DNA of 56,002 bases, the filler included, from Candidatus Woesearchaeota archaeon (GTDB taxonomy: Archaea > Nanobdellota > Nanobdellia > Woesearchaeales > GCA-2685855): assembly GCA_002685855.1 (NCBI GenBank). It is 4 parts of 4 records of this genome, joined end to end, with 100 filler letters (N's around TTAATTAATTAA, not from the genome) between each part and the next. Parts side by side here need not be neighbours in the genome. Positions count along the whole stretch, not along the records: positions 12,090 to 40,992 come from NYYS01000059.1; 3 more parts are not named here. One strand, written 5' to 3'. How positions within the stretch are numbered: position 1 is the stretch's first letter; the number at the start of each line of letters is the position of its first letter. Below the pieces are notes generated by a model, which did not search any database, was not told the origin of the DNA, and saw only the letters and a program-made list of their open reading frames with translations. The translations under genes were made by a program, and so were the position numbers. Below are positions 1 through 56,002 of the stretch, in pieces.

Positions 1-54
1 CGTTTCTCTCCCAAATTTTGCTTCGCAAAACTTCGCATAATCCCAATGTTAAAC
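1..54 (+). repeat. Partial attC-like / Xer-arm-containing palindromic site
   Basis: Hairpin TTTTGC-TTC-GCAAAA, then TTCGCATAATC (identical to part of the dif site at 21600-21610) and GTTAAAC (GTTRRRY) at 48-54; left half lies outside the window. Confidence 0.45.
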
Positions 55-117
55 TTAAGTGAATATTGTGCCCTTAACGACATCTTTATTAACAGAAACA
101 ACTTTTTGCTTTGTATT

Positions 118-591
118 ATGAATCAACTAGCCCATATTTTTATTACATATTTTGTATTAAGTTTTATTATTCCTGAAACTCAAAAATATCTATTTCCAAT
201 TGCCCTATTTGCAATAATCTTAGATTTTGACCATGTGCCAGGATATGTAAAAATGTTTTTAATTTCTAAGAAAGAAAAAGCTAAGATGCAATTAGAAGAT
301 TATATTAATTGGTTTAGAACAACAATTCAGGAACCGATTGGAATAATAACTATAGAATAAGTTTTCTTAATTCTATATCTTTATGGAATACAAAATATTT
401 ATCTACTAATTGCTAGTTTAGGAATTGCAATTCATTGGCTAATTGATTTTCTAACAGTGCATACAAGACCTTTTGATCCAATTAATAAAAGAGTAATTTC
501 TTTATTCTTTCATTCAAAGAAGCAAAGAATTGTTAGTGAAATAATAATAACGGTTATTTCAGCAAGTTTATTCTTAATAGTATACTTCTAA
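118..591 (+). pseudogene. YdjM-like membrane-bound metal-dependent hydrolase with in-frame stop
   Basis: ATG at 118; motifs H..., DFDH and HWLIDFL; TAA at 358-360, then the same frame stays open for 76 codons to TAA 589-591. Confidence 0.7.
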
Positions 592-634
592 CAGGCACAA
601 TATTCAACTTCTCCAGTTTTTACTTCGTATATCC

Positions 635-1168
635 TCAACCACCCACCTCTTTAACAAATTTCTCAAATCTTTCAACTTCCTTCCTTTTCTCAGTGTTTAT
701 CTTCTTGAATTTCTCAAGCATATTTTTCTGGGTTTTATCATTTAATGCTTCATCAGCCATTGGATACAATATATTATCCTCTTTGAAAATGTGTTCTCTG
801 ATTAGCACAATGTAACCATTTGCACCTTCAATTAATTTATCCTTATCACCATAATTTAAACCTGATTTCATCAGTTTGAGATTTTTTCTTCCTTCATCAT
901 GTTCAACCAACATTTGCTCTACAGGATTACAATGTACACGTCCTTCTTCGGCACATTTGTTAAATTCCTTGAATAGAATATCCTCTTCTTTCGAATGATG
1001 AAACTTATCCACATAGTTTCTAATAAAATCAATAACTTTTTTGAAGAAGTCTGCGTCAATACTCTTATCCCTTAATTTTCCTATTTCAGATTCTAAAACA
1101 TCAACTACTTTTAAGATATTTTCATGTTCTTTTGATAATATTTTCGAAGTTTCTGAACTAATTCTCAT
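635..1168 (-). CDS. Hemerythrin/HHE cation-binding domain protein
   Basis: EH, HHxKEE..LF, EH and HIxKED..LYP motifs; GGTGA RBS. Confidence 0.9.
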   Translation of the reverse strand: MRISSETSKILSKEHENILKVVDVLESEIGKLRDKSIDADFFKKVIDFIRNYVDKFHHSKEEDILFKEFNKCAEEGRVHCNPVEQMLVEHDEGRKNLKLMKSGLNYGDKDKLIEGANGYIVLIREHIFKEDNILYPMADEALNDKTQKNMLEKFKKINTEKRKEVERFEKFVKEVGG

Positions 1169-1198
1169 TTTTTCACCACAATTTCTTTTTACAGACTT

Positions 1199-1420
1199 TT
1201 AACAATTACATATACAAGGAAATTCATCTTGCCTTAAATAATTACTCCCATCAAAAGTTAATCCTTCAGGATATTCTGCCTGAGCATCATAAGTTTCGAC
1301 TATGATGATTTCAGGAGAAGATGTGTCTGGATCAGGAGTGCCCTCATTAGGCCCGGCAAATGACAAACCGGCATTGACCAAACCCAACAGAATAATAAAT
1401 AGTATAACTTCTTTTTTCAT
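1199..1420 (-). pseudogene. Truncated secreted protein (signal peptide plus start of a beta-propeller-like repeat)
   Basis: Signal peptide MKKEVILFIILLGLV; PEGLTFDG motif, then runs into the hemerythrin upstream region. Confidence 0.4.
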
Positions 1421-1701
1421 AATAATTTAATTATTAAAATAAGTATTTAAATGTTCTCATATTTATTATCTGAAATTTCCTTATTGTATTTACTAAAAAA
1501 GCTATCTGAAGTGATTTGTGTTTGAGAGAGAAGTCCCTAGACTTTAGTCTCCCCGCGGCCGGATTTATTTGAAACTTAAATTTAACTCGGCAGACGCAGG
1601 TTTTCCGGACTTTGTAGCGGAAAAAGAACCTAACAGGACTTAAAAGTCGGAAAAGTGAAAAGGAGAAAACATAAAAAGAAAAACAGTTCATCAATAATAA
1701 G

Positions 1702-1977
1702 ATGAAATTTAGATGTGCTCATTGTCAGAATATTCGAGAAATATCAGAAAACAAGTATGTGTGGGGGGCTCCTAAAATGGGTTGGCCCATTTTCAAGCAG
1801 AGACGATCATATCTAAAGTGTTTTCAGTGTAGTAGGAGTTCCTGGATGACACAGATCGATGGGTCTGCAACCCTGGAAGACAAGACTACAAAAAAGATTA
1901 TTCGGTTGTGTCTTCTTGTATTAGGTATTGCTTTTGTTGTTTGGGTTTTGATACTGTTCTTTCTTTTTGTTGTTTGA
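1702..1977 (+). CDS. Small Zn-ribbon protein with C-terminal TM helix
   Basis: CAHC...CFQC and a hydrophobic C-terminus. Confidence 0.6.
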   Translation: MKFRCAHCQNIREISENKYVWGAPKMGWPIFKQRRSYLKCFQCSRSSWMTQIDGSATLEDKTTKKIIRLCLLVLGIAFVVWVLILFFLFVV

Positions 1978-2066
1978 TGTTCATCTGAGGAGATTCATTC
2001 TCACCAGATTCAAGAATGATAGAGAAAAAATAAAAATGGAACTTGACCGATCCCAATGAAAAAAAA

Positions 2067-2182
2067 GGCGGACAGCTTTCCCGGGTTCCCGTGTTTGAGC
2101 ACAGTACAACCAGGAACGTAGGCCTGCTTGACTTCCGAGTTCGAAATGGGATCGGGTATCTCCAGGCCGCTTTGACCGTCCA
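2067..2182 (-). rRNA. rrf: 5S rRNA (stand-alone)
   Basis: Minus strand has CCCGATCCCATTTCGAACTCGGAAGTCAAGC; terminal helix GGACGGT/GCTGTCC; TATA-like box about 2201-2210; T-run downstream. Confidence 0.92.
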
Positions 2183-2212
2183 GAGGGCAGGAAGAAAATG
2201 TTATTTATAAAT

Positions 2213-3028
2213 CTACTCTTTTCTGAGGAGAATTGCGGCTTTTTTGAGGTCTGCTGCTGAGTTGATATGAAGCTCTTGCTGTGAGGTGACATGGCCAAAG
2301 AGGAGGCCGCGGGAGGCGAGTTTGGGGAAGATCTCTGTTTCAAGGGATTTTCCTTGCTGGTCTAAGAGGGAGGGTTCTGCTATGAAGAGTGAGGAGAAGC
2401 CGAGATAGACGGTTGATTTGGCGGGTTTTTGCTCGAATTCGAGGACTTTTGCTCCTTCGAGTTTTGCTACGCCTTTTCGTTCGGGGTTGGGAGTTGTTGT
2501 GAGCATCAAGGTAACAGCGCCTTTGAGGCGTTGGTGATCGGTCCAGAGGTCGTACAAGTCCATCTGGGAGAAGATGATGTCGTTATAGACCACAAGGAAG
2601 GTTTTGTTGAGTTTTCCTTTGAGGAGCCTGAGGGTGTCTGCTGTGCCCCGGGCGTCCTGTTCTTCTAAATATTCGACGGATGCTCCATAGATTGAGCCGT
2701 CTCCAAGGATTTCAAACGCTCTTGTTAATACTTGTTTTTGTCCGACAAAATAGATTTTGGAGAAGCTTTCTTCTTTGAGTTTTTCTATTGCGAGTTCGAG
2801 AAGGGTTTTTTCTCCTACTTTTGCTGCGAATTTGAACTCTTTAGTATCGAGTTTTAGTGAGGTGATGCTTCCTCCGGCGAGGATGACGGCAATTTTTTCC
2901 TCTTTGAGTGCTTGCGAAACAAGGGTTTCGATGGCCTGGGAGCGGTTTCGTACTATGATGTTGTCGACTAGTTCATCGATTGCTGTAAGGGTTGTTTCGT
3001 CGATTGTTATGGAGATCTTTTTTTTCAT
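2213..3028 (-). CDS. Ribbon-helix-helix + nucleotidyltransferase-like fusion
   Basis: N-terminal KISITID..NRSQAIE (RHH); AVILAGG, GTAD, F.V.Y.D and FEQKP of the NTP_transferase fold. Confidence 0.85.
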   Translation of the reverse strand: MKKKISITIDETTLTAIDELVDNIIVRNRSQAIETLVSQALKEEKIAVILAGGSITSLKLDTKEFKFAAKVGEKTLLELAIEKLKEESFSKIYFVGQKQVLTRAFEILGDGSIYGASVEYLEEQDARGTADTLRLLKGKLNKTFLVVYNDIIFSQMDLYDLWTDHQRLKGAVTLMLTTTPNPERKGVAKLEGAKVLEFEQKPAKSTVYLGFSSLFIAEPSLLDQQGKSLETEIFPKLASRGLLFGHVTSQQELHINSAADLKKAAILLRKE

Positions 3029-3151
3029 CGTACCTTTAAAAAGGGTTTATCCTACCCTTTATGCGATGATATCTGAAGAAGTATATAAATGTGTCGGAAA
3101 AAAGAGTAATATAAAAGCAGTTTTGAATACCAAGGTTGAGATCTCTAACGA

Positions 3152-3538
3152 TCAATAATAGTGTTTTCCTCTTTCAAGAAATTGGATTTCCATCTTTTCA
3201 GGGTCAAAATATTTTTTTACAAATTCTACGACCTTTTTTTGGCTGAATTTTCCACAACTATAGATGTCTATGGATATAAAGTTGTGTTTTGAAAGAGTGT
3301 GTAGCACTATTGAAGATTGTGCAAGAGGCACCCAGCCACTCAGGCCATCTTTTCCAGGAAATCTTTTTCTATCTGTTCTAAAAACGTTTGGTTCTTCTTG
3401 TTTATCCATGCCTATGAAGTTAACCAGATCATCTAAGAACTCATAATAATTATTTATGTCGTTACAGATATTTTCTGTACATCCGTAGCAGTCTAAAAGT
3501 AGCTCGTGTCCGAAAACATGTTTCTTTTTTGACGCCGT
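3152..3538 (-). CDS. speD: S-adenosylmethionine decarboxylase family proenzyme (pyruvoyl)
   Basis: FGHELLLDCYGC upstream of the called ORF; GLSG..LAQSSI.LHT and IDIYSC; frame opens at an ACG (3536-3538) below a TATA box. Confidence 0.8.
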   Translation of the reverse strand, partial: TASKKKHVFGHELLLDCYGCTENICNDINNYYEFLDDLVNFIGMDKQEEPNVFRTDRKRFPGKDGLSGWVPLAQSSIVLHTLSKHNFISIDIYSCGKFSQKKVVEFVKKYFDPEKMEIQFLERGKHYY

Positions 3539-3653
3539 GTGGCGTTTTGTATTAATTTTTTTATAAACTTTTCGGGGAGGTTCTTAGATTAGAAATTCTG
3601 ATAAAATTTTATTAAGTCCCGGCCGAAGGCCGCCTGACAGAACTGAATATCCC

Positions 3654-4778
3654 TTAGAATTGGCGTTTATTGAGATCGTTCTCCTGCAAGGGTGTTTCTG
3701 TTTTGAGTTTAACATCGGAGACCTTTGACCAATTGTCTTCAATGGCCCATTTTGTGAAGCGGAGCACGCCTGATCTAAGGTCTATTTTTGGCGTGTAGCC
3801 GAGTTTTGTGCTGAGCTTTGTGATGTCTGGACATCTTCTTTTTGGATCTATGGCAGAGTAGGCATCGTTGATTCCTGCGGTGTTTTTAATTTCTACGGGC
3901 TGGTCGAAAAGGGATGCGACTGTTTTTGCTAGGGTTTCTACTGAGACCTCTTCTTTGTCTGTGCCTACGTTGAAGGATTCTCCGTTGAAGTCGGATAATA
4001 ATATTTTGAAGAAGCCCGTCATGGCATCGGTGATGTAGCAGAAGGTTCGTGTGTTTTGGCCGCCGCCGTAAACAGGCAGAGCGTTTCCGTGAAAGACGTT
4101 GAGGATAAAGTTTGGAACTACGCGCATGTCGTCTTTTCTCATGCCGGGGCCGTAGACGTTGAAGGGTCGGATCATCTTTACAGGGATACCGTGGACTTCG
4201 TGATAGGCAATGCAGAATGTTTCTCCGATTCGTTTTGATTCGTCGTAGTTTGCCCGGGGTCCGGTGCAGTCAACGTTTCCGCAGTAGGTTTCGGGTGTTG
4301 GGACCTTGCTTGGATCGGGGTCTCCGTAGACTTCGCTTGAGCTGAAGAAGACCATGCTTTTTACGTTTTTGTATCGTGCGAGTTCGAGCATGTGTTTTGT
4401 TCCGAGTGTGCCAACGTCGATGGTTTCGATCTTGTATGTTCGATAAAATTTTGGTGATGCGATGCCTGCGGCGTGGATGATGAAGTCGATGTCTTCATCG
4501 ATCTCTAAGGGAAATTTAAGATTGTGATGGATGGGTTGAAATGTGGGGGATTCCTGTAGGTCGTATTTTTGTCCTGTGATAAAGTTGTCTACCGAGATTA
4601 TCCTGCAGGGTTTTTCGAGAACGTTTTTGTTGAGGTAGTCAAGGGTTGCAAGGAAGTATCTGCCGAGGAATCCTGCTCCTCCTGTGATAAGAAGAGTTTT
4701 TCCGCTTAGGATATGGGCAACGATGCCTATATCTTTGGAAATGGTTTCTACATCCTCATCAATGATTTTACTTGGCAT
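3654..4778 (-). CDS. NAD-dependent epimerase/dehydratase, UDP-glucuronate decarboxylase-like
   Basis: ITGGAGFLG, AGIASP, SSSEVYGDP, YDESK, RPFNVYGP, TRTFCY, DPKRRCPD. Confidence 0.88.
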   Translation of the reverse strand: MPSKIIDEDVETISKDIGIVAHILSGKTLLITGGAGFLGRYFLATLDYLNKNVLEKPCRIISVDNFITGQKYDLQESPTFQPIHHNLKFPLEIDEDIDFIIHAAGIASPKFYRTYKIETIDVGTLGTKHMLELARYKNVKSMVFFSSSEVYGDPDPSKVPTPETYCGNVDCTGPRANYDESKRIGETFCIAYHEVHGIPVKMIRPFNVYGPGMRKDDMRVVPNFILNVFHGNALPVYGGGQNTRTFCYITDAMTGFFKILLSDFNGESFNVGTDKEEVSVETLAKTVASLFDQPVEIKNTAGINDAYSAIDPKRRCPDITKLSTKLGYTPKIDLRSGVLRFTKWAIEDNWSKVSDVKLKTETPLQENDLNKRQF

Positions 4779-4779
4779 T

Positions 4780-5163
4780 TTAGATCAGTTTATATTTTAC
4801 TGTGTGTTCTTCGAAGTTTTCCTCTTCTCTTTGTCCTGTTGTGATGTTGAGCATGACAGAGTCTTCTGTAAACTTCATTGCATGAGCGATCATGGGAGGA
4901 GTGATTGCAAGGTCTCCTCCCTTTACAACGACTTTTTCAGTTTCTGCATTTTCTGCTTTGAGATCTTTTGAATGGGATTCGTAACTTCCGCTGATGAGAA
5001 AGATGTACTGGATTTGCTCTGGATGATAATGGTTTGCTCGGACTGCACCTGCTTTAGATGTGATGATGGCAATGTGACTCACAGGCTCTTCCAGGATGTT
5101 TGAGATTGCACCTCGTTCATCCTCAAATGCAGGTTGAATGTGTTTTATTGTTTCGTTTGGCAC
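4780..5163 (-). CDS. Cupin, NDP-sugar 3,5-epimerase/isomerase-like
   Basis: FEDERG, RANHYH, PP.IAHA. Confidence 0.8.
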   Translation of the reverse strand: MPNETIKHIQPAFEDERGAISNILEEPVSHIAIITSKAGAVRANHYHPEQIQYIFLISGSYESHSKDLKAENAETEKVVVKGGDLAITPPMIAHAMKFTEDSVMLNITTGQREEENFEEHTVKYKLI

Positions 5164-5235
5164 TCTTATTCACCTCATGATAGAGAGACGGAACGGGGAA
5201 TGGTTTTTAAGGTTTGCGCTTCTCGGAAAAGGGGT

Positions 5236-6459
5236 TTATTCGATGATTTGGGGTTCTGGGAGCGGGATAATGAATTTTACGCCCTGTTCTTTGTATTTAG
5301 CGTTTTTTTCGACGATCTCTTTTGCAAAGTTCCAGGCAAGAACGAGAAGGTAGTCAGGAGTGTTTTTTTCCAGCTCTGTTGAGTCGACGACAGGGATGTG
5401 GGTGCCGGGTGTGAAAAGGCCCACTTTAAGGGGATTGTCATCTACAATGTAGTCTATGTAGTTTGTGCTTATCCCACAGTAGCTGAGGAGGGTGTTGCCT
5501 TTTGCAGGGGCTCCGTAGCCTGCGATCTTTTTTCCCTGGGTTTTGATATTTTTGAGGTAGGAAACGAGTTTTTCCTTGACAAGAGATATTTTTCCAGCAA
5601 AGTCCTGATAAAGTTCGATTGTGTTTACACCAAAAGATTCCTCTTCTTCAAGGAGTTTTGATACTGAGAGGTCGATGGGGCGCGAGGATTCTTCTTTTTT
5701 TGTAAAGACTCTTAGGGATCCTCCATGGGTGTTAACTTGTTCAACTTTGAAGATCTGCATGCCTTCTTGTTTGAAGAGGTGGTCGAGGCTTGTGAGGGTG
5801 TAGTAGAAGAGGTGTTCGTGATAGATCATGTCAAAGGTCATCTGTTTCATCATTTCCAGAAGGTAGGCAACCTCTACTACGAATACGCCTTCGGGTTTGA
5901 GGAGGAGTTTGACGTTTTTGATGATGTCTTTAATGGTGTCTGTGTGGGCAAAGACGTTGTTTGCTGTTATGATGTCTGCACGCCCTTTTCTTTTGATGAT
6001 TTCATCTTTTGTTTGTTGGTTAAAGAAGCTGTTGATGGTGGGTACGCCGTCTTTTTCTGCGATTTCGGCGATGTTTTTTGCAGGTTCAACTCCGATTGTT
6101 TGTACTGCGCATTTTTGAAATCCTTTGAGGAGAAGTCCATCATTACTACCGATGTCGACTGCCAATGAATTTTCATTGAGATGGAATGTTTTTGAGAGGT
6201 CTTCTGCCATCTGCATAAAGTGGAGGCGGAATGTTTTTGTTGTTGAGGTGACGTAGAGGTAATGGCCGAACATGAGCTCGGGATCTACTACGTAGTTGAG
6301 CTGGAGGAGTTTGCACTGAGGACACCAGACAAGTTCCAAGGGGAAGAGAGCTTCTTCTTTTGTGAGTTGTTCGGGCGATAAGAAGTTGTTGGCGAGTGCT
6401 GTTTTTCCGAGAGAAAGTATCTCTTTACACTCTGGATTGGAGCAGACTTGACAGTTCAT
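5236..6459 (-). CDS. NDP-hexose C-methyltransferase
   Basis: N-terminal CxxC/CxxC; DIGSNDG, NNVFAH, IYHEH, HGGSLR, GYGAPAKG, LAWN. Confidence 0.92.
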   Translation of the reverse strand: MNCQVCSNPECKEILSLGKTALANNFLSPEQLTKEEALFPLELVWCPQCKLLQLNYVVDPELMFGHYLYVTSTTKTFRLHFMQMAEDLSKTFHLNENSLAVDIGSNDGLLLKGFQKCAVQTIGVEPAKNIAEIAEKDGVPTINSFFNQQTKDEIIKRKGRADIITANNVFAHTDTIKDIIKNVKLLLKPEGVFVVEVAYLLEMMKQMTFDMIYHEHLFYYTLTSLDHLFKQEGMQIFKVEQVNTHGGSLRVFTKKEESSRPIDLSVSKLLEEEESFGVNTIELYQDFAGKISLVKEKLVSYLKNIKTQGKKIAGYGAPAKGNTLLSYCGISTNYIDYIVDDNPLKVGLFTPGTHIPVVDSTELEKNTPDYLLVLAWNFAKEIVEKNAKYKEQGVKFIIPLPEPQIIE

Positions 6460-6651
6460 AAGGAAAGCAGTGGGAGGAATGTATTTAAGGTTTTCTGCTG
6501 GACAGATTCTCTAAGCTCGGCCCCTTTATAAATGCCTGCTTGTCAGTAATTAGGGAATTTGGAGGGGTTGGAGAGTGTTCAGCTCGAAAACAGTTTAGAG
6601 CTGCTGATCCTGTCTCTGAAGATTTATAAATAGAGGCGGATTTACCTAGAG

Positions 6652-7587
6652 ATGGTAGTACAGATAGGCTTGATAGGACTTGGACGCTGGGGAAAGAACT
6701 ATCTTCGGACGTGCAAGAATCTTTCTGACTGTAAGATTGTTATGGTTGCAGATCGGTCTGCAGATCGGTTGAATAATTTGGGTGATGTTCGTGTATGTAG
6801 TGATTCTGGCAAGGTGTGTTCGGCAGAAGATGTGGATGCGGTTGTAATTGCTACGCCGGGAAGTACGCACGCTGAGTTGGCAAAGGAGGCGTTGGAGGCA
6901 GGGAAGCATGTTTTGGTTGAGAAGCCGATCGGGTTTTGTGCAAAGGAGGTGGAGGAGCTTGTTGCATTGGCAAAGAAGAAAGGGTTGGTGTATATGGCAG
7001 GTCATCTTCATCTGTTTAATCCTGCTGTGCAGAAGGTGAAGGAGCTTTTGGATTCAGGAAGGATTGGGAAGGTGTTGTATGTTCATACGCATGGTTCAGG
7101 GAACGGCCCTATACGAGAGGATATGAGTGCGTATTGGGATTATTTTCCGCATGATGTTACTATTTTGTTATATTTACTCGGGAAGATGCCTGTTGGTGTT
7201 AAAGGCGAAGGGAATGCTTTTGTTCATGATGGTGTGGAGGATGTTGTGGAGCTGAAGTTGTTTTTTTCCGAGAATGTTTCTAGCAGTTCGTTTGCGAGCT
7301 GGCTTTATCCGTTGAAGAGGAGAGAGGTTGTTGTTGTAGGTGAGAAAGGGTTTGTTGTATTTGATGATTATGCAGAGGAAAAGGTAAAGGTTGTTGATAG
7401 GGAGGGGAAGGAGGAGGTGGTTGCTGTTTCTGGTCAGCCGTTGGGGCTGCAGGTAGAACATTTTGTTGGTTGTGTTGTTGAAGGAAAGGATCCTCTTTCT
7501 GGAGGGGATCAGGCAGTTTCTGTCACCAAGGTTTTGGAGGCAGGGCAGCGTTCTATGGAGAAGGATGGCTGTTTAGTCGAGTTGTAA
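6652..7587 (+). CDS. Gfo/Idh/MocA family oxidoreductase
   Basis: GLGRWG, IATP..TH, GKHVLVEKP, D..PHD. Confidence 0.92.
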   Translation: MVVQIGLIGLGRWGKNYLRTCKNLSDCKIVMVADRSADRLNNLGDVRVCSDSGKVCSAEDVDAVVIATPGSTHAELAKEALEAGKHVLVEKPIGFCAKEVEELVALAKKKGLVYMAGHLHLFNPAVQKVKELLDSGRIGKVLYVHTHGSGNGPIREDMSAYWDYFPHDVTILLYLLGKMPVGVKGEGNAFVHDGVEDVVELKLFFSENVSSSSFASWLYPLKRREVVVVGEKGFVVFDDYAEEKVKVVDREGKEEVVAVSGQPLGLQVEHFVGCVVEGKDPLSGGDQAVSVTKVLEAGQRSMEKDGCLVEL

Positions 7588-7699
7588 GATAAGGTTTTAT
7601 GAAATTCTCTTTGCGTAGGAGGACAAGATTAAAGAAGCAGGAACCCTCTTATAGGCACAGATGATGTGGTGAACTCGTTTAAAATATATGCATCATAAA

Positions 7700-8098
7700 C
7701 TAGGTAAGTATCTTTAAACCATCTATCTTTGAAAAATGTTTAATGTTTCCTGTTTTCATAGAGTAGTTATCAACGAGAGCGATAGTTCCAATTAGGAGAT
7801 CTCTAAACTCGATAATGTTGCCTTCTTTTTCCAGCTTGGCCAATAGTTCTCCTGCTTTTCTAGTTGATTCTTCTGTAAAATTTAATATCTTGATTCGATT
7901 TAAAAAATTGGAAATCGCTTCTACATTATCCTTTTTTTTGCTGGATTTATATGCACCATAATAAAGCTCGAATAAGGTTATGTATGTTATTGCCAGATCA
8001 GCACTTTCTTCTTTAGATCTGATGAACTCTGCTTCTTGCTTATTTCCTCTCAGAAAATTCACAACGACGTCAGTATCTAAACAGATTTTACTTTCCAT
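7700..8098 (-). CDS. vapC: VapC/PIN domain toxin
   Basis: CLDTD, ITLFEL..G, D.LI..IA, T.N.KHF. Confidence 0.9.
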   Translation of the reverse strand: MESKICLDTDVVVNFLRGNKQEAEFIRSKEESADLAITYITLFELYYGAYKSSKKKDNVEAISNFLNRIKILNFTEESTRKAGELLAKLEKEGNIIEFRDLLIGTIALVDNYSMKTGNIKHFSKIDGLKILT

Positions 8099-8313
8099 TT
8101 TCCCCAACCTTTTTTTAAAGAAGAGGTGAACTCCTCTGCTTCTTTGTCTGTCATCTTCCAGCAGCCTGCCAGATCACTAAGATTTCTTTTTTTGACTAAA
8201 AAGGTGATTGCATCGTTAATAGAAACAGGTCTATGCAAACTCTCTCTCAGCTTTCCTGATAATGAGCACAAATTCTTATAATTCTCGTCACTCACCTTTA
8301 TTGATACATTCAT
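8077..8313 (-). CDS. Putative VapB antitoxin
   Basis: Small ORF overlapping the vapC start; SIKVSDENYK.L and LSDLAG.W pattern. Confidence 0.75.
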   Translation of the reverse strand: MNVSIKVSDENYKNLCSLSGKLRESLHRPVSINDAITFLVKKRNLSDLAGCWKMTDKEAEEFTSSLKKGWGKWKVKSV

Positions 8314-8469
8314 TTTACCACTTTTACTACTAAGTAGCACAAGTGGTATATAAATGTTTCTGTTTTTTGGGGCCTGTTTTTGAACGTTTTTTGAATTGTG
8401 GGATAAAGTAGGAAGATAGATATTCTTAAAAAGTGAAAGGTTCTGCTAGTGGGGAATGGAGGAATTAGA

Positions 8470-9777
8470 ATGAAGATTACAATTTTTGGAACTGGATACG
8501 TTGGATTGGTTAGTGGTATCTGCTTTGCAGAGCTTGGTAACGATGTTACCTGTGTTGATATTGATGCAGAGAAGATTGAGACGTTGAACAAAGGTATTAT
8601 TCCTATTTATGAGCCTGGGCTGAAGGAGTTGTATGAGAAAACTAAGGAGCGTGGCTTGATTCATTTTACAACTGATGCGGCAACAGCTATTGAGTCGGGA
8701 AAGGTGTTGTTTATCTGTGTGGGAACTCCGCAGAAGCAGAATGGACAGGCAGATCTTAGCTATGTGATGGCTGTTGCTTCGTCGATTGGGAAGCATATGA
8801 AGGAGTATAAGGTTATTGTTGATAAGAGTACGGTTCCTGTTGGAACAGCTGACAAGGTTGCACATGCGATAAAGGAGAGTCAGGATACGGCTGTTGAGTT
8901 TGATGTTACGAGTAATCCTGAGTTTTTGAAGGAAGGAAGTGCGATTAAGGATTTTATGGAGCCGGACAGGATCGTTGTGGGCGCTGATAGTGAGCGGGCA
9001 CAGCAGGTTATGCTGGAGTTGTATAAGCCGTTTGTGACTGAGAAAGCAAAGGTTATCTTTATGGATGTGAAGAGTGCTGAAATTACTAAGTATGCTGCAA
9101 ATGCAATGCTTGCAACACGGATTAGTTTTATGAATGAGCTTGCTCCGTTGTGCGAAGAGGTTGGAGCTGATATTATCAAGGTTGCCCGCGGTATTGGGAC
9201 AGATACGCGGATTGGACCGAAGTTTTTGCAGGCGGGTCCGGGGTATGGCGGGAGTTGTTTTCCTAAGGATATTCGCGCATTGTCTCATGTGCTGGAAACG
9301 CATGGGCAGGCAAATACTATTTTGAAGGCTGTGGATGCTGCAAATGAACGGACGAAGAATCGTGTTGTTCCGCGTGTTAAGAAAATGTTAGGGAGTCTTG
9401 CCAAAAAGAGAGTGGCTGTGTGGGGGCTGGCGTTTAAGCCTGAGACTGATGATATGCGGGAGAGTCCTGCGATCCCTATTATTGAACAGTTGCAGGAGGA
9501 GTTTGCAACGGTTGTTGCGTATGATCCTGAGGCAGAGGAGACGTCGAAGAAGGTTATAAAGAATGTTGAGTATGCAGCTGATCGGTATAGTTGTGTTGAA
9601 GGTGCAGATCTTTTGATTATTGTTACGGATTGGGCAGAGTTTAAGACAGCGAATATGGAGAAGGTGAAGTCTTTGCTGAAAGGGGATTTTGTTTTTGATG
9701 GACGTAATCTGTTTAGTCCGGGTAAGATGAAAGAATTAGGATTCAGGTATGAGAGTATGGGTCGAAAGGGCGTGTAG
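8470..9777 (+). CDS. ugd: UDP-glucose/GDP-mannose dehydrogenase
   Basis: GTGYVG, CVGTP, KSTVPVG, SNPEFL.EG, GYGGSCFPKD, FKPETDD.RES. Confidence 0.95.
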   Translation: MKITIFGTGYVGLVSGICFAELGNDVTCVDIDAEKIETLNKGIIPIYEPGLKELYEKTKERGLIHFTTDAATAIESGKVLFICVGTPQKQNGQADLSYVMAVASSIGKHMKEYKVIVDKSTVPVGTADKVAHAIKESQDTAVEFDVTSNPEFLKEGSAIKDFMEPDRIVVGADSERAQQVMLELYKPFVTEKAKVIFMDVKSAEITKYAANAMLATRISFMNELAPLCEEVGADIIKVARGIGTDTRIGPKFLQAGPGYGGSCFPKDIRALSHVLETHGQANTILKAVDAANERTKNRVVPRVKKMLGSLAKKRVAVWGLAFKPETDDMRESPAIPIIEQLQEEFATVVAYDPEAEETSKKVIKNVEYAADRYSCVEGADLLIIVTDWAEFKTANMEKVKSLLKGDFVFDGRNLFSPGKMKELGFRYESMGRKGV

Positions 9778-9781
9778 AAGG

Positions 9782-11200
9782 TTAGATGCTTTTGATGACT
9801 TCGAATCCTGCATTGAAGAGGTCTTTTAGTTGTTTGTAGTTGTTGATACCTGCGAGTTTTCTGAAGATGAATTTAGGTCGTAAATAGAATGTACGAAAGG
9901 CTTTTTTTAATAGGTCTTGTTGCTGTTGTTTGGATAGGTCTTCATAGGTGAGGCATGCAGAGAGAGGAACGAGTCCAATATATTCCATGCGTTTCATATA
10001 CCAGCGAGGGTCTTCTAAGGCCTTATTTGCTAAGCCCCATTCATATATTTCTGTTCCGGGATAGGCGTTTGTTACGTGGAATCCTGCAAGGTCTGCGTCG
10101 AGTTCTATTGCGAACCTGATTGTTTTTTTTACGCGTTCTACTGTGTCTCCAGGGTTTCCGATCATGAAGTATGCATAGGTTTTAAGTCCTACTTTTTTTG
10201 AGAGTTTGAATGCGTCTCTGGCTTGCTGAATCGTAATGTTTTTATGAATGTTGTTGAGTACGGTTTGTGATCCTGATTCGACGCCGAAAGAGAGCAGTTT
10301 ACATCCTGCTTTTTTTACTTTTCTTAGGATATCCATATCCAGATTATCAACTCTGCTGTTGCAGTTCCATTTTATGTTTAGTTTTCTTTTAATGAGTTCG
10401 TCACAGAACTCGTGGACCCATTTTTTGTCCAGAATAAAGGTGCTGTCTTTTATTGAGACGTGGCCGACACCGAATTTTTTTACATTGTATTCGATTTCAT
10501 CGATGATGTTTTTTACTGATCTCTTTCTCAGCATTCTTCCATGTGTTCTGTGTGCATCGCAGAATGCGCATCGATAGGGGCAGCCTCTGCTTGCGATGAT
10601 GGGCATAAGAGGATATTTTTCTACATAAGGGGATTTGTAGGCATCAAGATCGACCATGGTAAAGTCGGGGAAGGGAAGATTGTCGAGGTCTCTTATGGGT
10701 TCTCTCTTGTCGTTGATCTGCACTTTTCCATTTTTGAGGTAGATTAAGCTTTTTACTTTTTTGTAGTTGCCGTCAAGGTTGTTTACGAGGTCGAGGAAGG
10801 AGTATTCGCCTTCTCCTTGCATGAGAAAGTCAGGGTATTGCGAGAATTGGAAGACCTCTGCGCCGACTGAGTTGATGTGGGGGCCGCCTATGCAGATCTT
10901 TATCTTGTTGTTTTTTGTTTTTACGAGTTTTGAGAGGATGAGTGCGTTGACAATCTGGGGCGTCATGACGCTCATTCCTACGATGTCTGGCTGTTTTCTG
11001 AGGATGATGTTTGCGATCTTTTTAAGGGAGTAATCGGTTACATTGCAGTCCAATACTTCGGGGTGGTAGCCGTTGTCTTTAAGGACTGCGGCTAGGTATA
11101 ATATTCCTAAGGGTGGGAGTGCTATCTTCTGCTTGTTGCCTGCTGTGACAGGAGGATTAATCAGGAGGATGGTTCTATTCTTCTTTTTTGATGATTTCAT
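9782..11200 (-). CDS. B12-binding radical SAM protein
   Basis: PPLGILYLA, GGPH, GEGE, SRGCPYRCAFC, GVESG. Confidence 0.92.
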   Translation of the reverse strand: MKSSKKKNRTILLINPPVTAGNKQKIALPPLGILYLAAVLKDNGYHPEVLDCNVTDYSLKKIANIILRKQPDIVGMSVMTPQIVNALILSKLVKTKNNKIKICIGGPHINSVGAEVFQFSQYPDFLMQGEGEYSFLDLVNNLDGNYKKVKSLIYLKNGKVQINDKREPIRDLDNLPFPDFTMVDLDAYKSPYVEKYPLMPIIASRGCPYRCAFCDAHRTHGRMLRKRSVKNIIDEIEYNVKKFGVGHVSIKDSTFILDKKWVHEFCDELIKRKLNIKWNCNSRVDNLDMDILRKVKKAGCKLLSFGVESGSQTVLNNIHKNITIQQARDAFKLSKKVGLKTYAYFMIGNPGDTVERVKKTIRFAIELDADLAGFHVTNAYPGTEIYEWGLANKALEDPRWYMKRMEYIGLVPLSACLTYEDLSKQQQQDLLKKAFRTFYLRPKFIFRKLAGINNYKQLKDLFNAGFEVIKSI

Positions 11201-11357
11201 TAGGAAAAATGGAAAAATGGAGTGTATAAAAACCTATCGTTTGAAGGGATAAGAGTTATTTAATTGTTATATTCACTTTGGGTTTTATAAACAGATTGTT
11301 GTCTTTTGAGGAAAATTTTTCGGATAGACTTATTAAGGATTGTTGTTATCTTCTTCT

Positions 11358-11888
11358 ATGAATATTGAGGTTGAGATTCGAAGTTTTATTTCAAAGGAGG
11401 AGTATGATAGGTTATTGGTTTTTTTCAGGGAGGAGGGAGAGTTGGTGAAGGATGATTATCAGGTAACCTATTATTTTGATTGTGAGGAGGATCTGAGGAT
11501 TCAGAGGAATAATTTTTATTCTAAGATCTGGTTTAAGAAGGGAAAGATTCATGATGAACACAGGGAGGAGATCGAGATTAAGTTTGATCGGGATGAATTT
11601 GAAAAACTTGAGCGGCTTTTTCTTTCTTTAGGGTATGGGATTGAGATTAAGTGGCTGAGAAAGAGGTTCAAGTTTAGTTGGGAGGGGATTGTTGTTTGTG
11701 TTGATGATACTAAGGGGTATGGGAGGATTATTGAACTGGAACAGGTGTGTTCTGATGAAGAGAAGGAGGATGTTCTGAAAGGGTTGAAGGAGAAGCTTGC
11801 TCGTTTGGGTGTTTCTCTCACGCCTAAGGAGGTGTTTGAGAGGCGTTTTTTGGCATATAAGAAGAATTGGCGAGAGTTGATTGAGTGA
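11358..11888 (+). CDS. CYTH domain protein (class IV adenylyl cyclase-like)
   Basis: IEVEIR, LRI, EEIE, K.R, IELE motifs. Confidence 0.88.
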   Translation: MNIEVEIRSFISKEEYDRLLVFFREEGELVKDDYQVTYYFDCEEDLRIQRNNFYSKIWFKKGKIHDEHREEIEIKFDRDEFEKLERLFLSLGYGIEIKWLRKRFKFSWEGIVVCVDDTKGYGRIIELEQVCSDEEKEDVLKGLKEKLARLGVSLTPKEVFERRFLAYKKNWRELIE

Positions 11889-11928
11889 TCTCTTTTATTT
11901 AATTTCTATATGGAAGTTTTACCGCTTC

Positions 11929-11970
11929 GGGCCTCCCTCCGGCCTAAAGGCCGGAGTACCTACCGGCCCT
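11929..11970. repeat. GC-rich palindromic (REP/IS200-IS605 end-like) element at contig end
   Basis: CTCCGGCCT-AA-AGGCCGGAG hairpin nested within GGGCC...GGCCC. Confidence 0.45.
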
Positions 11971-11989
11971 CACGTCCAAACCTGTTTAG

Positions 11990-12089
11990 NNNNNNNNNNN
12001 NNNNNNNNNNNNNNNNNNNNNNNNNNNNNNNNNTTAATTAATTAANNNNNNNNNNNNNNNNNNNNNNNNNNNNNNNNNNNNNNNNNNNN
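11990..12089. other. Artificial contig linker
   Basis: N run + TTAATTAATTAA (six-frame stop) + N run. Confidence 0.98.
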
Positions 12090-13032
12090 CCTCGACCTCA
12101 GAAAACTCAAACACCAGGCAATCTTCAGAATCCAATCAGCACTACTCCAAGGAATGCGCGACCACCTTCTCGACCAAGACTACACCCAAGTCTTCACCCC
12201 CTGCCTCATGGGAGTCGCCTCAGAATCAGGATCTGACGTCTTTCCCGTAATCTACTTCAACAGAGAAGCATTCCTCAGACAAGACCCCCAACTCCACAGA
12301 CAACTCTCCATAGCCGGAGGAATACAAAAAGTATTCGACATCGGACCCTGCTGGCGCGCAGAACAATCCCACACATCAAAACACCTCACAGAACACAGAG
12401 TCATCGCAGTAGAATCAGGATTCATAAAAGACGAATTAGACACCATGCGCCTCGAAGAAGGCATGATCGTCGCAGCACTCACCAACGTCAAAAAAAAATG
12501 CAAAGAAGAACTCAAAACCCTCAACATAGAAGTCACTATCCCCAAAACACCCTTCCCAGAACTCAGATTCCCCTACATCTATACCCTACTCGAAAAAGCA
12601 GGTAAAAAGATCGAACACGGAGAAGACCTCGACTCAGAAGCAGAAAAAATCCTCTGGGAATACGTACAAAAAAAATACAAAACAGAATTCTACTTCATCA
12701 ATAGATTCCCATTCAAAGCAAAACCCTTCTACGTCATGCGCGTCGACGACGAACCCGAACACGCACGCTCCGTCGACCTCTACTTCAAAGGACTAGAACT
12801 CAGCTCAGGAGGACAACGAGAACACCGCTACGACAAAATCATGCAAGCAATCAAAGAAAAAAAAATGAACGCATCAGAAGTAGAATGGTTCACAAAATTC
12901 TTCGAATTCGGAGTACCCCCTCATGGAGGATTTGCAATAGGAATTGAACGAATTACACAAAGCCTCCTCAACATAGAAAACATAAGAGACTGCGTACTCT
13001 TCCCACGAGACACAGACCGCATCGTACCATGA
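12090..13032 (+). CDS. aspS: Aspartyl-tRNA synthetase (archaeal type), 5' truncated
   Basis: LDLR at the contig edge; AFLRQDPQL, RAE.S...H, ELSSGGQREH, PPHGGF.IG.ER, LFPRD. Confidence 0.93.
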
Positions 13033-13316
13033 AAATAGACACAGAACTCATCCAGAAAATTGCAACCCTCGCACACCTCGAACTCACAGAAGAAGAAGTC
13101 AAAACATTCAAAAAAGACTTCAAAGAAATACTCAACACGTTCAGCATCCTCGACAGGATAGACGTGAAAGGAACAAAAAGCTCCTTCAGACCCCTCGAAC
13201 AAAAAAACATCCTCAGAGAAGATAAAATAAAACCATCCCTCACACAAAAAGAAACACTCTCCTTCACAAAAGACCACAAAGACGGATTCTTCATAGGACC
13301 AAAAACAATAGAATAA
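13029..13316 (+). CDS. gatC: Asp/Glu-tRNA amidotransferase subunit C
   Basis: IA.LA.L, LRED, FF.GPK; position before gatA. Confidence 0.9.
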   Translation: MKIDTELIQKIATLAHLELTEEEVKTFKKDFKEILNTFSILDRIDVKGTKSSFRPLEQKNILREDKIKPSLTQKETLSFTKDHKDGFFIGPKTIE

Positions 13317-13321
13317 AAAGA

Positions 13322-14680
13322 ATGACCCCAACAACAAAAACACCTTCCAAAAAAGAAATCCAAAACGTTCTCAAAGAATGTGAGACCCACAACAAAAAAC
13401 ACCATTGCTTCACCACACTCTGCAAAGAAGAAGCACAAAAACAAAAAAAAGCAAAAGGAACACTCAGCGGAATCTACATCTCTGTAAAAGACAACATCTG
13501 CGTAAAAGACGTAGAAACAACCGCAGGCTCACACATCCTCAAAGGATACCTCCCAAAATTTGACGCAACAACCATTCAAAAACTCAAAGAAGAAGGAGCA
13601 ACAATCATAGGAAAAACATCCTGCGACGCCTTTGGTTTCGGAAGCTTCAACACAAACGTAGGAAAAGGATTCTCAATCCCAAAAAACCCCCACGACACCA
13701 AACGAACAACAGGCGGATCATCCGGAGGAAGCGCAGCCATCACACAACTAGCCACCTTTCCCCATGTTTCACTTGCAGAATCCACAGGAGGCTCCATCGC
13801 CTGCCCTGCATCCTTCTGCGGCATCATCGGACTCACACCCACCTACGGTAGAGTCAGCAGATATGGACTCATCCCCTACGCAAACTCCCTCGACAAAATA
13901 GGAATCATGAGCAAGAAAGTTAGTGAAATAGAACCAATCCTCAAAGTCATCTCAGGATTCGACGAAAAAGACGGAACCAGCCTCAAAGAACCCCTAAACC
14001 TTAACGCACCAAAAAAACTCAGAATAGGCATAATCAAAGAAAGCTATGCAAAAGGAATCGATCCCGAAATCCAAAAAGCACTAAAAAGCATACTCACAAA
14101 ACTAAAACAAAAACACACAATAACAGAGATCTCCCTCCCCCTAACAACAACCTACGGCGTAGCCTGCTACTACATTCTCGCAACAAGCGAAGCATCCACA
14201 AACCTCGCCTGCCTCAGCGGACTCCGCTACGGACAAGAACTCCCTAAAAAAAACAAAGGATTCAACTCCTACTTTACCGAAGTCAGAACAAAATCATTCA
14301 ATCAAGAAAGCAAACGAAGAATCATGATCGGCACATTCACCCGAATGGCAGGATACCGAGACGCCTACTACATCAAAGCAACAAAAGTCAGAACAAAAAT
14401 AATCCAAGAATACAAAAAAGCATTCAAAACCTACGACGTCCTCATCAGCCCAACCATGCCCTTTATCGCTCCCACATTTTCAAACATAGACAAAATGACC
14501 CCCCTCCAAAACTACCTTAGCGACATCCTCACCGTAGGCTCCAACCTCGCAGGACTCCCCCACGCCAGCATCCCCATCGGCAAAAAAGAAGGAATGCCCA
14601 TCGGACTCCTCGCAATCACCGACCACCTCAAAGAAGGAACCCTCCTCCAAACACTCAAAGAAATAGAAGCACTACAATGA
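13322..14680 (+). CDS. gatA: Asp/Glu-tRNA amidotransferase subunit A
   Basis: SVKDNI, GGSSGGSAA, STGGSI..PA.FCG, YGRVSRYG amidase signature. Confidence 0.95.
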   Translation: MTPTTKTPSKKEIQNVLKECETHNKKHHCFTTLCKEEAQKQKKAKGTLSGIYISVKDNICVKDVETTAGSHILKGYLPKFDATTIQKLKEEGATIIGKTSCDAFGFGSFNTNVGKGFSIPKNPHDTKRTTGGSSGGSAAITQLATFPHVSLAESTGGSIACPASFCGIIGLTPTYGRVSRYGLIPYANSLDKIGIMSKKVSEIEPILKVISGFDEKDGTSLKEPLNLNAPKKLRIGIIKESYAKGIDPEIQKALKSILTKLKQKHTITEISLPLTTTYGVACYYILATSEASTNLACLSGLRYGQELPKKNKGFNSYFTEVRTKSFNQESKRRIMIGTFTRMAGYRDAYYIKATKVRTKIIQEYKKAFKTYDVLISPTMPFIAPTFSNIDKMTPLQNYLSDILTVGSNLAGLPHASIPIGKKEGMPIGLLAITDHLKEGTLLQTLKEIEALQ

Positions 14681-16101
14681 AATTCACAACAGACATCGTC
14701 ATCGGACTCGAAATCCACGCAGAACTAGACACACAAACAAAACTCTTCTGCAGCTGCGCAACAAAAGGAAACCAACAACCCAACACACGCTGCTGCCCCA
14801 TCTGCCTCGGACACCCTGGAACAAGACCCGTACTCAACAAAAAAGCACTCGACTACGCAACAAAACTCTGCCTCGCCCTCGGATCCAAACTCACAAAAGA
14901 AATCGTCTTCTCACGAAAAAACTACTTCTACCCTGACATGTCAAAAAACTACCAAATCACACAATTCGAAGAACCCATCGGAACCGGAGGAACAATAACC
15001 CTCAAAACAGGGAGGAAAATCCAGCTCACCCGCATCCACATCGAAGAAGACCCCGCCGCCCTTGCCTACACCCACGGAATGAAAAACTCTGACTCCGTCC
15101 TTGTAGACTACAACAGAGCAGGAAACCCCCTTGTAGAAATAGTCACAGAACCCCAACTTACCTCACCCGCCGAAGCACGTGACTTCCTCAACCGACTCAT
15201 CAGTGTCCTTGGTTACCTAAACATCTTCGATATCACCCGCGGAATAATAAAAGCAGACGCAAACATCTCCCTCAAAGAAAGCAACTACAGCAGAGTCGAA
15301 ATAAAAAACATCTCTGGTTTCAAAGAGATCGAAAAAGCCCTCACCTACGAAATCACAAGACAAAAAACACAGCTAAGGCGCGGCCTGAAAATAACACGAG
15401 AAACACGCGGATGGAACCCCACGAGCAAAACAACACTCTCCCTCCGAACAAAAGAAACAGAAGCAGATTATGGTTACATACTAGAACCCGACCTTTCACT
15501 CATCACTCTAACAGACGAACTCATACACCTAATGAAAAAAGAAATCCCCGAACTTGCACAACAAAAATCAGAACGCTATCAAAGAGAACACAAACTATCC
15601 AAAGAAGACGCAGACGTCATGTCCATGGAACTCGAACTCGCACAACTCTTTGAAAAAGTCGCAACAAAAATCGATCCCAAACTCGCCGCACGTTGGCTCA
15701 GAAGAGAACTCCTCCGCGTCCTCAACTACAACAAAAAAACCACAAAAGAGATACAATTCAACGAAAAAGAGATCATCGAACTCCTCAGCCTCGTTCAAAC
15801 CAACACCATATCAGAAACAACCGCACAAAAACTCATGGAACAACTCATGGAAAAACCCTTCTCACCAAAAGAACACATCAAAAAACACAATCTCGAACAG
15901 GTAACTAACGAAAAAGAAATTGAAACCCTCTGCAAAGAGACAATCAAAGAACATCCACAAGCAGTAAAAGATTATCACGCAGGAGAACAAAAATCCCTCC
16001 ACTACCTCCTCGGCCAGATAATGAAAAAAACCCGAGGAAAAGCAGAACCAACAAAAACAACAAAGATCCTAAAAAAAGAACTTAAAAAGAAAGAGCTCTA
16101 A
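14677..16101 (+). CDS. gatB: Asp/Glu-tRNA amidotransferase subunit B
   Basis: IGLEIH, KLFC, RKNYFYPD, DYNRAG.PL.EIVTEP, VEIKN. Confidence 0.96.
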   Translation: MKFTTDIVIGLEIHAELDTQTKLFCSCATKGNQQPNTRCCPICLGHPGTRPVLNKKALDYATKLCLALGSKLTKEIVFSRKNYFYPDMSKNYQITQFEEPIGTGGTITLKTGRKIQLTRIHIEEDPAALAYTHGMKNSDSVLVDYNRAGNPLVEIVTEPQLTSPAEARDFLNRLISVLGYLNIFDITRGIIKADANISLKESNYSRVEIKNISGFKEIEKALTYEITRQKTQLRRGLKITRETRGWNPTSKTTLSLRTKETEADYGYILEPDLSLITLTDELIHLMKKEIPELAQQKSERYQREHKLSKEDADVMSMELELAQLFEKVATKIDPKLAARWLRRELLRVLNYNKKTTKEIQFNEKEIIELLSLVQTNTISETTAQKLMEQLMEKPFSPKEHIKKHNLEQVTNEKEIETLCKETIKEHPQAVKDYHAGEQKSLHYLLGQIMKKTRGKAEPTKTTKILKKELKKKEL

Positions 16102-16104
16102 AAA

Positions 16105-16386
16105 TCACCCTGCTTTCTTCGTAGAAACAGCTTCCCTCTTCTGTACCAAAACCCTTAACAACCTTCTTTGACCTTTCTTATATACCTGGATATCCATATA
16201 TTTAACAAACAACATTACCAACACTGCAAACAACACCGTCAACGAAGTAGCAGACCCTGCATGCTGATCCAACACAAAGATAAAATAGTTACCATACACC
16301 CAAAAAAAACGGAACAAAAACCCTATCAAAATACCTAAACAAACCAAAAACAGTGCATTCTCATACCTCTGGAACATCCTTCTCAT
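16105..16386 (-). CDS. Small membrane protein (2 TM)
   Basis: Two hydrophobic segments; TATA-like sequence upstream. Confidence 0.55.
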   Translation of the reverse strand: MRRMFQRYENALFLVCLGILIGFLFRFFWVYGNYFIFVLDQHAGSATSLTVLFAVLVMLFVKYMDIQVYKKGQRRLLRVLVQKREAVSTKKAG

Positions 16387-16494
16387 CACAGAACAGAAAT
16401 CCAACCAACTATTTAAAATATATAGGTATAAACGGCAGAAACGTAGGAATCTATCAAAACCTTTTTATACTCAGTTCTCCTAGCTTACTCAGGG

Positions 16495-17046
16495 GTGGAT
16501 AGAATGAAATCAGGATACAAAGTCGGAGACATCATGACACATCAACCAGTTAAAGTACTGGGGACACTTTCTATAAAAGATGCAGCCACACTTATGAAAA
16601 AACAAGGAGTAGGAAGCGTTCTCATCGAAGAAAACAATAATGTTGTAGGCATCGCTACAGAGAAAGACTTTGTTGAACGGGTCATCGCACAAGACATCAG
16701 CCCACAAACACCTATTAAAAATATCATGTCAAGTCTCATAAAAGAAAAAACAACAGCCCCTGACATCGATCTCTACGACGCACTAAAAACCATGAACCAA
16801 CTTGAAATACGAAGACTCCCTGTAATGAACAACGGCCACTTTGTAGGCCTACTTACCCGGAAAGACATCCTTAAATTCCAGCCATCACTCTTCGACGTCA
16901 TTGTAGAAAAACTCCACGTACGAGAAGAACGAAGAAAACCCGGCGTTGCCATCCACGGAGAAGGAATGTGCGAACGCTGCCAAGCAATATCACAAAATCT
17001 GTTTCTCATCGACAACCTAAAGATCTGCCCACGGTGCAGAGTCTAA
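16495..17046 (+). CDS. CBS-pair protein with C-terminal Zn ribbon
   Basis: V.DIMT, GI.TE.D, IRRLPV, G.CERC...ICPRC. Confidence 0.9.
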   Translation: MDRMKSGYKVGDIMTHQPVKVLGTLSIKDAATLMKKQGVGSVLIEENNNVVGIATEKDFVERVIAQDISPQTPIKNIMSSLIKEKTTAPDIDLYDALKTMNQLEIRRLPVMNNGHFVGLLTRKDILKFQPSLFDVIVEKLHVREERRKPGVAIHGEGMCERCQAISQNLFLIDNLKICPRCRV

Positions 17047-17051
17047 TTAAA

Positions 17052-17729
17052 CTATACCTCCAAAAAACTCCTCTCCTTCTTCCGCGTATTCGGACTTAGC
17101 TCACCAAACCCACAATTTGAACAGGTCCAATCAAGATAGATCCACCCATCCTCCTTAACAGTCTTCGGAGCTTCCGGCAACATCACACGAACATAGGCAT
17201 GCCCCTGAATAAACACCAACTGAGCATCAATCCCAACCGCCTCCAACAAAGAAGCCAACAAAATACTTCCTGACTCACAATCACCCGCACCAATCTGCAA
17301 CACCTCACGCGCAGGCTCAACATACTCTGTTCCCAACGGATCATTCACATACTGCAACCCATCCCGAACAAAATAAAACAAGGCCTTTGCATAACACACC
17401 TTATCCCCCGGACAACTCTGCACCACAATATTCGCAGCCTGCTTAATAACAGGATCAGAAGGAGTCACAAACTTCCGATACAAAACAATATCAGAAGCAA
17501 CACCTGGATTCGCCTCTACTGAATAATTTCTGAACATATCAAACGAAGGAACCCCACTAGGCTCAGGATGCCACGGAATCCCATAATACGGAACCAACCA
17601 CAACACCATCAACCCTGCCATCACCACACCCCCTACCCATTTAAGAAGATGAGAACCCGAACCCTTCTCAGGATTCTTCTTCAGATCCTCTTCAATCTCC
17701 TTAGTCGTATAATGGCCCTCGCGCTTCAT
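17052..17729 (-). CDS. Membrane-anchored transglutaminase-like protein
   Basis: TM helix; Y..DP...EY, GDCE, HAY, LDWT triad. Confidence 0.85.
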   Translation of the reverse strand: MKREGHYTTKEIEEDLKKNPEKGSGSHLLKWVGGVVMAGLMVLWLVPYYGIPWHPEPSGVPSFDMFRNYSVEANPGVASDIVLYRKFVTPSDPVIKQAANIVVQSCPGDKVCYAKALFYFVRDGLQYVNDPLGTEYVEPAREVLQIGAGDCESGSILLASLLEAVGIDAQLVFIQGHAYVRVMLPEAPKTVKEDGWIYLDWTCSNCGFGELSPNTRKKERSFLEV

Positions 17730-17778
17730 ATAAATAAAAAGACACAATGTTTATAAATGCTTTATCATTTTTGGCCAC

Positions 17779-18480
17779 ATGTCTCAAACCACATTCAAAC
17801 ACCTCGCAATCATCCTTGATGGCAATAGACGCTGGGCTAAAGAACACAACAAACACCCCGGAAAAGGCCATCAGGAAGGAGCAAAACGCGTAGAAGAACT
17901 CCTCCGATGGTGCAAAGACCTCGACATCAAAGAACTCACCCTCTTCACCTTCTCAGCCCAAAACTTCCATCGAAGCTCAGAAGAGGTTTCCCTTCTCATG
18001 AAACTCTTCAAAGACTGGTTCGGCAGATTCAAAAACAAAAAAGAGATCAAAGAAAACGACATCCAAATCAATTTTCTAGGAAGAACACACCTCTTCCCAA
18101 AAGAGATCCAGGAAATCATGGAAGAACTCACAGAACATACAAAAAACCATAAAACCCGCATTCTAAACTTCTGCATGGGCTACGGAGGCAGAGAAGAGAT
18201 CATCGATGCAGTAAAAGCCCTAACACTCGACGTCAAACAAGGAAAAGTAGATCCATCAAAAATCGATGAAACCCTTTTCGGAACCTATCTCACAACAACA
18301 CACCAGCCCCAACTCATCATCAGAACCGGAGGGGCCCAACGCACATCAAACTTCCTCATATGGCAATCTTTCTACTCGGAATGGTACTTTGAAAAAAAAT
18401 ACTGGCCAGAATTCAGCAAAGAAGACCTCCAACGAATCATTTCAGAATACCAAACCCGTGAACGACGCTTTGGAAAATAA
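17779..18480 (+). CDS. uppS: cis-prenyltransferase (polyprenyl diphosphate synthase)
   Basis: HLAIILDGNRRWA, FS.QNF.R, YGGREEI, IRTGG..RTSNFL.WQ, RRFG. Confidence 0.96.
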   Translation: MSQTTFKHLAIILDGNRRWAKEHNKHPGKGHQEGAKRVEELLRWCKDLDIKELTLFTFSAQNFHRSSEEVSLLMKLFKDWFGRFKNKKEIKENDIQINFLGRTHLFPKEIQEIMEELTEHTKNHKTRILNFCMGYGGREEIIDAVKALTLDVKQGKVDPSKIDETLFGTYLTTTHQPQLIIRTGGAQRTSNFLIWQSFYSEWYFEKKYWPEFSKEDLQRIISEYQTRERRFGK

Positions 18481-18753
18481 CTATTTCAACTTCTTAAAAG
18501 CAGAAAGAAATGTGCTATTTTTCTTCTTCAAACGACTAATCGCATCAAGAATAGCCTTCTGAGGATCACCCGAGCTCATCTCAACAGTAATACGAGGAAT
18601 ACCAATCAACGGATGCTCAATACTATACGCAGCTACAAGAACGTTCTTATCCTCCCATAACTCCTCTTTCAAGGCATTACAGATCGTATGATCTGTTCCC
18701 TCTAATTCAAAGATAAACTTCTTTTTACCGTTCTCAAGAACTCTTAACTCCAT
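18481..18753 (-). CDS. rpoL: RNA polymerase subunit L (Rpo11)
   Basis: G.DHT.CN.L, AAY.IEHPL. Confidence 0.93.
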   Translation of the reverse strand: MELRVLENGKKKFIFELEGTDHTICNALKEELWEDKNVLVAAYSIEHPLIGIPRITVEMSSGDPQKAILDAISRLKKKNSTFLSAFKKLK

Positions 18754-18794
18754 ACCCGTCGTAATTAAGAATGTATTTATAAAGGTTGCTGTTC

Positions 18795-19121
18795 TTAGAT
18801 CCTCTTAAATACCTCGGCAATCTCAGAGGTCGCTGAAGGCCCATGAGTACCCTTAAAAAAGATTTTCGCTCCCCGGACAAGCCGCATTCCACCCTTAGCC
18901 TCTGCTGCCTCCTCAGGACCCTTATGGATCGTAAGAATCTCAAACCAATGCCCCGCCAGATGAATCTTGGCATCAGTCAGAATCTGCTTTCCCACTCCTC
19001 GGGCCTTAATACCTCCCAAGCCACCACCCTTAAACAAGACAACATACTCATACCTCCAGGCAGCATGCTCAATCCTCTTTCTTCTCAACCTAAACTTTGA
19101 CAACATTCTATCTTCAGACAA
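18795..19121 (-). CDS. Hypothetical basic protein
   Basis: ORF filling the gap between the methyltransferase and rpoL. Confidence 0.5.
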   Translation of the reverse strand: MSEDRMLSKFRLRRKRIEHAAWRYEYVVLFKGGGLGGIKARGVGKQILTDAKIHLAGHWFEILTIHKGPEEAAEAKGGMRLVRGAKIFFKGTHGPSATSEIAEVFKRI

Positions 19122-19705
19122 GAAACATTTATTAATTTTCTCCTTTTTAAATGATGCTTCATACTCTGCTTCAAAGGAAAAGAGAACGAAAACTCCTTAC
19201 CAACCCTCCACTTCTTCTTTGCAACAAACCCCTTCACATACTCCAGGGTAGAAGACTTATGTAACGTATACACCTTCTTAGAAAGCAACATCGCAGCCTC
19301 CAGAAAACGTAGATCCTCATGCGCCTCACGTGTACCAAACGGAGGATTCATCACCACAAGATCAACCTTCTCAGAAAACAAAGAAAGATCACCCACAACA
19401 ATCTCATACCTTTCCTCATCAATATTCTGGCTTGAAAGATTCTCCCTCAACACTGCAATAGCATCTGGATCCACCTCAACAAAAAAAACCTTCCCAGCTC
19501 CAAGAATCAAAGCACCAATACCTAACACACCTGTACCCGCCCCCAAATCAGCAACACACTTCCCCTCAATCTCCCCCTCCATAGCCGCAGCCCAAAGGAT
19601 TTCCGCAGCAACATCCGGATCAGTCACATACTGCTCCAAATTTGCCTTGGGAGCAACAAACTCTCTAAGCTTACTCAACTCCACACTCAACGATTTCTGA
19701 GACAT
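19085..19705 (-). CDS. METTL5-like N6-adenine methyltransferase
   Basis: LEQY.T, DLGAGTG.LG, NPPFG, H....I.V. Confidence 0.9.
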   Translation of the reverse strand: MSQKSLSVELSKLREFVAPKANLEQYVTDPDVAAEILWAAAMEGEIEGKCVADLGAGTGVLGIGALILGAGKVFFVEVDPDAIAVLRENLSSQNIDEERYEIVVGDLSLFSEKVDLVVMNPPFGTREAHEDLRFLEAAMLLSKKVYTLHKSSTLEYVKGFVAKKKWRVGKEFSFSFPLKQSMKHHLKRRKLINVSCLKIECCQSLG

Positions 19706-19795
19706 AGTAACTGAATCCACTTTTCTTTTATATGCATTCCGCTATCACAAAATATTTAAACTACCTCCTACACGATATTCTGTTTTGTTGGGGTA

Positions 19796-20296
19796 TTGTG
19801 TGTGGTAAAAAAAGAGCAACTACAAAGGGCTTTTCAGGCCATAAAAAAAGAATTCGAAGAACATCTCGACGGTATAAACAAGAACACTGAAGAGATTCAA
19901 ACACTCTTCGGCTACCTCCAGGAAGTCGAAGGAAAGGTCGACAAACTCATGGAACGCCTCGACACCATCGAATTCTCAACAGAAATAGAGAACGGAAACA
20001 CCACCACAGCAATCGAACTCAACATACGAGAACAGGAAGTATTCACTGTCATCTACTGTTCAGAAGAGGCCATCCAAACAGAAGAGATCGCAAAACGACT
20101 CGGATTCACCCCCTCTATGATAAACAGCTATATCTATAGAATCATATCCAAAGGTGTTCCCCTAATCCGAGATTTTAAAGAAGAAAAATCCTATATCAAG
20201 TTAGACCCTTCTTTCAAAGACCTTCAAATGAGAAAAAACATCCTAAAAATCGACGAATCTGTCTCTCGGACAATGTTGGCAGAGAAGATGATATAG
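19796..20296 (+). CDS. Coiled-coil + winged-HTH DNA-binding protein
   Basis: N-terminal heptads; LN.REQEVF...IA.RLG...I..KGVP HTH. Confidence 0.75.
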   Translation: MCVVKKEQLQRAFQAIKKEFEEHLDGINKNTEEIQTLFGYLQEVEGKVDKLMERLDTIEFSTEIENGNTTTAIELNIREQEVFTVIYCSEEAIQTEEIAKRLGFTPSMINSYIYRIISKGVPLIRDFKEEKSYIKLDPSFKDLQMRKNILKIDESVSRTMLAEKMI

Positions 20297-20432
20297 AGCT
20301 CTTTTTTTCACCCAGAATCAACACAAAAAATGTGTGTGTTGCTAAAATATTTTAAGCATATCTTCTCTTAAATTAATCTGAAACTTTTAAGCAAAACTTA
20401 AAAATTATTCAATCAATATAGATATTTTATAT

Positions 20433-20527
20433 CCAATACATAGTTAAACCAATAAATTGTATCTCCAATAAATAGTACAACCAATAAATAATTTTTAAAA
20501 AATATTATTGCAAAACCAATAAATATA
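20433..20527 (+). repeat. Left array of 16-bp-period repeats (CCAATAAATAGT)
   Basis: Units at 20433, 20449, 20465, 20481 and a fifth at 20516. Confidence 0.85.
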
Positions 20528-20552
20528 AATAGGAGCACATTCAAAAAACAGT

Positions 20553-20894
20553 ATGCCAAAAGAGAGCGGTCTCCTCGAATTAAAGGGGTTCCTTAGTTTT
20601 CTTATCCTTCATGAGCTCGATCAGAAGATTCTCTGCGGTGATGACTTGGCAATGAGAATAGGTGAACGAAAAGGCTCGATGCTCACTCCTGGAACAATTT
20701 ATCCTGCATTGAAAAAGCTCAGAAATAAACGTTTAATCCGGTATCGAAGACAGGGAAGAAAGAAGATGTACTATCTCTCAGAAATGGGAAAAGAGGAATT
20801 AAAACTTTTATATAAGCAATTTTCGCAATATTTTTATGGATTAAAGAGATTCATCAAGCGAAAATCACCAAAAAAAATAAAGAAGAAAAAATGA
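20553..20894 (+). CDS. PadR-family winged-helix protein
   Basis: GFL..LIL..L, PGTIYPAL..L, RK.Y.L...G. Confidence 0.9.
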   Translation: MPKESGLLELKGFLSFLILHELDQKILCGDDLAMRIGERKGSMLTPGTIYPALKKLRNKRLIRYRRQGRKKMYYLSEMGKEELKLLYKQFSQYFYGLKRFIKRKSPKKIKKKK

Positions 20895-20896
20895 TG

Positions 20897-20965
20897 GAAA
20901 TGCTTAAAGGTTTTAGAAAACAACAAAAAAGACAAAATATAAGAAATGCTTAAAGGTTTTAGAAA
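20897..20965. repeat. Perfect 23-bp direct repeat
   Basis: GAAATGCTTAAAGGTTTTAGAAA at 20897-20919 and 20943-20965. Confidence 0.9.
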
Positions 20966-21495
20966 TGGCTGAATTTGCAAGAGACGTACGAAAAGGTGAA
21001 CAATCGAGCCAGATCATGGCTCGCCTCCAAAGAGAACATCAGGTAGCAGAAGCTCTCATAAAACACGTAGAGCGAGCCCAGGAATCGATGGACCAGATCC
21101 ACGACCTAGAAAAACACCTCAACACCGTAGCCGACATCGTGAGGAAACTTGCTGATAGAAAGAGACACATCCAGGGAAAGGTAGACAAATGGGTGGCAAA
21201 ACATGAGCTGAGGGGTGACCTCAACGAAAAAAAGGCAGCACATAGAAGAAAGAGAGCCATCCATCGAATGATGGCCCTTACCAAAAAAGCACATAAAAGA
21301 CTAACTCCTGTTCTACAAGAGCTCCAGAAGATAAGACCTGCAACCCAGAACATCAACAAAATCATAGAACAGATGAATAAAGACATGGCCTATGTTGATG
21401 AGTATGAAAATGAAGAGATGAAAGAGCTCAACAGATGGGATCGACAGGTAGTCAAAGCCCGAAGAAGCTGGCACCTTTTTTCCGGTAGAATTTGA
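20965..21495 (+). CDS. Hypothetical helical/coiled-coil protein
   Basis: 176-aa charged all-alpha ORF. Confidence 0.7.
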   Translation: MAEFARDVRKGEQSSQIMARLQREHQVAEALIKHVERAQESMDQIHDLEKHLNTVADIVRKLADRKRHIQGKVDKWVAKHELRGDLNEKKAAHRRKRAIHRMMALTKKAHKRLTPVLQELQKIRPATQNINKIIEQMNKDMAYVDEYENEEMKELNRWDRQVVKARRSWHLFSGRI

Positions 21496-21508
21496 TAGTC
21501 GATTTAGG

Positions 21509-21536
21509 TGTGGAAATAAGCTATTTTATGTTAAAA
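21509..21536. other. Second, bacterial-like dif-type site
   Basis: TGTGGAAATAA-GCTATT-TTATGTTAAAA; right arm matches the E. coli XerD arm TTATGTTAAAT at 10/11. Confidence 0.45.
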
Positions 21537-21597
21537 CCAAGGTTTTCACCATTTATCGACGAGAAAACCCACAAAGTCTAGGTAACTGATCAAATAA

Positions 21598-21625
21598 CAT
21601 TCGCATAATCAACATTATGCGAAGC
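21598..21625. other. dif site (XerA recombination site)
   Basis: CATTCGCATAA-TCAACA-TTATGCGAAGC: 11-6-11 layout, 9-bp perfect inverted arms, about 30 bp upstream of xerA. Confidence 0.88.
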
Positions 21626-21654
21626 TTTATATATGTGTGCTTTTCTAGAATACT

Positions 21655-22452
21655 ATGTCTTGGGTGAAGAAGGTTGAGGTTGAATTGAAGTTGAAGGGGT
21701 GTAGTCCGCACACTGTCCAGGCTTTTTTGATGCAGACGCGGAAATTTTTTGAATTTGTGAATAAGGAGCCGGAACAGATAGAGCTGGATGATGTAAAGGC
21801 CTATCTTGCTTTTCTGATCTCTGATAAAGGATTGGCTCCTCGTTCTGTGGCTTTGGCCAGGAGTGCAATTTTGTTCTGCCTGAATAAGGTGTATGGAAAG
21901 GGGTTTGAAACTGTATCTGCTCCAAAGGCGCCTAAGTCGTTACCTTTAGTATTGTCAAAGGATGAAGTGAAACTGCTTTTGGATAGTTGTAAGCACAAGA
22001 AATCCCGATTGATCCTGGAGCTGTTGTATAGTTCGGGGATGAGGGTTTCAGAGGTGTTGAATCTACGTCATGAGGATCTGGAGTATGAAAAGGGACTAGG
22101 GTGGGTTCGTGGTGGAAAAGGAGGGAAGGATCGTATTTTTCCGTTGTCAAAGGGGTTTAAGGAGAAGATCGGTGGGGGGCATGGGTTGGTTTTTTCTAAT
22201 GTGGGAAAACCGATGAGTGCCCGGAATGTGCAGCAGATTATTAAGCGAGCTGCGGTGTCTGCAGGTATTCAAAAGAAAATAACGCCTCATAAGCTTCGGC
22301 ACAGTTTTGCCACCCACTTATTGGAGGATGGAGTAGATATTCGTGTGATCCAGGAAGTGTTGGGACATGCCTCTTTACAGACGACACAGATCTATACGCA
22401 TGTGAGTTCTAAGGCTATTAGTGGTATTGAGAATCCGTTAGATAAATTGTAA
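21655..22452 (+). CDS. xerA: Tyrosine recombinase XerA
   Basis: N-terminal SAM-like domain; G.RVSE, GKG.KDR, HKLRHSFATH, LGH....TTQIY; no IntI-type insertion seen. Confidence 0.92.
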   Translation: MSWVKKVEVELKLKGCSPHTVQAFLMQTRKFFEFVNKEPEQIELDDVKAYLAFLISDKGLAPRSVALARSAILFCLNKVYGKGFETVSAPKAPKSLPLVLSKDEVKLLLDSCKHKKSRLILELLYSSGMRVSEVLNLRHEDLEYEKGLGWVRGGKGGKDRIFPLSKGFKEKIGGGHGLVFSNVGKPMSARNVQQIIKRAAVSAGIQKKITPHKLRHSFATHLLEDGVDIRVIQEVLGHASLQTTQIYTHVSSKAISGIENPLDKL

Positions 22453-22486
22453 GAATTGCTTAAAAGTTTTAGCTTGTGTTTTTTGT

Positions 22487-22564
22487 GGTGTTTATTGGAT
22501 GTACTATCTATTGGGTAACCTATTTATTGGATAAACTATGTGTCGGATTTACTATTTTTATCGG
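22487..22564 (-). repeat. Right array of 16-bp-period repeats, inverted relative to the left array
   Basis: Minus-strand units CCAATAAACACC, CCAATAGATAGT, CCAATAAATAGG, CCGACACATAGT ending (+) at 22498, 22514, 22530, 22546; weaker fifth at 22564. Confidence 0.85.
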
Positions 22565-22649
22565 ATTTTTTTGTTTTATAATATTTGGGTTTTGCTAGAA
22601 TAATTTAGTTGAATATATTGATAAAAGTTTTAAGCAAATATAGAAATAT

Positions 22650-23189
22650 TTAGAATGGTGCATTGCTTGATCCGGATGAAGTGTTGGAAGCGAAGTGTTT
22701 TCGTATAAAGTATCTGATAAGGGAAAGGATGCTGAAGAGGATGATGATGTCGAGGATGACATACCAGGAAGGCGAGAGACTGCCAAAGGACCAGAGGACT
22801 ACGAATATGGCAATGTAATAGATGATGAAGGTGTGGGCTAAGGCAAAGGTGATGTTTTCACTAAAGGAGTGTCTGAAGCTGATATAGCCTATGAAGATGG
22901 CGTAGAGAAGCATAAAGAGGATGACAAAGAACTTTCCCCAGGAGAAGATGTCTTTGAGGAAGATGATGTTCATCATGCTGATGCAGATCCAGAAGAGGCT
23001 GATGGCGTTTCCTACTGCTGAGTTCCAGCCGAGCTTTTCTCCTGTATGTGTTTCAAAGTAGTATTCCATGAGGAGCCAGATGAGGATTAGGGGGGCTAAT
23101 TGCCAGAGAATGGTGAGGTCTTTGAATGGTGCTTTCAGGATTTCGAGATAGCCTTTTCCAAGGATTGCGAGGAAGGATGTAAAACTCAT
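22650..23189 (-). CDS. Integral membrane protein
   Basis: About 5 hydrophobic helices; EKLGWNSA.GN. Confidence 0.75.
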   Translation of the reverse strand: MSFTSFLAILGKGYLEILKAPFKDLTILWQLAPLILIWLLMEYYFETHTGEKLGWNSAVGNAISLFWICISMMNIIFLKDIFSWGKFFVILFMLLYAIFIGYISFRHSFSENITFALAHTFIIYYIAIFVVLWSFGSLSPSWYVILDIIILFSILSLIRYFIRKHFASNTSSGSSNAPF

Positions 23190-23294
23190 GATACTTTTTT
23201 AATGATAAGCTTTAAATAGTTTTCCTCGATCTATTATTTGTATTCTATTTAAAAATGATTAAATATTTAAAAAGATTGGATTTTCTTATTATCG

Positions 23295-25220
23295 ATGAAA
23301 TATGTTCCATTTAGTGGTCAAAGGACTTTAATGAGGGAAAGGTATCCTGATGCTTTTGATAATACCAATTTGTCTCCTAATAGATATTATGGTCAAGAGC
23401 TGATTGACAAGGAAGAAATCAAAAATGGTGAGAATGTAGGTGTTTTTTTTGGAGGAGATAAAGAAAGTCAGGAAAAGGCCCTGAATATAGCAAAATCAGC
23501 ACTTCGTTCTGGTGCTCATGTAACGATGTTTTATAGACCAAAATGGTTTCCAGAAAGAGATGGTGTTGCGCATGACGCCTCTAATACTTTTTATTGTTCA
23601 ATTCATACGGAAGATCAGCTTGAAGGCATCATTGATGAAAATCAGATTAAAACACCTAATTTTCATGAAATAGAACTTGGATCGTTTCCTCATCTAGATG
23701 CGAGCTATGTTGTTTCAACTTATTGGAACAGAAATCTGTTAGGGATCAGGGACATATCAGATAAAACTATAGGGTTTCATGGAGAACTTGCGAAAAATGA
23801 TGATGGTGAACAATCAACAGAACTGGCTTATACGATGGAAAGGTATCTTATTGAAAATGTTGATGAGTTTCGAGCTGAAAATGCCCATAACAGACAACTC
23901 CTTCAACATCGTCATCTAGGAATTAATAAACCTATTAAGTTGTTATCTGAAAAAGAATCTGAAATTAGTGGTAAGAAAGTATTGTATTTGCCTGAATTTC
24001 CACTTCAGGAGAACATGGTTGCAAGATGGAGACATGAATGGCCTTCTCAGTACTTGGGTGAGTATGGGGTTCAATACTCCATAAAATCTTCTTTAGGATC
24101 TGTGTTAGAAAAAGATGAAAATGGTAATTTGATTTGGAAACAGAGCTTAATTGATGAAGCTCAAAGAGACGGAAAGGTCTTTAATGATTCATTCATTTCT
24201 GAAAAATGTCTAGAATCCATTAAAAAATATATCGATGAAGCTGATGTCGTGGTTTTTGGAAGAACAAGTAACAAATTTGGAGGTCGACTTTTTGAATATG
24301 CAAAACAAACAGGAAAAGTTGTGGGGTATGAAGTTGATGATTTAATCTTCGGTGAACACGCAATTTCCGCATATAGTAGACCAATTGATGGAGATCCCTT
24401 AGGGATGTCTATGTCTCAATACATCGATGATCAGATTCGAGATGCGGATTTTGTAACTGTAACTACTCGGGATTTAGCTAATGAAGTAGCTCGATTGCGA
24501 CATGAATCAGAGAATGTTTATGTTGTTAGGAATAGGATTCATATTGATGAGCTTAAAGACCTCGTCACAAAAGAACCTGCTGAAGAAGAGGATCAATTAC
24601 GAATAGGTTGGGCAGGAAGTTATCACCATATAGATAAATTATTGGGGATGGGAGATGTTATACAACGTCTTTATCAGGATTATGGAGATAAGGTAAAATT
24701 TGTGTTTAAAGGTCTTGATGAAAAGTTTATGTGCGACCCTGTTATGAGAGAAAAATATGAAGCATTTAGACAGATGATGGATGGAATTCCTCATGAGTTA
24801 CATGGATACACCAAACAAGGCGATTGGAAAGACTATTATAGAGAATTATCTGATTTGGATTTAGATATTTTTCTTGCACCTGCAAAAAATGATGAAGAAC
24901 ACCGAGGAAAAAGTGAGTTAAAATATTTAGAAGGTGCTTTCAGTGGGGCAGCTACTGTTGCTCATGATATTGGTGGTCATTCAGAATCAATTAATTCAGG
25001 AGTAAATGGACTTTTAGTTGATATTGATGATCTTGAACACAGTAATGAACAATTTTATCATTCAATAAAAAGATTGGTTGATGATACATCATTAAGAAAA
25101 CGTATTAAAAAAAGATCCTTAGATGATCTTTTAGAGTCTTATGATGTCAGAAGAAGTTCAGAAGAATTACATAAAATATTTTTAGAACAAATAAAAATGA
25201 AAGAAGGTGGTAAAAAATGA
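23295..25220 (+). CDS. GT-B (family 4-like) glycosyltransferase with extra N-terminal domain
   Basis: YEVDD, AD.VTV.T..L, RIGWAGS..H, LDI.LAP, KSELK.LE, NG.L. Confidence 0.8.
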   Translation: MKYVPFSGQRTLMRERYPDAFDNTNLSPNRYYGQELIDKEEIKNGENVGVFFGGDKESQEKALNIAKSALRSGAHVTMFYRPKWFPERDGVAHDASNTFYCSIHTEDQLEGIIDENQIKTPNFHEIELGSFPHLDASYVVSTYWNRNLLGIRDISDKTIGFHGELAKNDDGEQSTELAYTMERYLIENVDEFRAENAHNRQLLQHRHLGINKPIKLLSEKESEISGKKVLYLPEFPLQENMVARWRHEWPSQYLGEYGVQYSIKSSLGSVLEKDENGNLIWKQSLIDEAQRDGKVFNDSFISEKCLESIKKYIDEADVVVFGRTSNKFGGRLFEYAKQTGKVVGYEVDDLIFGEHAISAYSRPIDGDPLGMSMSQYIDDQIRDADFVTVTTRDLANEVARLRHESENVYVVRNRIHIDELKDLVTKEPAEEEDQLRIGWAGSYHHIDKLLGMGDVIQRLYQDYGDKVKFVFKGLDEKFMCDPVMREKYEAFRQMMDGIPHELHGYTKQGDWKDYYRELSDLDLDIFLAPAKNDEEHRGKSELKYLEGAFSGAATVAHDIGGHSESINSGVNGLLVDIDDLEHSNEQFYHSIKRLVDDTSLRKRIKKRSLDDLLESYDVRRSSEELHKIFLEQIKMKEGGKK

Positions 25221-25789
25221 ACGATCTCGTAGTTTTAATTGGTCTGCATGGAAAAAAAGGAACTGAAATTAAAAAAAAATTAGAACAACAAGGGTTTAGC
25301 AGTCTCTCTTTTGATGGCATTATGAAAAAACTCTACAGATCTCGAAGTTTTTCAGATCTTACACCTGAAGAAATTAAAAATGCATATTTACAGTTTGGAG
25401 AGCAAACAGGTGAATGTTTAACTTCATCACCTGTTATACTTGATGAACCATTTATTCAAGAAGATGCGTTTGATTGGTTTAGATCAAAGATTACCAATTT
25501 TGATCAGGACAATGTGTTCTTTTTTCAGCTAGGAGCAAAGATTGACACTTTACTAAAGCGCGATCCTCGGTTTCCTTATATGAAAACTTCTTCACCAGAA
25601 AGAGAAGCTGCTTCAGGGCCTAACGAGCCATTCTTTAAAGCATATTCTGAAAGATATCACCCTGTGATTATTAAAGTTGAACCCCTACCCGCGAAAACTG
25701 CTGTTGAAGTTTTAATTTCTCAACTTGCACTTGAAAGTCAATATCGAGCAACTGAGAAAACTAAAGATTATCCTATTATTGAAAAATGA
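25217..25789 (+). CDS. P-loop nucleotide kinase-like protein
   Basis: VVLIGLHGKKGT (degenerate Walker A), VILD, L.A....L.KR; overlaps upstream stop. Confidence 0.55.
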   Translation: MNDLVVLIGLHGKKGTEIKKKLEQQGFSSLSFDGIMKKLYRSRSFSDLTPEEIKNAYLQFGEQTGECLTSSPVILDEPFIQEDAFDWFRSKITNFDQDNVFFFQLGAKIDTLLKRDPRFPYMKTSSPEREAASGPNEPFFKAYSERYHPVIIKVEPLPAKTAVEVLISQLALESQYRATEKTKDYPIIEK

Positions 25790-25914
25790 AGAGATTGTCA
25801 CTTTTTAATTTTATGAGAAATCTTGATTTTTGATTACTCACCATCTCTCATATCTTTTCTATAGTAAACTTTATAAACTCCCTCTTCCCCAAAAAGGCAT
25901 ATTGAGGTGTGTGA

Positions 25915-26487
25915 ATGGAGAATAAGGCTCGAAATCTGGTTAGTACACTAGTCTTTTTTCTCTTTATGCCTTCTGCTTTTGCCTTACGGACGCTGAGAAC
26001 AGGGTATAGTCCTCTGGATCGTGGATTTGAGGTGATAGGGAACGTTTTTAATATAAAGATTCTGGAGCGGAACGAGTTTGTACGGGTAGGGATTGCCAAA
26101 TTTTTGCTTTATATTATTGTGTTTACCTTGGTTCATTATGCATTAAGGAAGAAGTTTGATAATCGGCCTGCTACGGTGATAGCGGCTGCCTTTTCGGCTT
26201 TTATCTTCTTTTTGCCTAGGGTGTGGTTTACGACGACAGGGAACGTTCTGGCGGCGATTATTGGGATTTCCTTATATATTGTGATTGCTGTAGCAGCGAT
26301 CTATTTTGCGTTTAAGGTGTTTAATGGTGAAACAACGGGTGTGGCGTGGGCGGATCACATGATAGGGATTGTTATCTTGATTACTGCGATGATTCTTATT
26401 GAAGCAACAGCAGCTACATTGGTGGTTGTTCCGCTTTTGCACCCACAACTTATTGAAAAGATCAGGAATAGAATACGATGGCAGTAG
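25915..26487 (+). CDS. Multi-pass membrane protein
   Basis: Signal-like N-terminus plus about 4 TM helices. Confidence 0.7.
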   Translation: MENKARNLVSTLVFFLFMPSAFALRTLRTGYSPLDRGFEVIGNVFNIKILERNEFVRVGIAKFLLYIIVFTLVHYALRKKFDNRPATVIAAAFSAFIFFLPRVWFTTTGNVLAAIIGISLYIVIAVAAIYFAFKVFNGETTGVAWADHMIGIVILITAMILIEATAATLVVVPLLHPQLIEKIRNRIRWQ

Positions 26488-28115
26488 GTGCAGCATTTAT
26501 AAACGATCTAGGAGCGCGTATCCTTGAACTATTATGGATAGTTCTTTTGTTCTGTATTATAGCTAAGGTTTTTATGATGTTTAGTGGGATTCGAGGTGGC
26601 GATGGTGGAGGCGGCGGCGGAGGTGGTCGAGGTCCAAGGGGGCCACGTCGTCCTAGAGATAGAGATGGCCCGGGAGGAGATGGTCCAGATGATGATGATG
26701 AACCTGAAGAGTTAGCTGATGCTACAGCTGAAGGAGAAATACAGGATCCAAGTGGTAATGGGTTAGACAACGTAACAATTACAGGGAGGAGGGATCATGT
26801 TCGAAGAAATAGGTTGAGGCCATGGCGGAGAGTGATGAGGAGTAGAAGGATTGGGACTGTTCACTCGGGTGCTGATGGCAGATATCATGTTAGAGACTTG
26901 AGAGAGGGGGCGTTGGAATTAACATTCACACACCCCAACTACCCTCCTCTAACTCGAGTCTTTACTCTGACGGCAGGTCATAACACGCTGCCTGATGTAC
27001 GGTTTAGTGCGAATCCTCCGCCAGGAAGAATTGAAGGTAGTGTAAGTTATTATGGAGGGGATGATTCTCGAAGAGTTTATCTTGGGAATGTGCGGATAGA
27101 GGCTTTTCGGAGGAGAGATAATAATCCTTTAGGCAATGTTACTACGAATACTGCAGATCCTGAGCAGTTTGTAAAGGGCGGTATGTGTAATCTGTTTGAT
27201 CCTGATACAGGAAAGTTTGAGATTCCTGATATTCCCCAGGGAGAGGAGTTCTATATTGTTGCTACAGATGGTTGGGGGGCTTATAGGCAGGTCAATTCAA
27301 ATAGTCTATCGATTCGAAATGATGCATTTGTTGTAGGGTCGGGTCAGACGTTGAGGATGGATATCTTTATGCAGCCCGTAGTTGCGAGTGGAGCTACAAA
27401 TGGTGAAATGAAAGGTGTTATTTCATCGACAAGTGGAGGTGGAATTCCAATTCCTTCCATTCCCTCAATAGGGGGAGCTTACCCTCCTGTTGTTACAAAT
27501 GCCCAAAACATCCGTGTAATGGTGGACGGAACCAATTGGTCGAATCCGTCTGATGCTACAGGGAACTATGTATTGGCTGATGTTCCTGTGGGAGTCTTCT
27601 TGCCTATACTAACAAGGGATGTTTCTACTCCGCCTGTATATACGTCGTATCAGGAATCGCACTATGTGTATCTGAGAAGGGCTTCTGGGAATGCGGATAG
27701 TGAACGTACCTTTCCAATCTCGATCTCTCCGCTTGCTGGAAGAACAGGGTTGATTGTGGGCAGGTGCAGACGTGTTAATCCTGACGGTTCGCGATCGCTT
27801 ATTGATGCAACCCAACCAGTATACAATCGGCTTCAGGCAGAGGCACAAAGAACAGGCGATTCAAAGATTGTGAACGTGGTGAATGGTGTGCAGAACGGGA
27901 TCTTTAGTTTTGCAAACCTGACTGTAGGTCAAGCTTATAATGTGAATGTTAAAGATACTAACCAGTATTTTGCAGATAGTCCAGTCACAGGGACTGTACT
28001 GGCACAAAATCCGCCTGGACCTGCTATTATTGTTGATATTCTTCCGGATGTACCTCCATCGTCAGGTGTTCAGGTTGATCCTTCAACAGGTGAGGTGACG
28101 ATAACAATAACGTAA
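26478..28115 (+). CDS. Membrane-anchored protein with repeated carboxypeptidase-regulatory-like beta domains
   Basis: N-terminal TM, Gly/Pro/Asp linker, repeats of G.I.G.V...V.I...G.Y...(D/N)(L/V)..G. Confidence 0.7.
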   Translation: MAVGAAFINDLGARILELLWIVLLFCIIAKVFMMFSGIRGGDGGGGGGGGRGPRGPRRPRDRDGPGGDGPDDDDEPEELADATAEGEIQDPSGNGLDNVTITGRRDHVRRNRLRPWRRVMRSRRIGTVHSGADGRYHVRDLREGALELTFTHPNYPPLTRVFTLTAGHNTLPDVRFSANPPPGRIEGSVSYYGGDDSRRVYLGNVRIEAFRRRDNNPLGNVTTNTADPEQFVKGGMCNLFDPDTGKFEIPDIPQGEEFYIVATDGWGAYRQVNSNSLSIRNDAFVVGSGQTLRMDIFMQPVVASGATNGEMKGVISSTSGGGIPIPSIPSIGGAYPPVVTNAQNIRVMVDGTNWSNPSDATGNYVLADVPVGVFLPILTRDVSTPPVYTSYQESHYVYLRRASGNADSERTFPISISPLAGRTGLIVGRCRRVNPDGSRSLIDATQPVYNRLQAEAQRTGDSKIVNVVNGVQNGIFSFANLTVGQAYNVNVKDTNQYFADSPVTGTVLAQNPPGPAIIVDILPDVPPSSGVQVDPSTGEVTITIT

Positions 28116-28116
28116 A

Positions 28117-30933
28117 ATGGCATCTCCAAAAGCTACAAAGTCCGGAACAGTGGAAGATAACCGATTTAGACGTTTAACTGATGACTTTCTTAAAGAACAG
28201 AAGAAATTTGAAAAGAAAATGGCAGGGGTAAAGACTCCTGAATATGATCGGGCATTAAAACCTGATGAGCTTAGAGATATTCTAAAAAGCGTTGATTTTG
28301 GGACACTTCTTACAAAAGAGAAATCCCCCCCGTTTGTATGGGATTCAGGGGAGTGCTGGGTCATTGTGGCTGGATTTGATTCTGAAACAGATTTTAATTC
28401 TTCTCGTTTGAATAAGAAGAAACTCAATGTGGCAAAAAAGTTCATGGCTGAAACCAAGGAATTAGATAAGGGAGACAAGATACAGCTTGATGCTGTTTTC
28501 TCAAAAGATTTGAAGAGGCTTACATCGATACGGTCTCTGAAGTTTTCAGCTGTTGGGCTCTATCCTCCTGTGGATGAGCAACCAAAAAAGTTTTTGATGA
28601 AGGATATCCTTTGGCTGAAAGATCCTAGTGGAGAGTATAATATTAATGTTACAGGTTCTCCTCCTCCCATTACGCCAAAAGAGATTGATTGGGATAAATT
28701 AGTTAAGAGGCTTAAAGCGTGGTTGAGTGCAGCGGGTAAGCTGTTTATGGTGGGTGTTAGGTTTAGTAGAAAGAAAATCTATAAATTTGCAAAGCGCATA
28801 CATAAGATTATTGGCGATCTTATTGGAGGTCTTAAGTCGCTTTATCATGATATTATTACACGTAAACCATCTATTGAAACTAAGGCTAAGGAGTTGTTTA
28901 AGGCTATACTTGATGATCTTGCTGATGTCTGGGCTCTCTTTTTGGATGCAATTGAAGATATTCGTAAAAAGAAGTTTATTGATGCTGAAGCGGTCTTGAA
29001 ACGGATTAGAGAACGTATAGATAGTATTCGGGATCGTCTTAAGGGGTATTCAGGGCCTGATTTTAGTGAACTAAAACGGATGATTCTTAATCTTTGTATC
29101 TTTCTGAACTGGTTCTATTATCTGCTCAAAGGGTGGTTAGCGCGATTACGAAAAGAGAAGACAGAAAAGGAGGAGGAAGAAGAAAAAGAAAAAGAGGATA
29201 AGGCGGATGAGGATGGGGCGACGGAAGCAGGTGACGATATAGATGAGGGTAAAACACCTGAACCGGGTGTGGATGGGGGGGAGGATGGAAAAGATGAACC
29301 AGAAGATCCTATCAATACTACTGAAAAAGGTTTGGTTGTTGTTGAAAAGGAACCTGGTAGTGAAAGGTTTGTTCAGAGAATTAGGGGGTTACTTGCTGAG
29401 TTTAGATCTCTCGGGAGGGCGTTTAGAGAAGCAAAAGGGCGTAAAGGATTAGCTGCTGTTACGCTGTTGAGAGGTTTGCATAACCGTTGTATTGCGTTGG
29501 GCAGAAAACTTGCTAAGCTAAGAGAAGATTTGCGAAATAGCGCGGCTGCTGTTCCTGGTGAAGGGACAGATGAAGCAGGTGCTCGACAGATTATGCTTAC
29601 TGAAGAAGAGCAGACAGTTCTTGCAAGCATGCAACATGTTTTAGGTAAACTCGTCAGGCACATACGACATGATAAGGTGAGTGTGCTTTTAGCTTATTTG
29701 GGAGAATTGCTGGCTGATGTTGGAAAGATAGCTCATTTAGATGCTGAAGTATTACATCGCTATCAGGGTGTTATTCTTGATTCACGTTCAGACCTACGTG
29801 AGTTGGCAGAGTTGTTTAATGAAAGAAATCAGATTTTGAAAGATTTTTTTACAAATCTTAAGGTATTAGCAAAGATTGTTGAGACACATCGAGGAGTTGA
29901 AGCAGGGGAGCCTGAAGCGGTTGCTAAGATTCCTGAGTTAAAGTCTGCTTGTGAAAGTTTGGTTAAGACGCTTCTTGCTCAACGTGAAAAGATATTAAAG
30001 TTAACAAAACGGGCAAAGAAGTTGGAACTTAGTATTGTGTATAGTGTTGAACGAGATGTTCTTATCAGTGATTTCCGCGATCTCCGGTTAATTGCGTCGA
30101 CAATGGGTCGTGTGTGTATTCAAATTCTTAAAGGGTTGAAAAAGATAGGTCCAGGTAAAAAACCTGTGGGCCTTCTACCTCCTGGTGATGATGGTCCTGA
30201 TGATGATGGAGGCGGTCTTAAAAAGGGTTTGAAGCGGCTAAGTGGAGATAACTTGGTGTGGGGGAGAGGTGTTGATGAAACCATTGAGATATTAAAAGGT
30301 GAATTAGATGTTTTAAATGGTTTTAAGGAAGATCTTCCTGTTGGAACACTTTACAGCTCAAAAGATAAAGAGCTTGGAAAAAAGCTTGTGGATAGTTGGG
30401 AAAATTGTGTCAAATCATTTACATTTGGAATAAAGATTCTGACTGATTACAAAGATTCTCGGGATGCTGGACAAAGACAAAAGCTTATTGAAGATCTTCG
30501 TAAGTATCAGGTGACGCCGCCAGGTTTAAAAAGAAGGATTAACTATTTTTTAGATAGATTGACTGCCTGGAAACAGTGGCAGTTGAACAAGACGGGAGCT
30601 GCAAAGAAAGGTGAACAAGCAAGGGCTGAGAGGTTGAAGAATACTGGTGAGCTTGCAAAATGGCTTGGAGACTATATGAAGATGATTGCTGACTATCGAA
30701 GAAGGTTTGAAGATAGGCTCACAGATAAAGATAAGGATCGTCTTTCGAGGAGTTATGCTGTGTTTCGTGCTGCAATTAATCAGTGTCGGAGAGATAGTAT
30801 GGATGGCGCATGGAAATTGCTTTTGGATTATAAGCTGAATCCTCTTGGGTACTGGGTTCAGAACCGGCTTACGGCTCTTCTTCAGGAAAACAAATTTGAA
30901 ACCCCTACTGAAGGAGCTATGAAAAAAGGGTAA
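28117..30933 (+). CDS. Large hypothetical helical protein
   Basis: 938-aa ORF; amphipathic helical blocks separated by acidic linkers. Confidence 0.75.
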   Translation: MASPKATKSGTVEDNRFRRLTDDFLKEQKKFEKKMAGVKTPEYDRALKPDELRDILKSVDFGTLLTKEKSPPFVWDSGECWVIVAGFDSETDFNSSRLNKKKLNVAKKFMAETKELDKGDKIQLDAVFSKDLKRLTSIRSLKFSAVGLYPPVDEQPKKFLMKDILWLKDPSGEYNINVTGSPPPITPKEIDWDKLVKRLKAWLSAAGKLFMVGVRFSRKKIYKFAKRIHKIIGDLIGGLKSLYHDIITRKPSIETKAKELFKAILDDLADVWALFLDAIEDIRKKKFIDAEAVLKRIRERIDSIRDRLKGYSGPDFSELKRMILNLCIFLNWFYYLLKGWLARLRKEKTEKEEEEEKEKEDKADEDGATEAGDDIDEGKTPEPGVDGGEDGKDEPEDPINTTEKGLVVVEKEPGSERFVQRIRGLLAEFRSLGRAFREAKGRKGLAAVTLLRGLHNRCIALGRKLAKLREDLRNSAAAVPGEGTDEAGARQIMLTEEEQTVLASMQHVLGKLVRHIRHDKVSVLLAYLGELLADVGKIAHLDAEVLHRYQGVILDSRSDLRELAELFNERNQILKDFFTNLKVLAKIVETHRGVEAGEPEAVAKIPELKSACESLVKTLLAQREKILKLTKRAKKLELSIVYSVERDVLISDFRDLRLIASTMGRVCIQILKGLKKIGPGKKPVGLLPPGDDGPDDDGGGLKKGLKRLSGDNLVWGRGVDETIEILKGELDVLNGFKEDLPVGTLYSSKDKELGKKLVDSWENCVKSFTFGIKILTDYKDSRDAGQRQKLIEDLRKYQVTPPGLKRRINYFLDRLTAWKQWQLNKTGAAKKGEQARAERLKNTGELAKWLGDYMKMIADYRRRFEDRLTDKDKDRLSRSYAVFRAAINQCRRDSMDGAWKLLLDYKLNPLGYWVQNRLTALLQENKFETPTEGAMKKG

Positions 30934-31010
30934 CAGAAAGGTTTATATATTTCAGGATGTGTTTTCACGCAAGAATGTTTACAACTATGAATGTGTCTAG
31001 GTGATAAAAG

Positions 31011-31937
31011 ATGGTAACAGGACTAAATTTTTTGAGTATTCGTGGGCATTATCAGCTTGTGAAGCATATTAAGGCAACGATTATTGGGCGAGGAGTGCCT
31101 GGGGAACAGACGTTGAGAGGACATATGAATGCAGTTCATAAGTCTCGTACAGCGTTTGATAGTGCTATTGCAGAAGGAAGAGCTGCTGAAGTTAAGAATC
31201 ACTGGTCTGCTTTTATTGATACGTTATCAAAGTCAGCAAAGGATCTTGAATCGGTCACATCTGATATGGAGAAGTCCCAATTGAAACTTATCGAGGAAGA
31301 GCAGGAGGTATTTAAAAAATATGATGAGATTGCTAAAAAGGTTCCTGAAAAAGAGAGAGATGAGCTTGAAAAGGCTTTAGAAGCGTTGAGAAAAGCAATG
31401 AAGGAGGTCTATTCTAAGCTGAATCAGGAGCAACGAGAAGGAAGAGATGCGTATCGTGAACGGGATAGGTGGTTTCGATATTTTTCTTTAAAGGTTGGAA
31501 GAGATGAGGGGCTTCAAGGTATAAGAACCCTAAAAAACTTGACGAACAAAGAACTTGATACTGTTAAAAGGTCTGAAGAGGAGTTTAAGAAGTTAAGTGA
31601 AAATGCTGAAGCACTTGATAAAAATCCTGGGGACAGCAAGAAAGTTGAAGAGTCTATTAAAATTATGATCGGTTGGAGTGAGGATATTGAAAGAGAAGCT
31701 GAAGAGAGCTATGATCTCCTGCATGCTTCAAATATTGAGCACATGCGCGTTATAGATCAACTTATGAATGAGAGTCCGAATCGTTTAAAACAGCTTCGAG
31801 AACTTTCTTTTCCCGGCGTTCCTTTAGCTGAGATGGAGAAATTATTAAAGGAAGCAGTATACAAAATCCATAAGAGACTGTGGACACTTTGGCGTATGGG
31901 CAAATATGCACGAAGAGAAGCAAAAAGGGCTAGATAG
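31011..31937 (+). CDS. Hypothetical coiled-coil protein
   Basis: 308-aa charged helical ORF; GGTGA RBS. Confidence 0.75.
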   Translation: MVTGLNFLSIRGHYQLVKHIKATIIGRGVPGEQTLRGHMNAVHKSRTAFDSAIAEGRAAEVKNHWSAFIDTLSKSAKDLESVTSDMEKSQLKLIEEEQEVFKKYDEIAKKVPEKERDELEKALEALRKAMKEVYSKLNQEQREGRDAYRERDRWFRYFSLKVGRDEGLQGIRTLKNLTNKELDTVKRSEEEFKKLSENAEALDKNPGDSKKVEESIKIMIGWSEDIEREAEESYDLLHASNIEHMRVIDQLMNESPNRLKQLRELSFPGVPLAEMEKLLKEAVYKIHKRLWTLWRMGKYARREAKRAR

Positions 31938-31982
31938 CTCTAATTAGAAAACTTTATATATACCTTTTTATAGGAAACAACT

Positions 31983-32366
31983 ATGGCGCTTGATGAACTA
32001 AGAGGATGGGTGGGTCTACTTCTTGGATTACTAGCTATAGCGTTGGGACTTATCCCTTTATTAGCAGGGTTGGGTGTAATAGGTTTTAATCTTCCTGAGT
32101 TTCTTCTTGGGATTATGACGACATTTATGCTCTACTTTATTCTTGCCATAGCAGTCTTGTTGTTTATTGATGCGATATGGGCAGATGATATGCTTCAAAT
32201 TGTCAGTATGGTTATTGCAGTAATCATCTTTGCTGCTGGCCTGATTCCTATCCTGCATAGCTTTGGAGTGCTTCCTTTTACAATACCTATTTCGCAGACG
32301 ATTGTAAGTATCCTGTTGATTATTGAAGGGATCCTTCTGGCTATAGTAGCAGCAGTAATGGTCTAA
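31983..32366 (+). CDS. 4-TM membrane protein
   Basis: Internal duplication GLIPLL..LGVI.F / GLIPIL..FGVL.F. Confidence 0.75.
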   Translation: MALDELRGWVGLLLGLLAIALGLIPLLAGLGVIGFNLPEFLLGIMTTFMLYFILAIAVLLFIDAIWADDMLQIVSMVIAVIIFAAGLIPILHSFGVLPFTIPISQTIVSILLIIEGILLAIVAAVMV

Positions 32367-32367
32367 G

Positions 32368-32766
32368 ATGGGGTTTACAACAAAGGTTAGCCAGTTGTTG
32401 CTTGGCGTGTTTTTTTTCTTGTTATCGTTACGTGTGATATTACCTTTCTGGGGGGTGCTTCCTTTTTCAGAGACCGTGTTTCAACAGGTTACGTTGTTTG
32501 GGTTGGAGCTTGTGCTCTTTTTGGGGTTGTTTAATCTTGTAACGAGTGAGAAAAGTTATCCTGCGTTACGGAATGTGGTTTGGATGGTTCAAACAGTGCT
32601 GATCTTGTTGGCTCTTGTGAATCTTTTGTATGATGTTGGGGTGTGGGGTTTGAGGTTTGGGTTTGTTGATGTTGAATTTATTGGATCGATGCTGCTTGTT
32701 GAGAGTATTCTGTTGATTAGTGTGTGTGGAGAATGTCTAAGAACAGGGTATGTTAAGATTAGTTGA
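32368..32766 (+). CDS. 4-TM membrane protein, probable paralogue of the upstream gene
   Basis: LP..GVLPF and L..E..LL motifs shared with 31983-32366. Confidence 0.65.
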   Translation: MGFTTKVSQLLLGVFFFLLSLRVILPFWGVLPFSETVFQQVTLFGLELVLFLGLFNLVTSEKSYPALRNVVWMVQTVLILLALVNLLYDVGVWGLRFGFVDVEFIGSMLLVESILLISVCGECLRTGYVKIS

Positions 32767-33013
32767 TCTTTACTTTTTTGCTGATGGCTTGTCCGGGCAT
32801 GCCTGTTTCAAAAAGAACTTTGACGGCGCCTGAGTTTCCATGGGCTCCGGTGATCTTGCCGGTAATATCTTTTTTTCCGGTGTTGTAGGTGACTGATTTT
32901 CCTACGAGTTTGGTAGCTTCTTCCTTTGTTGTGGTGTTGGGAGGTACGACTACCATTTGGTTGGTTTTCTGGGTGTGTTTTCCTCCACGATAGTTCTTTA
33001 TGGCTGCTTCCAT
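32759..33013 (-). CDS. rpl35ae: 50S ribosomal protein L35Ae
   Basis: NYRGG.H.Q, GKI...HGNSGAV...F..G.PG.A. Confidence 0.92.
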   Translation of the reverse strand: MEAAIKNYRGGKHTQKTNQMVVVPPNTTTKEEATKLVGKSVTYNTGKKDITGKITGAHGNSGAVKVLFETGMPGQAISKKVKIN

Positions 33014-33141
33014 AGGGTGGAGAAACTGCTGTTTATTTAAAAAGGTTGTTGTTGGAATAGGGTGTATTTAGGGTGTGGAGGGCTTGTGTGGTCTGGTCAG
33101 GAAGGATGTTTTAAGAGGTCTGAGAAGGTCTTTGGAGCTAG

Positions 33142-33735
33142 TTAGGATGCTGGTTGACGTGTGTAGGAGGGTTGGAAGAGGGTGTTGAGGCATTGTTTTC
33201 TGGCAGGTGAGGGGAGGGTTTGGCAGAGGGTGGCATTTCTGGTTATTTGGGCTGTGCAGAGGGTTTTTGTTTGGGGTTGGCCTATTTTGGTGCAGAGTGT
33301 GGTTTTGTTTTGGCTTGTGGCGAGGGTGTGGTAGCAGGAGTCTTTTAACAAGTTGTTGTTGATTTTGGTGCAGATGGTTTGGTCTGTTTGGTTGGCAAAT
33401 TTTGTGGCTGTGAGGCTGAGGCAGAGGTCTTGTTTTTTGAGGGTGGTGCAGTAGGAGAGAGCTGTTTCTGGGGTGGGTGCTTCTTTGATAGTGGTTGCTG
33501 TGTTGGAGAGTGTGGTGAGTTGGGTGTAGAGGAAGAGGGCCAAGAGGATTGCGGTGAGGATGAAGAGGAGGCCGAAGATGACTGCGAGGAGGGCGAGTCG
33601 GGGAGTTTTTTTCTTGTTTTTTTTGGTGTCTAGGAGGATAAGGATGCCAAGGATGAGTCCGAGGATGGGGAGGGGAGGGAGGATGTAGAGGATGCTTAGG
33701 ATGAATGCTATTATTGATAGGGTTGAGGTTTTCAT
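33142..33735 (-). CDS. Membrane protein (DUF4190-like) with extracellular Cys-repeat domain
   Basis: Two TM segments, then repeated C..I......C units. Confidence 0.65.
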   Translation of the reverse strand: MKTSTLSIIAFILSILYILPPLPILGLILGILILLDTKKNKKKTPRLALLAVIFGLLFILTAILLALFLYTQLTTLSNTATTIKEAPTPETALSYCTTLKKQDLCLSLTATKFANQTDQTICTKINNNLLKDSCYHTLATSQNKTTLCTKIGQPQTKTLCTAQITRNATLCQTLPSPARKQCLNTLFQPSYTRQPAS

Positions 33736-33770
33736 AGAGGGATGGAAGGAGAGGGGTTTTTATAGTTTTT

Positions 33771-34961
33771 CTAGATCAGAAAGAGGATTACTGGCAGGAT
33801 AATACAGGCCATGTTTTGTATTCTTCGGGTTTTTGTTGCTGCTGTTAGGAGGCCGATGCTTGTGGATGTGATGAGGATGAAGAGTCCCTGGATGCCTGAG
33901 AGGAAAGGTGTGAGGATGACTATGAGGAGGATGATTGTGATTGTGAGGGTGCTGTAGGGGATGGATTGCATGATGTGAATGATTTTTTTGGCGAGGATGA
34001 GGCCGAGGAGGGTGGAGATTGAGGCAGCAATGAGGGCAGTGGAGAGGTATGGAAGGAGGTATTCTTTTGTTGGGAGAAATATCTGGGTGATGGCGAGGAC
34101 AGCTCCGTTTCTGGCTTTTTCGAGGTAGGTGAGTGTTAGGAGAGAGTAGGTGAAGTTGAAGGTGTTTATGCTTCCTATGAGTATCATGAATCCGTAGTCG
34201 CCCATTTTTGGTGCGAGGAGCATGGCGAAGAGTGCTGCGATGCCTGCGCCTACTCCTGGGAGGATGGCTGTGGTGAGGCCTGCGATTGCTCCTGCTGCGA
34301 GGACGTGGATTGTTAGCTTATAGTTGAGGGGGATTTTTTTGGAGATGATTTGTTCGGGGAGGGTTGTGTTTTCTTTGAGGGAGTAGAGGAGTGTTGAGGT
34401 TCCGAAGAGTCCGGAGAGCATGGGGAAGAGTGGATTGGATAGGGAGGAGTTTAGGACGATTACGCCGAGGGTTCCTGCCAGGGTGAAGATGATGATTGCG
34501 ATTAAGGGGTTGTTGTCTGAGAGGATCATCCAGATTACGACAAGGATGAGGAGGTAGAGTGTGTAGGTTTGGAGGAATGGGACGATGAATAGGATGAGTG
34601 GCGAGAAGAGTATGAGGGTTGTTATGGAGATGATGATTGCGCCGAGGCTTCCGATGAGGGTGAGTTTTACTGCGTGGAATCCTTTTCCGTTGATGAGGTA
34701 GCGGTGGCCGGGGAGGACTCCTAGTGCCTGGGAGGCGTCGGGTGCTCCTAGGTAGATGCTGGGGATGCTGTCAAGAAATGAGTGGGTGATGCTGAGTGAG
34801 ATGAGGAAGAAGGAGAGTGAGAGTGGGTCTGTGAGTTTTAGGAGTGTTGGGAGACTTGCGATAAGGAGTGTTGCGATAAGATTGACGTGGATGCCAGGGA
34901 TGAGGCCGGTTATGATTCCGCAGAGGATTCCGATGGAGATTGCGATGGTGAAGGTGATCAT
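33771..34961 (-). CDS. TctA-like (tripartite tricarboxylate transporter permease family) membrane protein
   Basis: TGLIPGIHVN, IPSI.LGAP, LPGH, LSGLFG, LPG.G, ARNG. Confidence 0.85.
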   Translation of the reverse strand: MITFTIAISIGILCGIITGLIPGIHVNLIATLLIASLPTLLKLTDPLSLSFFLISLSITHSFLDSIPSIYLGAPDASQALGVLPGHRYLINGKGFHAVKLTLIGSLGAIIISITTLILFSPLILFIVPFLQTYTLYLLILVVIWMILSDNNPLIAIIIFTLAGTLGVIVLNSSLSNPLFPMLSGLFGTSTLLYSLKENTTLPEQIISKKIPLNYKLTIHVLAAGAIAGLTTAILPGVGAGIAALFAMLLAPKMGDYGFMILIGSINTFNFTYSLLTLTYLEKARNGAVLAITQIFLPTKEYLLPYLSTALIAASISTLLGLILAKKIIHIMQSIPYSTLTITIILLIVILTPFLSGIQGLFILITSTSIGLLTAATKTRRIQNMACIILPVILFLI

Positions 34962-35281
34962 TTTTTTTCGAGTTTTATTATTTCAATGTATTTTTTCTTT
35001 TTCCAGGTGTAGAATTCTCCTTCGATGTAGGCAGTTCCAGGGCTGATGGATGTGTTTTTGTTGATGGTGCCTGTTATGTTTTCGCAGAGGGATAGGGTGA
35101 GATAGGTTTTGTTTTTGTGTGTGTTAGATGTTAGGATTGTGGCTTGGGTGGTGAAGGTTTTTTCCTGGGTGTTGAGTGTTGTGAGGGTGGCTTCTGGGAG
35201 TGTTTTTGTTGTGAAGTAGAGGGTGATAAGTCCGATGATTGCGAGGAGGAAAGATATTTTTGTTAGTGTGGTGTCTTTCAT
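34958..35281 (-). CDS. Membrane-anchored small protein, possibly OB-fold
   Basis: N-terminal TM; G....W.....IEI C-terminus. Confidence 0.55.
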
Positions 35282-35389
35282 AAGGATGAGAAAGGGGTAC
35301 GGTTGATTAAGTTTGTCGGGTTTTTTTCGAAGGATTTTCGGTATAGTGTTAACACAAAACTTTTAAAGAGTTGGTGCCTTTTTAAAGTG

Positions 35390-37261
35390 ATGGCTGGGTT
35401 TACGTTTAAGACAACTGCTGAGTTGAAGGTTTCTGATAAGATTATTGACCAGATTATTGGGCAGGATGAGGCAGTTGAGGTGATGAAGAAGGCTTCGTTT
35501 CAGCGTCGTCATGTGTTGTTGATTGGTCAGCCGGGGACGGGTAAGAGTATGTTGGGGTTGGCTCTTGCAAAGTTGTTGCCGAAGGAGAAGCTTGTTGATA
35601 TTCTGAGTTATCCGAATCCGCATGATGAGAACAATCCGTTGATTCGTACGATTGCTGCGGGGAAGGGACGGGAGGTTGTGGCGACGGCGAAGATGCAGAG
35701 TATGCAGATGTTTAAGAACCAGAATGTGTTTATGTTTATTCTTGCGATTATTGCCATGATTGTGCCTTGGTGGGTGAGGTCGAAGTATGAGTCTGATATT
35801 ATGTTTGCTGCTTTTTTTCTGGGTGGTATGGCTTTTTTGATGGCGTTTGTTTTGTTTTTGAATTTGGGGAAGAGGCAGATGGGTGAGAAGGCTCAAGTTC
35901 CAAAGTTGATTGTGGATAATTTTCAGAAGAAGGAGGCGCCTTTTTTTGATGCTACAGGGAGTCATGCGGGTGCGTTGATGGGTGATGTTTTGCATGATCC
36001 GTTTCAGAGTGGTGGGTTGGGTACGCCTGCGCATGAACGTGTGGTTGCTGGTATGATTCATAAGGCTCATATGGGTGTGTTGTTTATTGATGAGATTGCT
36101 ACGTTGCGTCCGGATGTTCAGCAGGAGTTGTTGACTGCTATTCAGGAGAAGAAGTTTCAGATTACGGGTCAGAGTGAGAGGAGTGCTGGAGCGATGGTTA
36201 GGACTGAGCAGGTGCCGTGTAATTTTATCTTGCTGGCTGCTGGTAATTTTGATTCGATGAAGCATATGCATCCTGCGTTGAGGAGTAGGATTCGTGGGTA
36301 TGGGTATGAGGTGTATATGAACGATACGATGCCGGATACTGCTGCGAATCGGAGGAAGATTGCTCAGTTTATTGCTCAGGAGGTTAGGAAGGATAAGAAG
36401 ATTCCTCATTTTTCTAAGGCTGCTGCTGAGCGGATTGTGTGGGAGGCTCGGAAGATGGCTAATCGTAAGGGTCATCTGACGTTGCGGCTTCGTGAACTTG
36501 GAGGATTGGTTCGTGCTGCGGGTGATGTTGCGTTGGCAGAGAAGGCGAAGGTTGTTGAGGAAAAGCATATGGAGGCAGCAAAGAAGGTGGCTCGAACATT
36601 GGAGCAGCAGATGTCTGATCGGGTTATTGAGCATAAGAAGGAGTATGCGGTTATTGTTACGTCGGGCTATCAGGCTGGAAGGGTTAATGGGTTGGCGGTG
36701 ATGGGTGCGGGTCCTATTTATTCAGGTATTATTCTTCCGATTGAGGCAGAGGTGACGCCGGGTGGGAAGGAGAGTGAGATTATTGCTACGGGGAAGTTGG
36801 GGGAGATTGCTAAGGAGGCAATTTTGAATGTTTCGGGTATTGTGAAGAGGTATTTTGGTGAGGATATTAAGGAGACTAAGGATATCTATGTTCAGTTTTT
36901 ACAGACGTATGAGGGTGTGGAGGGTGATAGTGCGAGTATTGCGGTTGCGACTGCTGTTGTTTCTGCATTGACTCGGGTGCCGATTAAGCAGAACTATGCG
37001 ATGACGGGTTCGTTGTCTGTGCGGGGAGAGGTGTTGCCGGTTGGTGGGGTTACGGCGAAGGTGGAGGCAGCTATTGAGACCGGGATTAAGAATGTTATTC
37101 TTCCGAAACAGAATATGAAGGATTTAGTGATTGCTCCTGAGAAGATGAAGAAGATACGGATTGTTGCTGTTGAGCGTTTGGAGCAGGTCTTGAAGGAGGC
37201 GTTGTATTGGAAGGGGAAGGAGAAGATTTTGAAGCAGATAATGAAGGGAAGAAAAAAGTAG
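35390..37261 (+). CDS. lonB: Archaeal membrane-anchored Lon protease
   Basis: GQPGTGKS, two TM helices within the AAA+ domain, LFIDE, HPALRSR, VEGDSAS, GGV..K. Confidence 0.96.
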
Positions 37262-37399
37262 ATTTCTGGTTCGTAAATTGTACGGGTTGTTTTTTTTCCG
37301 AGGCCACGGAGTGGTCTCGCAGGACAGATATTTTTTGAATAATAGGTAGCAGAATATGTTTAATGGAGGAAGTAGTTGTAGAACACGTTTAAGGGATGT

Positions 37400-38377
37400 T
37401 TATGTCCAGGTAACTTTTATTTCGTCTGTTCGTTCATAGGGTTTGATTGATGATTCTTTAATTGTTGTTGGTCCTTGTGCGTTGTAAATTATGCTTCCTG
37501 TCCAGGCGATCATGGCTGCATTGTCGACAAGGAATTGGTTTTCGGGGGTGTACATGGTTGCATTTCGTTCTTTGCACATGGTTTGTGCCATTGTCTGGAG
37601 GGTTTTGTTGCAGGCTACGCCTCCTGCGAGTATTATTTCTTTTTTTTGGGTGTGTGCGAGGGCTCGTTCTGTTACCTCGATGAGTTGGGAGAATGCGATA
37701 TGTTGGGCAGAGTAGCAGAGGTCTTCTGTCGTGTATTCTTTTTTTTGGATCTTTTGTTTGAGGTTGGTGAGGAGTCCTCCGAAGCTCATATCCATGCCTT
37801 TTACTGAGTAGGGGAGGGGGATGAGTTTTCCGTTTTGGGCTTGTTTTTCTATGAGTGGGCCGCCGGGGAATCCGAGTCCGAGTTCTCTTGCGAATGTATC
37901 TAGGAAGTTTCCAATGCCGATGTCGAGGGTTTCTCCGAAGATGCGGTATTTTCCTTCTGTGAATGCGATGATCTGGGTGTTTGCTCCGGATGCGTAGAGC
38001 ATGACAGGGTCTGTTGCTTGGGTTCTGAGCTTGCCTATTTCGAGGTGGGCGATGCAGTGGTTTACGCCTATTAGTGGCTTTTTGAGGAGGATTGAGAGGC
38101 TTCTGGCGAATGCTGCGCCTATCTTTAGTGTGTTTCCTATGCCGGGGCTGATGGAGAATGCGATGAGGTCGATCTGTTTTGGCTGGATGTTGGCTTCTTT
38201 GAGGGATTGTTGGAAGAGGGCTTCGATTGACTGGAGATGGTGTTCTGCTACTTCTACGGGTCGCATTCCGCCTTGGGTGGTGGAATAGGCCTTTTTTGTG
38301 TTTGAGAGGATCTCTTTGTCTCTTGTTATGGCTATTCCGAGTGTGTGGGCGGTTGATTCAATGCCGAGGGTGATCAT
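37400..38377 (-). CDS. kae1: tRNA N6-threonylcarbamoyltransferase Kae1
   Basis: LGIESTAH, NHC.AH.E, SGANTQ, GETLD, PGGP.IE, GGVA.N, DNAAMIA. Confidence 0.96.
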   Translation of the reverse strand: MITLGIESTAHTLGIAITRDKEILSNTKKAYSTTQGGMRPVEVAEHHLQSIEALFQQSLKEANIQPKQIDLIAFSISPGIGNTLKIGAAFARSLSILLKKPLIGVNHCIAHLEIGKLRTQATDPVMLYASGANTQIIAFTEGKYRIFGETLDIGIGNFLDTFARELGLGFPGGPLIEKQAQNGKLIPLPYSVKGMDMSFGGLLTNLKQKIQKKEYTTEDLCYSAQHIAFSQLIEVTERALAHTQKKEIILAGGVACNKTLQTMAQTMCKERNATMYTPENQFLVDNAAMIAWTGSIIYNAQGPTTIKESSIKPYERTDEIKVTWT

Positions 38378-38848
38378 AGGAGTTGGAAGGGGGGATTTGT
38401 TTAAAAAGGGGTTGAATGAGGGAAAAAGTCTCTAGTGCTATCTATATGTTTATGGTGTCAAAAGGTATAAAGAAAAAAAAATGATGCCATGCATACTAGA
38501 AAAACCGAATTTCTGGCGATTAGTAATCGCGGACTGAACACCTCGTTGCCTTGGTGCGTACATCCCGATTCTATCAACCCCATCTTCTATGGGAACCATC
38601 TGTCTCTTTTCGAGGTGGGCTTCGTGCTTAGATGCTTTCAGCACTTATCCCTTGGGGCGTAGCTGCTCGGCTTGCCTTGTCAGACAACCGATAGACCAGA
38701 GGCCCCGAGCTTTCGTTCCTCTCGTACTAAAAAGTCCTTCCTCTCAGACAATGAACACTTCCAGTAGATATCAAACAAACTGCCTCACAGCGTTCTGAAC
38801 CCAGCTCACGATCCCTTTTGATGGGTGAACACCCCCACCCTTGGCAGC

Positions 38849-38894
38849 CTACAGAAATCGAAGATTTCTGAGTTTTTCTCAGTTCTTCGAAAAG
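38849..38894 (-). other. 46-nt intron/insertion in 23S rRNA (helix 91 region)
   Basis: Removal restores GGTGCAGAA|GCTGCCAAGGG; relaxed BHB (GCAG/CTGT). Confidence 0.75.
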
Positions 38895-38951
38895 TTCTGC
38901 ACCGCCAGGATAGGAAGAGCCGACATCGATGTAGCAAGCCGCGCCGTCGAT

Positions 38952-38985
38952 CAACTCGAAGATGCATAATTGATATACATCAAAA
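38952..38985 (-). other. 34-nt intron/insertion in 23S rRNA (helix 89 region)
   Basis: Removal restores GAGCTCAT|ATCGAC; BHB core GCTC/GAGT with 3-nt bulges. Confidence 0.78.
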
Positions 38986-40992
38986 ATGAGCTCTCGGGCG
39001 CGACAACTCTGTTATCCCCGGAGTAACTTTTCGGTCACATCTGGCCCCCATCAAGGAGGCACAGAGGATCGCTAGGCCCAGATTTCTCTACTGAAACCCG
39101 TCATGTAAAGGTTCCAGTTAGGCAGACTTTTGCCCTTGCACTCTACAACGGATTTCTGACCCGTTTGAGTCTACCATTGGGCCCTGCTGATATCTTTTCA
39201 GCAGGGTGCCACCCCAGCCAAACTACCCACCTGCTGCTGTCCTCACAAGGAGTGAGTGACGTAAGTCAAACTAAGTGGTGTTACACTTTCGCCTCAACAA
39301 GCCCTGACGAGCTTGTATCGAAGGCTCCCACTTACGCTATATAGTTTAACTCACGCCACTACAACAGGCTGTAGTAAAGTTTCACGGGGTCTTCGCTTCC
39401 CACTGGAAGTCACTGGCCTTTGCACCAGTAAAGAGTGTTCGGAGGGTTCTAGTTAGGGACAGTGGAGATCTCGTTACGCCATTCATGCAGGCCGTCAATC
39501 AAACGGCAAGGCATTTCGTTACCTTAAGAGAGTTATAGTTACCCCCGCCGTTTACCAGCCCTTGGCTCCCTTGAAAAGGAGTTTTAGGTACTGGCACTGG
39601 GCAGACGTCACCGAGTATACAAGCCATTCCTGGTTAGCACTCGGTTAAGTTTTTGGTAAACAGTCGGACCTCCCTTGTCACTGCGCCCTGCAATCGCACC
39701 TCTACAGATACGAAAGCAGGGACCCCTTATACCGAAGGTACGGGGCTAATTTGCCGAATTCCCTTAACTAGATTTTCCCTGCGCGCCTTAGGCTTCTAAC
39801 CTAGGGGCACCTGTGCTGGTTCTGGGTATGATACAAAAGAATCTTTCTCTATTCCCTTTTCACGGGCTCCAGGCATCTACCTCATACTCCAGAGGAGTAC
39901 TGTTCTAAAAGTTGCTCAGGATCTCACCATTACGGTACTCTCCTGACCTGCCTCTATTAACATCCTTGATAAGATGGAGGTGTAGCCCAAAGCGTCAGAA
40001 ATAGAGCTTGTGTCACCACGAATATCTTTTGTGTACCGGAATATTAACCGGTTTCCCTTTCGTATTGCTCCAACTAGGAGCGTACTTAGGATCAACTAAC
40101 CCTTGACTGATTTGCATTGTCAAGGAACCCTTGCCCTTACGGCGCCACTGATTCTCACAGTGTTATGTTCCTACTCTCACCAGGATTCTCATTTCTGCTA
40201 GATCCACACCCCCTCGAAGGGATGTTTCTGCTCTTGCAGAACGTCAGCCTACTACACACCTTTCGGTGGTCTACAGTATCGGTAATTGGTTTAGCCCCGT
40301 CCATTTTAGACGCTCAAAGCCTTGACAAGTAAGCTGTTACGCACTTTTTAAAGGATGGCTGCTTCTAAGCCAACCTCCTCGCTGTCTGAGGCCTTAAACA
40401 ATCTTCACCCTTTAACACTTAACCAACATTTAGGGACCTTAACTGTAGTCCGGGTTGATACCCTCTCGGATGCCACCTTTACGACGGCACCCCGTCTCTT
40501 GGCGTCTACAACGCAAGAAGATTCGGAGTTGGACAGAAGACCGAGCCGGTTAAAGCCCTAAATCCTCAATCCGTGTCTCTACCCTCCTTGCCGTCTCAAC
40601 CAAGGCTTGACTACGGCCAACTTCGACTGAAACCAGCTATCACCGAGCTCGATTGGCTTTTCACCCCTAATCCCAGGTTAGAAGAACACTTGCTCGTAGC
40701 ACCTCTTCAGGACTCCACCCCTTTTTACGGGGGCTTCACCTTACCCAGGATTAGATCGCCCGGCTTCGGGTCTGGTCCACGTGACTTGAGGCGCTTTAAC
40801 ACCTCCCTCCTCGTAAACTGCGAGGTCTTGGTTTCCCTTCGGATTCTCAGATAGATTATCCTCGCCACGTAGACAAACTCCCTGGCACGTTATTCAAAAC
40901 GGACGATGCACATTGCTGCGCATCTCACGATAGTTATCAGGTTTCAAGATCTTTTAACTCTCTGTCAAGAGTTCTTTTCAGCGTTCCCTCAC

Positions 40993-41092
40993 NNNNNNNN
41001 NNNNNNNNNNNNNNNNNNNNNNNNNNNNNNNNNNNNTTAATTAATTAANNNNNNNNNNNNNNNNNNNNNNNNNNNNNNNNNNNNNNNNNNNN
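40993..41092. other. Artificial contig linker
   Basis: N-TTAATTAATTAA-N. Confidence 0.98.
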
Positions 41093-41093
41093 G

Positions 41094-41477
41094 CTTCGAC
41101 CAAACGGAATCTTTTATTTTGAGGATGCAAACAGAGAATTTGCACCCCACTTTAGACAACCAGAAATTGCAGCTCCCGAACACACCGATTTTCCGTTTGT
41201 ACAGTATGTTCACGATCTCCTACGAAAGGATCCACAAGAACTCATGAAGCGATTTGCTGAACAGAGAGTTTTTCCTGAAGAAGTGTTTCATCCCGACTAT
41301 AGTTCAATAGAGGGATGGCGTTCTCTTGCTGACAGCCAAATCGCAATCGCAGGTTTCTCCTTTTGTGCTGCCTGGACAAAAGAGGAGATTGATTCTGCAC
41401 TTCGCACAGCAGAATTCTCCCGCATTCAATGGAACGAGGATTCAGGACAGCACATATCAGGCTATGCAGTAAAATAA
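41094..41477 (+). CDS. Class I SAM methyltransferase, C-terminal part (5' truncated)
   Basis: Frame open from the contig edge: LRPNGIFYFED. Confidence 0.55.
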   Translation, partial: LRPNGIFYFEDANREFAPHFRQPEIAAPEHTDFPFVQYVHDLLRKDPQELMKRFAEQRVFPEEVFHPDYSSIEGWRSLADSQIAIAGFSFCAAWTKEEIDSALRTAEFSRIQWNEDSGQHISGYAVK

Positions 41478-41747
41478 TGAGGGGGGAGGGACTTTCTCGA
41501 GTTTTTGAATCTCTAAGATGACTCCGGTGCAAAGCACTAGGAGTCGTCTGCTTTTTACGAGATTTTTCGCAAAAATCTCCTTCGAACCCCCGAACCCACT
41601 AAGGGACTGGATTCCTCAAAGCGGTTTTGTCATTGCCTTTCGGCTCATTACTCAAGGTTTCTTGAGTCCAGCACATTCAGCCTCAAAACTCCGTTTTTCA
41701 CAGATTCAAAACGAGGTTTTGAATTGACCAGACTTTGCTACCCCCTC
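41478..41747 (-). tRNA. tRNA-Leu(CAA) with three introns (D-loop, 37/38, T-loop)
   Basis: Spliced: GAGGGGGTAGCAAAGTCTGGTCAA|ATGTGCTGGACTCAAG|ATCCAGTCCCTTAGTGGGTTCGGGGGTTCGAA|TCCCTCCCCCCTCA; introns 41677-41723, 41613-41660, 41492-41580. Confidence 0.9.
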
Positions 41748-41798
41748 ATTGGTCTTCGAAGAAAGATTGGATTCTTAAAGGTTTTGCTTTATTAGAAA

Positions 41799-42362
41799 CT
41801 ATACTGATCTCAAGGCTTCTGGCACTCTTTGGTATGAGCTTCTAATCTTTGCCATATTCTGAACTGTTACTTTCGCGGGGTCTTTTCCCACCAGTCCAGA
41901 TATAGTTGCAAGAAAATCAATATATGTTTTATGTACTTCAAAAGAGTCCACAACAGGAAGAAACACCTGTCGTCCTTCACTATCCTTATCTACTTTATAC
42001 TTTGCTGGGAAAAATTCTGAACGATCCATTGTAACGATACACTGAGTATCAACAGGAATAACAGTTCCTCTTATTAACAAACCTTGATAAGATCTATTAG
42101 CAACTCTTTTGGCTTTACTCTGATCTACTATGCCGATAGTCTGATAGTTGACTCCTTCTTTAATTGAGTCTCTAAATGAGCGCACTGAAGATGTTCTAAA
42201 GTCTGTTGCAGTGCCAAAGGCGCTAACAGTTTTTCTGTTTGCATACTGATTCTTAGCAGCATCAAAAGCCTTGTAGACACGCGTTAGAGAATTTCCACTA
42301 ATGACTTCATCAAGCGATAAAAAAGAGACAGGTTCTTCATCTGTCACATATTCATCAATCAA
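41799..42362 (-). CDS. Hypothetical protein
   Basis: 187-aa ORF directly after trmB. Confidence 0.6.
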   Translation of the reverse strand: MIDEYVTDEEPVSFLSLDEVISGNSLTRVYKAFDAAKNQYANRKTVSAFGTATDFRTSSVRSFRDSIKEGVNYQTIGIVDQSKAKRVANRSYQGLLIRGTVIPVDTQCIVTMDRSEFFPAKYKVDKDSEGRQVFLPVVDSFEVHKTYIDFLATISGLVGKDPAKVTVQNMAKIRSSYQRVPEALRSV

Positions 42363-42366
42363 AACT

Positions 42367-43125
42367 TCAAAAACACTCCTCAGAACCTTCTGCCTTCTTC
42401 CATATCCTCAGAAAGTATTCCTGCTGAAAATAGGACAGATCAGCATCTTTTATGTGGATGTTGAGACGTTCTTTCATGGCCACATTTTTTAGAGTGATCT
42501 TGCATTCTGTTCCATCACAGATTATAACAGAAAAGTTACGCAAAGGATAGATGCGTATAGGAATTCCTTTCTTTTCATAGCTTTGCAAGACAGATCTATT
42601 TTTCCCGATTAGTTCAGGTATTAAGAGACGTACATCCACCTTTCTTTCTACGAGCTCAACCAAGGTGTTCAGGATTCTATAGATGTGTGAACCAGAGCGA
42701 TAGCGCCAGCCGCAGACATACAATGTTTTCTTTGCTTTTTCAAAGAACTGGAAGGTGATTTCATGAGATGCCTGGATCCCATAGGATAGGGAAACAACAT
42801 CCTTTTGTTCAGGTTCTCTTTCCTCATGAAGATCAGAAAGAAAGGGTATAAGTTCCTCTTTAATATCTTCGAGTTCATCCTTTTTTCGTTCAACCAATGA
42901 CTTAATAGAAACAGAAGGCGATAGAGGCTCATAGAGAGAGATCGCCCCTTTGAACTCCTGAACCAGCCCTTTCTTAACCAGGGCCTTCAAATTAGGATAG
43001 ACCGCGGTTGGAGGAACATTTGAAGCCGATGAGATCTCTTTAGCATTTGCCTTTCCAAGCTTCAATAAAGAAGTATAAATAGCACCTTCATATCCTGTTA
43101 ACCCAAGATGATGTAATGCATCCAT
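42367..43125 (-). CDS. TrmB-family transcriptional regulator
   Basis: LGLT.YE..IY..L, A.EIS..S.VP...VY..L..L..KGLV; C-terminal PLD-like domain. Confidence 0.9.
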   Translation of the reverse strand: MDALHHLGLTGYEGAIYTSLLKLGKANAKEISSASNVPPTAVYPNLKALVKKGLVQEFKGAISLYEPLSPSVSIKSLVERKKDELEDIKEELIPFLSDLHEEREPEQKDVVSLSYGIQASHEITFQFFEKAKKTLYVCGWRYRSGSHIYRILNTLVELVERKVDVRLLIPELIGKNRSVLQSYEKKGIPIRIYPLRNFSVIICDGTECKITLKNVAMKERLNIHIKDADLSYFQQEYFLRIWKKAEGSEECF

Positions 43126-43179
43126 TAATAATCAATAATTAATAGTAATATATAAATGTTACCCCTTCCACCTTACACC

Positions 43180-43995
43180 ATGGAGCGTGATACAATGAAC
43201 ACAGAGCTTGAAACCGTAATGCGTCTTGCACAACGAGCAGGAAAAGAGATTATGAGCCAGTATGGCTTACAGAAAAAGATAGAGCTTAAAGAGGATAATA
43301 CACCCGTAACAGAGGCAGACAAAGCTGCGAACAGGATAATTCTGGAAGGGCTTGTAGATGTTTTCCCCCATGATGGGATCATATCTGAGGAGATGGAAAC
43401 AATCACTGGCGACCGCTCATGGTATGTGGATCCTCTCGATGGCACAAAAGGATTTATCAATAGAACTGACCAGTTTGCAATACATATCGGTCTTGCAATT
43501 GACGCAAAACCTGTTTTTGGTCTTATCTATAAGCCCACGACAGGAGAGGCGTATTACGGGATAGAAGATGAAGGCGCATTCTATAGGGGCTTGGGACATA
43601 AAGTTCCATTACATATTAATAGGGAAAATCCCGATAGGAGAATAGCTGTTGTTGGAATCTCCTTTACAGATGACGAAGATGGAAGAGACATCATGAAAAA
43701 ATTAACACCGACCTCCATCCTACATTCAGGAAGTGAAGGACTAAGAATTATGAAGCTTGTAGAAAACATCGGAGATCTCCATCTTACAAACAAAAACAGA
43801 CTTGGAACATGGGATGTGTGTGCCCCACAGGCAATTCTTGAAGCTGCAGGAGGAGTTATTGTTGGAACAGATGGAAAGCCCATTGAATATGTTGGACAGA
43901 GAAAAGTCGGAAGGGATATCTATGTAACACGAACAGAAGAACAGAAGAACTATATGCTGGAACGGTTGGGGGATCTCTCTCTTCCTATCCATTAA
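43180..43995 (+). CDS. cysQ: Inositol monophosphatase family / 3'(2'),5'-bisphosphate nucleotidase
   Basis: PVTEAD, SEE, W.VDPLDGTK.F, WD.CA. Confidence 0.88.
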   Translation: MERDTMNTELETVMRLAQRAGKEIMSQYGLQKKIELKEDNTPVTEADKAANRIILEGLVDVFPHDGIISEEMETITGDRSWYVDPLDGTKGFINRTDQFAIHIGLAIDAKPVFGLIYKPTTGEAYYGIEDEGAFYRGLGHKVPLHINRENPDRRIAVVGISFTDDEDGRDIMKKLTPTSILHSGSEGLRIMKLVENIGDLHLTNKNRLGTWDVCAPQAILEAAGGVIVGTDGKPIEYVGQRKVGRDIYVTRTEEQKNYMLERLGDLSLPIH

Positions 43996-44021
43996 TAATT
44001 AAGTGATACTGTTAGAAACGT

Positions 44022-44408
44022 TCAAATCCGTCCAAGCTTCTTCTCTATTTCAGAAAGAGAATGCTGCAGTTTATCCAACTCAGTCTCTTTCTTTGAGGAT
44101 TTTTTCTTTCCAGAAGACTTTTTTCCTTTTTTCCCTTTCTTTCCTTTCTTTCCTTTCTTTAATGGCACTTCTTTCTTTTTGGAGAGATAGAGTTCATGTT
44201 CAGGCAACCTGTCTTCAAGTTTTTTTAGAAGGAGTTTGAGTTCTTTGGTTTCTGACTTCAAAAGAGCTAACACAGCCAATTTTTCTTCGCGAAGTTTTCC
44301 TATAGTGTAAAACTCTTTAAGAGCGTGGATCGTACTTCTACTTGTTTCAAGAAGATGTTTCCGCAACTCCACAGGCCGGTGGAGGCCCACATAAAATTTG
44401 TCTTCCAT
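44022..44408 (-). CDS. Hypothetical coiled-coil protein with Lys-rich insert
   Basis: FYV....P.ELR..LLE; KKGKKGKKG repeat; C-terminal helix. Confidence 0.75.
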   Translation of the reverse strand: MEDKFYVGLHRPVELRKHLLETSRSTIHALKEFYTIGKLREEKLAVLALLKSETKELKLLLKKLEDRLPEHELYLSKKKEVPLKKGKKGKKGKKGKKSSGKKKSSKKETELDKLQHSLSEIEKKLGRI

Positions 44409-44409
44409 G

Positions 44410-44649
44410 CTATTCTCCGGGTTGGAACAATGATTTATCAATGGCAACGACGCGATGTGTGACTTGGTCTAATCCTCGTTTCCATTCAGTCAATTCATGA
44501 TCTTCTCTTTGTTTAAGCTCGTGCAATTTGTCAAAGAGATCATGGCACTTGTCCAACTTTCCCTTAATAACATCCATCATGTCTAGTACTTCTTTGTATT
44601 CGTCAATCTTAACATAAATGGGTGCTTCGTGTTTTGAACTTTCCATCAT
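44410..44649 (-). CDS. Small coiled-coil protein (PIYVKIDEY type)
   Basis: Beta-strand then heptad helix; GGTGA RBS. Confidence 0.8.
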   Translation of the reverse strand: MMESSKHEAPIYVKIDEYKEVLDMMDVIKGKLDKCHDLFDKLHELKQREDHELTEWKRGLDQVTHRVVAIDKSLFQPGE

Positions 44650-44654
44650 ATCAC

Positions 44655-45425
44655 CTAGATAGTTTTTCCATAAATTTTTTGATCCAGCTCTACAAAAACA
44701 TCCTGTATTTCATCTAATTTATCATGAACATCCTGGTAGGTTGTTGTTATAAGTCCTTCAGTACTTGTTACATTATTTAATTGTGCAGGGGCGCTTGTAA
44801 AATCTTCCAAAGTCTCATTTAGCATAAGCAGCATATCTTTATATTTGCCATGCTCAACATAGATCACCCTCTTTTTTTGAACAACCCTTTTTTTTCTATG
44901 TACAGGAGTAAGTGCAACCCTATCAGATTTCTTCGAAGCATCATCAGACCTTTTTGTCGGCGTAGAAGAAAAAAGTGTTGACTCGTGTACTTCCTGCTTA
45001 GGAAGCGGCGGAGGAACAGCTTTTTTTACAGGAGCTTCTGGCTTTTTTTCAACAGGCCTAGATACCGGCTCATCTTCAAAGTCAGGTAGTTCGAAATCAT
45101 CCAGGTGCACTGTGCTGGGCGAACTTGGAAGAGGATCGCTCATTCCAGGAGGAAGGTCAGGGTCGTCAACCATCTCAAGAGGAGGATGAACATCATCTGT
45201 TCCTGAAGAAGGGAGTGCATCAAGATCTCCGAGCGGTTCCAGTGAGCCAGAGGAAAGTGTGTCAGGCCCGGCTTTGCCGGGAGAAGAACCTTCATCAGGA
45301 GGAAGAGGCGGAAGAGCAATATCTGAAGGAGGAATTGAAGAGCTTTTAGGAGAATCAAAAGAAGGTGGAGCTGACGCTGTAATAGTATCTACTTTTTTTT
45401 TCTTTCCAAATCCAAACAATCCCAT
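44655..45425 (-). CDS. Protein with N-terminal amphipathic peptide, Pro/Asp-rich linker and C-terminal coiled-coil domain
   Basis: MGLFGFGKKKK; C-terminal IYVEHGKYK domain similar to 44410-44649. Confidence 0.8.
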   Translation of the reverse strand: MGLFGFGKKKKVDTITASAPPSFDSPKSSSIPPSDIALPPLPPDEGSSPGKAGPDTLSSGSLEPLGDLDALPSSGTDDVHPPLEMVDDPDLPPGMSDPLPSSPSTVHLDDFELPDFEDEPVSRPVEKKPEAPVKKAVPPPLPKQEVHESTLFSSTPTKRSDDASKKSDRVALTPVHRKKRVVQKKRVIYVEHGKYKDMLLMLNETLEDFTSAPAQLNNVTSTEGLITTTYQDVHDKLDEIQDVFVELDQKIYGKTI

Positions 45426-45588
45426 TCCTCACCTCTCTGTAGACAATCAATCTGCAAAAGACTATTAAAAACTTTCTTATTATTTTAAAATAGTAACACA
45501 TGGCTATCGAGGATTTTTCCTTTTTTTTCGAAAATGCTTCGGTTTTTTTGGCAACAGACTTTTGAAGCCCTCTGACCTCTACCAAAAG

Positions 45589-47865
45589 ATGAAGTATCGA
45601 TCACTTTTGCTCATCAGTTTCCTTTTTCTATCTGTATCCCCTGCCTACGCATTACAATTCAATGAAATGCACTACAATCCCGAAGGGAATGACAATAATA
45701 AAGAATTTGTTGAGATAAAAGGAGCGAACAATCTCTCAGGATATCTCTTTGGAGATCTGAAATCAAACGACACACTTTCCCTTATTCAACATCGTCAGGG
45801 AAATTTTAGCCTGATCGTTGAAGAGGGATTCAACTATTCAAGTATTAACAGTACAGTGTATAGTGTGGGGGCAACTCTCGGAGATAATTTGAACAATCAA
45901 GGAGACACCATCTTTCTTTACAAGAATAACACACCCATCCTCGGCACATCATACAATGCTTCTCTTGCAAATGGAAATGGATACTCCCTTGAATGGAAAA
46001 ATGAAACCTGGATGGAATCCGCAGAAAAAGGAGGTTCTCCCGGAAGAGAGAATCCAGAAAGCAGTAAACCAGAGGAAAACACAAGCGAAAATACAGATAT
46101 CAGCATTGTAACCCTGCTTCCTTCAAGAATTTATTCAGACACAGTCTATGAAAACCTTTTTCGTCTGGAAAACGAGAAGTATGAATCGGGCGGACCCTTG
46201 ATAGATGTTCAAGTTCGCTTCATTCTTTCGAAAGACAGGGATATTCTTGTTCAGGAAACATTCGAAAAGAGTTTTAAACACTATTCCGAATCAGGAACAG
46301 GATCATTACGCGTTAACACCACAGGAAATACCACACTTTGTGGCACCATTATCAACACATCTATTCCTGACGCTAATTCAAGCAACAATATCAGCTGCGC
46401 CAACCTTACAGTCCTCGATAGTAGTTCGATACCCTGTTCCATCTCGATCGATCTCTTTGCAGATTCAGATCAGATAGAGGAAGGGAACTCTTTTAGCTTT
46501 GAAAACATTATTTCTAATACAACCTTTCCCTTTAGTATAGAGTATTGGATTGAAGATCTTCAGGGAAGGATAGAAAAATCAGTTGTTGAAACCTCCAACC
46601 TCTATAAAAAATCATTTACACCCCGTTTTGATGAACAAGATAGGGTCTATAGAATAAAAAATAAACTTGTCCACACAGGATGTAATAATTCTTTAAAAAA
46701 TGCGTCTTCAGAACTCATCTTTTTCTCCTGGAAGAATACCTCTGATGAGATGATGAACTCATCATTTACTATTGAATCAATTACAGGGAATCGCAAATTT
46801 GGAGAGACAATCTTTGTAAAGATTCTCGTCAAAAAAGGGGACACAAGAAAGTCTGCCATCAAAGTATGGATAGATGGCAAAACAAAGGCAAGTCAGATTA
46901 CAACAGCCTATCTCTATGGAAAGAATAAGGAGATCCACATCAAACTTCCCGTGGTGTTGGATGTGTGTGGAGAGAAGGGAAGCTATGATCTGGTGATCGA
47001 AGGTCTCGATCTCCAAAGTAAAAAAAATATTGACCTTGAAGAAAATATCTGCTCGTCAACAAACAGGCAAAAAATCACAACTCCCAAAAGAGATGAAATT
47101 GAATTTCTCAACAGTTCCCTATTTTTTACCGGCAGAACATTTCACATTCCTCTCCTGTTGACAAATAAGGAGGATGAAGAAAAAAGATTTACAATCAGAG
47201 GATATGTCTACAAAGGGAGTCAATCCTATTCAAATAAATCAGAAAATAAGATCTCTCTTTCTGTTCCTGCAAACAGCACAGAAGAGATTGAATTGGAGGG
47301 ATTGTTCACAGAACAGTCAGGCCAGTATCGGTTCATGGTAAAGGTTGAAAAGGAAGGGAGGAAAAGCATCACAAGTTATTCTAAGGAAATACTATTTCTC
47401 TTGCCGAACGCAGAGATTCTTTCTCTCTATAGTCTCGCTCAAAAACCAGGCGAAGTAAAGTTGTTCACTCGTGTTCGTGGTGAGGGGCATCTCACACTGA
47501 AAACCCTGACAGGGAATCAGGAAACAGAACAGGAAATAGCATCAGAAGAGAAGGTTGGAATTCTGGTAAATGCAAGTTCGGGTACACGAACAATGATACT
47601 TTTATATGAAAATGGGGTTGTAACAGATGCAAAGTTGTTTCTCTTTCTTTTTCCTGAACGAGATATTAGCGAGACAACCTCGCTGCTCAGTAAACCCCAA
47701 GAAACCTCAATTAGTCAGACCCCGACAAAAACCCTCCCAACCAGTCACACAATCTATGAAGCAGAGCCAGTTGTTACGCCTCTTTTCTGGATTGTATCTC
47801 CTATTATCCTCTGTATTGCAATCCTCCTCCTGGCAGCAAAGAAAAAATTTTCAGTAACTTTATAA
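45589..47865 (+). CDS. Surface protein with lamin-tail domain and Ig-like domains
   Basis: Signal peptide; FNEM.YNP.G.D...EFVEI, L.N.GD.I.L, GSPG.EN; C-terminal TM + KKK. Confidence 0.85.
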   Translation: MKYRSLLLISFLFLSVSPAYALQFNEMHYNPEGNDNNKEFVEIKGANNLSGYLFGDLKSNDTLSLIQHRQGNFSLIVEEGFNYSSINSTVYSVGATLGDNLNNQGDTIFLYKNNTPILGTSYNASLANGNGYSLEWKNETWMESAEKGGSPGRENPESSKPEENTSENTDISIVTLLPSRIYSDTVYENLFRLENEKYESGGPLIDVQVRFILSKDRDILVQETFEKSFKHYSESGTGSLRVNTTGNTTLCGTIINTSIPDANSSNNISCANLTVLDSSSIPCSISIDLFADSDQIEEGNSFSFENIISNTTFPFSIEYWIEDLQGRIEKSVVETSNLYKKSFTPRFDEQDRVYRIKNKLVHTGCNNSLKNASSELIFFSWKNTSDEMMNSSFTIESITGNRKFGETIFVKILVKKGDTRKSAIKVWIDGKTKASQITTAYLYGKNKEIHIKLPVVLDVCGEKGSYDLVIEGLDLQSKKNIDLEENICSSTNRQKITTPKRDEIEFLNSSLFFTGRTFHIPLLLTNKEDEEKRFTIRGYVYKGSQSYSNKSENKISLSVPANSTEEIELEGLFTEQSGQYRFMVKVEKEGRKSITSYSKEILFLLPNAEILSLYSLAQKPGEVKLFTRVRGEGHLTLKTLTGNQETEQEIASEEKVGILVNASSGTRTMILLYENGVVTDAKLFLFLFPERDISETTSLLSKPQETSISQTPTKTLPTSHTIYEAEPVVTPLFWIVSPIILCIAILLLAAKKKFSVTL

Positions 47866-47887
47866 TCTAAAGCAGTTTCCAGACCTT

Positions 47888-48096
47888 ATGGCAGAGTTTG
47901 AAAAAGGGGCTATTCATGCACGAGTCGTATTCCAGGTGGTTGGCGATCCAAAAGAACACGTGGAAAACTCTTTAAAAAAGTATATTGAAAACCTTAAGAC
48001 CGACAAACGTATTCGAATAATCCAGGAACATTTCGAGCCCAGTGTTGAAAAAGAAAAGCTCTGGCACACCTTTGCTGAACTGGATATTGTTGTGAA
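47888..48096 (+). CDS. Archaeal-type hypothetical protein, 3' truncated
   Basis: ARVVFQVVG.PKEHVE..L, F.EL; runs into the gap. Confidence 0.6.
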
Positions 48097-48196
48097 NNNN
48101 NNNNNNNNNNNNNNNNNNNNNNNNNNNNNNNNNNNNNNNNTTAATTAATTAANNNNNNNNNNNNNNNNNNNNNNNNNNNNNNNNNNNNNNNNNNNN
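48097..48196. other. Artificial contig linker
   Basis: N-TTAATTAATTAA-N. Confidence 0.98.
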
Positions 48197-48371
48197 GAAG
48201 ATTTCACATTCAAAATGCGAAAGGTGTTAAGGTTGCTATTCAGGAAATCGGAGGAGGTCTCTCTGCAACACAAGGAATTACGTTGCCCTATAATGAACTT
48301 CTGTATAACATAGAGTGCACTCTTCCTGCTCAGAATTTTATTGAACAACTACACAAGAGGATGATCTGCAC

Positions 48372-51300
48372 ATGAACAAACTCGTTTTACTTTTTTTGTT
48401 GTTGCTTGTGCTTCCCTTTACTTCTAGCTATGTGCTTATCAATCTTGAAAACAGAAATACGCATCTGCACTGGAACAGTTGGCCAGTAGATTACAAAATC
48501 AATCTGAACAGCTCTGCAGATTTCAATGCAACTGTTGTGAATGACACTATTCACGATGACTTTTTGCGTTGGACAAATATTTCTCCTTCCAATCTTACAG
48601 TAAGCTACCAAGGTGATACTTCTACGGATAGTGCCTCAAACGATGGAGAAAACGCCATCTTTTTTTTAAGCAGTTGGCCTTACAACTCTGGCACCATTGG
48701 CATCACTCTTATTAGCTACAATACTGTTACGGGTGTTATTGTAGATGCAGACATTGCATTTAATGATGCGAACTTTAACTTTGACACCGCCGGGGACTCA
48801 GGAAAAATGGACATACACAGTATCGCAGTACACGAGATTGGACACTTTCTTGGTCTTGATCACAGCAATCTTGGAACAACAAGTCCGTGGGGAGTTGGCA
48901 CAACAGAAGTACCTACAATGTATCCTTTTGCGAGCAACGGACAAACACATGCACGCACACCTGAGCTCGACGACAGAGCAGGTACTATTGGACTGCTTAG
49001 AAATCAAAGTGGTCTCAGCACAGGAACCATTCTTGGAAATGTTCGTCGCAACACTTCAAGCGACTCAGGTATCCAAGGAGCAAGTGTTATTTTATTTAAC
49101 AACAGCATCCCCATGATTGGCACCTTAACAGAGGCAGATGCATTTACAGATGGCGACTTCAACATGACAGGTATTCCACCAGGAAATTATACGCTAGGAG
49201 TTACACCACTTTCTGGAAACGGTGTTACAAAAAGTAATCTTAACGATTGGGATGATTTAGAAACTGATTTTAGCCAGGAATACTATCCAGGTTTCAACCG
49301 CGTAGCGTACGCATCAAATCTTAATATAGGAAACAACACAACCACAGGAATTAATCTCACACAAGCATTTAAGGACAACAATAACATCGCGCCCAACATT
49401 AGTTTGATAGGTCCTGCAAATGCAACCACTGTACAACTTCCTCTTAACTTCACATTTAATGTAACAGATGATCTGCAAACAAGAATCGCTTGCAACATCA
49501 GTATTGGAGGAAACCTTACTGCAATCAATGCAACAAACAACACAGTGATGAACTATACGACCTCAACTGTTTCTGTAGGAAGTCATCTTTGGAATGTAAC
49601 CTGCGTAGATTATTCTGGTAACAGCACTACCTCTGTAACACAAAACTTTACTGCAGATAGCACACCTATTCGTCTTACCATAAACAGTCCTGCAAACAAC
49701 AGCAATACAAGCAATGGAACAATGCTCTTTAACTATACTGTTACAAGTGATAACAATAACAGCTGTAGCATTGAATTAAATGATACAGTTATTGTTACAA
49801 CTGCGCACACAACTGGTGCTAATTTTACCTACAGCCACAATTTGTCAAATTTTTCAAATACGTGGAGTGTTAACTGCTCAGATAATAGTGGAAACACAAC
49901 AAACTCTGGAAATTATAGTTTTGTGTATGACAACCGCACTCCTCAGGTTACTTTGGTTATTCCAGGAACAGTTGTACCGGTGGGAACAAACTTCAACTTT
50001 ACTTTTTATGCAATAGACAACTATGCAGGCGTGCTTAATTGTACGCTCTATGTAAACAAAACAAGCAATGGCACAACGCTTGCAACAAACAACACCAACA
50101 CTACGTTGAACAGAACACTCAGCGATGGTACCTACAACTGGAGTGTGGGATGTAAGGACTCTGTCAACAACACTGCAAATAGCAGCATACAAAACTTCAC
50201 CATAGATGGACTTGCTCCAGGAATTAATCACAACATCAATGCAAACATGACAAGTCAAAATCTGAGTTTAGTTGTACATGTTAATCAGACAGAAAACGGC
50301 ACCTTGTGGTATCGCTTTGACAATGAAAGTAATGCTACTGCTTGTAGTAGTTGCAACAACAGCAATGTAACACTTAATCTCAAAAAATTAGGAAACCACA
50401 CCTTTTATCTGTATGGAAATGACAGCTATGGAAACCTGAACAGCACAAGTGTAAACTTTACTCTTCTCTTAGATACAGATGGAGATGGAAATCCAGACTA
50501 CAACGAAACAGATGCTGATAATGATTCCATTACAGATTCTGGAGAAAAAATTATAGGGATGGCAAGTAATATCAACGGTCTTAGCAACATGACTGTTACT
50601 GTAAATCTTTCAAGCAATCTTTCCCAAAACTTTACAGGTCTGCAAACAATGCTCATCAAAAATGACAACTTTACCTTGATTGAAGTTCCAATTAATTTTT
50701 CTGTCAACGATTCATACGCTGTTCGTCTTGGAGAGCTCTTTGTTGATAACACAAGTAATAGCACACATGGAAGTCTGCTTATTTCAGGCTTAGAACTTCA
50801 AAGTGGAAGAAAAAAAGATGTGCTCTTCAACAAAGTAGGAAGTCAGAACGGAGTGTGCATTGCAGATCGAGAAAATGTTACCTCTCTTTCTCAGATAAGC
50901 ACTGATTGTTCAGGAACAAACGAAACAGCAGTGGTATGTGACAGCACAGTAACAAGCGGGTATACGTGTGATGAGGACACCACCTTTACAGACTATTATC
51001 GCGTTACAGGTGTGCAAAACAGCGGAGTTATTCAGTATTCAGTAAGCACCTCAAGTTCTTCTTCAAGCAGCAGTTCTAGTAGTGGCGGCGGTGGAGGAGG
51101 GGGCGGTGGAGGAGGAGGGGGTGGACTGTTTCCAGCAGACACGACTCCTACAGATTATGACCTCTTAGAAGTGATTGATGCCTTAAACTCTTCCCACACC
51201 CTCACTGAGATGTTACACGGTTTGAAAAAAATAGAATTATTTTTCACGCAAAACACTACAAGTAGTTTCAAAGTAAAAAAACCACAAAGCTTTCCTGGAA

Positions 51301-51764
51301 ACTCAGAAGAAGAGCGACCAGGAATCCACTACAGAAGCTTCCACATCACCGCAGGAACAGAATTAAAAAATAATCTTGACTTTGCTTTGTTCCAGTTTTC
51401 AGTAAACACGAGTTGGAGAGACCAACACAACTTCGAAGAAACAGAAATTATTGTAGTTTTGTGGAACACTGAAGAAAAAGTTTGGGAAGAGATCTCAACA
51501 AATCCTGTATCAAGTTCAGAAACAACAACACAGTATGAAGCAGTCACCTCAAAACTTGGAATTTTTTCCATTGTAGGAACAAATATAAGCATTGAATTAG
51601 AAGTTGAAGGAGATATTGAAACAATTGCCTTAGAAGAAATAGAAGAAGAACTTCCTCTCCCCGAAGAAGTCGAAGAAGGAAGTTCATTGTTAGGTATTAC
51701 ACTTGTTCTTGTTGTTCTACTTGGAGTAGCACTCGTTTTTACAGCTAAAAGAAAAAAGAATTAA
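48372..51764 (+). CDS. Surface-anchored matrixin (M10-like) metalloprotease with Ig-like repeats and PGF-pre-PGF-like domain
   Basis: Signal peptide; HEIGHFLGLDHS and Met-turn TMYP; W.V.C.D..GN repeats; DTDGDG; S/G linker; C-terminal TM + KRKKN. Confidence 0.88.
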   Translation: MNKLVLLFLLLLVLPFTSSYVLINLENRNTHLHWNSWPVDYKINLNSSADFNATVVNDTIHDDFLRWTNISPSNLTVSYQGDTSTDSASNDGENAIFFLSSWPYNSGTIGITLISYNTVTGVIVDADIAFNDANFNFDTAGDSGKMDIHSIAVHEIGHFLGLDHSNLGTTSPWGVGTTEVPTMYPFASNGQTHARTPELDDRAGTIGLLRNQSGLSTGTILGNVRRNTSSDSGIQGASVILFNNSIPMIGTLTEADAFTDGDFNMTGIPPGNYTLGVTPLSGNGVTKSNLNDWDDLETDFSQEYYPGFNRVAYASNLNIGNNTTTGINLTQAFKDNNNIAPNISLIGPANATTVQLPLNFTFNVTDDLQTRIACNISIGGNLTAINATNNTVMNYTTSTVSVGSHLWNVTCVDYSGNSTTSVTQNFTADSTPIRLTINSPANNSNTSNGTMLFNYTVTSDNNNSCSIELNDTVIVTTAHTTGANFTYSHNLSNFSNTWSVNCSDNSGNTTNSGNYSFVYDNRTPQVTLVIPGTVVPVGTNFNFTFYAIDNYAGVLNCTLYVNKTSNGTTLATNNTNTTLNRTLSDGTYNWSVGCKDSVNNTANSSIQNFTIDGLAPGINHNINANMTSQNLSLVVHVNQTENGTLWYRFDNESNATACSSCNNSNVTLNLKKLGNHTFYLYGNDSYGNLNSTSVNFTLLLDTDGDGNPDYNETDADNDSITDSGEKIIGMASNINGLSNMTVTVNLSSNLSQNFTGLQTMLIKNDNFTLIEVPINFSVNDSYAVRLGELFVDNTSNSTHGSLLISGLELQSGRKKDVLFNKVGSQNGVCIADRENVTSLSQISTDCSGTNETAVVCDSTVTSGYTCDEDTTFTDYYRVTGVQNSGVIQYSVSTSSSSSSSSSSSGGGGGGGGGGGGGGLFPADTTPTDYDLLEVIDALNSSHTLTEMLHGLKKIELFFTQNTTSSFKVKKPQSFPGNSEEERPGIHYRSFHITAGTELKNNLDFALFQFSVNTSWRDQHNFEETEIIVVLWNTEEKVWEEISTNPVSSSETTTQYEAVTSKLGIFSIVGTNISIELEVEGDIETIALEEIEEELPLPEEVEEGSSLLGITLVLVVLLGVALVFTAKRKKN

Positions 51765-52189
51765 TCTTCAACATATTTGATACGATTTTTAAAACGTGTT
51801 TTGATAGTTTCTCTGTAATCATTTGCATCCAACACTGAGCGAATACCCTCATGCTTCTTCTCGCCTTTGTAGCGAGGAATAATATGAAAGTGAAAATGGT
51901 TAAAGAACTCTCCTGCTGCTTCTCCCTCATCAGCACCAATGTTCCAACCTGCAATGTCTTCATATTTTTCTCCTATTTTCTCCTTTACCTGTTTCACCAA
52001 ACAGAACATAGGCGCAAGTTCTTCCTCAGCAAGATCCAAGATAGACTCTACATGATTCTTTGGAAAAAGAATAGCATGCCCTTTATTTACAGGAACATCG
52101 TCAAATCTCGCATAAAAGTGATCGTTCTCTGCGATCTTCTGATCATCATCCTCTTTGTGAATATCACAAAAAAAGCATAAAGGTGTCAT
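51761..52189 (-). CDS. HIT family hydrolase
   Basis: CFFC, P...GH....PK.H, HFHFHIIPR. Confidence 0.92.
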   Translation of the reverse strand: MTPLCFFCDIHKEDDDQKIAENDHFYARFDDVPVNKGHAILFPKNHVESILDLAEEELAPMFCLVKQVKEKIGEKYEDIAGWNIGADEGEAAGEFFNHFHFHIIPRYKGEKKHEGIRSVLDANDYRETIKTRFKNRIKYVED

Positions 52190-52293
52190 GGGTCTAGGGT
52201 GGGATAAGGAAGCCTTTAAAACATTTTGGATTTTTTACAACAAAATGGTTGTAGAACGCTTGAGAAGGTCGAATTCTAAAAGTATATAGTGTC

Positions 52294-54348
52294 TCAAGAT
52301 GAGAGAATTTTGCTCTCATGACCCTCTTTTACAACGCGAAGCAGATGGTCTACAAAGCCCTCAACTTTGGACTCATGGCTCACAAGGACTATTTGCTGGG
52401 TGTTCAGCTCTTCTAAGAGATCTCGCACCTTATCAAGCTGCTCTGAAGAAAAGCCATCTGTAGGCTCATCAAGGATCAAAAGATCCTTAGTTTGAATAGT
52501 AGAACAAAAGTCATTTATCACACGATTAAGCGCTAATCGATAGGCCAAAGCAACACTTGTTCGTTCTCCTCCACTCAGATTTAAAAAGGTTGTTTCGTGA
52601 CCGTTTTGCAACACACTTGGCGAAAAAGAATCATCCAAACGCACAGACATAACCGAGTCTTCTATCAATACAGAAAACCAGTTTTGAAAGAGTTGATCAA
52701 ACTCAGTATGGATTTTTAGCAAGACATGCTTCTCAACCACATAGACCAAGTTCATAAACAGCACCTGCAACCAGTTGTCCAACTCCGCTACAAAATCAAG
52801 ATCAGCCTTATTCTTTTTTATTACTTCTACCTTTTTTTCCTTTTCCAACAACTCTTTTTCCAATGCATCACAACGCTCCTTTTCTTCTGTAACCTTTACA
52901 AGCAGAACACGTTCCTGTTGGGTAAGCGTACTTTCTTTTTCTTTTGCCTCAGCAAGTTCTTTTAGAAGAAGTGTTTCTTCTTTCAAAGATTGTTGTATTG
53001 GTGTAAGTTGTTTTTCAAATTCCTCTTTCTCCTTTAAAATCGAAGATTCTCTTTCTTCAATTTGTTCTTTTCTCTTTTTCTTTTGTAGTAGTTCTTCCTG
53101 TTTTGCTTTTTTTGTTAAAAACTCTTTAAGCTTTTCTTCAGCAGCAAACTGTCTTTCCTCAAGATTTAGAAGAATTTCCTCCAATCTCTGCTTTGTCTCT
53201 GATAACCGTTCAAGATTATCATTAATCTTGGTTAACGAAGTATCTTCCTTTGTGCAAATAGCATCTTTGTGATCCTGAGATACAGGCTGTAAACAGGTAG
53301 GACAGCTTGCTATTTCGAGAATACTCTTTTTCACATCTTCAGAAACACCTTTTTTTGTGACAAAAAATGTTGTTTTCTCCTCAACAAGCTTTACTTTTTC
53401 AGAACAGTTCTTTATCTTTTCTCGAATCTTTTTTAGTTCATCTTCGGGTGTTTCCTGAGATGTTTCTTCAAGAACATTGTTTGTTATGAACTCCTGCAAT
53501 CTTTTTTTCTCTTCACCTATAAGTGTTCCTTCCTTTTCAAGTGTGTGAAGTTTGCCAAGTAATTCCTCTTTTTTTATTCTTGTCTCCTTTATGAGATCAC
53601 AAGCCGCTTCTTTTTTTACTCGTTCTTCCTTTTGTTCTTCAACTCTTTTTTGAAGTTCTTCTAACTGTTCTTTGTTTTGTTTATATTGTTCTGCGTACTG
53701 TGTTCTTTGTGATGTTAGTTCTGCGAGTTGAGAAACAATTTCATCCGTGTCCTTTAATCGTTCATTAAGAATAAGCTTTCTTTTACGTACCTCTTTTAAG
53801 TAGATTGCTGTATTTTCTCGTATACGTTTATATTTATCAAGACCAAATACTCTTCTTAGAGTATCCAATCTGTCATCATCTTTCTCTGTCAGAATTTGCA
53901 ACATATCCTCCTGAGGGGTATACACTGTATAGCGAAAGATAAATGATTTATTTTTAGAAACAAGCTCATCAGGATACCCTAATAATTCCAAAACCTTAGC
54001 CTTTAATTCTACAGGAGTCGCATCTATTCGTACTCCATTAATTATAAGAAATCCTGCACTTTGTCTTATCCCTGTTGAAGTTTTCTTTAATACACGCCTA
54101 ATTCTCACTTCCTTCTCCTGAAGTTTAAACACTAATTCCACACTTCCCTCAGTTGTTCCATGGCGGAGAAGACTTCCCCCAGGAAGCTGCTTGCTCAAAA
54201 TGCCAAAAAGAGCAAACTCAACAGCTAAGAGAATCGTGGATTTTCCACTTCCAATATCTCCGCTGAGCAGAACAGAGCCTTCAGGAAAGTCTACCTTCTC
54301 TTCGAGATAGCTCCGAATGTTTTTCAAGGTGAGGGAGAGAAGCTGCAT
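52294..54348 (-). CDS. rad50: Rad50/SbcC-like SMC ATPase
   Basis: NIRSY, GDIGSGKS, Q-loop, CPTC zinc hook, LSGGE, LILDEPT, VSH. Confidence 0.88.
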   Translation of the reverse strand: MQLLSLTLKNIRSYLEEKVDFPEGSVLLSGDIGSGKSTILLAVEFALFGILSKQLPGGSLLRHGTTEGSVELVFKLQEKEVRIRRVLKKTSTGIRQSAGFLIINGVRIDATPVELKAKVLELLGYPDELVSKNKSFIFRYTVYTPQEDMLQILTEKDDDRLDTLRRVFGLDKYKRIRENTAIYLKEVRKRKLILNERLKDTDEIVSQLAELTSQRTQYAEQYKQNKEQLEELQKRVEEQKEERVKKEAACDLIKETRIKKEELLGKLHTLEKEGTLIGEEKKRLQEFITNNVLEETSQETPEDELKKIREKIKNCSEKVKLVEEKTTFFVTKKGVSEDVKKSILEIASCPTCLQPVSQDHKDAICTKEDTSLTKINDNLERLSETKQRLEEILLNLEERQFAAEEKLKEFLTKKAKQEELLQKKKRKEQIEERESSILKEKEEFEKQLTPIQQSLKEETLLLKELAEAKEKESTLTQQERVLLVKVTEEKERCDALEKELLEKEKKVEVIKKNKADLDFVAELDNWLQVLFMNLVYVVEKHVLLKIHTEFDQLFQNWFSVLIEDSVMSVRLDDSFSPSVLQNGHETTFLNLSGGERTSVALAYRLALNRVINDFCSTIQTKDLLILDEPTDGFSSEQLDKVRDLLEELNTQQIVLVSHESKVEGFVDHLLRVVKEGHESKILSS

Positions 54349-54427
54349 ACAATAGTGAAGTTGGATCTGTATTTAAGTCTTACTTTGGGCAAGATTTAAA
54401 AAGAGCGTTCTTCTTCTCCTAGCATAC

Positions 54428-54544
54428 AGCCCCGTGGTGTAGTGGCCAATCATCCAAGCCTTTGGAGCTTGGGACCGCGGTTCGAACAGTTTACGCTTGC
54501 GAAAACGACCGAAAAGCGTGGCTTTGAAAGTCCGCGCGGGGCTA
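54428..54544 (+). tRNA. tRNA-Gln(TTG) with a T-loop intron (54487-54530)
   Basis: AGCCCCG/CGGGGCT acceptor stem; CTTTGGA anticodon loop; TTCGAA|44 nt|TCCGCG. Confidence 0.92.
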
Positions 54545-54551
54545 CTCTTCT

Positions 54552-55277
54552 TTACCCCACTAATATAGAAACACCATACCCAATTCCATAAGCAATCAAA
54601 GCAGCAACTCCGCCCACCAACATGGTTTGAATCCCTGAATACACCCAATTCTTTTCTACAATCTTTGCTTTTACAGAACCCACAATGAACAAGGCAAGAA
54701 AGGTTAGAAGTGCAGATACAAAAAATGTATTGCTCTGCACCAAATCAAAAAAGAACAATCCAATAAAAGGTAGTAATGCAATTAACCCTATCAACAAAAA
54801 GGCAGCAAAGGTAGTTAAAGCAGACTTCCAAGGAATGCGTTTATCTTTAAGCATTCCTAATTCGTCTACCATCATTGTTTCAAGCCACACCTTTTCATCT
54901 TTAGTGATTACTTCTACAACCTGTTCAAGAAGCTTCCCTGAAAATCCTTTTTCTTTGTAGATAACTCGAATTTCCTCTTTTTCTTGTTCTGGAATTGTAT
55001 TGATCTCATGCTTTTCTGTTTCCACAAGCTTTTGATAGTATTCTCTTTCAGACTTTACACTTAGATAGTTACTTACTGCCATAGAAAAACCATCTGCAAG
55101 AAGATTTGCAAACCCTAACATCAACACAATTACTGCGCTGAGTTGTGCTCCTGCAACACCTGCAACAACCGCAAAAGTTGTGATCGCACCATCAATTCCT
55201 CCATATACAAAGTCAGGAAGATAGAGCTTAAAACCGTGTATGTCGTGATGGTGAAATTCCCCAACATGCTTTGTCAT
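54552..55277 (-). CDS. VIT1/CCC1 family Fe/Mn transporter
   Basis: VYGG.DG.ITTFAVVAG, ANL.ADG.SMA...YLS. Confidence 0.93.
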   Translation of the reverse strand: MTKHVGEFHHHDIHGFKLYLPDFVYGGIDGAITTFAVVAGVAGAQLSAVIVLMLGFANLLADGFSMAVSNYLSVKSEREYYQKLVETEKHEINTIPEQEKEEIRVIYKEKGFSGKLLEQVVEVITKDEKVWLETMMVDELGMLKDKRIPWKSALTTFAAFLLIGLIALLPFIGLFFFDLVQSNTFFVSALLTFLALFIVGSVKAKIVEKNWVYSGIQTMLVGGVAALIAYGIGYGVSILVG

Positions 55278-55316
55278 ATTATTCTACGAGAATCCACCTT
55301 ATAAAAATGTATTGGA

Positions 55317-55571
55317 TTAGTCTTTGAGTAAAGGATCTAGTTTTCCATCCTGTTCCAGCGCATTCAGATCATCAAAGCCGCCAATCAACTTGTCGTTGAT
55401 AAAGATTTCAGGAACAGTTCTTCTCTCAGAACGCTCTTCCATCTCTTTTATTTTAACAGGATCGTTGGTAACATCATACTCTGTGTAGCTAACCCCTTTT
55501 CTGTCAAGAAGCTCCTTTGCAGCATGGCAGTATGGACAAAAGTCCTTTGTGTAGATTTCAATTTTGGGCAT
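55317..55571 (-). CDS. grxC: Glutaredoxin 3
   Basis: CPYC, TVP.IFI, IGG.DDL. Confidence 0.92.
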   Translation of the reverse strand: MPKIEIYTKDFCPYCHAAKELLDRKGVSYTEYDVTNDPVKIKEMEERSERRTVPEIFINDKLIGGFDDLNALEQDGKLDPLLKD

Positions 55572-55674
55572 TGTCTTTTTTTGTCCGAAGGAGTATTTAA
55601 ATATGTTGTTTAAACCGAAATATTTCCGGTTTTTTCCCCGATAGACATATAAAGGTTGTTTCTTCAACTAACAT

Positions 55675-55881
55675 ATGGAACTACAGCTTTCAAAAAGAGA
55701 TGTAAAAACACTCAATGCGCTTTCAAAAAGCATGAAGCTTAAGAAAGAAGAGCTTCTTTCTCGAGCGTTACATATTTACATGGACGACGTTATCAACTAT
55801 CAAGCATTAAAAAAAGAGATAAAAGCATGGGATGCTCTCAGTGAAGAAACTCTCCAAAACTTAGAGAAGTCACAACTATGA
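55675..55881 (+). CDS. Putative antitoxin
   Basis: Small ORF overlapping the mazF start (ATGA); W..LS.E. Confidence 0.7.
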   Translation: MELQLSKRDVKTLNALSKSMKLKKEELLSRALHIYMDDVINYQALKKEIKAWDALSEETLQNLEKSQL

Positions 55882-56002
55882 AAAAAGGAGAGATTTGGAC
55901 AGTTGAACTCCCTTCCAAAGAAGGACACGAGCAATCAGGTAAAAGACCTGCACTTGTCTTAACAAAGCCTAATACAAATATGGTCATTGTAGCACCCTTA
56001 AC
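55878..56002 (+). CDS. mazF: MazF/PemK toxin, 3' truncated by window edge
   Basis: MKKGEIWTVELP...GHEQSGKRPALV...V.PLT. Confidence 0.88.
   Translation, partial: MKKGEIWTVELPSKEGHEQSGKRPALVLTKPNTNMVIVAPL

Follow-up and report, generated by a model that had tools for sequence, protein, structure and literature searches.

Does replication end or begin at a dif-like site in the genome of Candidatus Woesearchaeota archaeon GCA_002685855.1, where the + strand turns from A+C-rich to G+T-rich? The switch has the polarity of an origin, A+C to G+T, and not the G+T to A+C of a terminus. The original prediction offered two explanations, an inverted skew or an origin coinciding with dif. Both stand, and the comparative data lean to inverted skew. 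The assembly, a low-depth metagenome bin, has 66 contigs and is 94% complete. The window, the whole stretch of 56,002 nucleotides that was analysed, consists of several contigs joined by N spacers, with contig C59 (NYYS01000059.1) at positions 12,090–40,992. The finding lies wholly inside C59, so the 12-kb flip reflects a contig join, whereas the one at 21.5 kb falls within a single contig. The features of C59 are as follows.

12154–21495: left arm, + strand A+C-rich at four-fold sites in 14/14 genes
12154–16101, + strand: aspS-gatC-gatA-gatB, running toward dif, skew −0.78 to −0.92; the contig end removes the 5' part of aspS
19796–20296, + strand: coiled-coil protein with an HTH, a conserved neighbor of xerA/dif throughout the order
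20429–20527, + strand: left array, five repeats of 16 bp with a CCAATA core, at a mostly 16-bp period and oriented toward dif
20553–20894, + strand: PadR-like winged-helix protein, present in array-carrying loci; candidate array binder
20965–21495, + strand: 176-aa ORF, no family and no homologue in the loci searched; change point at its 3' end
21453–21660: interval supported for the skew change point, with the best estimate at 21,462/21,477
21598–21625: dif-like site of 11-6-11 layout, its 9-bp inverted core (21,600–21,623) being perfect; the assembly's only perfect copy
21655–22452, + strand: xerA-type tyrosine recombinase, Phage_integrase (PF00589, E 4e-44) plus SAM-like domain
21655–38377: right arm, + strand G+T-rich in 16/16 genes; weaker in mostly unannotated + genes at 23.3–32.4 kb
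22487–22534, − strand: right array of three repeats in inverted orientation, reading toward dif
32759–33013, − strand: rpl35Ae, pointing toward dif
35303–37261, + strand: Lon protease, away from dif; coding strand G+T-rich (+0.79)
37400–38377, − strand: kae1/TsaD, pointing toward dif; +0.94 on the + strand
38502–40992, − strand: archaeal 23S rRNA, directed toward dif and incomplete at the contig end

Skew was measured at four-fold sites read on the + strand, with genes of the two directions kept separate. Left of 21.5 kb every gene is A+C-rich on the + strand and right of about 21.65 kb every gene is G+T-rich, in both orientations, as predicted. The left + genes contain A397 C376 G24 T99 at these sites, a keto skew of −0.73, and the left − genes reach −0.59. 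On the right, the skew is +0.38 for + genes and +0.86 for − genes (A40 C7 G372 T240 on the + strand). Intergenic DNA follows the same trend (−0.12 left, +0.23 right). With four-fold values up to 0.9, the skew is extreme overall, as had been claimed, except in most + genes at 23.3–32.4 kb (+0.09 to +0.41). Codon, stop-codon and amino-acid use are also affected.

The best change point, 21,462/21,477, has a log-likelihood gain of 620 and is supported at 21,453–21,660 over three interval choices. This interval takes in the dif-like palindrome, which is about 140 bp from the best change point, and agrees with the predicted position of a sharp, fixed switch at dif, between the 176-aa ORF and xerA.

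A misassembled or chimeric contig could produce such a switch, and the low-depth bin does contain at least two bacterial-looking contigs. A contig from the separately assembled run X1, which is possibly the source sample and hence the same reads, spans 20,605–21,992 with no differences, and depth is about 5–6 on either side of the switch. Gene order on both sides of dif is the same in the relatives G031, G325, and G034, with rpl35Ae as the syntenic marker of the right flank. Misassembly is thus largely refuted, a misjoin or recent inversion at the switch is unlikely, and a chimera is hardly credible. The original prediction had named misassembly, a recent inversion breakpoint, and an inflection far from dif as threats; the bridging contig, the syntenic flanks, and the distance of about 140 bp speak against each in turn.

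The C59 switch is the only strong one in the 66 contigs. The single other change point is a weak one in C40 (gain 12), and a strong switch from G+T to A+C, the origin type for an A+C-rich leading strand, is absent from the assembly. Fifty-two contigs (801 kb) are one-signed at a threshold of at least 0.3, and the skew of C18 (79 kb) does not decay along the contig. All three gene-linked contig joins preserve the sign, and a second switch at joins was rejected on this ground. Throughout the genome, the bias follows the strand and not the direction of the genes, and it changes sign at dif. No gradient of skew toward dif was found within contigs (22 stronger, 17 weaker; p = 0.52). Weak skew correlates with low GC at four-fold sites (rho 0.66), suggesting imports rather than mixed fork direction.

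A dif-oriented process distinct from bulk replication could also cause the bias, for example a directional translocase, or strand-specific repair or recombination toward or away from dif. Such a process would suit the heterogeneous skew in the order, where many origins and dif sites have no switch and the single contig of G016 shows one-signed TA skew in all 9 samples. It is nevertheless quite improbable, because the one-signed contigs, the undiminished skew of C18, and the sign-preserving joins are replichore-like, and no such enzyme was identified.

The locus is likely a Xer/dif system, judging from its intact recombinase and unique conserved site. The predicted dif is intergenic and lies upstream of xerA, as had been called, and the remaining matches to the pattern in the genome carry 3–4 mismatches each. 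XerA residues R130, H212, R215, H238, and Y247, which we take to be catalytic, are invariant in 16 homologues. Across the order, the dif pattern occurs in 70 of 401 genomes, compared with 25 of 401 for the reversed control, and a xerA homologue lies inside the fetched region at 37 of 47 loci. A XerA tree (42 rows from a quick search, mostly unresolved) grouped the genome neither with family f21 nor with anything else. A search for related loci on genome contigs returned mostly bacterial recombinases, and a metagenome scan gave no close relative (best 55%).

In the available text of PMC2958812 and PMC3020120, the XerA/dif systems of Thermococcales, Methanosphaera stadtmanae, and Sulfolobales likewise have a single Xer-type recombinase and a unique intergenic 11-6-11 site flanked by inverted repeats. 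Excerpts of the same sources place dif next to xerA in Sulfolobales (PMC3020120) and at a skew inversion in M. stadtmanae (PMC2958812). The present locus differs in its origin-type polarity, its near-perfectly symmetric arms, and its four-fold skew of up to 0.9. In addition, its flanking repeats are 16-bp arrays about 1 kb off and linked to the PadR-like gene.

Inward-facing arrays flank dif here and in G059, G263, G316, G006, and the metagenome locus L205; arrays with this profile are absent from G034, G270, and G321. As oppositely oriented conserved sites bracketing dif, the arrays are possibly a polar fork trap. Bacterial fork traps (Tus/ter, RTP), as far as the available portion of PMC3317982 describes them, also have oppositely oriented repeats bracketing dif and a gene for a small DNA-binding protein beside them. 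The likeness is one of arrangement, since no sequence relation was found and the arrays here span only 2 kb. RTP is a winged-helix protein. The literature searched describes no archaeal fork trap of either kind. The sharp switch and flanking arrays also suggest that forks stop at a specific site; in Sulfolobus, such a stop was sought without success, according to the accessible part of PMC3020120. The genome-wide polarity of the CCAATA motif was discarded as evidence, as composition alone explains it on a rough estimate. Two coiled-coil HTH proteins show marginal similarity (E 0.023).

A canonical archaeal oriC (ORB boxes with an adjacent orc1/cdc6) is absent from the C59 switch, and the patterns used gave no ORB-like match in C59. 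For orc1, the genome has a single match, on C45. No skew switch accompanies the best ORB-like box (C52:16,484), and C53:11,124 was rejected as a second cdc6 for lack of similarity to the cdc6 of relatives. The cdc6-linked origin is unassembled in this genome. An AT-rich tract at 20.3–20.5 kb (21% GC) lies about 1 kb left of the change point, and the switch itself has no AT-rich unwinding element (35% GC at 21.5–21.7 kb), which favors a terminus. A sigma-70 promoter scan is unsuited to archaea.

On balance, we think it somewhat probable that dif is a fixed terminus and that the leading strand is A+C-rich, the polarity having flipped within the order. The switch lies about 140 bp from dif, where skew inversions mark the terminus in bacteria and Methanosphaera (PMC2958812, in the part available). 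Comparison with relatives suggests such a flip. G034 has the same genes in the same orientation to dif with the opposite skew. The coding-strand values in G034 and here are +0.76 and −0.52 for the coiled-coil HTH gene, −0.48 and +0.73 for a methyltransferase, and +0.75 and −0.77 for rpl35Ae. In G031, 3/3 shared left-flank genes (outside xerA plus padR) are opposite in skew to those here. This mirror image in the same gene block favors a terminus with reversed sign. Arrays accompany A+C to G+T here and in G263, and the opposite polarity in L205 (+0.12 to −0.42) and G006 (−0.06 to −0.34). A single function for the module would then require the sign to vary among lineages. Genome-wide correlation of orthologue skew with ten relatives was nowhere significant.

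Both landmarks flip together in family f21, which also favors a reversed sign. G130, G183, and G296 turn from G+T to A+C at the gap upstream of a canonical cdc6, and G130, G224, and weakly G183 turn from A+C to G+T at dif; the G130 switches were sampled over 147 kb and 113 kb of contig. G138 is normal at both landmarks. Further support comes from four single-contig relatives, in which dif or xerA lies 91–160 degrees from the canonical cdc6. G326 has a dif-like site 41 kb from cdc6, with no xerA nearby. Inverted GC skew in haloarchaea provides an archaeal precedent (PMC2841640, in excerpt), and archaea-wide the third-position G excess anti-correlates with gene excess (10.1101/2023.11.15.567178).

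Several observations weaken the terminus reading. The assembly has no strong origin-type switch, that in C40 being weak. The cdc6 switches in f21 are small, from +0.06 to +0.13 going to −0.07 to −0.16; among six f21 genomes, two have none and G254 is weakly opposite. Several relatives show no switch at the cdc6-linked origin. The cdc6 survey covers 13 genomes chosen toward f21 and dif-switch genomes, and its counts are not a random sample. Among 32 scorable xerA-linked dif loci, 26 have no switch beyond 0.15, 3 are normal, and 3 are inverted, so in this order a dif site does not as a rule act as a fixed terminus. Sulfolobus dif lies outside the fork-fusion zones, according to an excerpt of PMC3020120. 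Moreover, lagging-strand-template deamination predicts a G+T-rich leading strand (PMC7143001), and this genome shows exactly a G+T versus A+C signature, which counts against an A+C-rich leading strand. Skew is weak in the contigs that carry the replication-island genes, presumably mcm, tbp, and radA judging by their translations; a dif origin with a broad termination zone opposite it would produce this.

The alternative, a substantial but minority possibility, is that polarity is normal and replication starts at or beside dif, with forks leaving xerA/dif and a G+T-rich leading strand. Initiation would involve a winged-helix initiator on the 16-bp arrays, or recombination, with XerA cleavage or a division-induced break priming outward synthesis; termination would occupy a broad zone near an old, silent oriC. 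Slightly less likely is the specific version in which the Orc1 origin is silent or lost and XerA-linked recombination or a winged-helix protein sends forks outward, possibly with PolD only. A dif origin leaves the mutational chemistry unchanged. Within the order, G138 and, broadly, G258 have an origin polarity of A+C to G+T, and so does a DPANN genome whose origin adjoins cdc6 (PMC5905446, in excerpt). A single sharp switch with weak-skew core contigs fits a fixed origin and diffuse termination (PMC3317982, in the portion available), and the switchless box on C52 and the G+T-rich strand along dp2 in C29 agree. However, G034, G031, and L205 switch with terminus polarity at this very site, so an origin must have arisen within about 140 bp of a former terminus with array orientation kept. 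The cdc6-gap switches of three f21 genomes are left unexplained, within-contig skew has no gradient toward dif, and the link between weak skew and low four-fold GC suggests imports. Nor is depth higher at dif: at a Logan contig depth of about 5x, it is 5.7 at dif and 6.1 at C52, not a significant difference (8 contig pieces each, p = 0.19). Runs X2–X4 gave short pieces only and were left out of this comparison.

A one-signed, unidirectionally replicated chromosome with a large segment inverted at dif would leave a fossil switch. One-signed genomes exist in the order (G016) and in Microgenomates (PMC7143001), and three normal and three inverted dif switches would fit random inversion. The conserved gene order on both sides of dif in G031, G325, and G034, the full-strength skew next to the site, and the lack of a second good dif copy make this very improbable.

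Gene orientation does not separate an origin from a terminus. The 23S, rpl35Ae, kae1, and aspS-gatCAB genes do point toward the site, as originally noted, but only 40% of coding length in the C59 stretch does so (automatic gene calls). Genome-wide, 449 of 762 genes of at least 100 aa (59%) and the 25-gene S10-spc block are on the A+C strand. The same excess occurs in the normal-polarity relatives G034 (92/154) and G258 (65/115), as a dif origin would allow. The A+C-strand fractions are 0.60 in G034, 0.57 in G258, 0.56 in G016, 0.54 in G138, 0.52 in G079, and 0.48 in G130. Because relatives share this excess, and in 5/5 relatives checked the S10 operon is directed away from dif or xerA, the directional argument for a terminus is weak, and orientation was rejected as a discriminator.

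If dif is a terminus, two forks would converge at xerA/dif and be held nearby, possibly by the inward-facing arrays bound by the PadR-like protein, and XerA would then resolve dimers. A trans-acting change in replication or repair may have switched the strand on which deamination-type changes (C to T and A to G on the G+T strand) become fixed and made the imbalance larger, the leading-strand template now taking them. Speculatively, PolD without PolB, together with a divergent uracil-DNA glycosylase, could enlarge the bias. The assembly, at 94% completeness, yielded no PolB. Its part is weakened, as polarity shows no association with PolB class, which was assigned by profile score alone (15 versus 15 genomes, p = 0.36), and PolB is present in the inverted f21 genomes. 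The presence of UDG and NucS does not separate the polarity groups.

Either outcome, reversed sign or forks from dif, breaks a working rule. A reversed polarity would mean that related archaeal lineages with an unchanged locus can differ in the sign of their replication-linked mutation bias, that calling origins from skew can give backwards results in DPANN genomes, and that matched genome pairs are available for asking what causes strand skew. Forks starting at dif would make it a fixed non-Orc1 origin at a recombination site, and a recombination-type fixed origin would give near-complete strand asymmetry.

Replication strand asymmetry with a G+T-rich leading strand (PMC3269016, PMC7111523) is similarly strand-linked, independent of gene direction, switched sharply at a landmark, and expressed in codons, stop codons, and amino-acid use. 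Here, it has the opposite sign with respect to dif, and relatives with the same locus include both signs. The haloarchaeal reversal is described for GC skew and is weak in H. volcanii, according to the available text of PMC2841640, whereas in this DPANN lineage the GC and AT components are both reversed and extreme, with dif as their anchor. Microgenomates Ch65 and its relatives (PMC7143001) share a small-genome, symbiont-type cell, strong strand disparity, and rRNA and most genes on the C-rich strand. They are bacterial and show neither a switch nor an A/T component, in contrast to the sharp switch in C59.

The genome under study (G000; 953 kb, 66 contigs, rated 94% complete) contributes several joined contigs to the window, and the skew switch lies within a single one, C59 (12,090–40,992). 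The switch at the probable dif site is real, sharp, extreme, and reversed in polarity. As originally predicted for genes of both strands, the + strand at four-fold degenerate sites is A+C-rich up to 21.5 kb (14/14 genes) and G+T-rich beyond it (16/16 genes). G occupies only 24 of 896 such sites in left + genes, and C only 7 of 659 in right − genes. Intergenic DNA is skewed in the same way on each side. The change point maps to 21,462/21,477 with a support interval of 21,453–21,660, which takes in the palindrome and bears out the proposed coincidence with dif:

21,600–21,623: dif-like site, formed by a perfect inverted repeat; some 30 bp separate it from the tyrosine recombinase gene downstream

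Absolute skew reaches at least 0.3 in 52 of the 66 contigs (801 kb), and 20 of 605 scored genes oppose the sign of their own contig. C59 holds the sole strong sign change (gain 559), followed by C40 (gain 12). In proteins encoded on the A+C strand, Thr, Asn, and Gln are about 1.5–1.8 times commoner and Val is about half as common. Right of dif, 23,295–32,366 is a weakly skewed run of mostly unannotated + strand genes, possibly an acquired island. An SMC/Rad50-like ATPase gene (52,294–54,348) lies on a low-GC, unskewed contig (C63).

A misjoin or a recent inversion breakpoint, named in the original prediction as a possible refutation, is unlikely, given a second, separately assembled contig that spans 20,605–21,992 with zero differences (it may derive from the source reads) and matching flanks in relatives, which share CBS, uppS, methyltransferase, and padR in one flank and rpl35Ae and lon in the opposite one.

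The palindrome is classed as a putative dif from its sequence. The R, H, R, H, and Y residues of the adjacent recombinase are invariant. A search of 401 order genomes recovers the motif in 70 and a reversed control in 25, a tally counting two unpublished genomes that bear on no claim, and 37 of 47 fetched dif loci carry a xerA homolog. The conserved block comprises rpoL, a methyltransferase, a coiled-coil HTH gene, often padR, xerA, and dif. Inward-facing 16-bp arrays flank padR-ORF-dif-xerA in G000, four other genomes (G059, G263, G316, and G006), and locus L205. The same profile detects none at the G034, G270, and G321 loci, and the array site is absent from 7/8 loci without padR. The search for the coiled-coil HTH gene (19,796–20,296) covered 148 loci, many of them short or non-archaeal, and placed it next to xerA/dif in 31. 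A similarly organized protein lies at C52:16,633, beside an ORB-like box and iterons. Repeated elements that we read as BRE/TATA-like occur at 20,375–20,393, 20,901–20,962, 22,457–22,472, and 22,622–22,636, several antisense into padR and xerA. A lone 10-mer at 21,526–21,535, preceding the main site by 75 bp, presumably resembles the XerD arm of bacterial dif, and we take the symmetric dif consensus of the order (L046:17519 and other loci) to resemble closely the phage P1 loxP arms.

An archaeal 23S rRNA and the taxonomy of similar proteins indicate Woesearchaeota for G000, and none of the sampled genomes belongs to its family. After 15 of 47 loci lacking xerA or a flank were dropped, 32 xerA-linked dif loci were scorable. 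At a threshold of 0.15, three switch from G+T to A+C (G031, G034, and G270), the normal terminus polarity, three from A+C to G+T (G263, G130, and G183), and 26 show no switch. G034 mirrors G000 in shared genes, its A+C stretch extending only about 10–20 kb; G130 agrees with G000 across a 260-kb contig. Canonical cdc6, an origin landmark, was examined in 13 genomes. In G130, G183, and G296, all of family f21, a weak G+T to A+C change falls at the gap upstream of cdc6, and G270 goes from zero to A+C. The change is from A+C to G+T in G138 (strong, directly after cdc6) and G254 (weak, at cdc6 itself). Both sides are A+C-rich in G031 and G034, and skew is flat in G020, G224, G258, G326, and G025; in G258, a sign change in the normal direction falls between 920 and 1,020 kb, around cdc6. 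Where both landmarks switch, they are opposite in sign (G130, G183, and G138), G270 being a weak exception. The order thus holds both polarities. In the relative G016, a single 1.3-Mb contig, A exceeds T on the + strand in 9/9 sampled regions (L042 and L047–L054) and the sign does not change, a pattern expected of unidirectional replication. The 60–317 kb stretch of G034:C1 is T-rich.

We lean toward dif being the terminus, with an A+C-rich leading strand. The switch sits where normal-polarity relatives have theirs, the arrays retain their orientation, the polarity in f21 genomes is reversed at cdc6 and dif alike, and reversed third-position skew is published for archaea (PMC2841640; 10.1101/2023.11.15.567178), all of which support this reading. 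A replication origin at dif with normal polarity is the main rival and less likely, although it needs only standard chemistry and G138 and G258 have normal polarity. Contigs carrying replication-island genes are weakly skewed, as it would also have it, but weak skew in G000 follows low GC, and no gradient runs toward dif. Either arrangement inverts everything; composition alone therefore cannot tell them apart. Neither read depth nor gene direction separates them, and the earlier argument that gene direction favours a terminus is weak.

The G000 assembly lacks canonical cdc6, dp1, and the beginning of dp2. C29 starts within dp2, on a G+T-rich strand; the cdc6-polD strand of G031 and G034 is A+C-rich without a switch, again a mirror of G000. 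No switch occurs at the sole orc1 paralog (C45) or the ORB-like box (C52).

PolB was not found in G000 by two profiles, tblastn, or motifs, and is present in 157 of 161 order genomes of at least 94% completeness; its loss does not follow, because the assembly, 94% complete, has other gaps. PolB profile scores across the order look bimodal, perhaps separating archaeal-type enzymes from the PolII-like B7 group described in PMC7544198. The UDG of G000 (C23:11,769–12,341) scores far below those of relatives (E 5e-12 vs about 1e-35).

The literature searched, which left most subscription journals outside its scope, yielded no study of either skew polarity or dif for Woesearchaeota. The available main text of 10.64898/2026.05.13.725050 lacks 'skew', 'XerA', and 'dif site'; its supplements may bear on novelty.

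Only six tRNAs and no 16S rRNA were found in the G000 assembly. Short shared repeats, some adjoining IS200/IS605 transposases, break it at the ends of C4, C12, C15, C21, C33, C40, C50, C55, C56, and C58. The near-duplicate contigs C43 and C27, whose translations (DnaA, YidC, MnmE, and MnmG) we take to be bacterial, are probable bin contamination, and C66 may be as well. In an archaeon, a gene adjoining pelota (L055:10363–11154) resembles Rmt-family 16S rRNA methyltransferases, at 159 bits against a cut-off of 250.

What the first reader, a model, noticed from the sequence alone, without database searches (positions are those of the whole stretch)
20433..22564. Candidate archaeal fork trap / terminus module: inverted 16-bp repeat arrays + PadR-like wHTH + dif + XerA
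Seen: the left array (+) has CCAATACATAGT, CCAATAAATTGT, CCAATAAATAGT, CCAATAAATAAT at exact 16-bp spacing (20433/49/65/81) plus one at 20516. The right array has the same motif on the - strand, also at 16-bp spacing (ending 22498/514/530/546). They lie about 1.07 kb left and 0.86 kb right of dif, and the skew switches between them. The left array covers the padR promoter; the right one lies between two convergent 3' ends, so it is not a simple operator. Known: Bacillus subtilis RTP is a winged-helix dimer that binds ~16-bp half-sites cooperatively in polar Ter sites, and rtp is autoregulated by adjacent Ter repeats. I know of no described archaeal equivalent. Inference: the PadR-like protein coats both arrays to arrest forks or organise the terminus for XerA. 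Alternatives are centromere-like sites, Xer accessory sites or origin iterons.
Basis: partly seen in the sequence, partly recalled or inferred. Interest (0 to 1): 0.9.

Follow-up and report, generated by a model that had tools for sequence, protein, structure and literature searches.

The report
PadR site arrays bracketing archaeal dif-xerA
In a marine Woesearchaeota archaeon, two rows of binding sites for a small PadR-type protein sit on either side of the chromosome-unlinking site dif and its recombinase gene, exactly where the genome's strand composition flips, but the data cannot say whether replication starts or ends there.

Summary
Four to five 12-bp units at 16-bp spacing lie at 20433-20527 (+), and five mirror them at 22487-22564 (-). 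No other such array occurs in the 953-kb assembly. I also found a second locus-specific palindrome, B (TGCTTAAAAGTTTTAG), with five copies, all here. The arrays bracket padR, a non-conserved ORF, a dif-like site (21600-21623) and the genome's only tyrosine recombinase, which scores as XerA. PadR, XerA and a coiled-coil wHTH gene are linked across Woesearchaeota. An array lies upstream of padR in 45 of 79 loci and beside the xerA 3' end in 14 of 59. Earlier notes of this scan found the same layout on other DNA.

The fork-trap and terminus reading is not established. Units in relatives are palindromes, so no polarity is conserved. The skew switch runs from minus to plus, which by the usual convention is the origin type. 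A canonical ORB origin lies beside the main cdc6 gene in relatives, only 7 kb from the module in one. Gene and rRNA orientation argue the opposite way.

The most likely role is autoregulatory PadR operator arrays that also form a protein-coated bracket around dif-xerA. Origin versus terminus stays open.

The parts
19796..20296 (+). HTH166: long N-terminal coiled-coil helix plus a winged HTH. Conserved neighbour of padR/xerA and candidate binder of motif B (inferred).
   Evidence: Found in 58 of 80 related loci: 40 upstream on the same strand, 18 downstream and convergent. Model pLDDT 90, with helix 2-65 and a wHTH at 77-136. Only generic MarR/ArsR-type matches. Only weak Pfam HTH hits below cut-off. 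Still sits 3 kb from xerA in G016, which lacks the PadR ortholog.
20378..20392 (-). Motif B copy 1 (palindromic core TAAAAGTTTTA). A weaker B-like palindrome lies at about 20341-20357.
   Evidence: The 15-mer GCTTAAAAGTTTTAG with at most 2 mismatches gave 6 hits in the 953-kb genome, 5 of them within window 20378-22635. The B-like copy is C59 position 8252.
20433..20527 (+). Left A array: four units at exact 16-bp spacing (20433-20492) plus a fifth at 20516-20527 that overlaps an AT-rich TATA-like stretch about 25-35 bp before the padR ATG (promoter overlap inferred).
   Evidence: An array of at least 3 units lies within 260 bp upstream of padR in 45 of 79 related loci.
20553..20894 (+). padR: 113-aa short (subfamily-2 type) PadR-family winged-helix protein.
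   Evidence: Pfam PadR 35.5 bits against a cut-off of 27. PDB profile hits are PadR proteins. Model pLDDT 79. Foldseek TM 0.7-0.8 to PadR/LmrR. VIA Z 12.5-14 to PadR, RosR and MarR proteins and to AspA 4rs8.
20902..20962 (+). Motif B copies 2 and 3 (20902-20916 and 20948-20962), inside a 46-bp tandem duplication that ends at the ORF176 start.
   Evidence: TRF period 46, 2.1 copies. A B-like site lies within 130 bp after padR in 42 of 75 related loci. Neighbouring B hits 20 bp apart occurred 12 times, counted over all B hits in the 80 related loci plus the reference.
20965..21495 (+). ORF176: predicted coiled-coil protein, not conserved. GC3 skew is near zero, so it may be a later arrival.
   Evidence: No tblastn match in any of 80 related loci. 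No family above cut-off. GC3 skew -0.07.
21600..21623 (.). dif-like Xer site: 9-bp inverted arms around a 6-bp spacer (TTCGCATAA TCAACA TTATGCGAA), 31 bp upstream of xerA.
   Evidence: Related sites such as TTCGCATAATGTATATTAGGCGAA lie near xerA in relatives. A dif-like site lies within 600 bp of the xerA start in 32 of 59 loci and within 120 bp in 12 of 59. It shares the TAA-N6-TTA core that PMC11840125 names as the most conserved feature of archaeal dif.
21655..22452 (+). xerA: archaeal Xer-type tyrosine recombinase, the only Phage_integrase-family gene found in the assembly.
   Evidence: NCBIfam NF040815 recomb_XerA_Arch 231 bits against a cut-off of 220. Pfam Phage_integrase 4e-44. One match in the whole genome. 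R130, H212, R215, H238 and Y247 are invariant in 35 sequences.
22458..22472 (+). Motif B copy 4, directly after the xerA stop codon.
22487..22564 (-). Right A array: five units on the - strand, the outer two degenerate, between convergent 3' ends.
   Evidence: An array lies within 300 bp of the xerA 3' end in 14 of 59 related loci, whichever way xerA points.
22621..22635 (-). Motif B copy 5. The right array is thus flanked by B sites on both sides, as in G005 and G006.

Best explanation
This is a resident chromosomal module of Woesearchaeota. It is built around the dimer-resolution unit dif-xerA.

Proposed mechanism:
- Dimers of the short PadR-family protein bind 12-bp quasi-palindromes (family consensus ACAATATATTGT). 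The sites sit every 16 bp in rows of 3-7, so neighbouring dimers can pack into a continuous protein coat.
- The row upstream of padR reaches its promoter and autoregulates the gene. This step has the strongest architectural support but is still inferred.
- A second row beyond the 3' end of xerA, plus the locus-specific palindrome B, puts protein-coated blocks on both sides of dif-xerA. B is probably bound by the conserved coiled-coil wHTH neighbour HTH166.
- I read this bracket as a control or insulation layer for the recombination site. It would be a sequence-specific counterpart of the TrmBL2 filament that stalls Smc-ScpAB on both sides of dif in Thermococcus kodakarensis. It could keep SMC, RNA polymerase or replisomes from running through dif, and tie xerA expression to PadR. 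This step is inferred.

In this genome the module also marks the only assembled reversal of an unusually strong strand skew. It is therefore a fixed replication landmark, but its sign (start or end) is unresolved.
For: Uniqueness:
- There are 2 arrays in the contig, against a mean of 0.07 in shuffles.
- Related loci hold 1 array in 516 kb of flanking DNA.
- All 5 good copies of B in the genome lie within 2.3 kb.

Co-occurrence with the protein:
- An array lies upstream of padR in 45 of 79 loci.
- The complete genome G016 has no PadR ortholog. It shows only 4 poor chance chains in 1.30 Mb, none near xerA.

Site type: 188 units give the palindrome aCwATAtATwGt, as expected for a dimeric wHTH. 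The protein has a PadR subfamily-2 type fold.

Linkage to Xer:
- xerA is present in 59 of 80 loci, and in 42 of 49 that have at least 4 kb on both sides. The median padR-xerA distance is 919 bp.
- XerA meets the curated XerA model.
- dif-like sites lie beside xerA.

Bracketing:
- G000, G005 and G006, from three families, share the order B, A-array, padR, B, dif, xerA, B, A-array, B.
- The second array follows the xerA 3' end whichever way xerA points.

Residency: both flanks are conserved with G031 and G034.

Precedent:
[quoted passage not shown] - An SMC gene is present in this genome.
Against: - No binding data exist. Which protein binds A and which binds B is inferred only from gene-site adjacency.
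- With my detector the second array was found in only 14 of 59 loci, and both arrays together in 9 of 59. The bracket may therefore be optional.
- In G034 a single array lies between xerA and padR.
- In some relatives the array after xerA precedes a same-strand gene and could simply be its operator.
- PadR is not a TrmB-family protein, so the parallel with TrmBL2 is functional only.
- Loss of the dif boundary gave no phenotype in T. kodakarensis, so the benefit of insulation is unproven.
- The coincidence with the skew switch is not explained by insulation alone.
Confidence: 0.4

Rival explanations
1. Plain transcription control only. The rows are PadR operators for padR and for whatever gene lies next to the second row, with no structural role at dif.
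For: The upstream array is the commonest feature, in 45 of 79 loci. The fifth unit overlaps a TATA-like stretch. PadR proteins are classic autoregulated repressors with palindromic operators (hits). In G005 and G006 the second row precedes a same-strand gene.
Against: In this genome the right row lies between two convergent 3' ends with no gene to control. Across relatives the second row follows the xerA 3' end whichever way xerA points. Rows of 3-7 abutting sites are more than a simple operator needs. The tight PadR-XerA-dif linkage in 59 of 80 loci needs a reason.
Confidence: 0.2
2. The locus is the replication terminus, and the PadR-coated rows act as a polar fork trap around dif, as RTP/Ter does in Bacillus.
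For: - The switch is sharp, within about 1.1 kb between the left row and dif. GC3 skew runs -0.40 in HTH166, +0.21 in padR, -0.07 in ORF176 and +0.70 in xerA.
- dif and XerA sit at the switch, as dif does at the skew inversion in bacteria and M. stadtmanae.
- 366 of 673 protein genes (54%, p 0.025) lie on the C-rich strand. So do 9 of 11 genes of 1000 aa or more, 6 of 8 tRNAs, and the 23S and 5S rRNA genes. This fits C-rich leading strands and forks converging here.
- In G016, 18 of 25 orthologous genes within 25 kb point toward xerA.
- In G000 and its closest relative L048 the units of the two rows are mirror images.
Against: - The sign of the switch (minus to plus) is the origin type by the usual convention. 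G016 follows that convention.
- The gene that follows cdc6-main in 6 of 6 relatives opens contig C29, whose skew is positive when read away from the origin.
- Genes pointing away from the canonical origin in relatives lie on the G-rich strand here. The table is 11 co-directional and 2 head-on on the G-rich strand against 4 and 5 on the C-rich strand, p 0.07. For G016 alone within 25 kb it is 9 and 0 against 3 and 4, p 0.019.
- xerA carries the full right-flank skew, so the right row is not a boundary.
- Units are palindromic in relatives, and the second row is absent from most loci.
- The module lies 7-11 kb from the ORB origin in G042 and 92 degrees from it in G016.
- In Sulfolobus, termination is stochastic and dif lies outside the fusion zones (PMC3020120).
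- The excess of long genes on the C-rich strand could instead reflect more C-to-T nonsense mutations on the G/T-rich coding strand (my inference).
Confidence: 0.12
3. The locus is, or directly adjoins, a non-canonical replication origin. The A rows and B palindromes would then serve as iteron-like or initiator sites, possibly for the orphan second Orc1/Cdc6 paralog.
For: - The skew sign is the origin type, and the cumulative minimum is at 20549, in the AT-rich (21-25% GC) padR upstream region.
- The switch is sharp, as at archaeal origins, whereas Thermococcales termini are broad (PMC2958812 passage).
- GC3 skew in most flanking genes (-0.55 to -0.89 on the left; +0.70 and +0.72 in the first two genes on the right) is among the strongest per-gene values in the genome. 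Contigs syntenic with the canonical origin are weaker (C29 +0.45, C25 -0.49). Contig means range down to about 0, as expected for broad termination zones.
- The relatives examined for it carry a second Orc1/Cdc6 paralog. In the two copies examined (G000 C45, G034) there is no origin-like upstream region.
- The canonical origin block is mobile relative to these genes. In G042 it sits between TctA and LonB.
Against: - No ORB-like element was found in the contig at up to 4 mismatches, although relatives have textbook ORBs beside cdc6-main.
- No initiator gene lies in the module.
- The rows track padR in every genome, as an operator would.
- The 23S rRNA gene 16 kb away and most left-flank genes would be transcribed head-on.
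- No skew switch is seen at the module in relatives. Of 50 loci, 43 show none, 4 go plus to minus and 3 minus to plus.
Confidence: 0.13
4. Centromere-like partition site. The PadR-type protein would be a centromere-binding protein that coats repeat rows around its own operon, like AspA of pNOB8, StbA/stbS of R388 or TubR/tubC.
For: - AspA (4rs8) is as close a structural match as the true PadR regulators: Z 12.5, rmsd 2.0, 83 of 84 residues aligned.
- StbA has a PadR-like HTH, binds two sets of five repeats and autoregulates. AspA spreads on DNA. TubR coats seven 12-bp repeats arranged in two sets (preprint 10.1101/2022.04.29.490116, passages).
- The rows here are unique in the genome.
Against: No ParA-, TubZ-, ParM- or SegA-type NTPase gene, and no adaptor gene, lies in or beside the module. 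All these wHTH folds score alike, so structure does not discriminate. The conserved partner is a recombinase, not a motor.
Confidence: 0.1
5. Ends of a mobile or invertible element: a recombinase cassette with terminal inverted repeat rows.
For: The rows flank a recombinase gene in inverted arrangement in this genome. The padR-xerA block is found in both orientations relative to the HTH-MTase-RpoL flank, with HTH upstream in 40 loci and downstream and convergent in 18. In G006 two dif-like sites flank a 1.2-kb insert.
Against: There is one copy per genome at a conserved chromosomal position, with both flanks shared across families. XerA is the only tyrosine recombinase in the assembly and scores as the housekeeping XerA. 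Skew on both flanks is at equilibrium.
Confidence: 0.03

Closest known systems
TrmBL2-dependent chromosomal domain boundary at dif in Thermococcus kodakarensis (PMC11840125; search listing and passages read)
   Same: A DNA-binding protein coat on the sequences around dif. The effect is on both sides of dif and independent of XerA and of dif itself. A dif-like site upstream of the xerA operon at a boundary is also reported for H. volcanii. An SMC gene is present in this genome.
   Different: TrmBL2 is a genome-wide nucleoid protein of the TrmB family that binds a 1.9-kb intergenic region. Here a dedicated PadR-family protein has discrete phased palindromes and its gene lies inside the bracket. 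No 3C or ChIP data exist for this organism.
Short (subfamily-2 type) PadR-family repressors such as LmrR, BC4206 and CdPadR_0991
   Same: Pfam PadR above cut-off and the same fold, with TM 0.7-0.8 and Z 13-14. Palindromic operator upstream of its own gene.
   Different: Rows of 3-7 abutting sites at 16-bp phase, a second row beyond a recombinase gene, no efflux or detoxification gene as target, and fixed linkage to dif-xerA.
Archaeal Xer/dif systems (P. abyssi XerA, S. solfataricus Xer; PMC2958812 and PMC3020120, passages read)
   Same: A single XerA-type recombinase and a dif with TAA-N6-TTA and inverted arms. dif lies close to xerA as in Sulfolobales. Thermococcales dif sites are flanked by conserved inverted repeats proposed as partner sites.
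   Different: The flanking elements here are multi-unit rows 0.9-1.1 kb away. They come with a cognate regulator gene, a second palindrome type and a second wHTH gene.
Bacillus subtilis RTP/Ter fork trap
   Same: A small winged-helix dimer with a C-terminal dimerisation helix, sites overlapping its own promoter, and opposed site groups around a terminus with dif nearby.
   Different: No hit to an RTP family (only PadR in Pfam). RTP is not among the structural matches listed. Units are palindromic rather than core/auxiliary half-sites. The skew sign is opposite to a bacterial terminus. Fork arrest is untested.
Centromere-binding wHTH proteins on repeat rows: AspA (pNOB8), StbA/stbS (R388), TubR/tubC (preprint 10.1101/2022.04.29.490116, passages read)
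   Same: PadR-like DNA-binding fold, cooperative coating of two sets of short repeats, and autoregulation.
   Different: Chromosomal rather than plasmid-borne. No motor or adaptor gene. The partner gene is a recombinase. The repeats are palindromes at 16-bp phase rather than direct repeats at 11-12 bp.

Membership tests
PadR family (Pfam PF03551), short subfamily-2 type | Sequence match above the curated cut-off | tested here: met
   35.5 bits against a cut-off of 27, residues 18-84. The best PDB profile hits are PadR proteins, 5dym at E 4e-11.
PadR family (Pfam PF03551), short subfamily-2 type | Winged HTH followed by one long C-terminal dimerisation helix, about 110 aa | tested here: met
   The model has H10-24, H29-40, H46-58, E62-67, E70-75 and H77-103. 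TM is 0.71-0.75 to 4esb, 4esf, 5dym and LmrR.
PadR family (Pfam PF03551), short subfamily-2 type | Binds a palindromic operator as a dimer | not testable with these tools
   Only indirect support. 188 units upstream of padR genes give a 12-bp palindrome consensus.
Archaeal XerA (NCBIfam NF040815) | Score above the equivalog cut-off | tested here: met
   231 bits against a cut-off of 220.
Archaeal XerA (NCBIfam NF040815) | Conserved tyrosine-recombinase catalytic residues (R, H-x-x-R, H and Y; the roles are recalled) | tested here: met
   R130, H212, R215, H238 and Y247 are invariant in 35 aligned sequences.
Xer recombination site (dif) | Inverted arms around a 6-bp spacer with a TAA-N6-TTA core, single copy, close to or co-conserved with xer | tested here: met
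   21600-21623. Related sites lie beside xerA in relatives. The core feature is named in PMC11840125. XerA binding and recombination are not tested.
RTP/Ter-type replication fork trap | Protein belongs to the RTP family | tested here: not met
   The Pfam scan at E up to 0.01 returns PadR only, and NCBIfam returns PadR/ArsR-type models only. On fold the result is inconclusive: RTP is not among the rows listed.
RTP/Ter-type replication fork trap | Asymmetric (polar) sites in two opposed groups | tested here: inconclusive
   Units here are asymmetric and mirrored, with 4-8 of 12 positions self-complementary. The family consensus is a palindrome, the second group was found in 14 of 59 loci, and the orientation calls vary.
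RTP/Ter-type replication fork trap | Located where forks converge | tested here: inconclusive
   A switch is present, but its sign is minus to plus. Gene and RNA-gene orientation favour convergence. Origin-flank synteny favours the usual polarity.
RTP/Ter-type replication fork trap | Orientation-dependent arrest of a replicative helicase | not testable with these tools
   Needs biochemistry.
Archaeal oriC (Orc1/Cdc6 with ORB elements) | ORB elements in inverted orientation around an AT-rich unwinding region | tested here: not met
   Textbook ORBs (TTCCAnnGGAAAnnnnGGGGT type) flank AT runs upstream of cdc6-main in 6 relatives. The same pattern at up to 4 mismatches gives no hit in this contig.
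Archaeal oriC (Orc1/Cdc6 with ORB elements) | Adjacent initiator gene | tested here: not met
   No Orc1/Cdc6 match in the contig. The only paralog found is on C45.
Archaeal oriC (Orc1/Cdc6 with ORB elements) | Sharp minus-to-plus skew switch | tested here: met
Plasmid-type centromere with a wHTH centromere-binding protein | Repeat rows at the promoter of an autoregulated binding-protein gene | tested here: met
   (architecture only).
Plasmid-type centromere with a wHTH centromere-binding protein | Cognate NTPase or adaptor gene in the operon | tested here: not met
   Pfam and NCBIfam scans of the module and its neighbours show none.
Integrated or transposable element | Variable location, with flanks not conserved | tested here: not met
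   Both flanks are shared with G031 and G034. Related loci carry MTase in 35 of 80, RpoL in 40 of 80 and UppS in 28 of 80.

The most novel reading that the evidence does not exclude
The PadR/B-site module is itself the cis-acting determinant of a fixed replication landmark in an archaeon. Read by the usual skew polarity, it would be an ORB-less origin sitting on dif-xerA. If this lineage has reversed polarity, it would be the first archaeal sequence-specific fork trap. Either way, a small PadR-type protein coat would position where forks start or stop.
Probability: 0.25. Interest if true: 0.9.

Novelty: new variant of a known kind. Interest (0 to 1): 0.6.

Why it matters
How archaea without FtsK control Xer recombination is an open question. 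So is what the conserved sequences around archaeal dif sites do. This module offers a defined system for both: one small protein, discrete phased sites, a second site type and a second wHTH protein, conserved across an uncultured order and easy to rebuild in vitro.

This genome adds something the relatives lack. Its strand skew is so strong (GC3 skew of about 0.7-0.9 in most flanking genes) that the reversal can be placed within about 1 kb, on the module. One closed genome plus coverage-based replication profiling would therefore show whether archaeal forks start or stop at a PadR-coated site next to dif.

I found no paper describing this. A search needing at least 3 of the terms PadR, XerA, Woesearchaeota, DPANN and tyrosine recombinase returned 0 papers. 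None of the 15 papers listed for Woesearchaeota, GC skew and origin of replication contained the word Woesearchaeota. The 10 papers listed on archaeal termination and fork traps describe no archaeal trap in their titles or abstracts.

Tried and rejected
- PadR-XerA complex prediction: no verdict (score 0.00). It says nothing either way.
- RTP comparison: RTP does not appear among the 50 rows listed by Foldseek or by VIA-align. All wHTH-plus-helix folds tie at Z 12.5-14, so structure cannot choose between repressor, centromere binder and terminator protein.
- Skew conservation: of 50 related loci with both flanks, 43 show no switch, 4 go plus to minus and 3 minus to plus. Skew in relatives follows gene orientation, so the test is uninformative.
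- Whole-genome ortholog test of polarity against the complete G016: 318 reciprocal best hits, odds ratio about 1, p 1.0. Only the origin-proximal subset gave a signal.
- Looking for the other switch: no other clean switch in 66 contigs. The apparent second switch at about 38.5 kb is the 23S rRNA gene. The main cdc6 gene, the 16S rRNA gene and the L2 gene (taken as marker of the main ribosomal-protein cluster) were not found in the assembly.
- tRNA orientation statistic: ARAGORN found only 8 tRNAs.
- Public runs: only low-depth contigs (about 5x in X1, 2-3x in the others). They break at both arrays and show no trustworthy joints. The two listed have sides under 30 letters. This says nothing on inversion, excision or coverage.
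- Recent one-sided inversion as the cause of the switch: rejected, because both flanks keep the same relative orientation in G031 and G034.
- Homology of HTH166 to the coiled-coil wHTH ORF beside the ORB on C52: none detectable.
- Module-to-origin distances in G041 and G044 (about 182 kb and 65 kb): not used as evidence. They rest on an unverified match between contig numbers and record names.

Full report
**What is there**

The window is a concatenation of contigs. The finding lies in contig C59 (window 12090-40992) of a 953-kb, 66-contig assembly that is 94% complete. Titles of related records place it in Woesearchaeota.

- Four units of CCAATAnATnGT start at 20433, 20449, 20465 and 20481, and a fifth at 20516.
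- On the other strand, five units end at 22498, 22514, 22530, 22546 and 22564.

Chance does not explain this.
- The degenerate pattern gave 5 matches against 0.05 expected.
- Genome-wide, 6 of the 15 sites with at most 1 mismatch lie in the two rows.
- My row detector finds 2 rows in the contig. In 100 block-wise shuffles the mean was 0.07 and none had 2 or more.

The palindrome-centred motif B (TGCTTAAAAGTTTTAG) has 6 hits with at most 2 mismatches in the whole genome. Five lie within 2.3 kb here, at 20378 (-), 20902, 20948, 22458 and 22621 (-).

The full order is: HTH166 gene, B, A row, padR, B, B, ORF176, dif, xerA, B, A row, B.

**The genes**

- The 113-aa product is a short PadR-family protein. 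It scores above the Pfam cut-off. Its model superposes on PadR/LmrR-type structures at TM 0.7-0.8. VIA Z is 12.5-14 to PadR, RosR and MarR proteins and to the centromere binder AspA alike.
- XerA passes the curated archaeal XerA model at 231 bits against a cut-off of 220. It is the only tyrosine recombinase found in the assembly, and its catalytic residues are invariant in 35 homologs.
- The site TTCGCATAA-TCAACA-TTATGCGAA at 21600-21623 has the arm-spacer-arm form and the TAA-N6-TTA core of archaeal dif.
- HTH166 is a 64-residue coiled-coil helix fused to a generic winged HTH.
- ORF176 has no relatives in any of the 80 related loci.

**Conservation**

A scan with a PadR alignment found 131 related stretches, and 80 loci were kept.
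- xerA is present in 59 of 80 loci, and in 42 of 49 with at least 4 kb on both sides.
- HTH166 is present in 58 of 80.
- A row of at least 3 units lies within 260 bp upstream of padR in 45 of 79.
- A row lies within 300 bp of the xerA 3' end in 14 of 59, and both rows are present in 9 of 59.
- A B-like site lies just after padR in 42 of 75.
- Only 1 row was found in 516 kb of flanking DNA.

G000, G005 and G006, from three families, share the full bracket with B sites around the second row.

The complete genome G016 has xerA and an HTH166 homolog 3 kb away. It has no PadR ortholog, no credible row and no B site.

The rows therefore go with PadR, and the triad goes with dif. Both flanks of the module are shared with G031 and G034: UppS-RpoL-MTase-HTH on one side and TctA-LonB-Kae1 on the other. 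The module is resident, and the contig is not mis-joined at the repeats.

Two earlier notes of this scan describe the same layout in other genomes. I saw them only after my own survey.

**The nature of the sites**

The 188 units from 46 upstream rows give aCwATAtATwGt, a 12-bp palindrome. Rows hold 3-7 units.

In this genome the units are lopsided (CCAAT...ATAGT), and the two rows mirror each other. That asymmetry is not a family trait.

The padR-xerA block occurs in both orientations relative to the HTH-MTase-RpoL flank, with HTH upstream in 40 loci and downstream and convergent in 18. xerA can point either way. G034 has one row serving both positions, in the order dif-xerA-row-padR.

**Replication landmark**

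The genome has an extraordinary strand skew.
- Contigs are uniformly of one sign.
- GC3 skew per gene is -0.55 to -0.89 in the genes left of HTH166, whichever strand they are on. It is -0.40 in HTH166.
- It is +0.70 and +0.72 in xerA and the next gene, and +0.11 to +0.59 in the three genes after that.
- The intermediate values are +0.21 in padR and -0.07 in ORF176.
- The cumulative minimum is at 20549.
- This is the only clean switch in the assembly. The apparent one near 38.5 kb is the 23S rRNA gene.

The flanks are ancient neighbours of the module, and the skew is at equilibrium on both sides. Forks have therefore long diverged or converged within about 1 kb of this point.

**Origin or terminus?**

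Evidence for the usual polarity, which makes this an origin-type switch:
- The convention itself (passages in PMC7111523 and PMC2958812).
- The G-rich strand is also the T-rich one once coding effects are allowed for. This is the signature expected of leading strands. It is my inference.
- In the complete relative G016, the ORB origin at 764 kb adjoins the cumulative-skew minimum plateau at 680-760 kb, and the maximum is near 160 kb.
- Relatives have textbook ORBs and an AT-rich unwinding region upstream of cdc6-main.
- That region is missing from this assembly. The gene that follows cdc6-main in 6 of 6 relatives opens contig C29, whose GC3 skew is positive when read away from the origin.
- Genes that point away from the origin in relatives lie on the G-rich strand here. 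The table is 11 co-directional and 2 head-on on the G-rich strand against 4 and 5 on the C-rich strand, p 0.07. One of the four is a paralog mis-hit. For G016 within 25 kb it is 9 and 0 against 3 and 4, p 0.019. The genes cluster on few contigs, so these p values overstate.
- The switch is sharp, and most flanking genes carry GC3 skew that is among the strongest per-gene values in the genome. Contigs syntenic with the canonical origin are weaker, and contig means range down to zero. That pattern resembles sharp archaeal origins with broad termination zones.

Evidence for a terminus:
- dif and XerA are here.
- 54% of protein genes (366 of 673, p 0.025) lie on the C-rich strand. So do 9 of 11 genes of 1000 aa or more, 6 of 8 tRNAs, and the 23S and 5S genes.
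- In G016, 18 of 25 orthologous genes within 25 kb point toward xerA.

Two caveats weaken this side. The long-gene bias could arise because C-to-T pressure creates stop codons faster on the G/T-rich coding strand, which is my inference. And archaeal dif need not be at a terminus. It lies outside the fork fusion zones in Sulfolobus, 92 degrees from the ORB origin in G016, and 7-11 kb from it in G042.

I put the two readings near even and do not decide.

A trap bounded by the two rows predicts intermediate skew across the whole interval. Instead xerA carries the full right-flank value, so the neutral zone is only the stretch from the left row to dif.

Together with palindromic units, a frequently missing second row and the origin-type sign, the RTP-like trap is a minority reading. 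It is not excluded for this genome.

**Preferred mechanism**

The best-supported step is that PadR coats the phased palindromes at its own promoter and autoregulates.

The second row and the B sites make protein-coated blocks on both sides of dif-xerA. The nearest documented parallel is in T. kodakarensis. There the sequence around dif, through the filament-forming protein TrmBL2, stalls Smc-ScpAB on both sides of dif, independently of XerA and of dif itself. Cortez et al. also noted inverted repeats flanking Thermococcales dif as possible partner sites.

This genome has an SMC gene. I therefore read the module as a dedicated control and insulation bracket for the dimer-resolution site.

The rivals are, in order: operator only, origin-linked, fork trap, centromere-like (AspA/StbA/TubR type), and mobile or invertible element.

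**What I could not see**

- No raw reads were served, so coverage and strand-switch joints could not be assessed.
- Supplementary figures of the cited papers were not opened. An example is Figure S3/S4 of PMC2958812, on the Thermococcales flanking repeats.
- RTP, AspA and pB171 details not covered by the passages read are from recall.

Noticed in passing
whole assembly; window 12090-40992 as example: The strand skew is extreme and independent of gene orientation. GC3 skew per gene reaches about 0.9. Contig means range continuously from about 0 to 0.82, and 82 of 477 2-kb windows fall below |0.1|. Among the related loci and the five relatives' regions I profiled, one (L083) reached about +0.3 on both flanks; the rest were weak or followed gene orientation.
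   Followed up: partly
G000:C52:16325-17082 (not in the window): A 308-bp intergenic region holds one perfect ORB (TTCCAGTGGAAATAAGGGGGT on the - strand). It is flanked by about ten copies of GTCTCAG in two groups and lies upstream of a 149-aa coiled-coil plus wHTH ORF. No skew switch occurs there. The region is syntenic with the far side of the canonical origin in G025. It may be an origin relic or a second origin.
   Followed up: partly
assembly-wide: The main Orc1/Cdc6 gene (about 420-430 bits in relatives) and its ORB origin are missing from the assembly. Only the weaker paralog is present (C45:8676-9827, 175 bits), with a 46-bp upstream gap and no origin-like region. The shortest contig is 6.1 kb, so a short contig was probably filtered out.
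   Followed up: partly
L024:9066-10285 (G006): Two dif-like sites (at 9066 and 10258) flank a 1.2-kb insert carrying a 265-aa and a 77-aa ORF, between padR and xerA. It looks like an element integrated at dif by Xer recombination.
   Followed up: no
L128-L129 (G042:C1:35600-52700): The whole cdc6-main/ORB origin block (about 14 kb) sits between TctA and LonB. In G000 those two genes are separated only by a 107-aa ORF, and in G034 by a 105-aa ORF. The canonical origin block therefore moves relative to housekeeping genes in this order.
   Followed up: partly
window 20871-20965: A 46-bp tandem duplication (2.1 copies) carries motif B twice and ends exactly at the ORF176 start codon.
   Followed up: no
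window 27565-27576 (-): A single perfect-class A unit (CCAATACATAGT) lies inside the 545-aa CarboxypepD_reg-domain gene, 5 kb from the module. It is probably chance or a lone auxiliary site.
   Followed up: no
assembly-wide: ARAGORN finds only 8 tRNA genes in 953 kb, 5 of them with predicted introns. No 16S rRNA gene and no ribosomal protein L2 gene were found.
   Followed up: no
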